Shown here one piece after another: positions 1 to 60,600 of a stretch of 60,600 bases of DNA. The first letter of the stretch is position 1. Each line of letters starts with the position of its first letter. Source of the DNA: Gemmatimonadota bacterium (lineage in GTDB: Bacteria > Gemmatimonadota > Gemmatimonadetes > Gemmatimonadales > GWC2-71-9). The stretch covers positions 1 to 60,600 of the forward strand of contig JAWXBX010000234.1 of the NCBI GenBank assembly GCA_034440415.1, given 5' to 3'. A model generated the notes under the pieces. The model did not search any database. It was not told the DNA's origin and was given only the letters and a program-made list of their open reading frames with translations. The translations under genes and the position numbers were made by a program.

Positions 1-27
1 CTAGTTACCTGGCTATCGAGGGATTTT

Positions 28-372
28 GTGGCCAAACCCCGCACCGACGTCCTCCAGGGCACCCTGACGCTTCTGATCCTCAAGACGGTGAGCCGGTCGC
101 GGCTGCACGGCTACGCCATCACCAGCCAGATCCAGCGCATCTCGCATGACCTGCTGCGAGTCGAGGAGGGTTCACTCTACCCGGCGCTGCACCGCATGGA
201 AGAGGACGGCTGGATCAAGAGCGAATGGGGCATCACCGAGACCGGGCGCCGCGCGCGGTTTTATGGCATTACCGCGAAGGGGCGCACGCAGCTGGCGGAA
301 GAAGAGGAAAGCTGGGACCGGCTGCTCAAGGGCGTCGGCCATGTGCTGCGGTTCGCCGCAGCGGGAGCGTGA
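28..372 (+). CDS. PadR-family transcriptional regulator
   Basis: 114 aa with a GTG start. Winged-helix PadR signature (LLILKTV...HGYAI...SLYPALHRMEEDGWI...W...GR.RFY.IT..G). The stop lies 2 nt before the permease ATG. Confidence 0.9.
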   Translation: MAKPRTDVLQGTLTLLILKTVSRSRLHGYAITSQIQRISHDLLRVEEGSLYPALHRMEEDGWIKSEWGITETGRRARFYGITAKGRTQLAEEEESWDRLLKGVGHVLRFAAAGA

Positions 373-374
373 CC

Positions 375-2992
375 ATGAGTGTCCGCTCCAGGATCATCGA
401 TTCGCTGTTCCGCCGTGAGCGTCTCTCCACTGATCTGGCCGACGAGATGGCCTTTCACATCGAGGAGCGCACCCGCGAGAACATCCACAGGGGCATGACG
501 CCCGCCGAGGCGGAAGCCGAGGCGCGCCGGAGCTTCGGCAATGTGTCACTGCGGCACGACGAGATCCGGGTAATCGCGTGGGTCGATAGCATTGTGCGGG
601 AAGCGGGACAGGCGCTCCGCAGTCTCGGCCGTCGGCCGGGATTCGTCGCCACCGCGGCGCTCTCCCTGGCGCTCGGCATCGGGGCCACCAGCACCATCTT
701 CAGCGTGGTCGATACCGTGCTCTTCCGCCCGCTCTCCGCGCTGAACCCGGAATCACTGGTGAGCTTCCGCGAGGTGCGCAAAGGCGAACTGATCGGCGGC
801 AACGCCGAGCGGCTGCGCGACTATCGGGCCAGCGCCACGACCCTCACCCAGCTTTCCGGCTTTTACGGCGAGCCCGCCACGCTCACCGGCAACGCGGAAC
901 CGGAGCGGATCGAATCGCTCCGTACCTTCGGCCCGCTGTTGCAGCTGCTTGGCATCGAACCCATGCTGGGCCGGAGTTTCACCGACGAGGAGCGTGACGG
1001 CCTCGGTGCACCCGTCGCGCTCATGAGTCATGGCCTCTGGCAGCGGCGCTTCGGCGGGAAGCCGGAGACGCTGAACCAGGCCATCACGGTCGACTGGACC
1101 AGCTATACCGTCATTGGCATCCTTGCAACGTCGTTCCGCTACCCGGAGGGCGAGGACCTGGTCATCCCGGCCAGCAGCGGCTTGCAGCAGGCGAGTCGCA
1201 AGCAGGGCAACTACTTCGCGATCGTCGGTCGGCTCGCACCCGGGGTAACACTGACGGCCGCGCAGACGGAAATCGACGGCATTGGCCGGCGCTTCGCCAC
1301 GTCGTATCCGGAAACCGACGGCGAAATGCGCGCGAGCGTGGTGCCGCTGCTGGCGGCCGAGACCGAGTCGGCGCGCGAGCCACTGCTGCTGCTGTTCGGG
1401 GCCGTCGGGCTGGTGCTCCTGATCGCGTGCGTGAATGTGGCGAGCCTGCTGCTTTCCCGTGGCGCGGAGCGCCGGCATGAGGCGGCCATCCGGGTGGCGA
1501 TGGGCGCGGGCCGTGCCAGCCTGCTCCGGCTCTATCTGATCGAGAGTCTCTGGATCGCGATTGCCGGCGCAGGGGGGGCTGATCTTCGCCTGGATCGGCG
1601 TGCCGCTGCTCGCCCGCGTCCTCCCGTCCGAACTGCCCCGACTCTCTGAGGTCAGCCTCGACTTCCGGGTCGTGGGCTTCGCCGCCTTGATCGCTGTTGT
1701 TTCCGGACTCGGTGTCGGCCTGGTGCCGGCGTGGCGAGCCGCACGGGAGGCGGGCAACGAAGCACTGCGGGCCGGTGGTCGCTCGACGCCCTCGAGCAGC
1801 CGGGTGCTGGCGCGACGGACGCTGGTGGTGGTTCAAGTTGCGCTCTCGATGATCCTGCTGGTGGGCGCCGCGCTGCTGGGGCGCAGTCTGTACCAGATGC
1901 GGACACTCCGACGGGGCTGGGCGAGACCCGGGCGCTGGCGGTGCGGATCAACTGGTCGTGGGATGCGGGCGACACTCGACTGCACGAGTTCCAGCGCCGG
2001 CTGCTCGAGAGTTTCGTGGCGCTCCCCGGGGTGCGGTCCGTTGGTATGACCGATCGGCTGCCGCTCGAAGGCGGTGCCCAGTCACGCCCGGTGCAGCTGC
2101 GCGACGCGACGTCGCCCTGGGCGGCTCTGCTGGGCGACAGGTCCATCTCGTACCGGGCGGTCGATCCCGGCTATTTCCAGACCCTCAACATCCCGGTGCG
2201 CGGCGAGAGACTGTGGAGCTCCAACCGCGGACCGCAGGAGCCGCGGGAGGTGGTCGTCAACGAAACCTTTGCCCGGATGTACCTCCCTCCCGGCGGGGCG
2301 CTCGGCCGCTACCTCACGCTCGACACCAGGTCCGGCGGAGGGCCGCCCCAGAGCTGGGCTGAAGTGGTCGGTGTCGTCGGCGACCTGCGCATGACGCTGA
2401 ATCAGCCGGAGCCGGTACCGGAGATCTATGTGCCATACCAGGAGACCTACTGGCCACTGCTGACGATCGTGCTGAGCGCGAGCGGCGACCCCAGAGCGCT
2501 GACTCAGCAGGTACGCGACGCGGTACATGCGATCGACCCCGACCAGATCATCGACGGGATCGCACCACTGGAAGACGAACTGAAGATCGCGACCGCCGAG
2601 GCACGGACGCGGACCGGGATGGTCGGGGTGTTCGCGCTGGCGGCGCTGCTGCTGGCAGGGATTGGACTCTACGGTGTGCTGTCGAGCGATGTCACCCAGC
2701 GCACCCAGGAGATCGGGGTGCGACTGGCACTCGGCGCCGATCCAAACAGGTGCGCTGGATGCTGGTGCGCCGCGGGCTACTGCTTACCACCGCCGGACTC
2801 GGTACGGGGCTGGCCGCGGCGTTCCTGCTGGGGAAGGTGCTGGCCAATCAGTTGTTTGGCGTGACGGCGACGGACCTGCTCGCCTTTGCTGGTGCGGCAG
2901 TGGTGCTTGCCACCGTGGCGCTGGTCGCCTGCTGGGTGCCGGCGCAGCGGGCGGCGCGTCTGGATCCGGTGGAGGCGCTGAGGCGGGAGTAG
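375..2992 (+). pseudogene. ADOP-family duplicated FtsX/MacB-like permease, interrupted by three +/-1 frameshifts
   Basis: One continuous homologous protein is spread over four ORF-track frames: 375-~1578, ~1579-~1900, ~1900-~2749 and ~2750-2992. The N-terminus MSVRSRIIDSLFRRERL...FHIEERT and C-terminus ...CWVPAQRAARLDPVEALRRE are typical of ADOP permeases. The first shift lies in a G7 run at 1572-1578. Confidence 0.85.
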
Positions 2993-3045
2993 GCGCGACC
3001 GAAGCGCCTTAGGAGCGGCGAAGCCGCGACTCGGCGCGAGGGAGG

Positions 3046-3061
3046 GGCGATTGGGCGGTTG
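3046..3061. repeat. Octamer tandem repeat GGCGATTG-GGCGGTTG (2 units, possibly a degenerate third)
   Basis: Read directly. The 18-mer ggcgattgggcggttggg is identical to the one at 5311-5328. It lies between convergent genes. Confidence 0.85.
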
Positions 3062-3149
3062 GGACGGCAAGAAGCCAGGTGGCGGCGGAGCTCCAGCTCC
3101 GCCCATGGCGAGCTGCTATCTCATCTCAGGCAAGGGGTACACTGCTACC

Positions 3150-4166
3150 CTACCCCAGCACCCGCGTCTCACCATGCGCCAGCAGCCACAGCCCCTCGGG
3201 ATCGTAGCCGATCTTCTCCCACAAGGCACGGAAGCGTTTTGGTGGCTCATCGAGTGCTTCGTCGGTGAGCTTGAAGGTGCCCCAGTGAATCGGCACCACC
3301 GCTGGCGGGCGGATGGAGTGCGATGCACCCGCGGCCAGTCGTTGCGACGCGGCAGCGCCTAACAGGGCGGCGTACGCCTCGAGCGCGTCCTCGGGATTCA
3401 TGTGCATGGCCTGCATGAACCAGCGCGGGGCATAGGCGCCGATCGGCAGGAGGACGACATCGAACGGGCCGAAGCGCCGGCCGATCTCGCCGAAGACCGG
3501 ATGCAGGCCGGTGTCGCCCGCAAAGAACACGGCACGATTCCCCACCCGGACGGTCCAGCCACACCAGAGCGACTGATTGCGGTCGTGAAAGCCGCGGGCG
3601 CTGAAATGCTGCGCGGGGGTGCAGCCCATCGTGGCGCCGGCGGCGTGGAGCGTGCCCCACCAGTCGCACTCCTCGATGACCTGCACCCCAAGCTGCCGGA
3701 GCAGTGAACGCAGGCCGAGCGGTGCGCACCAGACGGCGCGCGGGTGGAGCCGTGCGAGCGCGCGGACGGTGCCGCTGTCAAGATGGTCGTAGTGATTGTG
3801 CGACAGCAGTACGATGTCGATCGCCGGCAGCGCGCTGAGGAGTACGGGAGGGCGCATGAAGCGCCGCAGCCGGGGCAGCGGGACCGGCGCCGCATGACTG
3901 CCCCAGACCGGATCGGTCAGGACGGTGCAGCCGGGAAACTCGATCAGCACCGACGAGTGCCCGCACCAGGTGATAGCGAGCGCACCCTTCCGACCGGCCA
4001 GCCCGAATTTCGGGGTGGCGGCGGGGAAGCTGCCGCGAGGTGGATCGGCGGCGGGACGATGGGTCGTGTTGCGATCGAGGAACCACTTGAACAGGTCACC
4101 GTATCCCCTGACTTCACTGCCGGGCCAGGGGTTGCGGAAGCCGCCGTTGGGGTCGTGGTGATCCAT
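3150..4166 (-). CDS. MBL-fold metallo-hydrolase (NAPE-PLD-like / Lactamase_B_2 type)
   Basis: 338 aa ORF with the HxHxDH motif (LLSHNHYDHLD) and downstream GDTG and H residues typical of this family. Confidence 0.85.
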   Translation of the reverse strand: MDHHDPNGGFRNPWPGSEVRGYGDLFKWFLDRNTTHRPAADPPRGSFPAATPKFGLAGRKGALAITWCGHSSVLIEFPGCTVLTDPVWGSHAAPVPLPRLRRFMRPPVLLSALPAIDIVLLSHNHYDHLDSGTVRALARLHPRAVWCAPLGLRSLLRQLGVQVIEECDWWGTLHAAGATMGCTPAQHFSARGFHDRNQSLWCGWTVRVGNRAVFFAGDTGLHPVFGEIGRRFGPFDVVLLPIGAYAPRWFMQAMHMNPEDALEAYAALLGAAASQRLAAGASHSIRPPAVVPIHWGTFKLTDEALDEPPKRFRALWEKIGYDPEGLWLLAHGETRVLG

Positions 4167-4398
4167 AAGGGGAATGTAAGTGGGGGCGGTCGGACGGGCA
4201 GATGGTCAGGGGAAAGGGGGACACGAGGTGATCCGTTTCGCTGGGGTTTGTAGCGATTCGGTGCAAGGGAGAATCAGAAGCCGACTTGGTAACCTCTTGC
4301 GGGTGAATGGCTTTTCGGAAAATCACCGATGGCAGGAGAGATGCCCATGAGGACGGCAGAGCATCACTCACGATGATCCCTTCATTCCGGAGCGTTCC

Positions 4399-4857
4399 AT
4401 GCGTATCGCCTTCCTGATTCCAGCCGCCGTCACTCTGCTCGCCGCCTGTTCCGCCACCTCCAGCACCGACCCGAGCGCCGCGGGTAGCGGTGCCAACGCG
4501 ACTGGCGGGGCCAACACCGGCGTCGGGGCCAATGCTGCCATCGCACGAGTGACGTGCGACGTGCGGGTGCCCTCCCGCTCCAGGATTTCCGTGGACGGCA
4601 ACAACCTGAGTCCGCTCAACGGACGATTTACCGCCAGGGTGCGTTCCGGCGCGAACGGCGCGGCCGCTCCGGCCCAGACGGCTGTTGGCGACCAGGCCGG
4701 CTTCGACTTCGACAGCAACCCGGCCGACATCGCCGCCGGTGCGACCGCGATCAGCCGCACCTTCATCTCCGCCGCGGCGCCGACGGTCTCGGCCCAGATC
4801 CTCAACGCCGCCGGCGTCGTCGTGGCGAGCGGAACGGCCAGCTGCCGGGTGCGCTGA
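4399..4857 (+). CDS. Hypothetical lipoprotein
   Basis: 152 aa with a signal peptide and lipobox (AAVTLLAAC). The mature part is Ala/Gly/Ser-rich and is followed by a hairpin. Confidence 0.7.
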   Translation: MRIAFLIPAAVTLLAACSATSSTDPSAAGSGANATGGANTGVGANAAIARVTCDVRVPSRSRISVDGNNLSPLNGRFTARVRSGANGAAAPAQTAVGDQAGFDFDSNPADIAAGATAISRTFISAAAPTVSAQILNAAGVVVASGTASCRVR

Positions 4858-4875
4858 GTCGCCACCAATCCATGC

Positions 4876-4909
4876 CTGACGGGGGGCTCCTTCGGGAGCC
4901 CCCCATCAG
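4876..4909 (+). terminator. Putative intrinsic terminator hairpin
   Basis: GGGGGGCTCC (4881-4890), loop TTCG, GGAGCCCCCC (4895-4904), with a few extra flanking pairs. It starts 19 nt after the lipoprotein stop. The trailing T tract is weak (gcgtttcc). Confidence 0.5.
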
Positions 4910-5310
4910 CGTTTCCACTCCCCGCGCGTTGTGAGGCGGCCCGCGGAAGGTCGCGCGGCGACCGATGGTTGCGCAATCCCGCGGTTGCTCGCACCGCCCG
5001 CTCTACTGGCTCGGGCTGACAGGAGAGTGCGGCACGGGAACCATCGCTCCGCCGTACCCCGCCTCGGCAGCTTGCCAATTCCATCATCGCGCTTCAGCTT
5101 CATCCGGAGCCCCCTCGCAGGCTGCCAATGCCACATCGGACCCCGCTCTTCTTCCTCGCGTTTCTTGCGGGCTGCGGCCGCACTGAGCACGCCGGCCTCG
5201 CTGTGCCGATCATCGACACCATCGCCGGCCCGCGCGCGTCAAGAAGTTCTTCCATCATCCGCGCGTTCGCTACGCCGCGTAGTATCAACTAAACCGTGGC
5301 CCAAGTAATA

Positions 5311-5326
5311 GGCGATTGGGCGGTTG
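5311..5326. repeat. Octamer tandem repeat GGCGATTG-GGCGGTTG
   Basis: Read directly and identical to 3046-3061. It sits at the upstream edge of a gene remnant in a visibly less GC-rich patch. Confidence 0.85.
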
Positions 5327-5362
5327 GGCATATTCAGCTTGACTCGTCTCGATAGGGACTGT

Positions 5363-5452
5363 GCGGCTCCGTCGGTCTCCGCGCAGATCCTCAACGCCGT
5401 CGGGACAATCGTGACCAGCGGGACCGCACTTGCCTTCAGCCACCACCGATAG
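5363..5452 (+). pseudogene. 3'-terminal remnant of a paralogue of the 4399..4857 lipoprotein gene
   Basis: It translates to AAPSVSAQILNAVGTIVTSGTALAFSHHR*, compared with the C-terminus AAPTVSAQILNAAGVVVASGTASCRVR* of 4399..4857. A stop lies in frame at 5309-5311, so only about 30 codons remain. Confidence 0.5.
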
Positions 5453-5512
5453 TTATTTCGGTATCTCTTCGCTTCAACTTCGCCCTCCTGCAACTTCTAT
5501 GGTGGACTTCCC

Positions 5513-6898
5513 GTGAAGGGCTTCGTTCCCACCCCGCCAGCCGTCGTTGACCTGATGGTCGCCAAGCTCTTCGTGGAGCGGGCGCCAGGGGGTGACGCAT
5601 CCGTCCTGGATCCGGGCTGCGGCGATGGCGAGTTCATAGCGGGAGTGCTGCGGGCCTGTGCCGCGAATCGCTGGGTGGTACCCCGAATCGTCGGGGTCGA
5701 GCAGAATCCGGTGCGCGCGGCCACGGCCAGGGAGCGATTCAGCCAGACGCCTGAAGTTGAGATCCTGCAGGCGGATTTCCTCCAACGGCTGGATTCGTCC
5801 TTCGACTACATCATCGGCAACCCCCCCTACGTTTCGATCACCGGCCTCTCGCCCGACGAGCGCATCACCTATCGGGAGGCCTACCACACGGCGCGCGGCC
5901 GGTTTGACCTGTACACGCTGTTCTTCGAGCAGGCGCTGTGGCTATTGAAGGCGGACGGACGACTGGTCTTCATCACGCCGGAGAAGTTCATCTACGTCGA
6001 GACTGCCGCGCCACTCCGGGGGTTGCTGCGTCGGCACGGGGTCGAGGAGCTGCATTTCGCCAGTGAAGCCACCTTCGGTGAACGGGTCACATACCCGCTC
6101 ATCTCGACAATCAACGCCCTGCCGCCCGGCGCGCAGACACGGGTGGTGCGCCGCGACAGCTCTGTCGCCAGCGTGGCATTACATACGACGGCGTCCTGGC
6201 TACCGGTGATCGAGGGCTTTCCTGATCGACCCTCCACCTCGAAGATGTGTCTCTCCGATGTCGCCCTGCGAATCAGCTGCGGTGTGGCGACAGGCGCGGA
6301 CGGGGTGTTTGTCGTGCCTGCCGCCGAGCTTTCGCCGGAACTCAAGTCATTCGCGCACCCGACGGTGTCCGGCCGACAGATCATGCCCTCCCATGAGCTT
6401 GTGCTCCGCTCCAGCCTGCTGGCACCCTACGATGAAGCGGGCGGACTGTTGCCGGAGCATCAGCTCGGTGCGCTGGGAACATTCCTGCGCGACCCGAAAC
6501 GCCGCGACCGGCTGGATCGTCGCACGTGCGTCGGGCGCAAGCCATGGTACGCATTTCACGACAACTTCCCGCTGGCCGATTTGCTGCGGCCCAAGCTCCT
6601 CTGCAAGGACATCACGGAAGAACCCTTCTTCGTGGTGGACCGTGATGGTGTCCTGGTGCCGCGGCATTCAGTTTACTATATCGTGCCGGCCGATCCCGCC
6701 GATCTCGAGCCGCTGGCCGAGTACCTGAACTCGGCGGAGGCGCGCGCGTGGCTGCGGGCGCATTGCCAGCGCGCCGCCAATGGCTTCCTGCGACTGCAGA
6801 GTCACGTCCTGAAAAAACTTCCCCTGCCGGTCGGCTTTCATTCACGCGCCGAAGTGAGTCGAGCATCCTCCCGGCAGCGGGAGCTGCTTCCCGCATGA
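5513..6898 (+). CDS. Type II N6-adenine DNA methyltransferase, gamma class (Eco57I/TaqI-like) with C-terminal TaqI_C-like target recognition domain
   Basis: 461 aa with a GTG start. Motif I is LDPGCGDGEF and motif IV is IIGNPPY, in the order I then IV. The C-terminal ISCGVATGADGVFVV-type segment resembles TaqI-like specificity domains. Confidence 0.9.
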   Translation: MKGFVPTPPAVVDLMVAKLFVERAPGGDASVLDPGCGDGEFIAGVLRACAANRWVVPRIVGVEQNPVRAATARERFSQTPEVEILQADFLQRLDSSFDYIIGNPPYVSITGLSPDERITYREAYHTARGRFDLYTLFFEQALWLLKADGRLVFITPEKFIYVETAAPLRGLLRRHGVEELHFASEATFGERVTYPLISTINALPPGAQTRVVRRDSSVASVALHTTASWLPVIEGFPDRPSTSKMCLSDVALRISCGVATGADGVFVVPAAELSPELKSFAHPTVSGRQIMPSHELVLRSSLLAPYDEAGGLLPEHQLGALGTFLRDPKRRDRLDRRTCVGRKPWYAFHDNFPLADLLRPKLLCKDITEEPFFVVDRDGVLVPRHSVYYIVPADPADLEPLAEYLNSAEARAWLRAHCQRAANGFLRLQSHVLKKLPLPVGFHSRAEVSRASSRQRELLPA

Positions 6899-7674
6899 GT
6901 ACGCCGTTCGACGCCGCGATGGCGGCGATCACAGCGGCGGGGTATCACAATCACCGGCTCGAGACCCACTCGGATCTAGTGTCCGACGGCGTTGTTGCCG
7001 ATCTGCGCGTAGCCTGCGAAGCGTTTCGGAGGGACCTTGAGGATGGTGTGGTGCGGATCTGGAAAAACGTGGCCTCGCCGGGCGACCGCAAGCGGAAGGT
7101 GGATCTATTTGTAGGTGAACCGGGTTCCGATGGTGGGCCGGATATCGGAAGGGTGCGCATCGCGGTGGAGAACAAGTCCGTCATCACCGCGCACCGCAAC
7201 CGAACCAATCGCTTCGATGACCTCTCGAAGGTGCTCGCCGCTGTGCAGGGTGCTCGGCCGGGGGCATTGCCGATCGCCACGGTGCTTGTCGGTGTGGCGG
7301 ACAGGGTACTGAATGTGCCCGATCATGTGCACAAGTTCTTCCGCGACCGGGACGATGCATTCAGGGCTCAGGTCCTGCCGCGCCTTTCCACCGGCGACGA
7401 GACGCTGTTTGAGGAATTCTCCTGGGCCATCAGCGAGAACAGGCCGCAGGACCCCGCACAGACCGTCGCCATGTTCCGCACCCTCCCGACCCGTGGCCCG
7501 GCGCAGACCCACCTGGTCGCCTACGACTCGGTGCTCCTCGTGCCGGTGCAAATCGACAACGTGCATCCACCCGCACTGCCCCGGCCGAACAGCCTTGGCA
7601 TCGATGTCGACGCGGACTACCGGGAATGCATCGCCAAGACGTGCAGGGCTTACACCGCGCGGTACCACATGTGA
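6895..7674 (+). CDS. Candidate cognate restriction endonuclease (PD-(D/E)xK-like hypothetical protein)
   Basis: The ATG at 6895 overlaps the methyltransferase stop (ATGA), suggesting translational coupling. 259 aa with a KVDLFVGEP...(about 17 aa)...IAVENKS arrangement consistent with D...ExK. I recognise no other family. Confidence 0.55.
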   Translation: MSTPFDAAMAAITAAGYHNHRLETHSDLVSDGVVADLRVACEAFRRDLEDGVVRIWKNVASPGDRKRKVDLFVGEPGSDGGPDIGRVRIAVENKSVITAHRNRTNRFDDLSKVLAAVQGARPGALPIATVLVGVADRVLNVPDHVHKFFRDRDDAFRAQVLPRLSTGDETLFEEFSWAISENRPQDPAQTVAMFRTLPTRGPAQTHLVAYDSVLLVPVQIDNVHPPALPRPNSLGIDVDADYRECIAKTCRAYTARYHM

Positions 7675-7917
7675 TGCCGTTGGTAGTCCACCCGCATCAC
7701 CGTGGTACCCGTGTAGCCTCGCCGGAACCGGCGTTGCCCCGACCCGGCTGCAGCTATTCGTGATCGGTGGCTGCCAGCACTACGCCGAGTCGCCGCGTCG
7801 GGCGGTGGGTGGAGCTGGAGTCGAAGGAGGGAATGAACCGGCGGTCGCCCCGCCTGGGACTGGACCTCACTAGCCCCAACCCTCCGCCGTTTTCCCCTCA
7901 CGCACAGGATCACTTCA

Positions 7918-8340
7918 ATGCATCCCTCAACTACACGATCACGGTTCACCTCCTTTGCGAAGGCGACCGCCCGTGCCACGGGGCGGCCCCTGGCGTTCAT
8001 CCTCGCTGTGAGCGTGATCGTCGTCTGGCTCGTGACGGGCCCGCTGTTCAAGTTCAGCGACACCTGGCAATTGGTGATCAATACGGGGACGACCATCATC
8101 ACCTTCCTGATGGTGTTCCTCATTCAGAACACCCAGAATCGTGATGCCGAGGCCGTGCAGGTCAAGCTGGACGAATTGCTGCGTTCCACGGCGGGGGCGC
8201 ACAACGCACTGCTGGACCTTGAAGAGCTCGAGGAGCGCGAAATCGACCAGATCCGCGCTGGCTACGCCCGCCTGGCGGAGCGCGCCCGCGCGGACCTGCG
8301 GCGGGGAGAGCGTGACACCGGCGTGCCGGACATCGGATGA
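7918..8340 (+). CDS. Low-affinity iron permease family protein (Fet4-like small bacterial form)
   Basis: 140 aa. The GPLFKFSDTWQLVINTGTTIITFLMVFLIQNTQNRD...KLDELL block is characteristic of the family. Confidence 0.8.
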   Translation: MHPSTTRSRFTSFAKATARATGRPLAFILAVSVIVVWLVTGPLFKFSDTWQLVINTGTTIITFLMVFLIQNTQNRDAEAVQVKLDELLRSTAGAHNALLDLEELEEREIDQIRAGYARLAERARADLRRGERDTGVPDIG

Positions 8341-8469
8341 TCACTGCCTCGCCTCCAGAAGCAGGTGATTCAGCTTCCTTCCCATTTGCACGCTCGATGT
8401 CCGGCACTCCGAAGCTGAGGCACTCGATCAAGAAATTGGAGGAGCAAGGGAATCGCGGCAGGTGGTCGT

Positions 8470-8892
8470 TTGACGCTCGCCAACCCGTCAAGTGTGAAGG
8501 TTCCGATGCCTGATGCCCGCCGGGAAGTGACCGTCAAGACCCTGACCCAGCCGGGTGGACACTACAGCCACGCGGTGGTGGGCGCGGGGCTGGTCTTCGT
8601 GGCCGGCCAGCTCCCGATCACCTCCGATGGCACCCGGCTCACTGACGCTCCTTTCGCGGTCCAGGTGGAACAGACGCTGGCCAACATCGCCGCCGCGCTC
8701 ACCGCTGCCGGCAGCGGCGTCGAGAAGCTGCTCAGCGTCAGAGTGTACCTGACCGACATCGACGACTGGACGGAGTTCAACACGATCTACGCCGGCTGGG
8801 CCGGAGACGCCCGGCCGGCCCGCGCGGTGGTGCCAGTCCCGGTCCTGCACTTCGGCGTTCGAGTTGAAATCGAGGCAGTGGCGCTGGCGTAA
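8470..8892 (+). CDS. RidA/YjgF/L-PSP family protein
   Basis: Shows HYSHAV...LVFVAGQLP...VEQTLANIAAAL.AAG...VRVYLTD..D...N.IY...ARAVVPV..L....VEIEAVA. The track start is TTG 8470, and ATG at 8506 is an alternative start. Confidence 0.85.
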   Translation: MTLANPSSVKVPMPDARREVTVKTLTQPGGHYSHAVVGAGLVFVAGQLPITSDGTRLTDAPFAVQVEQTLANIAAALTAAGSGVEKLLSVRVYLTDIDDWTEFNTIYAGWAGDARPARAVVPVPVLHFGVRVEIEAVALA

Positions 8893-9351
8893 TGCACGCG
8901 GCATGGGCCGCTAGGCGATCCCCCCGAGCCGAGCTTCAAACGCTTCCCTGTAAGAGGGTGTCAGCGTCAACCGCATCCCCTCCCCCAGCACCACCTCCCA
9001 GTCACCATCACCCAGCGGCCGCAGCTCACGGACGGCGTCCTGTCATACAATCATCCTTGCCGCTCGCGGCTTCGACATGGGCGACGGGTCAACCCCGGCC
9101 TGCGCACGCTCCCGCAAACTGGCCAGTGACCGGGCAGAGGGGGGATGCACTTCAGCGCAGCAGTGTGCTGGCCCATCTCGTGGGTGCGCACTGTCGATTG
9201 CCGCCCGATCACGGCAGGGCGCAAGGAGTGATCCCCGCCACGACCCAGCATCGCCTGACATGGAGGCGGGACCCCATCTTGCCTTACGCGGGACCGCCGG
9301 CATCTTCTCCCCGACTCACTTCGTCCTCTGTTCCTCTCATAGGAGCATACG

Positions 9352-9615
9352 ATGGATCTCACGAACCTGCTCATTCAAGCGCTGTCCGGCGCCGTCGGTG
9401 GCAACCTCGGTGGACTCCTCAACAAGGCCAAGAGCCTCGGACCGCTACTCAATTCCGTGCTGGGCGCCGTCGGCGGGATTGGTGGCGGCCAGGTACTTGG
9501 CGGCCCGCTGACGGATCTGCTGGGAGGAAACGCCACGGTGGGTTACGGGGCCGCCTCCGCGCTGGTCGGGCTGCTTCTCCCGCTGATCGCGAGCTATTTC
9601 AAGAAGAAGCCCTGA
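9352..9615 (+). CDS. Small glycine-rich hypothetical membrane protein
   Basis: 87 aa with an ATG start, a Gly/Leu-rich body and a C-terminal hydrophobic helix plus KKKP tail. A strong terminator follows. Confidence 0.55.
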   Translation: MDLTNLLIQALSGAVGGNLGGLLNKAKSLGPLLNSVLGAVGGIGGGQVLGGPLTDLLGGNATVGYGAASALVGLLLPLIASYFKKKP

Positions 9616-9637
9616 GCAGCGTGGTGGTCCGATGTAC

Positions 9638-9673
9638 AGCGCGGGGCCTCCTCGGGCCCCGCGCTCGGTTTTC
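9638..9673 (+). terminator. Rho-independent terminator
   Basis: An 11-bp GC stem, AGCGCGGGGCC (9638-9648) paired with GGCCCCGCGCT (9655-9665), with a 6-nt loop, followed by cggTTTTcc. Confidence 0.7.
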
Positions 9674-9982
9674 CGGTCAGGTCATCAGGCACTGCGCCGG
9701 CTGGCGCCCCGCTGACCGCCTCGGCTACCCATACGTTCGATCCTTCCTTCAGAGCTGGATCGAAGCGCAACAGTCTGCCTTGTCGCGCTCCAGCGTGCAG
9801 AACGACAGTTGCCTCCTAAGGAGTTGAAGTGGGGTGGTCCGCCATTCTAGCTCGCGCGCATCTCCCGCTTGATGCAAGTTGATGACAGACGGCCGTCGGG
9901 CGCATTACCGACAGGACTCACCAGCACCTCACGGCCCGCCACGCGGCGTCTGGCCTTGGCACGCACTCCTAATCCCGCATTC

Positions 9983-10450
9983 ATGACCGACAGCCTCCAG
10001 CGACTCCTCAACACCGAGCTTCCGATCACGCGGCATCTCGGACTCCGGGTCGTGGTCGCCGATCCTGAGCGGGTGATCCTCCGGGCGCCGCTGGCGCCGA
10101 ACCGCAATCACCGGGGCACCGCGTTCGCGGGCAGCCTGAATGCGATCGCGACGCTCGCCGGCTGGTCATGGCTGACCCTGTTCCTTCGGCACCACCAGTT
10201 GGCGGGGCAGGTCGTCCTGCAGGACAGCAGCATCACCTACGCTCGGCCCGTCGCGACCGACTTTACCGCGACCTGCCCGGCGCCCGAGGCTGCAACCATC
10301 GCCCGGTTCGTGGCGACCTTTGCTCGGAGTGGCCGAGGCCGGCTGCGGCTCACGGTGGAGATCGCGGATGAGGCAGGGGCCGCGGGCAGCTTCACGGGAC
10401 GGTATGTGGCGGAGCGGCTCAAGGCACGTACTGGGGCCACACCGGCATGA
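9983..10450 (+). CDS. YiiD C-terminal-domain-like putative thioesterase (hotdog fold)
   Basis: ATG at 9983 (MTDSLQRLL...). Shows ...LPITRHLGL.V...ILRAPLAPN.NHRGTAFAGSL.A.ATLAGW... The upstream part of the 193-aa track ORF looks non-coding. Confidence 0.7.
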   Translation: MTDSLQRLLNTELPITRHLGLRVVVADPERVILRAPLAPNRNHRGTAFAGSLNAIATLAGWSWLTLFLRHHQLAGQVVLQDSSITYARPVATDFTATCPAPEAATIARFVATFARSGRGRLRLTVEIADEAGAAGSFTGRYVAERLKARTGATPA

Positions 10451-10488
10451 CCCCTCGTCACCCATTCTGCTTCCCCTCACGCTGAGGT

Positions 10489-10917
10489 TTGTCCATGACC
10501 TGGCTCTCTATTGCACTCGTCGTGCTCGGCAACGTTGTCTACCACCTTGGGCAGCGCGCCATCCCGCGCGACGCCAACCCCGTCGTCGCCACCCTTGCCG
10601 CGTATCTGGTCGCGATCGTTGCGACGCTGGCGACCATTCCCCTGCTGGCGCGCGGCACGCCGCTCACCACCGCCTGGCGTACCCTGAATTGGAGCACCAT
10701 GCTGGTGGGCATCGGCATCGTCGCAGTGGAGATCGGGTTCCTGCTCGCCTATCGTTCGGGCTGGACGCTCGGCAACGCCTCGCTCGTCGCCAATGCGACG
10801 GTGGCGGTTGTCCTGCTGGGGCTTGGCGTGCTCGTCTTTCGGGAACCGGTCTCGCTCACCCGGCTCTCCGGCGTGGGGCTTTGCCTGGCCGGGCTGTGGC
10901 TGGTGACGCAAGCATAA
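10489..10917 (+). CDS. EamA-like / DMT-superfamily half-size membrane protein
   Basis: 142 aa with 4-5 predicted TM helices and a C-terminal ...[23 protein letters not shown] typical of EamA domains. ATG 10495 is an alternative start. Confidence 0.65.
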
Positions 10918-10963
10918 GCCCGAGTCAGCCGATGCTCGGTTCCCATGGACTTACTTCAGTGAA

Positions 10964-11647
10964 ATGGCATCAACGATGAGCACACCCGCGCCGGTGTTCA
11001 ATCCGCTCTCGACCTACGAGGAGTATCCGGTGGACGAGATGCTGACCCGCAGTCGGCGGTTCGCCGTCGAGATGCAACGTCGCCGCACCGTACGGCAGTT
11101 CAGCGACCGATCCGTTCCCCGTGCCATTCTGGAAGCGTGCCTCGAGGCCGCCGGCACGGCGCCGAGCGGGGCCAACCAGCAGCCGTGGCATTTTGTCGTC
11201 GTCTCCGACGCCGCCGTCAAGCGCCAGATCCGTCTTGCGGCAGAGGAGGAAGAAGCTCGTTTCTACGAGACGGCCCCGGCCGAATGGCTGGCGGCGCTCG
11301 CCCCGCTGGGCACTGACGCGCAGAAGCCGTATCTGGAGGTGGCGCCATACCTGATCGCCATCTTTGCGGAGCGCTACGGAACCACGCTTAGCGGTGAGCG
11401 CCAGCCGCACTACTACGTCATGGAATCGGTGGGGATCGCCACCGGGATCCTCATTACGGCGTTGCACCACGCCGGGCTGGCTACGCTGACGCATACGCCA
11501 AACCCGATGGGCTTCCTGAACCAGCTCCTCGGTCGACCAGCAGCGGAGCGCCCGGTCATGCTGCTGGTGGCGGGATACCCCGCCCCCGACGCGGTCGTGC
11601 CGGACATTCGCCGGAAACCGCTGGAGAGCATCGTCACCTATCGCTGA
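10964..11647 (+). CDS. Nitroreductase-family flavoprotein, iodotyrosine-deiodinase-like subgroup
   Basis: 227 aa. Shows [11 protein letters not shown]...[25 protein letters not shown]...K..I and a C-terminal ...[11 protein letters not shown]. Confidence 0.85.
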
Positions 11648-11679
11648 CGGACGCACGCCGAACGATCGCCAGGACATCC

Positions 11680-11964
11680 ATGAATAGCATCGCGGACGGA
11701 GATTGTGAGCAGGCACGCGAGCGGGCCATCGAGAGCCTGACGACTCTTACCACCGCCGATCCGGCGACGCTGGCGACCGATCATTGCAAGTGCGGTCAGA
11801 TGACCGCCCGGGATTGGTCCCGCTGGGCCCATCGGCACGTCAGTCATCACCTGCGGCAGTTCGGGCTGGACGACGAAGTGCCGAGCGGAGCGGAAAGTGA
11901 ACGTCATCATCTTTGGCGCCAGCGGCATGGTCGGGGCCGGCGCGCTGCTGGAGTGCCTCGCTGA
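11680..11964 (+). CDS. Hypothetical small protein (uncertain)
   Basis: 94-aa ORF with plausible composition in its first ~70 aa. The 3' end overlaps the next gene by 68 nt. No family recognised. Confidence 0.35.
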
Positions 11965-12565
11965 TCCGCGGGTGACCTCCGTCCTCGTCATCGGACGCAC
12001 CGGTTGCGGCGTCACCCATCCGCAGCTGACGGAGATTCTGCACCACGATTTCTTCGACTACACCGCACTGCAGCCCAGGCTGGCCGGCCTGGACGCCTGC
12101 CTCTTCTGCCTCGGCGTGTCGGCGGCGGGGATGGACGAGGCGAAGTACCATCATCTGACATACGATCTGACGCTGGCCGCCGCCCGTGCGCTGCGATCGC
12201 TCAACCCGGGCCTGACGTTCTGCTACATCTCTGGAGCGGGCACCGACAGCACGGAGCGCGGTCGCAATATGTGGGCGCGGGTCAAGGACAAGACGGAGAA
12301 TGCGCTGCTGGCGCTGCCGTTCAAGGCGGCATTCATGTTCCGCCCCGGATACATCCAGCCGATGAAAGGGGTGCAGACCAAGGTGACCCTCTACAAGGCG
12401 GTGTACGCCGTGCTCAGTCCGCTGTACCCGATTCTGCGCCGCCTGTCACCGAGATCATTCACTACGTCGGTGAACGTCGGGCGCGCGCTGATCAACGTCG
12501 TCGATCGAGGCTATCCCAGGAACATCCTGGTCACCGACGACATCAACCGGGCGGCCGAAAGTTGA
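11897..12565 (+). CDS. NAD(P)-binding Rossmann-fold protein (atypical SDR / NAD(P)H-binding family)
   Basis: GTG start. The N-terminal [14 protein letters not shown] glycine motif must be included. 222 aa. Confidence 0.8.
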
Positions 12566-12593
12566 CGGTGCGTCCACGGCGACGTCCATTCTT

Positions 12594-12866
12594 GTGGCGT
12601 CACCTCCACCGAGCGGCGATTCTCCTGGAGCATGCATGCGCAACTCAACTGTCGTTGGCCTCTTCTTCTGTGTCATCGGCCTGATCTTCCTGGTGCTCCG
12701 CCCGGTCTATCGTGTCCCGCTTGAGGGAAACACCCGGGACCTCGAAGCCACCGGTCCCCTCGAGGAGTACCGGCCGATTCCCGGCTGGGTCGGGCTGCTG
12801 TCGATTGCTATCGGCGCCGGTGGGATTGTCGTGGGACTGCGCCCGACACGGCGGAGGCGTCCATGA
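12594..12866 (+). CDS. Small hypothetical membrane protein (2 TM)
   Basis: 90-aa ORF with two hydrophobic helices. Its stop overlaps the next start (ATGA at 12863-12866). Confidence 0.45.
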   Translation: MASPPPSGDSPGACMRNSTVVGLFFCVIGLIFLVLRPVYRVPLEGNTRDLEATGPLEEYRPIPGWVGLLSIAIGAGGIVVGLRPTRRRRP

Positions 12867-13471
12867 TCCGACTCGCGAGATTCTGCGTCGCCCTGACGCT
12901 CGTCATGGTCGCATGTCCCGGCGTGCGGCTGCTGGCCCAGGGCATCACACCTGAACAGCAGGCGGCAGCGGCCGTACTCCCACTGCCCGCGACGATGCGG
13001 AGTGGAGCGGCCGTGATGACGATCGCCCGGGACGGGACGCTGCGTCCCCTCCGAGCCGGCACCAATGGCATGATCTGCCTGGCCGACACCCCCGCTGATT
13101 CACTCTTCGATGTGCGCTGCTACCATCAATCGTTCATGCCGCTCGTGACCCGGCGCCGCGTACTCGCACGGCTCGGCATGGCCGACGCGGACGTCACCCG
13201 GCAGATCGACACCGAAGTGCGTGATGGCACGCTCAAGCTGCCCGCCAGCCCGACCGCAGGCTACCGGATACTGGGGCCGATCGGCGGCTATGATGCCGTG
13301 ACGAACACCGCCACCGACGCAATCGATCGCTGGCAGTCGCTGCACATCCCCTACGCTACCGCCGCCGAATTGGGCGTTTCAGAAGAATCGGTCGGCATCG
13401 AGCCCTATGCGATGGCGTCGGGGAGCTGGTGGGCGCACGTGATGATCCTGGAGCTCCCGCTGCGGTACTGA
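12863..13471 (+). CDS. Hypothetical secreted protein
   Basis: 202 aa with an N-terminal signal peptide (MIRLARFCVALTLVMVAC...AQG). Composition is coding-like and no family is recognised. Confidence 0.6.
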   Translation: MIRLARFCVALTLVMVACPGVRLLAQGITPEQQAAAAVLPLPATMRSGAAVMTIARDGTLRPLRAGTNGMICLADTPADSLFDVRCYHQSFMPLVTRRRVLARLGMADADVTRQIDTEVRDGTLKLPASPTAGYRILGPIGGYDAVTNTATDAIDRWQSLHIPYATAAELGVSEESVGIEPYAMASGSWWAHVMILELPLRY

Positions 13472-13498
13472 AGCCGCGAGTGTCGACTGCGATGCGAA

Positions 13499-14453
13499 TC
13501 ACTGGAGAATGGCGCCCTGGGATTCGAATTGCGCCTCATCGAATGCGCGCCGCGCCGCTGGCTCCCGATAGAAGCTGTTGATGGCGTCAGTGCGCACGAT
13601 ATCGCCGCCACCGAACCGCTGGATGAAGGAACCGAAATCAATGGTCTGCTGCAGCGTGTCCACGGGGGTGCCGGCCCGGACAGTGGCGCGGGCCTGTTCC
13701 CGCGTGGATAGCAGGAGCTCCCGGACAAGATCGTTGTACCCGTAGTCCGTCATGCTGTGGCCATGACCCGGCACGATCCGGGTCGCCCGCATCTCCTTCA
13801 GCCGGTCAAGAGCGACAATCCACTCGCTGAAGCAGGCGGCGCTGGGAAATGGGCAGGGGACGGTGACCAGATCGCCGGTCAGCAGGACGCCAGCATCGGG
13901 AATGAACGCGATGGCGTCGCCCGCGGTATTGCCACGTCCTGTGCGCACCAGCTGCACCCGCCGGGTTCCCAGCATGATGGTCAGGCTGTCATCGAAGACC
14001 AGATCGGGCGCGGGAGGCGAAACTCTTCACCTGGCCGAGGTAACCCGGCACTTGTTCGAGGATGCCGGCGCGAGTTGCGGAAGTTCCGAGGACCAGGACC
14101 CCCGGAAATGCGCGCCGGTATTCCGCGTTGCCGAGATTGTGGTCTGGATGCCAGTGCGAGTTCACCACGAATCGCACCGGCTTGTCGGTCAATTTGCGGA
14201 GCTCGGCGATCTGGCGACGGGTCGCTCCGGGGATGTTTCCGGTATCGAAGACCAGGACGCCGTCCTCGCCGATCACCGCAATGGAATTGCCGGACTGGAA
14301 GCTGGAGCGCTCCTCCGGCGTGAGGAAGGCGTACACCCCTGTCGCCACCTGGATCGTCCGGTAGGTGTGTGGTCCTCCCTGCCCCGACGCGCTGGAGTGG
14401 GCATTCAGCCGCCGAATTGCCCCCCCGTCGTCCCGCAGGTATATCTCCACCAT
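13499..14453 (-). pseudogene. MBL-fold metallo-hydrolase split by a frameshift
   Basis: The N-terminal half is 13989..14453 (HWHPDH motif) and the C-terminal half is 13499..13975 (...GDLV...PGHGH...). The frames join as ...YLGQVKSF / ..PDLVFDDSLTIMLG.. around 13975-14015, implying a 1-nt indel. Confidence 0.75.
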
Positions 14454-16359
14454 GTCTCACCCAGGCACCTTCAGCGATCCGCTCTTCCATTCATTCCAGC
14501 TGGCACTGGCCGGTCGGTACTCCATCGACCGCGAGCTCGGTCGCGGCGGCATGGGGGTGGTCTATCTCGCCCGCGAGGTACACCTCGACCGCCCTGTTGC
14601 CATCAAGCTGCTCCCCCCCGACCGCGCCGTGGAGCCGACCCTCCGGGAACGCTTCCTCCGCGAGGCGCGCCTCGCTGCCAAGCTGTCCCACCCTAACATC
14701 ATCCCCATTCACGCCGTCGAGGACACCGGTGGCTTTGTGTTCTACGTGATGGCGTTCGTGGATGGAGAGACGCTGGCGGAACGAGTCCGCGCCCGCGGCC
14801 CGCTCCCCGGTTCAGAAGGGACCCGCGTCCTGCGCGAGGTCGCGTGGGCGCTGGCCCACGCCCACGGGCAGGGGCTGGTGCACCGCGATGTGAAACCGGA
14901 CAACATCCTGCTCGAGTCCGGCACCGGCCGGGTGCTGGTGGCGGACTTCGGCATCGCCGCGGCGGCGGGCGTCGCCGGGCCCGAGGGGATCGCGGGAACG
15001 CCAGAGTTCATGAGCCCGGAACAGGCCCTCGGCGGCCAGATCGACGCGCGGAGCGATCTCTACGGCCTCGGTGCCACCGCCTTCTACCTCTTTTCCGGCC
15101 GGCTCCCTTTCGATGGTGCGAGCGCCACCGAGATCCTCGCCAAGCAGGTCACCGAGCCACCACCGCCGCTTGCCTCACTCGGCCTCGCGGTGCCGCGCCG
15201 GCTGGCATCGCTGGTAGATCGCTGCCTGGCCAAGGACCCGGGCCATCGTCCGGAGAGCGCACTGGCGCTGGCCGAGCAGCTCGGGCTGGCGCTGGAACAG
15301 CGGCGCGAGCTGCCGGCCGCGCTCCGCGCTTTCGTCAAGCGCTATGGCCGGCTGGACGGCGGGGGCACGCTGATCGCCGGCTTCATGCTCCTTCCCGCAT
15401 CGATTGCTGTGTCAGCATTGCTCGGCGGGAGCGCGGGCTTCGCGACACTGTTTCTTGGGGCAACCGTCGCCCCGCTCGCCTACCTGGTACGTGCCGCCCG
15501 GCGGCTGACACTGCTGGGCTTTTCCCATCAGGATCTCGGCCCCGCCTTCCACGGAGAGATCGAGCAGGCGCGAGAGGAGCTGACGGTCGAGCATCGCGCG
15601 AAGTCAACGACACTGGAACGCGTCCTGGCACTCGCCAGCAAGGCAGGGGGAACGGTCTTGGCGTTGAGCGGCATCACGCTCACCCTCGTGCCCTTCGTCA
15701 TCCTGGGCGGCTGGTTGAACAACCTGGCCGCCGTCTGTGCCTTCTCCGGAGGGGCGACACTTCTCACCTCGATCGGGTATCTCGCGCTCTTGCAGCGGCG
15801 CCGGGACGTGGATACCGAGTTCTGGTCCCGGTTGTGGATGGGCCGCATCGGGCGACTGGCCTTCTCGATCGCCCGCAAGCTGCTGGGCAACCGCCGGCCC
15901 GAGCAGGCGATGACCCATCGGGCGACCGAGCTCTCGCTCGGCATGGCGGCGGAACAGCTCTTCGACAGCCTGCCGAAGGAGTCGCGTCAGGGGCTGGGGG
16001 ATCTACCGGTCCTGCTCCACCGGCTCCAGAGCGACGCGCAGCTGTTGCGGAAGCGGTACGCCGAACTGCAGGAGGTGCTGGCCGACATCGGCGACGCCGG
16101 CGCGGGCGAGCGGTACGCCGAACTGCGCGCCGCGCGCGATGCCATTCACGCCAAGCTGGCCGACGCGGTGGGCGCGCTGGAGATGATCCGCCTCAACCTG
16201 CTCCGGCTCCACGCCGGCTCGGCGACCGTCGCGGGACTCACCACCCATCTCGGGCTGGCCGCGGAGGTTTCGGCTGGAGTGGAACGCTTGATTGCGGCAC
16301 AGGGAGAGGTGGAGCGAAGCCTGGCGTTGCCGCGTCCGATGTCGGCGACGCCAGTTTGA
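14452..16359 (+). CDS. Membrane-anchored Ser/Thr protein kinase (Hanks type)
   Basis: ATG 14452 (MSHPGTF...). Kinase motifs are GRGGMGVVY, AIK, HRDVKPDNILL, DFGIA and GTPEFMSPEQ. The C-terminal ~330 aa have about 4 TM helices and a helical, Ala/Leu/Arg-rich tail. Confidence 0.9.
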   Translation: MSHPGTFSDPLFHSFQLALAGRYSIDRELGRGGMGVVYLAREVHLDRPVAIKLLPPDRAVEPTLRERFLREARLAAKLSHPNIIPIHAVEDTGGFVFYVMAFVDGETLAERVRARGPLPGSEGTRVLREVAWALAHAHGQGLVHRDVKPDNILLESGTGRVLVADFGIAAAAGVAGPEGIAGTPEFMSPEQALGGQIDARSDLYGLGATAFYLFSGRLPFDGASATEILAKQVTEPPPPLASLGLAVPRRLASLVDRCLAKDPGHRPESALALAEQLGLALEQRRELPAALRAFVKRYGRLDGGGTLIAGFMLLPASIAVSALLGGSAGFATLFLGATVAPLAYLVRAARRLTLLGFSHQDLGPAFHGEIEQAREELTVEHRAKSTTLERVLALASKAGGTVLALSGITLTLVPFVILGGWLNNLAAVCAFSGGATLLTSIGYLALLQRRRDVDTEFWSRLWMGRIGRLAFSIARKLLGNRRPEQAMTHRATELSLGMAAEQLFDSLPKESRQGLGDLPVLLHRLQSDAQLLRKRYAELQEVLADIGDAGAGERYAELRAARDAIHAKLADAVGALEMIRLNLLRLHAGSATVAGLTTHLGLAAEVSAGVERLIAAQGEVERSLALPRPMSATPV

Positions 16360-16391
16360 ATTGCCCGGGCGGGACCGGAGCGGGATGATGC

Positions 16392-17297
16392 CTACGCCGC
16401 GGCCGCCGGGCGCGCCAGAGTTTCCTGCTGCGCAGAGCGGAGCATCAGCACGGCGGCGTACACCACCACCACGATCACCAGCCAGCGAAGTGCCGTGAGC
16501 GGCAGGGATTTCACAACGAACGCGGCGAGCGGGACACCGAGCAATCCGCCAATCGCCAGTCCCAGTGCCACCGGGGCCGAATACGCCCGGCGCTTGATGA
16601 ACCGGGCGCTCGCGACGGGCATGAGAAAGGCGCAGGACCCCATCATGATGGGGAATGCCGCCGCCGGATCCATTCCGAGCAGACTGATGAGCGCCATGCA
16701 CGGGGCATAGAGCCCGATCCCGAGCGTCATGATCGCCCCGAGCACGAGATTGCCGACGATGCCAATCAGCAGACGCCACCCGTGAAGTTCGAGCGCGGTG
16801 CCCCCGACCGGAAACCACTTCAACTGGCTCATGAGCATGGCAGTCGCCGCCGTGAGCAGGGCGGCGCCCATGCCGAGTTGCACCGTACGGCGGGAGAAGT
16901 TGGCGACCAGGCCGGCGCCAAACCAGGCGCCAACGACGGAGCTTCCGATGAGCAGCACCAGCGTCGCGGGATCGACCGCGATCACCGAGATGTAGATGAA
17001 GGCCTGAAAGATCGTCGGCAGCGTGTGCCCGACGTTCAGCGTACCGGGATAGAGCTCATCGGGGAGCATCTTCCGGAACTTGAAGATGGCCGTCGAGGTG
17101 GCGAACGAGCCTATCCCCAGCGTGTCGAAGAAATTCGTGATGAAGCCGGTGATCAGGTGGCTCGCCGAGGGGGAAGGCGGCGGCTCACCCGGGCCGCGGG
17201 GAGCATGCAGCGATGAAATGAGGATGCCCAGATATGTGACGCCGAATCCGGCGAGCGCAACGAAAATGGCTGTCCTGGCAAAAAGGGCTGGGAACAC
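16392..17297 (-). CDS. TauE/SafE-like (DUF81) integral membrane transporter
   Basis: 301 aa with 7-8 TM helices and an internal two-fold pattern. The family call rests on overall architecture only. Confidence 0.6.
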   Translation of the reverse strand: MFPALFARTAIFVALAGFGVTYLGILISSLHAPRGPGEPPPSPSASHLITGFITNFFDTLGIGSFATSTAIFKFRKMLPDELYPGTLNVGHTLPTIFQAFIYISVIAVDPATLVLLIGSSVVGAWFGAGLVANFSRRTVQLGMGAALLTAATAMLMSQLKWFPVGGTALELHGWRLLIGIVGNLVLGAIMTLGIGLYAPCMALISLLGMDPAAAFPIMMGSCAFLMPVASARFIKRRAYSAPVALGLAIGGLLGVPLAAFVVKSLPLTALRWLVIVVVVYAAVLMLRSAQQETLARPAAAA

Positions 17298-17312
17298 CGC
17301 GGCCTTCCTCTC

Positions 17313-18416
17313 TCAGTCAACCGTGAAGATTGGATCACCGAGCACATCCATCCGGGGCTGCACGCCGAGGCCCGGCGCCGTGGAGGCCGCCATACGGCCA
17401 TTGATCCGCTGTGGTGCGCCGGTCGCAGTGCTGACGGTGACGTAGCTGTTGAAGTCGGTGGTGGAGAACAGCAGTTCGGGTGGGGTGCTGTGCGCCAGGT
17501 GGGCAATGGCGGCGGTGATGATATCTCCGCCCCAGGAGTCCTCGATCGTCATGGCGATGCCCAGGGAGAGGCAGAGGTCCCGAATCTGCCGTGCCCGGGT
17601 CAGCCCGCCGACCTTCGAGATCTTGAGATTGATGACGTCCATCGCCTGGTCCTGATGCCCGCGCAGCACCATCATGATGTCGTCGATCACTTCATCGAGC
17701 ACGAACGGACGGTCGGTGTGCCGTCGTACGGCCAGGCATTCCTCGTACCGCATGCAGGGCTGCTCGATATAGACATCGACGCTGCGGACAGCATCCGCCA
17801 CGCGGATCGCCTGGTGCTGGGTCCAGCCGGTATTGGCATCGGCGATAAGCACGTCGCCGGAGCGCAGCTTGACTGCCGCGGCCCGGATGCGCTCGATGTC
17901 GGTATCCGGATCGCCGCCGACCTTGAGCTGGAATTTGGTGTAGCCTTCGGCGCGATAGGTGCCGACCTTGGCCGCCATCTTCTCCGGCGTGTCCTGCGAG
18001 ATGGCCCGATAGAGCGCCACATCCTCTCCGACGCGGCCGCCCAGCAGCGTGACCACCGGTAGCCCGGTGGCGTGCCCCAGGATGTCCCAGCAGGCCATGT
18101 CGATGGCCGATTTCACATACGGGTGGCCGCGCAGGAGCTGGTCCATCCGCCGGTTCATGCTGGCCAGGGCGGTGGGATCCTGGCCGAGCAGATTCGGCGC
18201 CAATTCCGCGATGCCGGTACGCGCGCCGGCGGCGTAGGCCGGGAGGTACGCCGGTCCGAGTGGGCACACCTCTCCATATCCGGTGATGCCGGCATCGGTC
18301 GCGATGGCCACGATGGTGGAATCGAAGACATCGACGGAGTTGCCACCCGACCACTTGTAGCTGCCCTCGTGCAGCGGCAGGCCGACACGGTAGACCTTGA
18401 TCCCGGTGATCCGCAT
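17313..18416 (-). CDS. Enolase-superfamily enzyme (mandelate racemase / muconate lactonizing enzyme family)
   Basis: 367 aa. Metal-ligand and base motifs are present: [31 protein letters not shown] and EDSWGG. The usual KxK position reads QLK (FQLKVGG). Confidence 0.9.
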
Positions 18417-18659
18417 GCATGCTCCGTGGAATCGCTGCGTGGCTGACGCCGGCCGGCAGCATGATGCTGCGCGGGCTGCGCCCCGCGCCCGATGTGATTC
18501 GAGAGATGGACAGCAAGGTCAATCGCGGCCAGCAGAGTATGCCGCGACCCCGCGCCGTACGCAATACGACGCGTCGTGATCGACCGCCTCCCCGAGTCTT
18601 GCCAATCCCCGCTGTCGGCCGCAGTTTCGCGAGCATGACCTCACCGGCACAGGCTCGGC

Positions 18660-19640
18660 ATGAGCCCGCGTGACCGCTCGCCGCGCCACGCGAGCTTCGC
18701 ATTCATCGGGGGCGCCGCGCAGGTCCTGATGCTCACCGGGGCCGACGTCGAGCGGTATCTCGATCCGCGGCTGCTGCTTGAGGGGCTGGAAGCGGGCTTC
18801 GGGTGGCTGGAGCTGGGCGAGGTACAGACGCCCCCGCGGCCCAAGCTCCGGGTGGCAGACCGGGGATTCTCCCTGGCGATGTCAGCCTGGCGGCCGGGGA
18901 TGCAGCTGACCGTCAAGATCGTCAATGTCTTCGAGGGCAATCACGAGCTGGGGTTACCCAGCCACCAGGCGCTGATCGGTCTCTTCGATCCCGACACGGG
19001 GGCGCCCACCTGCGTCATGGACGGCGCCAGTATCACCGGCCTCCGCACGGCCGCCGCCGCGATGCTCTCGGTCCGGCTGTTGAGTCGGGCCGAATCCCGA
19101 ACTGCCACCGTGATCGGTGCCGGGGTACAGGGGCGAGACCATCTCCGCCTGTTGCCACTCGTCCGGAACATTGCGCGCATCAATGTCTGTTCCCGCAACC
19201 CCGAACAGGCACGGAAACTGGCGGCGGGAAGCGAGACGGCGCACGCCACCACCGATCTGGAGGCGGCGGTCCGCGAGTCGGACATCGTCTGCCTCGCCAC
19301 AGCGTCGCCGTCACCGGTCATTCAGGCCGAGTGGATCAAGCCCGGCGCGCATGTCACGTCAGTGGGATACGCACCTCCGGGCAGCGAACTCCCGCGGGAA
19401 CTCGCCAGACACCAACGGATCTTCGTCGAGACGCTCGACGCCTTTCAGCCGAGCCCGGTGGGATGCAGCGAGCTTGCCGGCCTGGACCCCGCTACCGGTA
19501 CGACGCTCGGTGCCGTCACGCTGGGCCAAAAGCCGGGCCGCCTGAGCCCGACCGAGATCACGGTCTACAAGGCGATGGGCAACGCCATGGAGGACATGGT
19601 AGCGGCCAATCTCGTCTTTCAGCGAGCCATCCATGAATAG
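18660..19640 (+). CDS. Ornithine cyclodeaminase / mu-crystallin family protein
   Basis: 326-aa ORF with the Rossmann motif VIGAGVQGRDHL and family-typical blocks. The true start may be ATG 18729 (MLTGADVERYL). Confidence 0.85.
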   Translation: MSPRDRSPRHASFAFIGGAAQVLMLTGADVERYLDPRLLLEGLEAGFGWLELGEVQTPPRPKLRVADRGFSLAMSAWRPGMQLTVKIVNVFEGNHELGLPSHQALIGLFDPDTGAPTCVMDGASITGLRTAAAAMLSVRLLSRAESRTATVIGAGVQGRDHLRLLPLVRNIARINVCSRNPEQARKLAAGSETAHATTDLEAAVRESDIVCLATASPSPVIQAEWIKPGAHVTSVGYAPPGSELPRELARHQRIFVETLDAFQPSPVGCSELAGLDPATGTTLGAVTLGQKPGRLSPTEITVYKAMGNAMEDMVAANLVFQRAIHE

Positions 19641-19709
19641 CCGCAGTGGCGGCCGTACTACGCCGATCCCGTGCCGCGCATCGGATTCGTCCATCTCCCG
19701 GAGCAGCTG

Positions 19710-21635
19710 ATGTGCGGAATCGTCGCGATCTACTCCCCGACTGGCAGCGTCTCCCCGGCTGACCTCGAACGGGCGACCCGGCGGCTGGAACACCGGGGAC
19801 CTGACGGACAACAGCAGTGGATCGCCGGGCATGGTCGCGTCGGCCTGGGCCACGCCCGGCTCAGCATCATCGATCTGACGACCGGGGACCAGCCGATCGC
19901 GAGCGAGGATGGCCGAACGCACATTGTGGCGAATGGCGAGTTCTACGACTTCGAGCGGATTCAGCACGAGCTGGAGCTGCGCGGCCACCGGCTCCGGACC
20001 CGATCGGACAGCGAAATCGCCCTCCATCTGTACGAGGACCTTGGCGCGGGCTGCCTGTACCAGCTGCGCGGCGAATTCGCCTTCGCGATCTGGGATGAGG
20101 CGCATCAGACGCTCTTCGCCGCCCGCGACCGCTTCGGGATCAAGCCGCTGTTCTACGCCCGCCACGCCGGCGCGCTGTACCTCGCCTCGGAGGTCAAGGC
20201 GCTCTTCGCGGCGGGGGTTCCCGCCCGGTGGAATCAGCAGCGGGTGTTCGGCAATCTGGCCGGCGGCCATCCCACCGAGACACTGTTCGACGGCATCTCC
20301 CAGGTGCCGCCGGCCCACTACATGCTGGCCACCCCTGGCTACACCCACCTGCATTCCTACTGGGACTTCCACTACCCGCCGGCCGACCGGCCCACCAAGC
20401 ACCATACCGACAAGGAGTATGCGGAGCGGCTGCACCATGAGTTGGGCGAGGCAGTGCGCCTCCGGCTTCGGGCCGACGTGCCGGTGGGCTGCTATCTCAG
20501 TGGCGGACTGGACTCCTGCGCCGTGCTCGGCCTCGCCGCACGGCACCAGGTCGATCCGATCCGTGCCTTTACCCTGACCTTCGACCGGCCCGACTACGAT
20601 GAGGGCCCGCAGGCCCGGGAGATGGCCAGCCTCGCCGGCGCCGAGTATTTCCCGGTCCCGATCCGGCAGTCCGACCTGGCCGATCACTTCTTCGACGCCA
20701 CCGCCGCCTCTGAGGCATTGTGCTACAACGCCCACGGTGTCGCGAAGTACGTGCTGAGCGATGCGGTGCGGAAGGCGGGATACAAAGTGGTGCTGACGGG
20801 CGAGGGATCCGACGAGATCTTCGGCGGATACGCCCACTTCCGCCGCGACATGCTGCTGTACGACAACGGCGACCAGGATCCCGCCGAGGTCGAGGCCCTG
20901 ATGGCTGAGCTGGTCCGGACCAATCAGGTGTCGCGCGGCCTCCTGCTGCCCGACGGCGAAGGCGTCTCCACCGAGGCCCTCACCCGGCGGCTCGGCTTCA
21001 CCCCGTCATGGATCGCGACATTTGCCACCAGCACCTTCAAGCTGCAGAGTCTCTTTGCCACCGGGTATGCGGAAGGCATCCGGCAGCGCCACGCCTTCAA
21101 AGGCCTGCTCGACGCTCTCGACGTCGGCGGTCAGCTGAGCGGGCGCGCCCCGGTACACCAGTCGCTCTACCTCTGGGCCAAGACGGTGCTGCCGAACTAC
21201 ATCCTCTCGATTCTGGGCGACCGGATGGAGATGGCACACTCGGTGGAAGGACGGCTTCCCTTCCTCGATCACCATGTCGTGGAGCTGATCTGCTCCATGC
21301 CGGTCAGGCAGAAGATCCGCAGCATGACCGAAAAGTACGTGCTGCGGGAGGCGACCAGGGGCGTCATCACCGATACGGTCTACAATCGCCAGAAACACCC
21401 GTTCCTGAGTCCGCCGGCAACGCTCGACCAGGATGGCCGGCTCAGCCAGCTGATGCAGGACACCCTTCGCGGCCCGATCATGAAGTCGCTGCCATTCTTC
21501 GACCAGCGCAAGGTGGCAGCGCTGCTGAATGCCCTCCCCGGCATGAGCGACGGCGACCGCACCGCCGTCGACCAGGTCCTCATGCTGATGCTGAGCGCCT
21601 GCGTGCTGCAGGACCGGTTCGGGCTTTCGGGTTGA
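19710..21635 (+). CDS. asnB: Asparagine synthase (glutamine-hydrolysing), AsnB family
   Basis: The start is set at MCGIVAI because the N-terminal Cys nucleophile is required. It has a GATase-II domain and an SGGLDS PP-loop (CYLSGGLDSC). Confidence 0.9.
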   Translation: MCGIVAIYSPTGSVSPADLERATRRLEHRGPDGQQQWIAGHGRVGLGHARLSIIDLTTGDQPIASEDGRTHIVANGEFYDFERIQHELELRGHRLRTRSDSEIALHLYEDLGAGCLYQLRGEFAFAIWDEAHQTLFAARDRFGIKPLFYARHAGALYLASEVKALFAAGVPARWNQQRVFGNLAGGHPTETLFDGISQVPPAHYMLATPGYTHLHSYWDFHYPPADRPTKHHTDKEYAERLHHELGEAVRLRLRADVPVGCYLSGGLDSCAVLGLAARHQVDPIRAFTLTFDRPDYDEGPQAREMASLAGAEYFPVPIRQSDLADHFFDATAASEALCYNAHGVAKYVLSDAVRKAGYKVVLTGEGSDEIFGGYAHFRRDMLLYDNGDQDPAEVEALMAELVRTNQVSRGLLLPDGEGVSTEALTRRLGFTPSWIATFATSTFKLQSLFATGYAEGIRQRHAFKGLLDALDVGGQLSGRAPVHQSLYLWAKTVLPNYILSILGDRMEMAHSVEGRLPFLDHHVVELICSMPVRQKIRSMTEKYVLREATRGVITDTVYNRQKHPFLSPPATLDQDGRLSQLMQDTLRGPIMKSLPFFDQRKVAALLNALPGMSDGDRTAVDQVLMLMLSACVLQDRFGLSG

Positions 21636-21805
21636 TGGCGATCACACCACCGTGCGCCGCTTCGGGGCACAGCATGCCGGAAGGCACCGCAGCTGAACCC
21701 GTCGCCATCTGCAACCTTCCAGCCCTCCCGACCGTCAGCTTCCCAACCCGCGCCCGCCCCGGTACTATCGGACGCTCGAATTTCCGCAGATCAGGGACGC
21801 ACACC

Positions 21806-22447
21806 ATGATTGAGATGATATCGCGAGTCCGGGTGGCACCGTTACTCGTCGCCCTGACCCTCGTCGCCAGTGGCACCGCGACCGGTGCGTCCGCTCAGGC
21901 CTCGGCCCAGGACGCCGGACAGCATCCGTTCTACACCGCGGCGGATGTCGCCTTCATGACCGGCATGATCAGCCACCACGCGCAGGCGGTGCTGATCGCC
22001 GGCTGGGCGCCCTCGCATGGCGCCAGTCCGTCGCTGCGGGCCCTGTGCGAACGAATCGTCGTCGGCCAGCAGGACGAGATCACCCTGATGAAGCGTTGGC
22101 TCCGCGACCGGCGTGAACCGGTGCCGGACGGAGATGCGTCTCACGGCATGATGCCGGGAATGGACCACGCGATGATGCCGATGATGGCCGGCATGCTGAC
22201 CGCGGAGCAGCTGGTCCAGCTGGACCAGGCGCGGGGCCCGGAGTTCGACCGGATGTTTCTCACGTTCATGATCCAGCATCACCAGGGCGCCATCGTGATG
22301 GTGGACCAACTGTTCGGATCGAAGGGCGCCGGCGAGGAGGAGCGGGTCTTCCGCTTTGCCTCCGACGTCTATGCCGATCAGACGACCGAGATCGACCGCA
22401 TGCAGAAGATGCTCGCCGCACTCCCTTCCGAGGGACGCAGCCCCTGA
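21806..22447 (+). CDS. DUF305-domain secreted protein
   Basis: ATG 21806 followed by a signal peptide. The motif is duplicated (MISHHAQAVLIA and MIQHHQGAIVMV). The upstream part of the 479-aa track ORF is an off-frame read of asnB. Confidence 0.8.
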   Translation: MIEMISRVRVAPLLVALTLVASGTATGASAQASAQDAGQHPFYTAADVAFMTGMISHHAQAVLIAGWAPSHGASPSLRALCERIVVGQQDEITLMKRWLRDRREPVPDGDASHGMMPGMDHAMMPMMAGMLTAEQLVQLDQARGPEFDRMFLTFMIQHHQGAIVMVDQLFGSKGAGEEERVFRFASDVYADQTTEIDRMQKMLAALPSEGRSP

Positions 22448-24510
22448 TGCTCCCGTTACCCCCCTTTCCCGTCTCCTCACAGGATTCCTCCATGGTATTG
22501 GCTCCCACAGCCCGCTGGTCCGGCACACCGCGTACCGCCTTCTCCCTCCGGTCCCTCTCGCTCGCGCTCGGCGTGCTGTCCCTCGCGGGCTGCGCCTCGT
22601 CCTCTTCCTCCGCGGCCGGCCACGACATGTCGGCCATGGCGCCCAAGGTGGATCCGCGGGTCGGACTCCGCGCGGGGATGTGGGACGCCGCCGAAGCCGC
22701 CTGGAACGTGCGCCTGGTCTCGACGACACGCCCATCGGAGAAATTCCTCGGCAGCACCAACTCCGACCTCTCCTTCAGCGGGCCCTACGCCATTCAGGGC
22801 AGCTACAACGGCTTCCAGGTCTGGGACATCTCGAACCCGGCCAAGCCGTCGCTGAAGACGGCCTACCTCTGTCCGGCCTCACAAAGCGATGTGTCGGTGT
22901 ACAAGAACCTCCTCTTCGTCTCGGGTGAGGGAAATGGCGGCCGGCTCGACTGCGGTACGCAGGGGGTGCGCGACACCGTGAGCACCGATCGCCTCCGCGG
23001 CATCCGGATCTTTGACATCACCGATATCAGCGCGCCGAAGTACCTCGCCAACGTGCAAACCTGCCGCGGTTCGCATACCCACACCGTGCTCGAGGATCCG
23101 AACGACAAGGAGAATGTGTACGTCTACGTCTCCGGTTCGGCAGGAGTCCGCTCACCCAACGAACTGCCCGGCTGCTCCAAGCTGGCGCCAGATCAGGACC
23201 CGAACTCCGCGCTCTTCCGCATCGAAGTCATCAAGGTGCCGCTGGCCCACCCGGAGCAGGCGAAGGTCGTGAGCTCGCCGCGGATCTTCAATGACCTGGT
23301 TGCTCCGCCGGAACATGGCGAAGCGCCGGAAGACATTGCCGCGAACGCCAAGGAAGTCGCCGAGGCGAAGGCCAAGGGGCTCTTCACGATCAAGTTCAAC
23401 GGGGAAGAAATGGTGTTGCCGGCGCGGTTCGTGACCCCGATGCTCGACAGCGTGGCCAAGGCGCGCGGCAACACGACCGGAGTGGCGACCAGTGCGGACA
23501 GCGCCGCGCTGCGCTCCGCAGTGCAAGGCATCATCGACAAGATGTTTGGCGCTCCCCCCGCCCCCGGCAACGGCCCGCGTCCCGGTCCGACCCAGTGTCA
23601 CGATATCACCGTCTATCCGGCCATTGGTCTGGCGGGTGGTGCGTGCGGCGGATACGGGCTTCTGCTCGACATCCGCGATCCGGCCAACCCCAAGCGGATC
23701 GACGCCGTCTCCGACTCGAACTTCTCCTACTGGCATTCGGCGACATTCAACAACGACGGCACCAAGATCCTCTTTTCGGATGAGTGGGGCGGCGGCGGCG
23801 GGCCCAAGTGCCGTGCCACCGACAAGCCGGAGTGGGGCGCCGACGCGATCTTCACGCTGGCCAACAACAAGATGACGTTCAAGAGCTACTACAAGATGCC
23901 GGCCCCCCAGACGTCGCTGGAGAACTGCGTGGCGCACAACGGCTCGCTCATCCCGATTCCCGGGCGGGACGTCATGGTGCAGTCGTGGTACCAGGGCGGC
24001 ATTTCGATCTTCGACTGGACCGACGCCAGCCACCCGAAGGAGATCGCCTTCCACGACCGCGGGCCGGCGGACTCGACCGAAATGGGCAACGCCGGGACGT
24101 GGTCGGTGTACTGGTACAACGGCGTGATGGTCAGCTCCGAAATCGGCCGTGGTCTGGACATCTTCGAGCTGACGCCGAGCGCCTACGTCTCGCAGAACGA
24201 GATCGACGCCGCCAAGCTGGTGAAGTTCGACTACTTCAACACCCAGGGCCAGCCGAAGTTCGTCTGGCCGGCGAGCTTTGCCGTACCGCGCGCCTACCTG
24301 GACCAGCTCGAACGCTCGAAGGGGCTGGCCGCTGGCAGGATCGCCGCAACTCGGGCAGCTCTCGCCAGCGCGGAAAAGCTCTCCGGTCAGGCGCGCAAGG
24401 ACGCGCTCACCAAGTTGACCACCCAGCTGCACGCCGATGCCGTCGGCGCGGCCGATGAAGCCAAGGCCCACATGCTGGCCTCCGCTGTCGGCAAGCTCGC
24501 CACCATGTAG
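22447..24510 (+). CDS. Large lipoprotein, beta-propeller-like (LVIVD-repeat-like)
   Basis: 687-aa ORF with lipobox LSLAGC. Repeated hydrophobic-strand blocks are present (LLFVSGEG, VYVYVSGS, ...). The start overlaps the DUF305 stop (TGATG), and ATG 22492 is an alternative start. The family call is from memory of the repeat pattern. Confidence 0.6.
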   Translation: MLPLPPFPVSSQDSSMVLAPTARWSGTPRTAFSLRSLSLALGVLSLAGCASSSSSAAGHDMSAMAPKVDPRVGLRAGMWDAAEAAWNVRLVSTTRPSEKFLGSTNSDLSFSGPYAIQGSYNGFQVWDISNPAKPSLKTAYLCPASQSDVSVYKNLLFVSGEGNGGRLDCGTQGVRDTVSTDRLRGIRIFDITDISAPKYLANVQTCRGSHTHTVLEDPNDKENVYVYVSGSAGVRSPNELPGCSKLAPDQDPNSALFRIEVIKVPLAHPEQAKVVSSPRIFNDLVAPPEHGEAPEDIAANAKEVAEAKAKGLFTIKFNGEEMVLPARFVTPMLDSVAKARGNTTGVATSADSAALRSAVQGIIDKMFGAPPAPGNGPRPGPTQCHDITVYPAIGLAGGACGGYGLLLDIRDPANPKRIDAVSDSNFSYWHSATFNNDGTKILFSDEWGGGGGPKCRATDKPEWGADAIFTLANNKMTFKSYYKMPAPQTSLENCVAHNGSLIPIPGRDVMVQSWYQGGISIFDWTDASHPKEIAFHDRGPADSTEMGNAGTWSVYWYNGVMVSSEIGRGLDIFELTPSAYVSQNEIDAAKLVKFDYFNTQGQPKFVWPASFAVPRAYLDQLERSKGLAAGRIAATRAALASAEKLSGQARKDALTKLTTQLHADAVGAADEAKAHMLASAVGKLATM

Positions 24511-24538
24511 CCGTGGTCGCATGGCACCATGAGGTAGA

Positions 24539-24577
24539 GCCCCCGATCTCCCGTGTGCGGAGATCGGGGGCTTTCTC
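24539..24577 (+). terminator. Rho-independent terminator between convergent genes
   Basis: A 13-bp stem, GCCCCCGATCTCC (24539-24551) paired with GGAGATCGGGGGC (24559-24571), with a 7-nt loop, followed by tttctc. Confidence 0.75.
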
Positions 24578-24603
24578 ATGCATCCCTCCGTCGTGTCCGT
24601 CGG

Positions 24604-26700
<2,097 letters not shown>

Positions 26701-26709
26701 GGGAGGGTA

Positions 26710-26749
26710 GGCGATTGGGCGATTGAGCGATTGGCGGATTGGGCGATTG
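26710..26749. repeat. Octamer tandem repeat, 5 units (GGCGATTG GGCGATTG AGCGATTG GCGGATTG GGCGATTG)
   Basis: Read directly. It is intergenic between the CoA-ligase stop (26787) and the FadB-like start (26700) and ends 9 nt upstream of that ATG on the coding strand. Confidence 0.9.
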
Positions 26750-26786
26750 GAAAGGTAGGGCCAGGCAGCGGTACTGTCGCTACCGC

Positions 26787-28331
26787 CTAATCGCCAGATC
26801 GCCGCTCCGCCCGCAACTTGCCCCGATCCACTTTCCCCAGATGCGTCGTCGGGAGCGCATCCACGAAGATCACCTCCCGCGGGTGCTTGTACGGCTCCAG
26901 CCGCTCCCGCACGAAGGCCTTGAGCTCTTCGGCCAGATCGTCGCGCCGCTCCCGTGCAATCACATAGGCGTGCGGCTTGACCAGTCCGTTCGCGTCCGCC
27001 ACGCCGACCACCGCCACTTCCGAGACCGCCGGATGCAGCAACAGGCAGCCCTCCACTTCGGTGGCCGAGAGCCACTTGCCACCGACCTTGAGCAGTTCGT
27101 CGGCCCGGCCGCCGTAGGTGTAGTAACCGTCGGCATCACGCCGGATCAGGTCACCCGACACCACCCACTCGCCCCGGAATGCAGTCTGGCTCTTCTCCAG
27201 CTGCTGCCAGTAGCCGAGCGCCCGCGACCCGCCCCGCACCCAGAGCTGACCGGTTTCACCGTCAGCCAGTGCGCGTCCCTCATCATCCGCCACCTTCACC
27301 TCGAAGCCCGGGACGACCTCTCCCAGCGTCCCCCGGCGAATCCGGCCCGCCCGGTTGGATATGAAGATGTGCCACATCTCGGCGGTGCCGAGTCCGTCGA
27401 GCAGCGGAACACCGAAGCCCTCGTCCCAGCGGACGTGCAGCTCTTCCGGCAGCCCCTCCCCCGCCGACGTGGCCAGGCGGAGCGAGGAGAAGTCCTGCCC
27501 GCCCGCCGCCGGATGACTCACCATCTGATTGATCATGGTGGGGACGGTGACCAGAACGGTGGGTCGGTGTGTCCTGATCTGGGCAAAGAGCACCTCGGCA
27601 GTGCAGCGCTCGCCAAAGAGCACCGCCGCGGCGCCGGCGGCAAAAGGGAACAGCAGATTGGAGCCGGTGGCGTAACCAAAGTACAGCTTGGGCACCGAGA
27701 TGGTGATATCGTCCTCGGTGTAGCTGAGTACGTGATGAGCATAGCACTGGGCGGTGTTCACGAACGATCGATGCGGCTGCACCGCCGCCTTGGGCCGGCC
27801 GGTGGTGCCGCCGGAGAACAGCCAGATGGCGGCGTCGTCGGGATGCGTGGGGAAATTCCGCCAGCTGTCGGGTGCTGCCGCGACGCGCGCCTCCCATTCG
27901 CTGCCGCCAACGATCAGTAAGGTCGGCGGGTGCGCCGACCGGCTGGCGGCCGCGCGGAAGGCGTCGGCGGCCTCCGCCGCCACCAGCGCCACGCTGGCGC
28001 GGCTGTAGCCGAAGAAATACTCGATGGTCTCGGGTTTGAGTTCCGGGTTGACCATGACCACGACGGCCCCGATCTTCAGGGTACCGAACAGGGCCGCGAC
28101 ATAGTCCGGGCCATCCGGCAGGGCGATGATCACCCGCTGTTCGGGAGCCACCCCCGCCGACCTCAGCAGGTTGGCATACCGATTGGCCAGCGCTTGTACC
28201 TCCCGGTAACTCCACCGTCCGGCATCGGTGATCAGCGCGGTCCGGTCGCCCCGGCCCTCACGCACCCGAGCATCGAGAAAGAAGTCGGCGATATTCAGCT
28301 GCGCCGGTGGTTCGGAGGTCATGGCCGACAT
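26787..28331 (-). CDS. AMP-dependent acyl/aryl-CoA ligase, benzoate-CoA ligase family
   Basis: The start is MSAMTSEPP. The AMP-binding motif is FSGGTTGRPKAA. The N-terminal NIADFFLD...GRGDRTALI and C-terminal ...YKHPREVIFVDALPTTHLGKVDRGKLR are typical of the family. Confidence 0.9.
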   Translation of the reverse strand: MSAMTSEPPAQLNIADFFLDARVREGRGDRTALITDAGRWSYREVQALANRYANLLRSAGVAPEQRVIIALPDGPDYVAALFGTLKIGAVVVMVNPELKPETIEYFFGYSRASVALVAAEAADAFRAAASRSAHPPTLLIVGGSEWEARVAAAPDSWRNFPTHPDDAAIWLFSGGTTGRPKAAVQPHRSFVNTAQCYAHHVLSYTEDDITISVPKLYFGYATGSNLLFPFAAGAAAVLFGERCTAEVLFAQIRTHRPTVLVTVPTMINQMVSHPAAGGQDFSSLRLATSAGEGLPEELHVRWDEGFGVPLLDGLGTAEMWHIFISNRAGRIRRGTLGEVVPGFEVKVADDEGRALADGETGQLWVRGGSRALGYWQQLEKSQTAFRGEWVVSGDLIRRDADGYYTYGGRADELLKVGGKWLSATEVEGCLLLHPAVSEVAVVGVADANGLVKPHAYVIARERRDDLAEELKAFVRERLEPYKHPREVIFVDALPTTHLGKVDRGKLRAERRSGD

Positions 28332-28384
28332 CCCAGAAGGAGAAGAGCGGTGAGGACACAATAACCGTGCATACGTTCGCCGCA

Positions 28385-29134
28385 ATGACCTGGGAAGAGG
28401 CGCGGGACGCCGCGGGGCCGGGAGCAGTCGCCATCCTGCCGGTGGGCGCTATCGAGGCCCACGGGCCGCATCTGCCCCTCGAGACCGACGTGATCATCGC
28501 CGAAGCGATGGCGCGCGCCTGCGCCGCGCGGCTCACCGCGCGAGGCATGGCTGCCGTGATGCTTCCGTCGCTGGCGTACACCTCCGCGGCCTTTGCCCGG
28601 GGCTTCGCCGGGACGATCTCGCTCCGGCCGGAGACGGTGACAGCGATGATCGTGGATCTTGGCCAGAGCCTGGCCCACCAGGGATTCGGCGTCCTGGCCG
28701 TCGCCAATGCGCATCTCGATCCGGGGCATCTCACCTCACTGGACGTCGCCGTCGGCGAAATCCGCCGCGACACCAGGTTGGCGGTCGCCTTTCCCAATCT
28801 TGCCACCAAGCCATGGGCGCTCCGGCTCACCGAGGAATTCAGGAACGGCGCCTGCCACGCGGGCCAGTTCGAGACGTCAGTGCTCCTCGCCACCCGCCCC
28901 GAACTGGTGCGTGAGACCATCCGGGCGGCGCTGTCACCGAATCCGGCATCACTCTCACGCGCCATTAGAGACGGCAAGCGGAGTTTCGAGGAGGCGGGCG
29001 GTGCGCGCGCCTATTTCGGTTTTCCCGCCGAGGCCACCGCCGAAGAAGGCCGGTCTACCATTCAGGTTCTGGGAATGATCCTCGAAGAAGCGGTCCAGGC
29101 CGAACTCGGCAGCAGGACCGGAGGTACCCGGTGA
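28385..29134 (+). CDS. Creatininase-family amidohydrolase
   Basis: Shows MTWEEARD...AILPVGAIEAHGPHLPL.TD and later HAG..ETS. GTG 28367 is an alternative start. The gene is divergent from the CoA ligase, with a gap of only about 35-53 bp. Confidence 0.8.
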   Translation: MTWEEARDAAGPGAVAILPVGAIEAHGPHLPLETDVIIAEAMARACAARLTARGMAAVMLPSLAYTSAAFARGFAGTISLRPETVTAMIVDLGQSLAHQGFGVLAVANAHLDPGHLTSLDVAVGEIRRDTRLAVAFPNLATKPWALRLTEEFRNGACHAGQFETSVLLATRPELVRETIRAALSPNPASLSRAIRDGKRSFEEAGGARAYFGFPAEATAEEGRSTIQVLGMILEEAVQAELGSRTGGTR

Positions 29135-30300
29135 ACGGCCCTGCGGGCCGGGTCGCGGTGGTGACGGGCGCCGGGCGTGGCATCGGGGCGGCGTCCGCGC
29201 GGGCGCTCGCGGCGGCAGGATTCTCGGTCGTGGTCTCGGCCCGGAGCCGCGACCGGATCGAGGCGGTTGCGGCCGAGCTGATCGGGATGGGCAAACGGGC
29301 CAGGCCGGTCGTGTGCGATGTGACCAGCGAGGAGAGCGTCCAGACACTCTTCCGCGAAGCGGGCGAGTTCGGGCCGGTGGCGGTGCTGGTCAACAATGCC
29401 GGTGCCGCCGCCTCGATGTCTGTCATCAAGACCTCGCTGGATGAGTGGAACCGCCTCATGGCCGTCAACGCCACCGGCGCGTTCCTCTGCACCAGGGCAG
29501 TGCTACCCGGCATGATCGAACGGAAGTGGGGCCGGGTGGTGAACGTGGCCTCCACCGCCGGGCTGCAGGGCGCCAAGTACATCGCCGCCTACTCCGCGGC
29601 CAAGCACGCGCTGATGGGATTGACCCGGTCGACAGCGGCGGAAGTGGCGAGCACCGGCGTCACGGTGAACGCCGTCTGTCCCGGCTTCGTCGACACTGAA
29701 ATGACCACCGAGTCGCTGGACCGCATCATCGCCAAGACCGGCCGCGGCCGGGAAGAGGCACTCGCCGCGGCACTCGCTTCGGCCGGCCAGAGCCGGCTGA
29801 TCACGGCGGACGAGGTGGCGCTGGCGGTGGCGGCGCTCTGCGCCGACCGTGCCGATTCGCCTAACGGAGAGGCGGTGGTGCTCGACGGGCGGGAACCGAT
29901 GGCGGGCCGCTATACAATCATCAATCCCGAAGAACTCGGTGCGCCCCGCGGCTGGAGCAACGGAATGCTGGCGCGGGCCGGCGGACGAGTGCTGTTCATC
30001 GCGGGACAAACGGGGGTAAAGGCGGTTGGGCGGTTAGACGGTTTGACAGTTGCCGCCGAGAACTCGGCGCTGGCCCGCAATTTCGTGGACCAGTTTGACC
30101 GGGCGCTCGGTAATGCGCTGACGGTGCTCAGGGAAGCGGGCGGAGTGCCGGCGGATATCGGCCGGTTGACGATCTACGTCACCGATGTCACCCAGTATCG
30201 CGACAGCCTCAAGCCGCTCGGCGCGGTCTACCGCAAGCGCATGGGCACCCACTACCCCGCCATGGCGCTGGTCGAGGTACGGGCGCTGGTGGACCAGCGC
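29131..30300 (+). CDS. SDR-family oxidoreductase fused in frame to a RidA/YjgF-like domain, 3'-truncated by the palindrome axis
   Basis: The GTG start overlaps the upstream stop (GTGA). SDR motifs are TGAGRGIGAA, NNAG, S...YSAAK and PGFVDT. From about aa 257 (MAGRYTIINPEEL...FIAGQTG...RLTIYVTD...HYPAMALVEVRAL) it is RidA-like. Beyond nt 30300 the ORF is just the antisense of itself. Confidence 0.8.
30021..30052. repeat. Octamer tandem repeat, 4 progressively degenerate units (GGCGGTTG GGCGGTTA GACGGTTT GACAGTTG) inside the SDR-RidA CDS
   Basis: Read directly. It encodes ..KAVGRLDGLTVA.. within the RidA-like domain. Confidence 0.8.
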
Positions 30301-31470
30301 GCGCTGGTCCACCAGCGCCCGTACCTCGACCAGCGCCATGGCGGGGTAGTGGGTGCCCATGCGCTTGCGGTAGACCGCGCCGAGCGGCTTGAGGCTGTCG
30401 CGATACTGGGTGACATCGGTGACGTAGATCGTCAACCGGCCGATATCCGCCGGCACTCCGCCCGCTTCCCTGAGCACCGTCAGCGCATTACCGAGCGCCC
30501 GGTCAAACTGGTCCACGAAATTGCGGGCCAGCGCCGAGTTCTCGGCGGCAACTGTCAAACCGTCTAACCGCCCAACCGCCTTTACCCCCGTTTGTCCCGC
30601 GATGAACAGCACTCGTCCGCCGGCCCGCGCCAGCATTCCGTTGCTCCAGCCGCGGGGCGCACCGAGTTCTTCGGGATTGATGATTGTATAGCGGCCCGCC
30701 ATCGGTTCCCGCCCGTCGAGCACCACCGCCTCTCCGTTAGGCGAATCGGCACGGTCGGCGCAGAGCGCCGCCACCGCCAGCGCCACCTCGTCCGCCGTGA
30801 TCAGCCGGCTCTGGCCGGCCGAAGCGAGTGCCGCGGCGAGTGCCTCTTCCCGGCCGCGGCCGGTCTTGGCGATGATGCGGTCCAGCGACTCGGTGGTCAT
30901 TTCAGTGTCGACGAAGCCGGGACAGACGGCGTTCACCGTGACGCCGGTGCTCGCCACTTCCGCCGCTGTCGACCGGGTCAATCCCATCAGCGCGTGCTTG
31001 GCCGCGGAGTAGGCGGCGATGTACTTGGCGCCCTGCAGCCCGGCGGTGGAGGCCACGTTCACCACCCGGCCCCACTTCCGTTCGATCATGCCGGGTAGCA
31101 CTGCCCTGGTGCAGAGGAACGCGCCGGTGGCGTTGACGGCCATGAGGCGGTTCCACTCATCCAGCGAGGTCTTGATGACAGACATCGAGGCGGCGGCACC
31201 GGCATTGTTGACCAGCACCGCCACCGGCCCGAACTCGCCCGCTTCGCGGAAGAGTGTCTGGACGCTCTCCTCGCTGGTCACATCGCACACGACCGGCCTG
31301 GCCCGTTTGCCCATCCCGATCAGCTCGGCCGCAACCGCCTCGATCCGGTCGCGGCTCCGGGCCGAGACCACGACCGAGAATCCTGCCGCCGCGAGCGCCC
31401 GCGCGGACGCCGCCCCGATGCCACGCCCGGCGCCCGTCACCACCGCGACCCGGCCCGCAGGGCCGTTCAC
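30301..31470 (-). CDS. Mirror copy: SDR-RidA fusion, truncated at axis
   Basis: Reverse complement of 29131..30300, with an identical translation in the ORF track (30034..31470-). Confidence 0.8.
30549..30580. repeat. Mirror copy: octamer repeat inside SDR-RidA CDS
   Basis: Reverse complement of 30021..30052. Confidence 0.8.
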
Positions 31471-32216
31471 CGGGTACCTCCGGTCCTGCTGCCGAGTTCG
31501 GCCTGGACCGCTTCTTCGAGGATCATTCCCAGAACCTGAATGGTAGACCGGCCTTCTTCGGCGGTGGCCTCGGCGGGAAAACCGAAATAGGCGCGCGCAC
31601 CGCCCGCCTCCTCGAAACTCCGCTTGCCGTCTCTAATGGCGCGTGAGAGTGATGCCGGATTCGGTGACAGCGCCGCCCGGATGGTCTCACGCACCAGTTC
31701 GGGGCGGGTGGCGAGGAGCACTGACGTCTCGAACTGGCCCGCGTGGCAGGCGCCGTTCCTGAATTCCTCGGTGAGCCGGAGCGCCCATGGCTTGGTGGCA
31801 AGATTGGGAAAGGCGACCGCCAACCTGGTGTCGCGGCGGATTTCGCCGACGGCGACGTCCAGTGAGGTGAGATGCCCCGGATCGAGATGCGCATTGGCGA
31901 CGGCCAGGACGCCGAATCCCTGGTGGGCCAGGCTCTGGCCAAGATCCACGATCATCGCTGTCACCGTCTCCGGCCGGAGCGAGATCGTCCCGGCGAAGCC
32001 CCGGGCAAAGGCCGCGGAGGTGTACGCCAGCGACGGAAGCATCACGGCAGCCATGCCTCGCGCGGTGAGCCGCGCGGCGCAGGCGCGCGCCATCGCTTCG
32101 GCGATGATCACGTCGGTCTCGAGGGGCAGATGCGGCCCGTGGGCCTCGATAGCGCCCACCGGCAGGATGGCGACTGCTCCCGGCCCCGCGGCGTCCCGCG
32201 CCTCTTCCCAGGTCAT
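31467..32216 (-). CDS. Mirror copy: creatininase-family amidohydrolase
   Basis: Reverse complement of 28385..29134, with an identical translation. Confidence 0.8.
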   Translation of the reverse strand: MTWEEARDAAGPGAVAILPVGAIEAHGPHLPLETDVIIAEAMARACAARLTARGMAAVMLPSLAYTSAAFARGFAGTISLRPETVTAMIVDLGQSLAHQGFGVLAVANAHLDPGHLTSLDVAVGEIRRDTRLAVAFPNLATKPWALRLTEEFRNGACHAGQFETSVLLATRPELVRETIRAALSPNPASLSRAIRDGKRSFEEAGGARAYFGFPAEATAEEGRSTIQVLGMILEEAVQAELGSRTGGTR

Positions 32217-32269
32217 TGCGGCGAACGTATGCACGGTTATTGTGTCCTCACCGCTCTTCTCCTTCTGGG

Positions 32270-33814
32270 ATGTCGGCCATGACCTCCGAACCACCGGCGC
32301 AGCTGAATATCGCCGACTTCTTTCTCGATGCTCGGGTGCGTGAGGGCCGGGGCGACCGGACCGCGCTGATCACCGATGCCGGACGGTGGAGTTACCGGGA
32401 GGTACAAGCGCTGGCCAATCGGTATGCCAACCTGCTGAGGTCGGCGGGGGTGGCTCCCGAACAGCGGGTGATCATCGCCCTGCCGGATGGCCCGGACTAT
32501 GTCGCGGCCCTGTTCGGTACCCTGAAGATCGGGGCCGTCGTGGTCATGGTCAACCCGGAACTCAAACCCGAGACCATCGAGTATTTCTTCGGCTACAGCC
32601 GCGCCAGCGTGGCGCTGGTGGCGGCGGAGGCCGCCGACGCCTTCCGCGCGGCCGCCAGCCGGTCGGCGCACCCGCCGACCTTACTGATCGTTGGCGGCAG
32701 CGAATGGGAGGCGCGCGTCGCGGCAGCACCCGACAGCTGGCGGAATTTCCCCACGCATCCCGACGACGCCGCCATCTGGCTGTTCTCCGGCGGCACCACC
32801 GGCCGGCCCAAGGCGGCGGTGCAGCCGCATCGATCGTTCGTGAACACCGCCCAGTGCTATGCTCATCACGTACTCAGCTACACCGAGGACGATATCACCA
32901 TCTCGGTGCCCAAGCTGTACTTTGGTTACGCCACCGGCTCCAATCTGCTGTTCCCTTTTGCCGCCGGCGCCGCGGCGGTGCTCTTTGGCGAGCGCTGCAC
33001 TGCCGAGGTGCTCTTTGCCCAGATCAGGACACACCGACCCACCGTTCTGGTCACCGTCCCCACCATGATCAATCAGATGGTGAGTCATCCGGCGGCGGGC
33101 GGGCAGGACTTCTCCTCGCTCCGCCTGGCCACGTCGGCGGGGGAGGGGCTGCCGGAAGAGCTGCACGTCCGCTGGGACGAGGGCTTCGGTGTTCCGCTGC
33201 TCGACGGACTCGGCACCGCCGAGATGTGGCACATCTTCATATCCAACCGGGCGGGCCGGATTCGCCGGGGGACGCTGGGAGAGGTCGTCCCGGGCTTCGA
33301 GGTGAAGGTGGCGGATGATGAGGGACGCGCACTGGCTGACGGTGAAACCGGTCAGCTCTGGGTGCGGGGCGGGTCGCGGGCGCTCGGCTACTGGCAGCAG
33401 CTGGAGAAGAGCCAGACTGCATTCCGGGGCGAGTGGGTGGTGTCGGGTGACCTGATCCGGCGTGATGCCGACGGTTACTACACCTACGGCGGCCGGGCCG
33501 ACGAACTGCTCAAGGTCGGTGGCAAGTGGCTCTCGGCCACCGAAGTGGAGGGCTGCCTGTTGCTGCATCCGGCGGTCTCGGAAGTGGCGGTGGTCGGCGT
33601 GGCGGACGCGAACGGACTGGTCAAGCCGCACGCCTATGTGATTGCACGGGAGCGGCGCGACGATCTGGCCGAAGAGCTCAAGGCCTTCGTGCGGGAGCGG
33701 CTGGAGCCGTACAAGCACCCGCGGGAGGTGATCTTCGTGGATGCGCTCCCGACGACGCATCTGGGGAAAGTGGATCGGGGCAAGTTGCGGGCGGAGCGGC
33801 GATCTGGCGATTAG
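32270..33814 (+). CDS. Mirror copy: benzoate-CoA-ligase-family acyl-CoA ligase
   Basis: Reverse complement of 26787..28331, with an identical translation. Confidence 0.9.
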   Translation: MSAMTSEPPAQLNIADFFLDARVREGRGDRTALITDAGRWSYREVQALANRYANLLRSAGVAPEQRVIIALPDGPDYVAALFGTLKIGAVVVMVNPELKPETIEYFFGYSRASVALVAAEAADAFRAAASRSAHPPTLLIVGGSEWEARVAAAPDSWRNFPTHPDDAAIWLFSGGTTGRPKAAVQPHRSFVNTAQCYAHHVLSYTEDDITISVPKLYFGYATGSNLLFPFAAGAAAVLFGERCTAEVLFAQIRTHRPTVLVTVPTMINQMVSHPAAGGQDFSSLRLATSAGEGLPEELHVRWDEGFGVPLLDGLGTAEMWHIFISNRAGRIRRGTLGEVVPGFEVKVADDEGRALADGETGQLWVRGGSRALGYWQQLEKSQTAFRGEWVVSGDLIRRDADGYYTYGGRADELLKVGGKWLSATEVEGCLLLHPAVSEVAVVGVADANGLVKPHAYVIARERRDDLAEELKAFVRERLEPYKHPREVIFVDALPTTHLGKVDRGKLRAERRSGD

Positions 33815-33851
33815 GCGGTAGCGACAGTACCGCTGCCTGGCCCTACCTTTC

Positions 33852-33891
33852 CAATCGCCCAATCCGCCAATCGCTCAATCGCCCAATCGCC
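33852..33891. repeat. Mirror copy: 5-unit octamer repeat (CAATCGCC-type as read on +)
   Basis: Reverse complement of 26710..26749, checked base by base. Confidence 0.9.
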
Positions 33892-33900
33892 TACCCTCCC

Positions 33901-35997
<2,097 letters not shown>

Positions 35998-36023
35998 CCG
36001 ACGGACACGACGGAGGGATGCAT

Positions 36024-36062
36024 GAGAAAGCCCCCGATCTCCGCACACGGGAGATCGGGGGC
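36024..36062 (-). terminator. Mirror copy: Rho-independent terminator
   Basis: Reverse complement of 24539..24577. Confidence 0.75.
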
Positions 36063-36090
36063 TCTACCTCATGGTGCCATGCGACCACGG

Positions 36091-38154
36091 CTACATGGTG
36101 GCGAGCTTGCCGACAGCGGAGGCCAGCATGTGGGCCTTGGCTTCATCGGCCGCGCCGACGGCATCGGCGTGCAGCTGGGTGGTCAACTTGGTGAGCGCGT
36201 CCTTGCGCGCCTGACCGGAGAGCTTTTCCGCGCTGGCGAGAGCTGCCCGAGTTGCGGCGATCCTGCCAGCGGCCAGCCCCTTCGAGCGTTCGAGCTGGTC
36301 CAGGTAGGCGCGCGGTACGGCAAAGCTCGCCGGCCAGACGAACTTCGGCTGGCCCTGGGTGTTGAAGTAGTCGAACTTCACCAGCTTGGCGGCGTCGATC
36401 TCGTTCTGCGAGACGTAGGCGCTCGGCGTCAGCTCGAAGATGTCCAGACCACGGCCGATTTCGGAGCTGACCATCACGCCGTTGTACCAGTACACCGACC
36501 ACGTCCCGGCGTTGCCCATTTCGGTCGAGTCCGCCGGCCCGCGGTCGTGGAAGGCGATCTCCTTCGGGTGGCTGGCGTCGGTCCAGTCGAAGATCGAAAT
36601 GCCGCCCTGGTACCACGACTGCACCATGACGTCCCGCCCGGGAATCGGGATGAGCGAGCCGTTGTGCGCCACGCAGTTCTCCAGCGACGTCTGGGGGGCC
36701 GGCATCTTGTAGTAGCTCTTGAACGTCATCTTGTTGTTGGCCAGCGTGAAGATCGCGTCGGCGCCCCACTCCGGCTTGTCGGTGGCACGGCACTTGGGCC
36801 CGCCGCCGCCGCCCCACTCATCCGAAAAGAGGATCTTGGTGCCGTCGTTGTTGAATGTCGCCGAATGCCAGTAGGAGAAGTTCGAGTCGGAGACGGCGTC
36901 GATCCGCTTGGGGTTGGCCGGATCGCGGATGTCGAGCAGAAGCCCGTATCCGCCGCACGCACCACCCGCCAGACCAATGGCCGGATAGACGGTGATATCG
37001 TGACACTGGGTCGGACCGGGACGCGGGCCGTTGCCGGGGGCGGGGGGAGCGCCAAACATCTTGTCGATGATGCCTTGCACTGCGGAGCGCAGCGCGGCGC
37101 TGTCCGCACTGGTCGCCACTCCGGTCGTGTTGCCGCGCGCCTTGGCCACGCTGTCGAGCATCGGGGTCACGAACCGCGCCGGCAACACCATTTCTTCCCC
37201 GTTGAACTTGATCGTGAAGAGCCCCTTGGCCTTCGCCTCGGCGACTTCCTTGGCGTTCGCGGCAATGTCTTCCGGCGCTTCGCCATGTTCCGGCGGAGCA
37301 ACCAGGTCATTGAAGATCCGCGGCGAGCTCACGACCTTCGCCTGCTCCGGGTGGGCCAGCGGCACCTTGATGACTTCGATGCGGAAGAGCGCGGAGTTCG
37401 GGTCCTGATCTGGCGCCAGCTTGGAGCAGCCGGGCAGTTCGTTGGGTGAGCGGACTCCTGCCGAACCGGAGACGTAGACGTACACATTCTCCTTGTCGTT
37501 CGGATCCTCGAGCACGGTGTGGGTATGCGAACCGCGGCAGGTTTGCACGTTGGCGAGGTACTTCGGCGCGCTGATATCGGTGATGTCAAAGATCCGGATG
37601 CCGCGGAGGCGATCGGTGCTCACGGTGTCGCGCACCCCCTGCGTACCGCAGTCGAGCCGGCCGCCATTTCCCTCACCCGAGACGAAGAGGAGGTTCTTGT
37701 ACACCGACACATCGCTTTGTGAGGCCGGACAGAGGTAGGCCGTCTTCAGCGACGGCTTGGCCGGGTTCGAGATGTCCCAGACCTGGAAGCCGTTGTAGCT
37801 GCCCTGAATGGCGTAGGGCCCGCTGAAGGAGAGGTCGGAGTTGGTGCTGCCGAGGAATTTCTCCGATGGGCGTGTCGTCGAGACCAGGCGCACGTTCCAG
37901 GCGGCTTCGGCGGCGTCCCACATCCCCGCGCGGAGTCCGACCCGCGGATCCACCTTGGGCGCCATGGCCGACATGTCGTGGCCGGCCGCGGAGGAAGAGG
38001 ACGAGGCGCAGCCCGCGAGGGACAGCACGCCGAGCGCGAGCGAGAGGGACCGGAGGGAGAAGGCGGTACGCGGTGTGCCGGACCAGCGGGCTGTGGGAGC
38101 CAATACCATGGAGGAATCCTGTGAGGAGACGGGAAAGGGGGGTAACGGGAGCAT
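36091..38154 (-). CDS. Mirror copy: beta-propeller-like lipoprotein (LVIVD-repeat-like)
   Basis: Reverse complement of 22447..24510, with an identical translation. Confidence 0.6.
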   Translation of the reverse strand: MLPLPPFPVSSQDSSMVLAPTARWSGTPRTAFSLRSLSLALGVLSLAGCASSSSSAAGHDMSAMAPKVDPRVGLRAGMWDAAEAAWNVRLVSTTRPSEKFLGSTNSDLSFSGPYAIQGSYNGFQVWDISNPAKPSLKTAYLCPASQSDVSVYKNLLFVSGEGNGGRLDCGTQGVRDTVSTDRLRGIRIFDITDISAPKYLANVQTCRGSHTHTVLEDPNDKENVYVYVSGSAGVRSPNELPGCSKLAPDQDPNSALFRIEVIKVPLAHPEQAKVVSSPRIFNDLVAPPEHGEAPEDIAANAKEVAEAKAKGLFTIKFNGEEMVLPARFVTPMLDSVAKARGNTTGVATSADSAALRSAVQGIIDKMFGAPPAPGNGPRPGPTQCHDITVYPAIGLAGGACGGYGLLLDIRDPANPKRIDAVSDSNFSYWHSATFNNDGTKILFSDEWGGGGGPKCRATDKPEWGADAIFTLANNKMTFKSYYKMPAPQTSLENCVAHNGSLIPIPGRDVMVQSWYQGGISIFDWTDASHPKEIAFHDRGPADSTEMGNAGTWSVYWYNGVMVSSEIGRGLDIFELTPSAYVSQNEIDAAKLVKFDYFNTQGQPKFVWPASFAVPRAYLDQLERSKGLAAGRIAATRAALASAEKLSGQARKDALTKLTTQLHADAVGAADEAKAHMLASAVGKLATM

Positions 38155-38795
38155 CAGGGGCTGCGTCCCTCGGAAGGGAGTGCGGCGAGCATCTTCTGCA
38201 TGCGGTCGATCTCGGTCGTCTGATCGGCATAGACGTCGGAGGCAAAGCGGAAGACCCGCTCCTCCTCGCCGGCGCCCTTCGATCCGAACAGTTGGTCCAC
38301 CATCACGATGGCGCCCTGGTGATGCTGGATCATGAACGTGAGAAACATCCGGTCGAACTCCGGGCCCCGCGCCTGGTCCAGCTGGACCAGCTGCTCCGCG
38401 GTCAGCATGCCGGCCATCATCGGCATCATCGCGTGGTCCATTCCCGGCATCATGCCGTGAGACGCATCTCCGTCCGGCACCGGTTCACGCCGGTCGCGGA
38501 GCCAACGCTTCATCAGGGTGATCTCGTCCTGCTGGCCGACGACGATTCGTTCGCACAGGGCCCGCAGCGACGGACTGGCGCCATGCGAGGGCGCCCAGCC
38601 GGCGATCAGCACCGCCTGCGCGTGGTGGCTGATCATGCCGGTCATGAAGGCGACATCCGCCGCGGTGTAGAACGGATGCTGTCCGGCGTCCTGGGCCGAG
38701 GCCTGAGCGGACGCACCGGTCGCGGTGCCACTGGCGACGAGGGTCAGGGCGACGAGTAACGGTGCCACCCGGACTCGCGATATCATCTCAATCAT
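38154..38795 (-). CDS. Mirror copy: DUF305-domain secreted protein
   Basis: Reverse complement of 21806..22447. Confidence 0.8.
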   Translation of the reverse strand: MIEMISRVRVAPLLVALTLVASGTATGASAQASAQDAGQHPFYTAADVAFMTGMISHHAQAVLIAGWAPSHGASPSLRALCERIVVGQQDEITLMKRWLRDRREPVPDGDASHGMMPGMDHAMMPMMAGMLTAEQLVQLDQARGPEFDRMFLTFMIQHHQGAIVMVDQLFGSKGAGEEERVFRFASDVYADQTTEIDRMQKMLAALPSEGRSP

Positions 38796-38965
38796 GGTGT
38801 GCGTCCCTGATCTGCGGAAATTCGAGCGTCCGATAGTACCGGGGCGGGCGCGGGTTGGGAAGCTGACGGTCGGGAGGGCTGGAAGGTTGCAGATGGCGAC
38901 GGGTTCAGCTGCGGTGCCTTCCGGCATGCTGTGCCCCGAAGCGGCGCACGGTGGTGTGATCGCCA

Positions 38966-40891
38966 TCAACCCGAAAGCCCGAACCGGTCCTGCAGCACGC
39001 AGGCGCTCAGCATCAGCATGAGGACCTGGTCGACGGCGGTGCGGTCGCCGTCGCTCATGCCGGGGAGGGCATTCAGCAGCGCTGCCACCTTGCGCTGGTC
39101 GAAGAATGGCAGCGACTTCATGATCGGGCCGCGAAGGGTGTCCTGCATCAGCTGGCTGAGCCGGCCATCCTGGTCGAGCGTTGCCGGCGGACTCAGGAAC
39201 GGGTGTTTCTGGCGATTGTAGACCGTATCGGTGATGACGCCCCTGGTCGCCTCCCGCAGCACGTACTTTTCGGTCATGCTGCGGATCTTCTGCCTGACCG
39301 GCATGGAGCAGATCAGCTCCACGACATGGTGATCGAGGAAGGGAAGCCGTCCTTCCACCGAGTGTGCCATCTCCATCCGGTCGCCCAGAATCGAGAGGAT
39401 GTAGTTCGGCAGCACCGTCTTGGCCCAGAGGTAGAGCGACTGGTGTACCGGGGCGCGCCCGCTCAGCTGACCGCCGACGTCGAGAGCGTCGAGCAGGCCT
39501 TTGAAGGCGTGGCGCTGCCGGATGCCTTCCGCATACCCGGTGGCAAAGAGACTCTGCAGCTTGAAGGTGCTGGTGGCAAATGTCGCGATCCATGACGGGG
39601 TGAAGCCGAGCCGCCGGGTGAGGGCCTCGGTGGAGACGCCTTCGCCGTCGGGCAGCAGGAGGCCGCGCGACACCTGATTGGTCCGGACCAGCTCAGCCAT
39701 CAGGGCCTCGACCTCGGCGGGATCCTGGTCGCCGTTGTCGTACAGCAGCATGTCGCGGCGGAAGTGGGCGTATCCGCCGAAGATCTCGTCGGATCCCTCG
39801 CCCGTCAGCACCACTTTGTATCCCGCCTTCCGCACCGCATCGCTCAGCACGTACTTCGCGACACCGTGGGCGTTGTAGCACAATGCCTCAGAGGCGGCGG
39901 TGGCGTCGAAGAAGTGATCGGCCAGGTCGGACTGCCGGATCGGGACCGGGAAATACTCGGCGCCGGCGAGGCTGGCCATCTCCCGGGCCTGCGGGCCCTC
40001 ATCGTAGTCGGGCCGGTCGAAGGTCAGGGTAAAGGCACGGATCGGATCGACCTGGTGCCGTGCGGCGAGGCCGAGCACGGCGCAGGAGTCCAGTCCGCCA
40101 CTGAGATAGCAGCCCACCGGCACGTCGGCCCGAAGCCGGAGGCGCACTGCCTCGCCCAACTCATGGTGCAGCCGCTCCGCATACTCCTTGTCGGTATGGT
40201 GCTTGGTGGGCCGGTCGGCCGGCGGGTAGTGGAAGTCCCAGTAGGAATGCAGGTGGGTGTAGCCAGGGGTGGCCAGCATGTAGTGGGCCGGCGGCACCTG
40301 GGAGATGCCGTCGAACAGTGTCTCGGTGGGATGGCCGCCGGCCAGATTGCCGAACACCCGCTGCTGATTCCACCGGGCGGGAACCCCCGCCGCGAAGAGC
40401 GCCTTGACCTCCGAGGCGAGGTACAGCGCGCCGGCGTGGCGGGCGTAGAACAGCGGCTTGATCCCGAAGCGGTCGCGGGCGGCGAAGAGCGTCTGATGCG
40501 CCTCATCCCAGATCGCGAAGGCGAATTCGCCGCGCAGCTGGTACAGGCAGCCCGCGCCAAGGTCCTCGTACAGATGGAGGGCGATTTCGCTGTCCGATCG
40601 GGTCCGGAGCCGGTGGCCGCGCAGCTCCAGCTCGTGCTGAATCCGCTCGAAGTCGTAGAACTCGCCATTCGCCACAATGTGCGTTCGGCCATCCTCGCTC
40701 GCGATCGGCTGGTCCCCGGTCGTCAGATCGATGATGCTGAGCCGGGCGTGGCCCAGGCCGACGCGACCATGCCCGGCGATCCACTGCTGTTGTCCGTCAG
40801 GTCCCCGGTGTTCCAGCCGCCGGGTCGCCCGTTCGAGGTCAGCCGGGGAGACGCTGCCAGTCGGGGAGTAGATCGCGACGATTCCGCACAT
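38966..40891 (-). CDS. asnB: Mirror copy: asparagine synthase (glutamine-hydrolysing)
   Basis: Reverse complement of 19710..21635. Confidence 0.9.
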   Translation of the reverse strand: MCGIVAIYSPTGSVSPADLERATRRLEHRGPDGQQQWIAGHGRVGLGHARLSIIDLTTGDQPIASEDGRTHIVANGEFYDFERIQHELELRGHRLRTRSDSEIALHLYEDLGAGCLYQLRGEFAFAIWDEAHQTLFAARDRFGIKPLFYARHAGALYLASEVKALFAAGVPARWNQQRVFGNLAGGHPTETLFDGISQVPPAHYMLATPGYTHLHSYWDFHYPPADRPTKHHTDKEYAERLHHELGEAVRLRLRADVPVGCYLSGGLDSCAVLGLAARHQVDPIRAFTLTFDRPDYDEGPQAREMASLAGAEYFPVPIRQSDLADHFFDATAASEALCYNAHGVAKYVLSDAVRKAGYKVVLTGEGSDEIFGGYAHFRRDMLLYDNGDQDPAEVEALMAELVRTNQVSRGLLLPDGEGVSTEALTRRLGFTPSWIATFATSTFKLQSLFATGYAEGIRQRHAFKGLLDALDVGGQLSGRAPVHQSLYLWAKTVLPNYILSILGDRMEMAHSVEGRLPFLDHHVVELICSMPVRQKIRSMTEKYVLREATRGVITDTVYNRQKHPFLSPPATLDQDGRLSQLMQDTLRGPIMKSLPFFDQRKVAALLNALPGMSDGDRTAVDQVLMLMLSACVLQDRFGLSG

Positions 40892-40960
40892 CAGCTGCTC
40901 CGGGAGATGGACGAATCCGATGCGCGGCACGGGATCGGCGTAGTACGGCCGCCACTGCGG

Positions 40961-41941
40961 CTATTCATGGATGGCTCGCTGAAAGACGAGATTGGCCGCT
41001 ACCATGTCCTCCATGGCGTTGCCCATCGCCTTGTAGACCGTGATCTCGGTCGGGCTCAGGCGGCCCGGCTTTTGGCCCAGCGTGACGGCACCGAGCGTCG
41101 TACCGGTAGCGGGGTCCAGGCCGGCAAGCTCGCTGCATCCCACCGGGCTCGGCTGAAAGGCGTCGAGCGTCTCGACGAAGATCCGTTGGTGTCTGGCGAG
41201 TTCCCGCGGGAGTTCGCTGCCCGGAGGTGCGTATCCCACTGACGTGACATGCGCGCCGGGCTTGATCCACTCGGCCTGAATGACCGGTGACGGCGACGCT
41301 GTGGCGAGGCAGACGATGTCCGACTCGCGGACCGCCGCCTCCAGATCGGTGGTGGCGTGCGCCGTCTCGCTTCCCGCCGCCAGTTTCCGTGCCTGTTCGG
41401 GGTTGCGGGAACAGACATTGATGCGCGCAATGTTCCGGACGAGTGGCAACAGGCGGAGATGGTCTCGCCCCTGTACCCCGGCACCGATCACGGTGGCAGT
41501 TCGGGATTCGGCCCGACTCAACAGCCGGACCGAGAGCATCGCGGCGGCGGCCGTGCGGAGGCCGGTGATACTGGCGCCGTCCATGACGCAGGTGGGCGCC
41601 CCCGTGTCGGGATCGAAGAGACCGATCAGCGCCTGGTGGCTGGGTAACCCCAGCTCGTGATTGCCCTCGAAGACATTGACGATCTTGACGGTCAGCTGCA
41701 TCCCCGGCCGCCAGGCTGACATCGCCAGGGAGAATCCCCGGTCTGCCACCCGGAGCTTGGGCCGCGGGGGCGTCTGTACCTCGCCCAGCTCCAGCCACCC
41801 GAAGCCCGCTTCCAGCCCCTCAAGCAGCAGCCGCGGATCGAGATACCGCTCGACGTCGGCCCCGGTGAGCATCAGGACCTGCGCGGCGCCCCCGATGAAT
41901 GCGAAGCTCGCGTGGCGCGGCGAGCGGTCACGCGGGCTCAT
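40961..41941 (-). CDS. Mirror copy: ornithine cyclodeaminase / mu-crystallin family protein
   Basis: Reverse complement of 18660..19640. Confidence 0.85.
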   Translation of the reverse strand: MSPRDRSPRHASFAFIGGAAQVLMLTGADVERYLDPRLLLEGLEAGFGWLELGEVQTPPRPKLRVADRGFSLAMSAWRPGMQLTVKIVNVFEGNHELGLPSHQALIGLFDPDTGAPTCVMDGASITGLRTAAAAMLSVRLLSRAESRTATVIGAGVQGRDHLRLLPLVRNIARINVCSRNPEQARKLAAGSETAHATTDLEAAVRESDIVCLATASPSPVIQAEWIKPGAHVTSVGYAPPGSELPRELARHQRIFVETLDAFQPSPVGCSELAGLDPATGTTLGAVTLGQKPGRLSPTEITVYKAMGNAMEDMVAANLVFQRAIHE

Positions 41942-42184
41942 GCCGAGCCTGTGCCGGTGAGGTCATGCTCGCGAAACTGCGGCCGACAGCGGGGATTGGC
42001 AAGACTCGGGGAGGCGGTCGATCACGACGCGTCGTATTGCGTACGGCGCGGGGTCGCGGCATACTCTGCTGGCCGCGATTGACCTTGCTGTCCATCTCTC
42101 GAATCACATCGGGCGCGGGGCGCAGCCCGCGCAGCATCATGCTGCCGGCCGGCGTCAGCCACGCAGCGATTCCACGGAGCATGC

Positions 42185-43288
42185 ATGCGGATCACCGGGA
42201 TCAAGGTCTACCGTGTCGGCCTGCCGCTGCACGAGGGCAGCTACAAGTGGTCGGGTGGCAACTCCGTCGATGTCTTCGATTCCACCATCGTGGCCATCGC
42301 GACCGATGCCGGCATCACCGGATATGGAGAGGTGTGCCCACTCGGACCGGCGTACCTCCCGGCCTACGCCGCCGGCGCGCGTACCGGCATCGCGGAATTG
42401 GCGCCGAATCTGCTCGGCCAGGATCCCACCGCCCTGGCCAGCATGAACCGGCGGATGGACCAGCTCCTGCGCGGCCACCCGTATGTGAAATCGGCCATCG
42501 ACATGGCCTGCTGGGACATCCTGGGGCACGCCACCGGGCTACCGGTGGTCACGCTGCTGGGCGGCCGCGTCGGAGAGGATGTGGCGCTCTATCGGGCCAT
42601 CTCGCAGGACACGCCGGAGAAGATGGCGGCCAAGGTCGGCACCTATCGCGCCGAAGGCTACACCAAATTCCAGCTCAAGGTCGGCGGCGATCCGGATACC
42701 GACATCGAGCGCATCCGGGCCGCGGCAGTCAAGCTGCGCTCCGGCGACGTGCTTATCGCCGATGCCAATACCGGCTGGACCCAGCACCAGGCGATCCGCG
42801 TGGCGGATGCTGTCCGCAGCGTCGATGTCTATATCGAGCAGCCCTGCATGCGGTACGAGGAATGCCTGGCCGTACGACGGCACACCGACCGTCCGTTCGT
42901 GCTCGATGAAGTGATCGACGACATCATGATGGTGCTGCGCGGGCATCAGGACCAGGCGATGGACGTCATCAATCTCAAGATCTCGAAGGTCGGCGGGCTG
43001 ACCCGGGCACGGCAGATTCGGGACCTCTGCCTCTCCCTGGGCATCGCCATGACGATCGAGGACTCCTGGGGCGGAGATATCATCACCGCCGCCATTGCCC
43101 ACCTGGCGCACAGCACCCCACCCGAACTGCTGTTCTCCACCACCGACTTCAACAGCTACGTCACCGTCAGCACTGCGACCGGCGCACCACAGCGGATCAA
43201 TGGCCGTATGGCGGCCTCCACGGCGCCGGGCCTCGGCGTGCAGCCCCGGATGGATGTGCTCGGTGATCCAATCTTCACGGTTGACTGA
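42185..43288 (+). CDS. Mirror copy: enolase-superfamily enzyme (MR/MLE family)
   Basis: Reverse complement of 17313..18416. Confidence 0.9.
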
Positions 43289-43303
43289 GAGAGGAAGGCC
43301 GCG

Positions 43304-44209
43304 GTGTTCCCAGCCCTTTTTGCCAGGACAGCCATTTTCGTTGCGCTCGCCGGATTCGGCGTCACATATCTGGGCATCCTCATTTCATCGCTGCATGCTC
43401 CCCGCGGCCCGGGTGAGCCGCCGCCTTCCCCCTCGGCGAGCCACCTGATCACCGGCTTCATCACGAATTTCTTCGACACGCTGGGGATAGGCTCGTTCGC
43501 CACCTCGACGGCCATCTTCAAGTTCCGGAAGATGCTCCCCGATGAGCTCTATCCCGGTACGCTGAACGTCGGGCACACGCTGCCGACGATCTTTCAGGCC
43601 TTCATCTACATCTCGGTGATCGCGGTCGATCCCGCGACGCTGGTGCTGCTCATCGGAAGCTCCGTCGTTGGCGCCTGGTTTGGCGCCGGCCTGGTCGCCA
43701 ACTTCTCCCGCCGTACGGTGCAACTCGGCATGGGCGCCGCCCTGCTCACGGCGGCGACTGCCATGCTCATGAGCCAGTTGAAGTGGTTTCCGGTCGGGGG
43801 CACCGCGCTCGAACTTCACGGGTGGCGTCTGCTGATTGGCATCGTCGGCAATCTCGTGCTCGGGGCGATCATGACGCTCGGGATCGGGCTCTATGCCCCG
43901 TGCATGGCGCTCATCAGTCTGCTCGGAATGGATCCGGCGGCGGCATTCCCCATCATGATGGGGTCCTGCGCCTTTCTCATGCCCGTCGCGAGCGCCCGGT
44001 TCATCAAGCGCCGGGCGTATTCGGCCCCGGTGGCACTGGGACTGGCGATTGGCGGATTGCTCGGTGTCCCGCTCGCCGCGTTCGTTGTGAAATCCCTGCC
44101 GCTCACGGCACTTCGCTGGCTGGTGATCGTGGTGGTGGTGTACGCCGCCGTGCTGATGCTCCGCTCTGCGCAGCAGGAAACTCTGGCGCGCCCGGCGGCC
44201 GCGGCGTAG
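43304..44209 (+). CDS. Mirror copy: TauE/SafE-like membrane transporter
   Basis: Reverse complement of 16392..17297. Confidence 0.6.
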   Translation: MFPALFARTAIFVALAGFGVTYLGILISSLHAPRGPGEPPPSPSASHLITGFITNFFDTLGIGSFATSTAIFKFRKMLPDELYPGTLNVGHTLPTIFQAFIYISVIAVDPATLVLLIGSSVVGAWFGAGLVANFSRRTVQLGMGAALLTAATAMLMSQLKWFPVGGTALELHGWRLLIGIVGNLVLGAIMTLGIGLYAPCMALISLLGMDPAAAFPIMMGSCAFLMPVASARFIKRRAYSAPVALGLAIGGLLGVPLAAFVVKSLPLTALRWLVIVVVVYAAVLMLRSAQQETLARPAAAA

Positions 44210-44241
44210 GCATCATCCCGCTCCGGTCCCGCCCGGGCAAT

Positions 44242-46149
44242 TCAAACTGGCGTCGCCGACATCGGACGCGGCAACGCCAGGCTTCGCTCCACCTCTCCCT
44301 GTGCCGCAATCAAGCGTTCCACTCCAGCCGAAACCTCCGCGGCCAGCCCGAGATGGGTGGTGAGTCCCGCGACGGTCGCCGAGCCGGCGTGGAGCCGGAG
44401 CAGGTTGAGGCGGATCATCTCCAGCGCGCCCACCGCGTCGGCCAGCTTGGCGTGAATGGCATCGCGCGCGGCGCGCAGTTCGGCGTACCGCTCGCCCGCG
44501 CCGGCGTCGCCGATGTCGGCCAGCACCTCCTGCAGTTCGGCGTACCGCTTCCGCAACAGCTGCGCGTCGCTCTGGAGCCGGTGGAGCAGGACCGGTAGAT
44601 CCCCCAGCCCCTGACGCGACTCCTTCGGCAGGCTGTCGAAGAGCTGTTCCGCCGCCATGCCGAGCGAGAGCTCGGTCGCCCGATGGGTCATCGCCTGCTC
44701 GGGCCGGCGGTTGCCCAGCAGCTTGCGGGCGATCGAGAAGGCCAGTCGCCCGATGCGGCCCATCCACAACCGGGACCAGAACTCGGTATCCACGTCCCGG
44801 CGCCGCTGCAAGAGCGCGAGATACCCGATCGAGGTGAGAAGTGTCGCCCCTCCGGAGAAGGCACAGACGGCGGCCAGGTTGTTCAACCAGCCGCCCAGGA
44901 TGACGAAGGGCACGAGGGTGAGCGTGATGCCGCTCAACGCCAAGACCGTTCCCCCTGCCTTGCTGGCGAGTGCCAGGACGCGTTCCAGTGTCGTTGACTT
45001 CGCGCGATGCTCGACCGTCAGCTCCTCTCGCGCCTGCTCGATCTCTCCGTGGAAGGCGGGGCCGAGATCCTGATGGGAAAAGCCCAGCAGTGTCAGCCGC
45101 CGGGCGGCACGTACCAGGTAGGCGAGCGGGGCGACGGTTGCCCCAAGAAACAGTGTCGCGAAGCCCGCGCTCCCGCCGAGCAATGCTGACACAGCAATCG
45201 ATGCGGGAAGGAGCATGAAGCCGGCGATCAGCGTGCCCCCGCCGTCCAGCCGGCCATAGCGCTTGACGAAAGCGCGGAGCGCGGCCGGCAGCTCGCGCCG
45301 CTGTTCCAGCGCCAGCCCGAGCTGCTCGGCCAGCGCCAGTGCGCTCTCCGGACGATGGCCCGGGTCCTTGGCCAGGCAGCGATCTACCAGCGATGCCAGC
45401 CGGCGCGGCACCGCGAGGCCGAGTGAGGCAAGCGGCGGTGGTGGCTCGGTGACCTGCTTGGCGAGGATCTCGGTGGCGCTCGCACCATCGAAAGGGAGCC
45501 GGCCGGAAAAGAGGTAGAAGGCGGTGGCACCGAGGCCGTAGAGATCGCTCCGCGCGTCGATCTGGCCGCCGAGGGCCTGTTCCGGGCTCATGAACTCTGG
45601 CGTTCCCGCGATCCCCTCGGGCCCGGCGACGCCCGCCGCCGCGGCGATGCCGAAGTCCGCCACCAGCACCCGGCCGGTGCCGGACTCGAGCAGGATGTTG
45701 TCCGGTTTCACATCGCGGTGCACCAGCCCCTGCCCGTGGGCGTGGGCCAGCGCCCACGCGACCTCGCGCAGGACGCGGGTCCCTTCTGAACCGGGGAGCG
45801 GGCCGCGGGCGCGGACTCGTTCCGCCAGCGTCTCTCCATCCACGAACGCCATCACGTAGAACACAAAGCCACCGGTGTCCTCGACGGCGTGAATGGGGAT
45901 GATGTTAGGGTGGGACAGCTTGGCAGCGAGGCGCGCCTCGCGGAGGAAGCGTTCCCGGAGGGTCGGCTCCACGGCGCGGTCGGGGGGGAGCAGCTTGATG
46001 GCAACAGGGCGGTCGAGGTGTACCTCGCGGGCGAGATAGACCACCCCCATGCCGCCGCGACCGAGCTCGCGGTCGATGGAGTACCGACCGGCCAGTGCCA
46101 GCTGGAATGAATGGAAGAGCGGATCGCTGAAGGTGCCTGGGTGAGACAT
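44242..46149 (-). CDS. Mirror copy: membrane-anchored Ser/Thr protein kinase
   Basis: Reverse complement of 14452..16359. Confidence 0.9.
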   Translation of the reverse strand: MSHPGTFSDPLFHSFQLALAGRYSIDRELGRGGMGVVYLAREVHLDRPVAIKLLPPDRAVEPTLRERFLREARLAAKLSHPNIIPIHAVEDTGGFVFYVMAFVDGETLAERVRARGPLPGSEGTRVLREVAWALAHAHGQGLVHRDVKPDNILLESGTGRVLVADFGIAAAAGVAGPEGIAGTPEFMSPEQALGGQIDARSDLYGLGATAFYLFSGRLPFDGASATEILAKQVTEPPPPLASLGLAVPRRLASLVDRCLAKDPGHRPESALALAEQLGLALEQRRELPAALRAFVKRYGRLDGGGTLIAGFMLLPASIAVSALLGGSAGFATLFLGATVAPLAYLVRAARRLTLLGFSHQDLGPAFHGEIEQAREELTVEHRAKSTTLERVLALASKAGGTVLALSGITLTLVPFVILGGWLNNLAAVCAFSGGATLLTSIGYLALLQRRRDVDTEFWSRLWMGRIGRLAFSIARKLLGNRRPEQAMTHRATELSLGMAAEQLFDSLPKESRQGLGDLPVLLHRLQSDAQLLRKRYAELQEVLADIGDAGAGERYAELRAARDAIHAKLADAVGALEMIRLNLLRLHAGSATVAGLTTHLGLAAEVSAGVERLIAAQGEVERSLALPRPMSATPV

Positions 46150-47102
46150 GGTGGAGATATACCTGCGGGACGACGGGGGGGCAATTCGGCGGCTGAATGC
46201 CCACTCCAGCGCGTCGGGGCAGGGAGGACCACACACCTACCGGACGATCCAGGTGGCGACAGGGGTGTACGCCTTCCTCACGCCGGAGGAGCGCTCCAGC
46301 TTCCAGTCCGGCAATTCCATTGCGGTGATCGGCGAGGACGGCGTCCTGGTCTTCGATACCGGAAACATCCCCGGAGCGACCCGTCGCCAGATCGCCGAGC
46401 TCCGCAAATTGACCGACAAGCCGGTGCGATTCGTGGTGAACTCGCACTGGCATCCAGACCACAATCTCGGCAACGCGGAATACCGGCGCGCATTTCCGGG
46501 GGTCCTGGTCCTCGGAACTTCCGCAACTCGCGCCGGCATCCTCGAACAAGTGCCGGGTTACCTCGGCCAGGTGAAGAGTTTCGCCTCCCGCGCCCGATCT
46601 GGTCTTCGATGACAGCCTGACCATCATGCTGGGAACCCGGCGGGTGCAGCTGGTGCGCACAGGACGTGGCAATACCGCGGGCGACGCCATCGCGTTCATT
46701 CCCGATGCTGGCGTCCTGCTGACCGGCGATCTGGTCACCGTCCCCTGCCCATTTCCCAGCGCCGCCTGCTTCAGCGAGTGGATTGTCGCTCTTGACCGGC
46801 TGAAGGAGATGCGGGCGACCCGGATCGTGCCGGGTCATGGCCACAGCATGACGGACTACGGGTACAACGATCTTGTCCGGGAGCTCCTGCTATCCACGCG
46901 GGAACAGGCCCGCGCCACTGTCCGGGCCGGCACCCCCGTGGACACGCTGCAGCAGACCATTGATTTCGGTTCCTTCATCCAGCGGTTCGGTGGCGGCGAT
47001 ATCGTGCGCACTGACGCCATCAACAGCTTCTATCGGGAGCCAGCGGCGCGGCGCGCATTCGATGAGGCGCAATTCGAATCCCAGGGCGCCATTCTCCAGT
47101 GA
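46148..47102 (+). pseudogene. Mirror copy: frameshifted MBL-fold hydrolase
   Basis: Reverse complement of 13499..14453, carrying the same frameshift. Confidence 0.75.
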
Positions 47103-47129
47103 TTCGCATCGCAGTCGACACTCGCGGCT

Positions 47130-47738
47130 TCAGTACCGCAGCGGGAGCTCCAGGATCATCACGTGCGCCCACCAGCTCCCCGACGCCATCGCATAGGGCT
47201 CGATGCCGACCGATTCTTCTGAAACGCCCAATTCGGCGGCGGTAGCGTAGGGGATGTGCAGCGACTGCCAGCGATCGATTGCGTCGGTGGCGGTGTTCGT
47301 CACGGCATCATAGCCGCCGATCGGCCCCAGTATCCGGTAGCCTGCGGTCGGGCTGGCGGGCAGCTTGAGCGTGCCATCACGCACTTCGGTGTCGATCTGC
47401 CGGGTGACGTCCGCGTCGGCCATGCCGAGCCGTGCGAGTACGCGGCGCCGGGTCACGAGCGGCATGAACGATTGATGGTAGCAGCGCACATCGAAGAGTG
47501 AATCAGCGGGGGTGTCGGCCAGGCAGATCATGCCATTGGTGCCGGCTCGGAGGGGACGCAGCGTCCCGTCCCGGGCGATCGTCATCACGGCCGCTCCACT
47601 CCGCATCGTCGCGGGCAGTGGGAGTACGGCCGCTGCCGCCTGCTGTTCAGGTGTGATGCCCTGGGCCAGCAGCCGCACGCCGGGACATGCGACCATGACG
47701 AGCGTCAGGGCGACGCAGAATCTCGCGAGTCGGATCAT
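47130..47738 (-). CDS. Mirror copy: hypothetical secreted protein
   Basis: Reverse complement of 12863..13471. Confidence 0.6.
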   Translation of the reverse strand: MIRLARFCVALTLVMVACPGVRLLAQGITPEQQAAAAVLPLPATMRSGAAVMTIARDGTLRPLRAGTNGMICLADTPADSLFDVRCYHQSFMPLVTRRRVLARLGMADADVTRQIDTEVRDGTLKLPASPTAGYRILGPIGGYDAVTNTATDAIDRWQSLHIPYATAAELGVSEESVGIEPYAMASGSWWAHVMILELPLRY

Positions 47739-48007
47739 GGACGCCTCCGCCGTGTCGGGCGCAGTCCCACGACAATCCCACCGGCGCCGATAGCAATCGA
47801 CAGCAGCCCGACCCAGCCGGGAATCGGCCGGTACTCCTCGAGGGGACCGGTGGCTTCGAGGTCCCGGGTGTTTCCCTCAAGCGGGACACGATAGACCGGG
47901 CGGAGCACCAGGAAGATCAGGCCGATGACACAGAAGAAGAGGCCAACGACAGTTGAGTTGCGCATGCATGCTCCAGGAGAATCGCCGCTCGGTGGAGGTG
48001 ACGCCAC
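47735..48007 (-). CDS. Mirror copy: small hypothetical membrane protein
   Basis: Reverse complement of 12594..12866. Confidence 0.45.
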   Translation of the reverse strand: MASPPPSGDSPGACMRNSTVVGLFFCVIGLIFLVLRPVYRVPLEGNTRDLEATGPLEEYRPIPGWVGLLSIAIGAGGIVVGLRPTRRRRP

Positions 48008-48035
48008 AAGAATGGACGTCGCCGTGGACGCACCG

Positions 48036-48704
48036 TCAACTTTCGGCCGCCCGGTTGATGTCGTCGGTGACCAGGATGTTCCTGGGATAGCCTCGATCGA
48101 CGACGTTGATCAGCGCGCGCCCGACGTTCACCGACGTAGTGAATGATCTCGGTGACAGGCGGCGCAGAATCGGGTACAGCGGACTGAGCACGGCGTACAC
48201 CGCCTTGTAGAGGGTCACCTTGGTCTGCACCCCTTTCATCGGCTGGATGTATCCGGGGCGGAACATGAATGCCGCCTTGAACGGCAGCGCCAGCAGCGCA
48301 TTCTCCGTCTTGTCCTTGACCCGCGCCCACATATTGCGACCGCGCTCCGTGCTGTCGGTGCCCGCTCCAGAGATGTAGCAGAACGTCAGGCCCGGGTTGA
48401 GCGATCGCAGCGCACGGGCGGCGGCCAGCGTCAGATCGTATGTCAGATGATGGTACTTCGCCTCGTCCATCCCCGCCGCCGACACGCCGAGGCAGAAGAG
48501 GCAGGCGTCCAGGCCGGCCAGCCTGGGCTGCAGTGCGGTGTAGTCGAAGAAATCGTGGTGCAGAATCTCCGTCAGCTGCGGATGGGTGACGCCGCAACCG
48601 GTGCGTCCGATGACGAGGACGGAGGTCACCCGCGGATCAGCGAGGCACTCCAGCAGCGCGCCGGCCCCGACCATGCCGCTGGCGCCAAAGATGATGACGT
48701 TCAC
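48036..48704 (-). CDS. Mirror copy: NAD(P)-binding Rossmann-fold protein
   Basis: Reverse complement of 11897..12565. Confidence 0.8.
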
Positions 48705-48921
48705 TTTCCGCTCCGCTCGGCACTTCGTCGTCCAGCCCGAACTGCCGCAGGTGATGACTGACGTGCCGATGGGCCCAGCGGGACCAATCCCGGGCGGTCA
48801 TCTGACCGCACTTGCAATGATCGGTCGCCAGCGTCGCCGGATCGGCGGTGGTAAGAGTCGTCAGGCTCTCGATGGCCCGCTCGCGTGCCTGCTCACAATC
48901 TCCGTCCGCGATGCTATTCAT
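48637..48921 (-). CDS. Mirror copy: hypothetical small protein (uncertain)
   Basis: Reverse complement of 11680..11964. Confidence 0.35.
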
Positions 48922-48953
48922 GGATGTCCTGGCGATCGTTCGGCGTGCGTCCG

Positions 48954-49637
48954 TCAGCGATAGGTGACGATGCTCTCCAGCGGTTTCCGGCGAATGTCCG
49001 GCACGACCGCGTCGGGGGCGGGGTATCCCGCCACCAGCAGCATGACCGGGCGCTCCGCTGCTGGTCGACCGAGGAGCTGGTTCAGGAAGCCCATCGGGTT
49101 TGGCGTATGCGTCAGCGTAGCCAGCCCGGCGTGGTGCAACGCCGTAATGAGGATCCCGGTGGCGATCCCCACCGATTCCATGACGTAGTAGTGCGGCTGG
49201 CGCTCACCGCTAAGCGTGGTTCCGTAGCGCTCCGCAAAGATGGCGATCAGGTATGGCGCCACCTCCAGATACGGCTTCTGCGCGTCAGTGCCCAGCGGGG
49301 CGAGCGCCGCCAGCCATTCGGCCGGGGCCGTCTCGTAGAAACGAGCTTCTTCCTCCTCTGCCGCAAGACGGATCTGGCGCTTGACGGCGGCGTCGGAGAC
49401 GACGACAAAATGCCACGGCTGCTGGTTGGCCCCGCTCGGCGCCGTGCCGGCGGCCTCGAGGCACGCTTCCAGAATGGCACGGGGAACGGATCGGTCGCTG
49501 AACTGCCGTACGGTGCGGCGACGTTGCATCTCGACGGCGAACCGCCGACTGCGGGTCAGCATCTCGTCCACCGGATACTCCTCGTAGGTCGAGAGCGGAT
49601 TGAACACCGGCGCGGGTGTGCTCATCGTTGATGCCAT
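48954..49637 (-). CDS. Mirror copy: IYD-like nitroreductase-family flavoprotein
   Basis: Reverse complement of 10964..11647. Confidence 0.85.
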
Positions 49638-49683
49638 TTCACTGAAGTAAGTCCATGGGAACCGAGCATCGGCTGACTCGGGC

Positions 49684-50112
49684 TTATGCTTGCGTCACCA
49701 GCCACAGCCCGGCCAGGCAAAGCCCCACGCCGGAGAGCCGGGTGAGCGAGACCGGTTCCCGAAAGACGAGCACGCCAAGCCCCAGCAGGACAACCGCCAC
49801 CGTCGCATTGGCGACGAGCGAGGCGTTGCCGAGCGTCCAGCCCGAACGATAGGCGAGCAGGAACCCGATCTCCACTGCGACGATGCCGATGCCCACCAGC
49901 ATGGTGCTCCAATTCAGGGTACGCCAGGCGGTGGTGAGCGGCGTGCCGCGCGCCAGCAGGGGAATGGTCGCCAGCGTCGCAACGATCGCGACCAGATACG
50001 CGGCAAGGGTGGCGACGACGGGGTTGGCGTCGCGCGGGATGGCGCGCTGCCCAAGGTGGTAGACAACGTTGCCGAGCACGACGAGTGCAATAGAGAGCCA
50101 GGTCATGGACAA
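49684..50112 (-). CDS. Mirror copy: EamA-like membrane protein
   Basis: Reverse complement of 10489..10917. Confidence 0.65.
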
Positions 50113-50150
50113 ACCTCAGCGTGAGGGGAAGCAGAATGGGTGACGAGGGG

Positions 50151-50618
50151 TCATGCCGGTGTGGCCCCAGTACGTGCCTTGAGCCGCTCCGCCACATACC
50201 GTCCCGTGAAGCTGCCCGCGGCCCCTGCCTCATCCGCGATCTCCACCGTGAGCCGCAGCCGGCCTCGGCCACTCCGAGCAAAGGTCGCCACGAACCGGGC
50301 GATGGTTGCAGCCTCGGGCGCCGGGCAGGTCGCGGTAAAGTCGGTCGCGACGGGCCGAGCGTAGGTGATGCTGCTGTCCTGCAGGACGACCTGCCCCGCC
50401 AACTGGTGGTGCCGAAGGAACAGGGTCAGCCATGACCAGCCGGCGAGCGTCGCGATCGCATTCAGGCTGCCCGCGAACGCGGTGCCCCGGTGATTGCGGT
50501 TCGGCGCCAGCGGCGCCCGGAGGATCACCCGCTCAGGATCGGCGACCACGACCCGGAGTCCGAGATGCCGCGTGATCGGAAGCTCGGTGTTGAGGAGTCG
50601 CTGGAGGCTGTCGGTCAT
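50151..50618 (-). CDS. Mirror copy: YiiD_C-like putative thioesterase
   Basis: Reverse complement of 9983..10450. Confidence 0.7.
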   Translation of the reverse strand: MTDSLQRLLNTELPITRHLGLRVVVADPERVILRAPLAPNRNHRGTAFAGSLNAIATLAGWSWLTLFLRHHQLAGQVVLQDSSITYARPVATDFTATCPAPEAATIARFVATFARSGRGRLRLTVEIADEAGAAGSFTGRYVAERLKARTGATPA

Positions 50619-50927
50619 GAATGCGGGATTAGGAGTGCGTGCCAAGGCCAGACGCCGCGTGGCGGGCCGTGAGGTGCTGGTGAGTCCTGTCGGTAATGCG
50701 CCCGACGGCCGTCTGTCATCAACTTGCATCAAGCGGGAGATGCGCGCGAGCTAGAATGGCGGACCACCCCACTTCAACTCCTTAGGAGGCAACTGTCGTT
50801 CTGCACGCTGGAGCGCGACAAGGCAGACTGTTGCGCTTCGATCCAGCTCTGAAGGAAGGATCGAACGTATGGGTAGCCGAGGCGGTCAGCGGGGCGCCAG
50901 CCGGCGCAGTGCCTGATGACCTGACCG

Positions 50928-50963
50928 GAAAACCGAGCGCGGGGCCCGAGGAGGCCCCGCGCT
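50928..50963 (-). terminator. Mirror copy: Rho-independent terminator
   Basis: Reverse complement of 9638..9673. Confidence 0.7.
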
Positions 50964-50985
50964 GTACATCGGACCACCACGCTGC

Positions 50986-51249
50986 TCAGGGCTTCTTCTT
51001 GAAATAGCTCGCGATCAGCGGGAGAAGCAGCCCGACCAGCGCGGAGGCGGCCCCGTAACCCACCGTGGCGTTTCCTCCCAGCAGATCCGTCAGCGGGCCG
51101 CCAAGTACCTGGCCGCCACCAATCCCGCCGACGGCGCCCAGCACGGAATTGAGTAGCGGTCCGAGGCTCTTGGCCTTGTTGAGGAGTCCACCGAGGTTGC
51201 CACCGACGGCGCCGGACAGCGCTTGAATGAGCAGGTTCGTGAGATCCAT
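50986..51249 (-). CDS. Mirror copy: small glycine-rich membrane protein
   Basis: Reverse complement of 9352..9615. Confidence 0.55.
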   Translation of the reverse strand: MDLTNLLIQALSGAVGGNLGGLLNKAKSLGPLLNSVLGAVGGIGGGQVLGGPLTDLLGGNATVGYGAASALVGLLLPLIASYFKKKP

Positions 51250-51708
51250 CGTATGCTCCTATGAGAGGAACAGAGGACGAAGTGAGTCGGGGAGAAGATG
51301 CCGGCGGTCCCGCGTAAGGCAAGATGGGGTCCCGCCTCCATGTCAGGCGATGCTGGGTCGTGGCGGGGATCACTCCTTGCGCCCTGCCGTGATCGGGCGG
51401 CAATCGACAGTGCGCACCCACGAGATGGGCCAGCACACTGCTGCGCTGAAGTGCATCCCCCCTCTGCCCGGTCACTGGCCAGTTTGCGGGAGCGTGCGCA
51501 GGCCGGGGTTGACCCGTCGCCCATGTCGAAGCCGCGAGCGGCAAGGATGATTGTATGACAGGACGCCGTCCGTGAGCTGCGGCCGCTGGGTGATGGTGAC
51601 TGGGAGGTGGTGCTGGGGGAGGGGATGCGGTTGACGCTGACACCCTCTTACAGGGAAGCGTTTGAAGCTCGGCTCGGGGGGATCGCCTAGCGGCCCATGC
51701 CGCGTGCA

Positions 51709-52131
51709 TTACGCCAGCGCCACTGCCTCGATTTCAACTCGAACGCCGAAGTGCAGGACCGGGACTGGCACCACCGCGCGGGCCGGCCGGGCGTCTCCGG
51801 CCCAGCCGGCGTAGATCGTGTTGAACTCCGTCCAGTCGTCGATGTCGGTCAGGTACACTCTGACGCTGAGCAGCTTCTCGACGCCGCTGCCGGCAGCGGT
51901 GAGCGCGGCGGCGATGTTGGCCAGCGTCTGTTCCACCTGGACCGCGAAAGGAGCGTCAGTGAGCCGGGTGCCATCGGAGGTGATCGGGAGCTGGCCGGCC
52001 ACGAAGACCAGCCCCGCGCCCACCACCGCGTGGCTGTAGTGTCCACCCGGCTGGGTCAGGGTCTTGACGGTCACTTCCCGGCGGGCATCAGGCATCGGAA
52101 CCTTCACACTTGACGGGTTGGCGAGCGTCAA
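51709..52131 (-). CDS. Mirror copy: RidA/YjgF family protein
   Basis: Reverse complement of 8470..8892. Confidence 0.85.
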   Translation of the reverse strand: MTLANPSSVKVPMPDARREVTVKTLTQPGGHYSHAVVGAGLVFVAGQLPITSDGTRLTDAPFAVQVEQTLANIAAALTAAGSGVEKLLSVRVYLTDIDDWTEFNTIYAGWAGDARPARAVVPVPVLHFGVRVEIEAVALA

Positions 52132-52260
52132 ACGACCACCTGCCGCGATTCCCTTGCTCCTCCAATTTCTTGATCGAGTGCCTCAGCTTCGGAGTGCCGG
52201 ACATCGAGCGTGCAAATGGGAAGGAAGCTGAATCACCTGCTTCTGGAGGCGAGGCAGTGA

Positions 52261-52683
52261 TCATCCGATGTCCGGCACGCCGGTGTCACGCTCTCCCCGC
52301 CGCAGGTCCGCGCGGGCGCGCTCCGCCAGGCGGGCGTAGCCAGCGCGGATCTGGTCGATTTCGCGCTCCTCGAGCTCTTCAAGGTCCAGCAGTGCGTTGT
52401 GCGCCCCCGCCGTGGAACGCAGCAATTCGTCCAGCTTGACCTGCACGGCCTCGGCATCACGATTCTGGGTGTTCTGAATGAGGAACACCATCAGGAAGGT
52501 GATGATGGTCGTCCCCGTATTGATCACCAATTGCCAGGTGTCGCTGAACTTGAACAGCGGGCCCGTCACGAGCCAGACGACGATCACGCTCACAGCGAGG
52601 ATGAACGCCAGGGGCCGCCCCGTGGCACGGGCGGTCGCCTTCGCAAAGGAGGTGAACCGTGATCGTGTAGTTGAGGGATGCAT
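52261..52683 (-). CDS. Mirror copy: low-affinity iron permease family protein
   Basis: Reverse complement of 7918..8340. Confidence 0.8.
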   Translation of the reverse strand: MHPSTTRSRFTSFAKATARATGRPLAFILAVSVIVVWLVTGPLFKFSDTWQLVINTGTTIITFLMVFLIQNTQNRDAEAVQVKLDELLRSTAGAHNALLDLEELEEREIDQIRAGYARLAERARADLRRGERDTGVPDIG

Positions 52684-52926
52684 TGAAGTGATCCTGTGCG
52701 TGAGGGGAAAACGGCGGAGGGTTGGGGCTAGTGAGGTCCAGTCCCAGGCGGGGCGACCGCCGGTTCATTCCCTCCTTCGACTCCAGCTCCACCCACCGCC
52801 CGACGCGGCGACTCGGCGTAGTGCTGGCAGCCACCGATCACGAATAGCTGCAGCCGGGTCGGGGCAACGCCGGTTCCGGCGAGGCTACACGGGTACCACG
52901 GTGATGCGGGTGGACTACCAACGGCA

Positions 52927-53706
52927 TCACATGTGGTACCGCGCGGTGTAAGCCCTGCACGTCTTGGCGATGCATTCCCGGTAGTCCGCGTCGACATCGA
53001 TGCCAAGGCTGTTCGGCCGGGGCAGTGCGGGTGGATGCACGTTGTCGATTTGCACCGGCACGAGGAGCACCGAGTCGTAGGCGACCAGGTGGGTCTGCGC
53101 CGGGCCACGGGTCGGGAGGGTGCGGAACATGGCGACGGTCTGTGCGGGGTCCTGCGGCCTGTTCTCGCTGATGGCCCAGGAGAATTCCTCAAACAGCGTC
53201 TCGTCGCCGGTGGAAAGGCGCGGCAGGACCTGAGCCCTGAATGCATCGTCCCGGTCGCGGAAGAACTTGTGCACATGATCGGGCACATTCAGTACCCTGT
53301 CCGCCACACCGACAAGCACCGTGGCGATCGGCAATGCCCCCGGCCGAGCACCCTGCACAGCGGCGAGCACCTTCGAGAGGTCATCGAAGCGATTGGTTCG
53401 GTTGCGGTGCGCGGTGATGACGGACTTGTTCTCCACCGCGATGCGCACCCTTCCGATATCCGGCCCACCATCGGAACCCGGTTCACCTACAAATAGATCC
53501 ACCTTCCGCTTGCGGTCGCCCGGCGAGGCCACGTTTTTCCAGATCCGCACCACACCATCCTCAAGGTCCCTCCGAAACGCTTCGCAGGCTACGCGCAGAT
53601 CGGCAACAACGCCGTCGGACACTAGATCCGAGTGGGTCTCGAGCCGGTGATTGTGATACCCCGCCGCTGTGATCGCCGCCATCGCGGCGTCGAACGGCGT
53701 ACTCAT
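52927..53706 (-). CDS. Mirror copy: candidate PD-(D/E)xK restriction endonuclease
   Basis: Reverse complement of 6895..7674. Confidence 0.55.
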   Translation of the reverse strand: MSTPFDAAMAAITAAGYHNHRLETHSDLVSDGVVADLRVACEAFRRDLEDGVVRIWKNVASPGDRKRKVDLFVGEPGSDGGPDIGRVRIAVENKSVITAHRNRTNRFDDLSKVLAAVQGARPGALPIATVLVGVADRVLNVPDHVHKFFRDRDDAFRAQVLPRLSTGDETLFEEFSWAISENRPQDPAQTVAMFRTLPTRGPAQTHLVAYDSVLLVPVQIDNVHPPALPRPNSLGIDVDADYRECIAKTCRAYTARYHM

Positions 53707-55088
53707 GCGGGAAGCAGCTCCCGCTGCCGGGAGGATGCTCGACTCACTTCGGCGCGTGAATGAAAGCCGACCGGCAGGGGAAGTTTTTTCAGGACGTGAC
53801 TCTGCAGTCGCAGGAAGCCATTGGCGGCGCGCTGGCAATGCGCCCGCAGCCACGCGCGCGCCTCCGCCGAGTTCAGGTACTCGGCCAGCGGCTCGAGATC
53901 GGCGGGATCGGCCGGCACGATATAGTAAACTGAATGCCGCGGCACCAGGACACCATCACGGTCCACCACGAAGAAGGGTTCTTCCGTGATGTCCTTGCAG
54001 AGGAGCTTGGGCCGCAGCAAATCGGCCAGCGGGAAGTTGTCGTGAAATGCGTACCATGGCTTGCGCCCGACGCACGTGCGACGATCCAGCCGGTCGCGGC
54101 GTTTCGGGTCGCGCAGGAATGTTCCCAGCGCACCGAGCTGATGCTCCGGCAACAGTCCGCCCGCTTCATCGTAGGGTGCCAGCAGGCTGGAGCGGAGCAC
54201 AAGCTCATGGGAGGGCATGATCTGTCGGCCGGACACCGTCGGGTGCGCGAATGACTTGAGTTCCGGCGAAAGCTCGGCGGCAGGCACGACAAACACCCCG
54301 TCCGCGCCTGTCGCCACACCGCAGCTGATTCGCAGGGCGACATCGGAGAGACACATCTTCGAGGTGGAGGGTCGATCAGGAAAGCCCTCGATCACCGGTA
54401 GCCAGGACGCCGTCGTATGTAATGCCACGCTGGCGACAGAGCTGTCGCGGCGCACCACCCGTGTCTGCGCGCCGGGCGGCAGGGCGTTGATTGTCGAGAT
54501 GAGCGGGTATGTGACCCGTTCACCGAAGGTGGCTTCACTGGCGAAATGCAGCTCCTCGACCCCGTGCCGACGCAGCAACCCCCGGAGTGGCGCGGCAGTC
54601 TCGACGTAGATGAACTTCTCCGGCGTGATGAAGACCAGTCGTCCGTCCGCCTTCAATAGCCACAGCGCCTGCTCGAAGAACAGCGTGTACAGGTCAAACC
54701 GGCCGCGCGCCGTGTGGTAGGCCTCCCGATAGGTGATGCGCTCGTCGGGCGAGAGGCCGGTGATCGAAACGTAGGGGGGGTTGCCGATGATGTAGTCGAA
54801 GGACGAATCCAGCCGTTGGAGGAAATCCGCCTGCAGGATCTCAACTTCAGGCGTCTGGCTGAATCGCTCCCTGGCCGTGGCCGCGCGCACCGGATTCTGC
54901 TCGACCCCGACGATTCGGGGTACCACCCAGCGATTCGCGGCACAGGCCCGCAGCACTCCCGCTATGAACTCGCCATCGCCGCAGCCCGGATCCAGGACGG
55001 ATGCGTCACCCCCTGGCGCCCGCTCCACGAAGAGCTTGGCGACCATCAGGTCAACGACGGCTGGCGGGGTGGGAACGAAGCCCTTCAC
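53703..55088 (-). CDS. Mirror copy: gamma-class N6-adenine DNA methyltransferase
   Basis: Reverse complement of 5513..6898. Confidence 0.9.
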   Translation of the reverse strand: MKGFVPTPPAVVDLMVAKLFVERAPGGDASVLDPGCGDGEFIAGVLRACAANRWVVPRIVGVEQNPVRAATARERFSQTPEVEILQADFLQRLDSSFDYIIGNPPYVSITGLSPDERITYREAYHTARGRFDLYTLFFEQALWLLKADGRLVFITPEKFIYVETAAPLRGLLRRHGVEELHFASEATFGERVTYPLISTINALPPGAQTRVVRRDSSVASVALHTTASWLPVIEGFPDRPSTSKMCLSDVALRISCGVATGADGVFVVPAAELSPELKSFAHPTVSGRQIMPSHELVLRSSLLAPYDEAGGLLPEHQLGALGTFLRDPKRRDRLDRRTCVGRKPWYAFHDNFPLADLLRPKLLCKDITEEPFFVVDRDGVLVPRHSVYYIVPADPADLEPLAEYLNSAEARAWLRAHCQRAANGFLRLQSHVLKKLPLPVGFHSRAEVSRASSRQRELLPA

Positions 55089-55148
55089 GGGAAGTCCACC
55101 ATAGAAGTTGCAGGAGGGCGAAGTTGAAGCGAAGAGATACCGAAATAA

Positions 55149-55238
55149 CTATCGGTGGTGGCTGAAGGCAAGTGCGGTCCCGCTGGTCACGATTGTCCCG
55201 ACGGCGTTGAGGATCTGCGCGGAGACCGACGGAGCCGC
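55149..55238 (-). pseudogene. Mirror copy: lipoprotein-paralogue 3' remnant
   Basis: Reverse complement of 5363..5452. Confidence 0.5.
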
Positions 55239-55274
55239 ACAGTCCCTATCGAGACGAGTCAAGCTGAATATGCC

Positions 55275-55290
55275 CAACCGCCCAATCGCC
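55275..55290. repeat. Mirror copy: octamer repeat (2 units)
   Basis: Reverse complement of 5311..5326, checked base by base. Confidence 0.85.
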
Positions 55291-55691
55291 TATTACTTGG
55301 GCCACGGTTTAGTTGATACTACGCGGCGTAGCGAACGCGCGGATGATGGAAGAACTTCTTGACGCGCGCGGGCCGGCGATGGTGTCGATGATCGGCACAG
55401 CGAGGCCGGCGTGCTCAGTGCGGCCGCAGCCCGCAAGAAACGCGAGGAAGAAGAGCGGGGTCCGATGTGGCATTGGCAGCCTGCGAGGGGGCTCCGGATG
55501 AAGCTGAAGCGCGATGATGGAATTGGCAAGCTGCCGAGGCGGGGTACGGCGGAGCGATGGTTCCCGTGCCGCACTCTCCTGTCAGCCCGAGCCAGTAGAG
55601 CGGGCGGTGCGAGCAACCGCGGGATTGCGCAACCATCGGTCGCCGCGCGACCTTCCGCGGGCCGCCTCACAACGCGCGGGGAGTGGAAACG

Positions 55692-55725
55692 CTGATGGGG
55701 GGCTCCCGAAGGAGCCCCCCGTCAG
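55692..55725 (-). terminator. Mirror copy: putative terminator hairpin
   Basis: Reverse complement of 4876..4909. Confidence 0.5.
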
Positions 55726-55743
55726 GCATGGATTGGTGGCGAC

Positions 55744-56202
55744 TCAGCGCACCCGGCAGCTGGCCGTTCCGCTCGCCACGACGACGCCGGCGGCGTTGAG
55801 GATCTGGGCCGAGACCGTCGGCGCCGCGGCGGAGATGAAGGTGCGGCTGATCGCGGTCGCACCGGCGGCGATGTCGGCCGGGTTGCTGTCGAAGTCGAAG
55901 CCGGCCTGGTCGCCAACAGCCGTCTGGGCCGGAGCGGCCGCGCCGTTCGCGCCGGAACGCACCCTGGCGGTAAATCGTCCGTTGAGCGGACTCAGGTTGT
56001 TGCCGTCCACGGAAATCCTGGAGCGGGAGGGCACCCGCACGTCGCACGTCACTCGTGCGATGGCAGCATTGGCCCCGACGCCGGTGTTGGCCCCGCCAGT
56101 CGCGTTGGCACCGCTACCCGCGGCGCTCGGGTCGGTGCTGGAGGTGGCGGAACAGGCGGCGAGCAGAGTGACGGCGGCTGGAATCAGGAAGGCGATACGC
56201 AT
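55744..56202 (-). CDS. Mirror copy: hypothetical lipoprotein
   Basis: Reverse complement of 4399..4857. Confidence 0.7.
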   Translation of the reverse strand: MRIAFLIPAAVTLLAACSATSSTDPSAAGSGANATGGANTGVGANAAIARVTCDVRVPSRSRISVDGNNLSPLNGRFTARVRSGANGAAAPAQTAVGDQAGFDFDSNPADIAAGATAISRTFISAAAPTVSAQILNAAGVVVASGTASCRVR

Positions 56203-56434
56203 GGAACGCTCCGGAATGAAGGGATCATCGTGAGTGATGCTCTGCCGTCCTCATGGGCATCTCTCCTGCCATCGGTGATTTTCCGAAAAGCCATTCACCC
56301 GCAAGAGGTTACCAAGTCGGCTTCTGATTCTCCCTTGCACCGAATCGCTACAAACCCCAGCGAAACGGATCACCTCGTGTCCCCCTTTCCCCTGACCATC
56401 TGCCCGTCCGACCGCCCCCACTTACATTCCCCTT

Positions 56435-57451
56435 ATGGATCACCACGACCCCAACGGCGGCTTCCGCAACCCCTGGCCCGGCAGTGAAGTCAGGGGATAC
56501 GGTGACCTGTTCAAGTGGTTCCTCGATCGCAACACGACCCATCGTCCCGCCGCCGATCCACCTCGCGGCAGCTTCCCCGCCGCCACCCCGAAATTCGGGC
56601 TGGCCGGTCGGAAGGGTGCGCTCGCTATCACCTGGTGCGGGCACTCGTCGGTGCTGATCGAGTTTCCCGGCTGCACCGTCCTGACCGATCCGGTCTGGGG
56701 CAGTCATGCGGCGCCGGTCCCGCTGCCCCGGCTGCGGCGCTTCATGCGCCCTCCCGTACTCCTCAGCGCGCTGCCGGCGATCGACATCGTACTGCTGTCG
56801 CACAATCACTACGACCATCTTGACAGCGGCACCGTCCGCGCGCTCGCACGGCTCCACCCGCGCGCCGTCTGGTGCGCACCGCTCGGCCTGCGTTCACTGC
56901 TCCGGCAGCTTGGGGTGCAGGTCATCGAGGAGTGCGACTGGTGGGGCACGCTCCACGCCGCCGGCGCCACGATGGGCTGCACCCCCGCGCAGCATTTCAG
57001 CGCCCGCGGCTTTCACGACCGCAATCAGTCGCTCTGGTGTGGCTGGACCGTCCGGGTGGGGAATCGTGCCGTGTTCTTTGCGGGCGACACCGGCCTGCAT
57101 CCGGTCTTCGGCGAGATCGGCCGGCGCTTCGGCCCGTTCGATGTCGTCCTCCTGCCGATCGGCGCCTATGCCCCGCGCTGGTTCATGCAGGCCATGCACA
57201 TGAATCCCGAGGACGCGCTCGAGGCGTACGCCGCCCTGTTAGGCGCTGCCGCGTCGCAACGACTGGCCGCGGGTGCATCGCACTCCATCCGCCCGCCAGC
57301 GGTGGTGCCGATTCACTGGGGCACCTTCAAGCTCACCGACGAAGCACTCGATGAGCCACCAAAACGCTTCCGTGCCTTGTGGGAGAAGATCGGCTACGAT
57401 CCCGAGGGGCTGTGGCTGCTGGCGCATGGTGAGACGCGGGTGCTGGGGTAG
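56435..57451 (+). CDS. Mirror copy: NAPE-PLD-like MBL-fold hydrolase
   Basis: Reverse complement of 3150..4166. Confidence 0.85.
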   Translation: MDHHDPNGGFRNPWPGSEVRGYGDLFKWFLDRNTTHRPAADPPRGSFPAATPKFGLAGRKGALAITWCGHSSVLIEFPGCTVLTDPVWGSHAAPVPLPRLRRFMRPPVLLSALPAIDIVLLSHNHYDHLDSGTVRALARLHPRAVWCAPLGLRSLLRQLGVQVIEECDWWGTLHAAGATMGCTPAQHFSARGFHDRNQSLWCGWTVRVGNRAVFFAGDTGLHPVFGEIGRRFGPFDVVLLPIGAYAPRWFMQAMHMNPEDALEAYAALLGAAASQRLAAGASHSIRPPAVVPIHWGTFKLTDEALDEPPKRFRALWEKIGYDPEGLWLLAHGETRVLG

Positions 57452-57539
57452 GGTAGCAGTGTACCCCTTGCCTGAGATGAGATAGCAGCTCGCCATGGGC
57501 GGAGCTGGAGCTCCGCCGCCACCTGGCTTCTTGCCGTCC

Positions 57540-57555
57540 CAACCGCCCAATCGCC
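57540..57555. repeat. Mirror copy: octamer repeat (2 units)
   Basis: Reverse complement of 3046..3061. Confidence 0.85.
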
Positions 57556-57608
57556 CCTCCCTCGCGCCGAGTCGCGGCTTCGCCGCTCCTAAGGCGCTTC
57601 GGTCGCGC

Positions 57609-60226
57609 CTACTCCCGCCTCAGCGCCTCCACCGGATCCAGACGCGCCGCCCGCTGCGCCGGCACCCAGCAGGCGACCAGCGCCACGGTGGCAAGCACCA
57701 CTGCCGCACCAGCAAAGGCGAGCAGGTCCGTCGCCGTCACGCCAAACAACTGATTGGCCAGCACCTTCCCCAGCAGGAACGCCGCGGCCAGCCCCGTACC
57801 GAGTCCGGCGGTGGTAAGCAGTAGCCCGCGGCGCACCAGCATCCAGCGCACCTGTTTGGATCGGCGCCGAGTGCCAGTCGCACCCCGATCTCCTGGGTGC
57901 GCTGGGTGACATCGCTCGACAGCACACCGTAGAGTCCAATCCCTGCCAGCAGCAGCGCCGCCAGCGCGAACACCCCGACCATCCCGGTCCGCGTCCGTGC
58001 CTCGGCGGTCGCGATCTTCAGTTCGTCTTCCAGTGGTGCGATCCCGTCGATGATCTGGTCGGGGTCGATCGCATGTACCGCGTCGCGTACCTGCTGAGTC
58101 AGCGCTCTGGGGTCGCCGCTCGCGCTCAGCACGATCGTCAGCAGTGGCCAGTAGGTCTCCTGGTATGGCACATAGATCTCCGGTACCGGCTCCGGCTGAT
58201 TCAGCGTCATGCGCAGGTCGCCGACGACACCGACCACTTCAGCCCAGCTCTGGGGCGGCCCTCCGCCGGACCTGGTGTCGAGCGTGAGGTAGCGGCCGAG
58301 CGCCCCGCCGGGAGGGAGGTACATCCGGGCAAAGGTTTCGTTGACGACCACCTCCCGCGGCTCCTGCGGTCCGCGGTTGGAGCTCCACAGTCTCTCGCCG
58401 CGCACCGGGATGTTGAGGGTCTGGAAATAGCCGGGATCGACCGCCCGGTACGAGATGGACCTGTCGCCCAGCAGAGCCGCCCAGGGCGACGTCGCGTCGC
58501 GCAGCTGCACCGGGCGTGACTGGGCACCGCCTTCGAGCGGCAGCCGATCGGTCATACCAACGGACCGCACCCCGGGGAGCGCCACGAAACTCTCGAGCAG
58601 CCGGCGCTGGAACTCGTGCAGTCGAGTGTCGCCCGCATCCCACGACCAGTTGATCCGCACCGCCAGCGCCCGGGTCTCGCCCAGCCCCGTCGGAGTGTCC
58701 GCATCTGGTACAGACTGCGCCCCAGCAGCGCGGCGCCCACCAGCAGGATCATCGAGAGCGCAACTTGAACCACCACCAGCGTCCGTCGCGCCAGCACCCG
58801 GCTGCTCGAGGGCGTCGAGCGACCACCGGCCCGCAGTGCTTCGTTGCCCGCCTCCCGTGCGGCTCGCCACGCCGGCACCAGGCCGACACCGAGTCCGGAA
58901 ACAACAGCGATCAAGGCGGCGAAGCCCACGACCCGGAAGTCGAGGCTGACCTCAGAGAGTCGGGGCAGTTCGGACGGGAGGACGCGGGCGAGCAGCGGCA
59001 CGCCGATCCAGGCGAAGATCAGCCCCCCCTGCGCCGGCAATCGCGATCCAGAGACTCTCGATCAGATAGAGCCGGAGCAGGCTGGCACGGCCCGCGCCCA
59101 TCGCCACCCGGATGGCCGCCTCATGCCGGCGCTCCGCGCCACGGGAAAGCAGCAGGCTCGCCACATTCACGCACGCGATCAGGAGCACCAGCCCGACGGC
59201 CCCGAACAGCAGCAGCAGTGGCTCGCGCGCCGACTCGGTCTCGGCCGCCAGCAGCGGCACCACGCTCGCGCGCATTTCGCCGTCGGTTTCCGGATACGAC
59301 GTGGCGAAGCGCCGGCCAATGCCGTCGATTTCCGTCTGCGCGGCCGTCAGTGTTACCCCGGGTGCGAGCCGACCGACGATCGCGAAGTAGTTGCCCTGCT
59401 TGCGACTCGCCTGCTGCAAGCCGCTGCTGGCCGGGATGACCAGGTCCTCGCCCTCCGGGTAGCGGAACGACGTTGCAAGGATGCCAATGACGGTATAGCT
59501 GGTCCAGTCGACCGTGATGGCCTGGTTCAGCGTCTCCGGCTTCCCGCCGAAGCGCCGCTGCCAGAGGCCATGACTCATGAGCGCGACGGGTGCACCGAGG
59601 CCGTCACGCTCCTCGTCGGTGAAACTCCGGCCCAGCATGGGTTCGATGCCAAGCAGCTGCAACAGCGGGCCGAAGGTACGGAGCGATTCGATCCGCTCCG
59701 GTTCCGCGTTGCCGGTGAGCGTGGCGGGCTCGCCGTAAAAGCCGGAAAGCTGGGTGAGGGTCGTGGCGCTGGCCCGATAGTCGCGCAGCCGCTCGGCGTT
59801 GCCGCCGATCAGTTCGCCTTTGCGCACCTCGCGGAAGCTCACCAGTGATTCCGGGTTCAGCGCGGAGAGCGGGCGGAAGAGCACGGTATCGACCACGCTG
59901 AAGATGGTGCTGGTGGCCCCGATGCCGAGCGCCAGGGAGAGCGCCGCGGTGGCGACGAATCCCGGCCGACGGCCGAGACTGCGGAGCGCCTGTCCCGCTT
60001 CCCGCACAATGCTATCGACCCACGCGATTACCCGGATCTCGTCGTGCCGCAGTGACACATTGCCGAAGCTCCGGCGCGCCTCGGCTTCCGCCTCGGCGGG
60101 CGTCATGCCCCTGTGGATGTTCTCGCGGGTGCGCTCCTCGATGTGAAAGGCCATCTCGTCGGCCAGATCAGTGGAGAGACGCTCACGGCGGAACAGCGAA
60201 TCGATGATCCTGGAGCGGACACTCAT
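57609..60226 (-). pseudogene. Mirror copy: frameshifted ADOP-family permease
   Basis: Reverse complement of 375..2992, with the same three frameshifts. Confidence 0.85.
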
Positions 60227-60228
60227 GG

Positions 60229-60573
60229 TCACGCTCCCGCTGCGGCGAACCGCAGCACATGGCCGACGCCCTTGAGCAGCCGGTCCCAGCTTTCCTCTTC
60301 TTCCGCCAGCTGCGTGCGCCCCTTCGCGGTAATGCCATAAAACCGCGCGCGGCGCCCGGTCTCGGTGATGCCCCATTCGCTCTTGATCCAGCCGTCCTCT
60401 TCCATGCGGTGCAGCGCCGGGTAGAGTGAACCCTCCTCGACTCGCAGCAGGTCATGCGAGATGCGCTGGATCTGGCTGGTGATGGCGTAGCCGTGCAGCC
60501 GCGACCGGCTCACCGTCTTGAGGATCAGAAGCGTCAGGGTGCCCTGGAGGACGTCGGTGCGGGGTTTGGCCAC
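60229..60573 (-). CDS. Mirror copy: PadR-family transcriptional regulator
   Basis: Reverse complement of 28..372. Confidence 0.9.
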   Translation of the reverse strand: MAKPRTDVLQGTLTLLILKTVSRSRLHGYAITSQIQRISHDLLRVEEGSLYPALHRMEEDGWIKSEWGITETGRRARFYGITAKGRTQLAEEEESWDRLLKGVGHVLRFAAAGA

Positions 60574-60600
60574 AAAATCCCTCGATAGCCAGGTAACTAG

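Follow-up and report, generated by a model that had tools for sequence, protein, structure and literature searches.

Does a 60.6 kb sequence that reads identically on its two strands describe a genome, or the way in which a contig was made? The question is raised by the window, i.e., the whole 60,600-nt stretch of Gemmatimonadota DNA analysed here, which the original prediction had described as one perfect, spacer-less palindrome. Alignment of the window with its own reverse complement, the check proposed along with that claim, bore it out with 0 mismatches over 60,600 positions, and the base counts were symmetric (A = T = 10,104; G = C = 20,196; GC 66.7%). The axis lies between positions 30300 and 30301, at the very centre given before and without any loop or spacer, the sequence running ...GGTGGACCAGCGC up to the axis and GCGCTGGTCCACC... 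beyond it. Because the window is its own reverse complement, every ORF a..b has an exact twin at 60601-b..60601-a, and the twinning reported earlier is a simple consequence of this symmetry. Exact self-reverse-complementarity, even length and absence of a spacer are the marks of a hairpin-path contig. A perfect palindrome of 60.6 kb cannot have arisen by chance; in the reconstructed native sequence (about 40.4 kb; 40,404 positions), the longest spacer-less palindrome is 18 nt. The features discussed below are collected in Table 1.

Table 1. Features of the window and contigs that read natively across its axis
Feature	Window coordinates or locus	Strand	Basis or record
Unique arm, Gemmatimonadales chromosomal segment	1..30300	+	Pfam annotation; near-identical contigs elsewhere
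SDR-RidA fusion gene, native part (codons 1-393 of 402)	29131..30309	+	Pfam adh_short + Ribonuc_L-PSP
Near-palindrome GCGCTGGT-GG-ACCAGCGC adjoining the axis palindrome	30283..30300	.	Sequence
Natural perfect 18-nt palindrome, GACCAGCGC then GCGCTGGTC	30292..30309	.	In all native same-population loci
Mirror arm (artefactual from 30310 on)	30301..60600	-	Exact reverse complement of 1-30300
Artefactual tail of the chimeric 478-aa ORF	30310..30567	+	Native and window translations compared
Native read-through	L100/L111		SRR6448211
Native read-through	L105/L116		JGI 3300020213, 73,771 nt
Native read-through	L106/L117		JGI 3300022222, 73,784 nt
Native read-through	L107		JGI 3300020057
Native read-through	L114/L120		SRR6448212
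Native read-through	L115		JGI 3300015360
Native read-through	L123		SRR6448210

The unique arm and the gene at the axis

Annotation with Pfam showed that the arm carries ordinary metabolic and transport genes, from a PadR gene to the SDR-RidA gene at the axis. It shares 99.88-100% identity, with 0 gaps, with same-population contigs from JGI, ENA and Logan assemblies, and its closest relatives in a genome scan are Gemmatimonadota, so that an origin in Actinobacteria, to which the GC content and a Ser/Thr kinase had seemed to point, was rejected. By sequence identity, the arm is an ordinary stretch of chromosome from a Gemmatimonadales population of the microbial mats of Lake Vanda, an Antarctic lake. 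Native contigs (L081/L082) run 2,083 nt past window position 1. The apparent frameshifts in arm genes, which had been listed as frameshifted genes, are common to all the assemblies compared and are genuine features of the genome rather than sequencing noise. Pfam and PHROG searches of the 30.3 kb arm revealed no telomere resolvase and no partition or replication gene, as had been predicted for resolvase and replicon functions, and no phage gene either. Megablast against phage and plasmid records returned nothing, or trivial gene-fragment matches only, and Rfam and tRNA scans found no RNA gene in the arm. The exact 27-mer left of the axis had 0 matches in the metagenome_contigs and viral_contigs collections, from which these samples are evidently absent. 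Besides, the protein index held no record for the AsnB ORF (with the start codon chosen) or for one protein with a window-private allele.

The earlier observation that the axis cuts a gene was also correct. The SDR-RidA fusion is conserved across Gemmatimonadales, and its native product has 402 aa, ending in ...RALVEIETTAVVG at the stop codon. In the window, this ORF is interrupted by the axis at codon 390, 12 codons upstream of the native stop and inside conserved coding sequence, while the sequence remains native through codon 393; the RidA (Ribonuc_L-PSP) match breaks off at profile position 113 of 121. What follows is antisense read-through of the mirror arm, which forms the tail of a 478-aa ORF whose chimeric product had no record in the protein index.

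Native read-through and the natural palindrome

In assemblies from seven sample/run accessions (JGI or Logan), native contigs cross the axis position into unique sequence. The post-axis sequence GCGCTGGTCGAGATCGAAACG... is found in L100, L105, L106, L107, L114, L115 and L123, and the native loci read ...GCGCTGGTCGAGATCGAA... across the axis (also given as ...GCGCTGGTCGAGATC...), whereas the window junction reads CTGGTGGACCAGCGCGCGCTGGTCCACCAG. On the far side, hereafter B, the 402-aa SDR-RidA gene is completed and followed by ECH, acyl-CoA dehydrogenase (ACAD), OYE, TDO and kynureninase genes, the native contigs extending more than 34 kb past the axis. With A standing for the arm, these contigs show that the real genome runs A, GACCAGCGC, GCGCTGGTC, B, and the window instead turns from the palindrome into the reverse complement of A. 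The two part 9 nt past the axis: positions 30301-30309 of the mirror arm coincide with native sequence and the first non-native base is 30310.

What the genome does contain is an 18-nt palindrome centred exactly on the window axis, where the codons for ...D-Q-R-A-L-V... of the RidA domain lie. Only one other palindrome in the 40,404 native positions reaches a half-length of 9, and at the homologous site of relatives the palindrome half-length is 0-5. The near-palindrome adjoining it gives the native region the form X-GG-X'-X, and alternative hairpins are therefore possible; as single-stranded DNA, the native axis region folds at -12.9 kcal/mol (z = -3.0). The second 18-nt palindrome, at 22211-22228, showed neither contig breaks nor fold-backs, and palindrome length alone is consequently insufficient. 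Several assemblies recurrently break in a G-rich, structured intergenic region 40-130 nt downstream of the axis. The axis site has, in addition to its palindrome, the flanking X-GG-X' repeat and this neighbouring region of assembly breaks.

Origin of the palindromic contig

The same non-native fold-back junction was found in two further assemblies of the population, L108 and L102/L113, so that it occurs in up to three assemblies (window, L108, L102), most assemblies being native at the site. The ENA contig L108 (ERZ505514 NODE_2385) is identical to the window and terminates at +38 (39+38), while L102/L113, from the Logan assembly of SRR6448204, terminates at +15 (16+15). These are the positions at which the successor of a graph k-mer is its own reverse complement, for k = 77 and k = 31, respectively. 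The L108 end would fit a k = 77 turning point, and the L102/L113 end is that expected at k = 31, the value used by Logan. Since both contigs end at expected turning points, reads of the fold-back junction exist in the libraries. The recurrence shows that junction-bearing molecules were present there, and contigs cannot tell an origin in the tube from an origin in the cell. L108 is a SPAdes-style contig that halts at the turn and does not spell the palindrome whole, assembler behaviour being not uniform in this respect.

In ERZ505514, which carries the junction, the contig names give a coverage of 8.57 for the A side (NODE_2385) vs. 9.39 for the B side (NODE_3831), and from this equality the arm has no extra copies. 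A second case of fold-back type, a single example, came from a different sample and a different inverted repeat: L118 opens with 18 nt that match +109..+126 in reverse complement and comprise a 12-nt inverted-repeat arm and 6 non-native nt. In none of the loci did the B side fold back in mirror fashion at the 18-nt palindrome, although an in-vitro process of full symmetry might have given such a product. The ends of two native-path contigs, L101 (+21) and L109 (+18), had been considered as a B-side branch and were dropped, nearby strain SNPs explaining them equally well.

Taken together, these data suggest, with a probability of about 0.88, that short-read de Bruijn-graph assembly produced the 60.6 kb palindrome as a contig artefact, its seed being a small number of fold-back chimeric reads at the 18-nt palindrome. 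During library construction, mechanical shearing would be followed by end-repair and A-tailing, then by ligation. A single-stranded 3' end carrying the palindrome may snap back or pair with a sister fragment, and its extension by the repair polymerase would yield molecules of the form A, palindrome, reverse complement of A. If the window's assembly then lost the native link to B, presumably in the break region 40-130 nt downstream of the axis, the inverted-loop edge would be the sole edge left at the end of unitig A. The assembler would spell this "lonely inverted loop" in full, as A and then its reverse complement, and the identical arms, even total length and missing spacer would result from this complete spelling. 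For the succession of steps as a whole (junction reads, lost link to B, palindrome spelled in full), the argument is one of analogy with the sister assemblies. The 18-nt palindrome is shorter than k+1 for usual values of k, and the inverted loop must therefore stem from chimeric reads. The assembly algorithm does not create the hairpin path on its own; the path is seeded at the 18-nt palindrome by fold-back junction k-mers that are really present in the reads.

This reading is in line with previous studies. When a lonely inverted loop gives a palindromic unitig, SPAdes and MEGAHIT output it in full, ABySS splits it and minia may do either (Rahman and Medvedev, 2022, PMC9528984), and the published MAGs of the project were assembled with MEGAHIT (PMC11080526). 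Fold-back chimeric reads produced by end-repair at natural palindromes or inverted repeats are documented (PMC10908179), and palindromic contigs have been handled elsewhere as assembly artefacts (bioRxiv 10.1101/2023.06.06.543983). The project libraries, SRR6448204-219, were prepared with KAPA HyperPrep and sequenced as HiSeq 2x151, with no MDA (PMC11080526), the window being linked to them by sequence identity only.

The junction may instead have formed in the cell, which is improbable on the present data. A break near the 18-bp palindrome would leave a resected 3' end that snaps back and primes synthesis, so that a minority of the cells, or damaged DNA in the environment, would carry a hairpin cap or a symmetric inverted duplication; the assembler would then extend this minority junction to a palindrome of full length. 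The position of the junction exactly on a natural palindrome, as snap-back models require, its recurrence between assemblies and the need for reads with k-mers that span the junction (at least 31 nt in one case and at least 77 nt in the other) all agree with such an event. However, the site is native in most assemblies, the copy number of the arm is not raised, and a similar junction at a nearby inverted repeat in a different sample (L118) speaks for an effect of the libraries in general; end-repair is documented to leave the same signature as an artefact (PMC10908179). Moreover, bacteria do not stably maintain long perfect palindromes, which SbcCD cleaves, and short reads back at most about 150 nt of the palindrome, leaving the 60.6 kb extent unsupported regardless. 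A broader form of the idea, in which breaks beside the 18-bp coding palindrome of this Antarctic-mat population recurrently become hairpin-capped or snap-back inverted duplications, in vivo or in damaged extracellular DNA, and the junction pre-exists in the DNA, is given slightly less credence still; it keeps a place here because contigs cannot date the junction. If true, a natural palindrome-seeded inversion duplication would have been caught in metagenomes, its 60.6 kb extent being still unproven.

The remaining explanations meet more direct obstacles. A fold-back chimera from long-read sequencing or amplification (nanopore template-complement read, missed SMRTbell adapter or MDA inverted chimera), assembled as a contig, is very unlikely. 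Such chimeras are a well-known source of perfect or near-perfect palindromes, as PMC13141652 indicates, but the arm shows zero indels and only 0.04-0.1% substitutions relative to several Illumina assemblies, all of which share its frameshifts. Its axis is also the junction of the Illumina-only L102 and L108, whereas adapter-miss or duplex fold-backs fall at random fragment ends. The absence of indels and the KAPA HyperPrep 2x151 bp libraries, made without MDA, thus favor the short-read hairpin path, and among the artefact routes listed in the original prediction the de Bruijn-graph hairpin path is preferred to the MDA and long-read fold-backs. Finally, the window could record a linear replicon that ends in a covalently closed hairpin telomere, like those of Borrelia, Agrobacterium or phage N15. 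Sequencing around such an end does yield a spacer-less palindrome, yet the probability of this explanation here is negligible: native contigs read through the axis, by which this explanation is already refuted, and the replicon does not end there. Also against a telomere are the axis inside a conserved coding sequence, an arm devoid of ResT/TelA/TelN/TelK and of partition, replication and phage genes according to Pfam and PHROG, and the lack of similarity to phage or plasmid records. The assembly artefact, already held most likely in the original prediction, is thereby strengthened by the seven native read-through accessions, the absence of extra arm coverage and the missing resolvase and replicon functions.

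Significance and comparison with known systems

The finding matters for data quality and quality control only. From 30310 to 60600, half of the contig, the sequence is fictitious. The 478-aa ORF that spans the axis is chimeric, as is its twin, and all second-arm genes are false paralogues; as had been anticipated, about 30.3 kb is unique and the second-arm genes, being duplicates by construction, are no independent evidence. If deposited or binned, such a contig inflates genome size as well as estimates of duplication, contamination and gene dosage, and it could be misread as a replicon with hairpin ends or as one giant inverted repeat. A recipe for recognising the artefact combines a self-reverse-complementarity test, inspection of the axis for a short palindrome native to the genome, and comparison with sister assemblies. 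The case also shows that, by way of chimeric reads, even palindromes below k in length are able to seed the artefact.

Compared with the hairpin telomeres resolved by ResT, TelA, TelN or TelK, the likeness is limited to a formal symmetry of sequence; here there is no resolvase, the axis is intragenic and the genome continues past it. In vivo palindrome formation is exemplified by the sTID model of Salmonella lac amplification, by yeast and Tetrahymena and by E. coli sbcCD studies, and palindromes also form in sbcCD/mre11-deficient cells. The junction geometry of snap-back sTID formation is identical to that of the window, a short palindrome giving rise to a spacer-less inverted duplication, but here arm dosage does not rise, the native configuration is dominant, and there is no second junction or long-range support. 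The data can be explained without recourse to the in vivo sTID mechanism.

Closer parallels are found in assembly graphs and sequencing libraries. Like a lonely-inverted-loop unitig (PMC9528984), the window contig is perfect, of even length, spacer-less and self-reverse-complementary, its sister assemblies end at a k-dependent turning k-mer, and the output of a whole or half palindrome depends on the assembler. In that study, however, the palindromes were truly present in a (synthetic) genome, whereas the genome considered here has 18 nt only and the contig is a misassembly. The PDSM model (BMC Genomics 2024, PMC10908179) shares with the present case a junction centred on a natural perfect palindrome, reads composed of an original strand and its inverted complement, and, as far as the project libraries are concerned, ligation with end-repair and A-tailing, with L118 providing a second junction at an interrupted inverted repeat. 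There, the effect took the form of low-frequency soft-clipped reads and false SNV or indel calls in human panels; here, it is known from contigs and takes the form of a 60.6 kb false metagenome contig.

Symmetry of the window and native sequence at its axis

Alignment of the window with its own reverse complement gave 0 mismatches over 60,600 nt, and the base counts are symmetric (A=T=10,104; G=C=20,196; GC 66.7%). This bears out the original prediction of a perfect palindrome with no central spacer: the axis falls between bases 30300 and 30301, with GGTGGACCAGCGC on its left and GCGCTGGTCCACC on its right. The ORF twins noted on the opposite strand are all explained by this exact self-complementarity.

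Loci of the same population, retrieved from other assemblies by exact-protein look-ups, show GCGCTGGTGGACCAGCGC before the axis and GCGCTGGTCGAGATCGAAACGACGGCGGTGGTGGGGTAG after it, then a unique continuation. Such read-through was found in L105/L116 and L106/L117 (73.8-kb JGI contigs), L107, L115, L100/L111, L114/L120 and L123. In this true genome, an exact 18-nt palindrome (GACCAGCGC followed by GCGCTGGTC) is centred on the window axis, and the window first departs from the native sequence at position 30310. The earlier estimate of about 30.3 kb of unique DNA stood, its boundary being refined by 9 nt past the axis that the window still shares with the native sequence. Only 1-30309 is genuine and 30310-60600 is to be discarded.

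The reconstructed native sequence (about 40.4 kb) holds just two spacer-less palindromes whose half-length is 9 or more. At least one such 18-nt palindrome appeared in 35% of Markov shuffles, which makes its presence unremarkable in itself; the chance of the axis falling on one is about 2 in 40,404. A near-palindrome, GCGCTGGT-GG-ACCAGCGC, lies directly upstream, and the native axis region folds as a single strand at -12.9 kcal/mol (z = -3.0). The gene that the axis had been said to cut is an SDR-RidA fusion conserved in Gemmatimonadales (native protein, 402 aa). According to the C-terminal ends of relatives (...ALVEIEATAV(V/L)G before the stop), the window truncates it 12 codons short of its stop.

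Another natural perfect palindrome of 18 nt, CTGGTCCAG followed by CTGGACCAG, is located at 22211-22228 (twin 38373-38390), in the ORF that directly precedes the LVIVD-repeat gene. The retrieved loci showed neither contig breaks nor fold-back junctions at this site; hence, palindrome length alone is no predictor of the artefact.

The arm in other assemblies and its gene content

The locus was retrieved from JGI metagenomes (3300020213, 3300022222, 3300015360, 3300020219, 3300020180, 3300020057, 3300020192 and others), ENA assembly ERZ505514 and the Logan assemblies of SRR6448204-SRR6448219. These runs are benthic microbial-mat libraries from Lake Vanda, Antarctica (KAPA HyperPrep, HiSeq 2500, 2x151 bp), a project whose published MAGs, assembled with MEGAHIT, include Gemmatimonadales at 67.2-67.4% GC (PMC11080526). 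Against all retrieved loci, the arm is 99.88-100% identical with 0 gaps, scattered SNPs being the sole differences; hence, it is real genomic sequence and bears no sign of noisy long reads. Two native contigs (L081, L082) reach 2,083 nt further out than window position 1, so that the outer window ends are not genome ends. The frameshifted genes noted earlier are real. In an MBL gene, the N-terminal part ends ...SFASRARSGLR at a stop and the C-terminal part resumes in another frame, a frameshift that is reproduced gap-free by every independent Illumina assembly. Being common to all, it is not a sequencing error, and the split gene would be a real pseudogene or a programmed shift.

Window-private alleles (13357T, 13668G, 29217A and their mirror positions) are absent from all of the ~20 retrieved same-population contigs, and neither the chimeric axis-spanning ORF nor a private-allele protein occurs among the indexed proteins. 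Together with the absence of the contig from indexed collections, this points to an origin of the window in yet another assembly, or strain mix, from the Lake Vanda population. A related strain from another dataset (L122, ENA ERZ27313621 k141_2849050), with a 410-aa SDR-RidA, reads GACCAGCAG then GCATTGATC at the axis position without the palindrome, so that the perfect 18-nt form appears private to the Lake Vanda population. In relatives without the Gln codon, the palindrome half-length at the homologous site is 0-5.

Features of the arm in order
Feature	Position	Strand	Basis or remark
PadR regulator, then two adjoining MacB_PCD+FtsX permease ORFs (225-1649, 1731-2864)	28-2864	+	Pfam
MBL-fold hydrolase	after MacB_PCD/FtsX ORFs		Pfam
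Eco57I/TaqI_C-type N6-adenine DNA methyltransferase (461 aa) and 259-aa ORF (6895-7674)	5513-7674	+	
Low-affinity iron permease, RidA, YiiD-type thioesterase, EamA, nitroreductase	next, past methyltransferase		Pfam
Split MBL-fold (Lactamase_B) gene	13499-14453	-	twin 46148-47102 (+)
Ser/Thr kinase, TauE, MR/MLE enzyme, ornithine cyclodeaminase, asparagine synthase, DUF305, LVIVD-repeat protein	past split MBL gene		Pfam
FadB-like enzyme, acyl-CoA ligase, creatininase-family protein	past LVIVD-repeat gene		Pfam
SDR-RidA fusion	last gene, runs into axis		Pfam

Annotated by GC3-guided ORF selection and Pfam, the arm carries ordinary chromosomal genes. The two MacB_PCD/FtsX ORFs, which JGI contigs list as products of 424 and 307 aa and which are split in all assemblies, look like a split ADOP-type duplicated permease. 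The 259-aa ORF overlaps the methyltransferase gene by 4 nt, has no match in Pfam or PHROG, and may encode the restriction endonuclease that pairs with it in a small R-M system. Among the unannotated arm ORFs, Pfam and PHROG gave no match to replication, partition, telomere-resolvase or phage functions, in agreement with the original prediction; tRNA and Rfam scans of the arm returned 0 hits, and phage and plasmid records had no meaningful similarity to the window. Gemmatimonadota/Gemmatimonadales MAGs are the nearest genomes, led by JANOFA010000740 (85% amino-acid and 90.5% nucleotide identity over 3.1 kb).

At 24604-30309 and in its native continuation (L105/L116), SDR-RidA clusters with the creatininase-family, acyl-CoA ligase and FadB-like genes and, past the axis, with those for an enoyl-CoA hydratase (ECH), an acyl-CoA dehydrogenase (ACAD), two OYE-type flavoenzymes (oxidoreductases), tryptophan 2,3-dioxygenase and kynureninase, a grouping suggestive of aromatic or kynurenine-linked catabolism. 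Further B-side genes, i.e., those past the axis, encode a multicopper oxidase, a methyltransferase and AdoHcy hydrolase.

Fold-back junctions, coverage and structure beyond the axis

Two other assemblies take the fold-back path instead of the native one. The Logan contig SRR6448204_119386 (L102/L113) ends in ...CAGCGC before the axis and GCGCTGGTCCACCAG after it (16+15 nt around the axis), and the ENA ERZ505514 contig NODE_2385_length_39809_cov_8.57 (L108) ends 38 nt past the axis (39+38 nt), being identical there to the second arm of the window. At exactly these points, a graph built with k=31 or k=77 meets a k-mer with its own reverse complement as successor, k=31 being what we take the Logan assemblies to use and k=77 being deduced from the ERZ505514 offset. 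Five of the first six bases past the shared 9 nt differ between fold-back and native sequence, which excludes sequencing error as the source of the junction. Because the 18-nt palindrome falls short of k+1 at every usual k, the junction k-mers must stem from reads carrying the inverted junction; the fold-back is not a purely algorithmic hallucination. Read evidence for the second arm spans tens of bases only, the other ~30 kb being the assembler re-walking its path on the opposite strand. A true inverted duplication would lift coverage of the arm side (A) above that of the B side. In ERZ505514, which has the junction, SPAdes coverage is 8.57 for the A-side contig vs 9.39 for the B-side contig (NODE_3831, native start at +56, in nt past the axis); hence, arm A has no extra dosage.

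The native intergenic region 40-130 nt past the axis (L100 6346-6470 covers +40..+165; outside the window) contains a G-tract run, GGGCGGGCGGTTGGGCGGG, resembling a G-quadruplex motif. It also has an inverted repeat whose 12-nt arms are interrupted by a 40-nt loop, and as single-stranded DNA the region reaches a minimum free energy of -30 kcal/mol, with z only -1.5. Several assemblies break in this region: B-side contigs begin at +51, +52, +56 and +96, and the end of L107 is at +182. In another sample, L118 starts with six non-native bases extending the reverse complement of the distal repeat arm, a second fold-back-type junction, located at this interrupted repeat.

Origin of the palindrome

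The native read-through, the equal A- and B-side coverage and the location of the junction at a natural palindrome support the artefact proposed originally, most likely through fold-back chimeric reads at the 18-nt palindrome and a de Bruijn-graph assembler spelling the inverted loop in full. In vivo snap-back at the same palindrome would yield an identical junction, but it is improbable: native assemblies dominate, coverage is equal on both sides, a second junction occurs at another repeat, and long perfect palindromes are unstable in bacteria. Rejected ALTERNATIVES were a hairpin telomere, since the axis interrupts a conserved ORF, the genome runs >34 kb further and no resolvase is present in the arm, and a long-read or MDA fold-back, since the arm is free of indels, MDA played no part in the project, and the axis matches the junction of Illumina-only assemblies rather than a random fragment end. 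The palindrome is not a real feature, and its relevance is limited to quality control.

Library chemistry is the most economical source of the junction reads. After shearing, a 3' single-stranded end with the palindrome could fold back or pair with a sister fragment, end-repair polymerase would trim and extend it, and Y-adapter ligation would render the product amplifiable. In libraries fragmented by sonication or by enzymes, such chimeric reads have been documented with natural palindromes and inverted repeats at their centre (PMC10908179). The native link would probably be lost through breaks in the structured intergenic region: coverage failure there would leave the native stub as a short tip clipped by the assembler, and the inverted-loop edge would become the sole continuation of unitig A.

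Palindromic contigs have been removed elsewhere as assembly artefacts (bioRxiv 10.1101/2023.06.06.543983). Rahman & Medvedev (PMC9528984) equate the 'lonely inverted loop' with a palindromic unitig, which SPAdes and MEGAHIT emit whole, ABySS halves and minia treats either way. The window, emitted whole, and L102, emitted as a half, are in line with this description, whereas the SPAdes-style L108 stops at the turn, so that the behaviour is not uniform.
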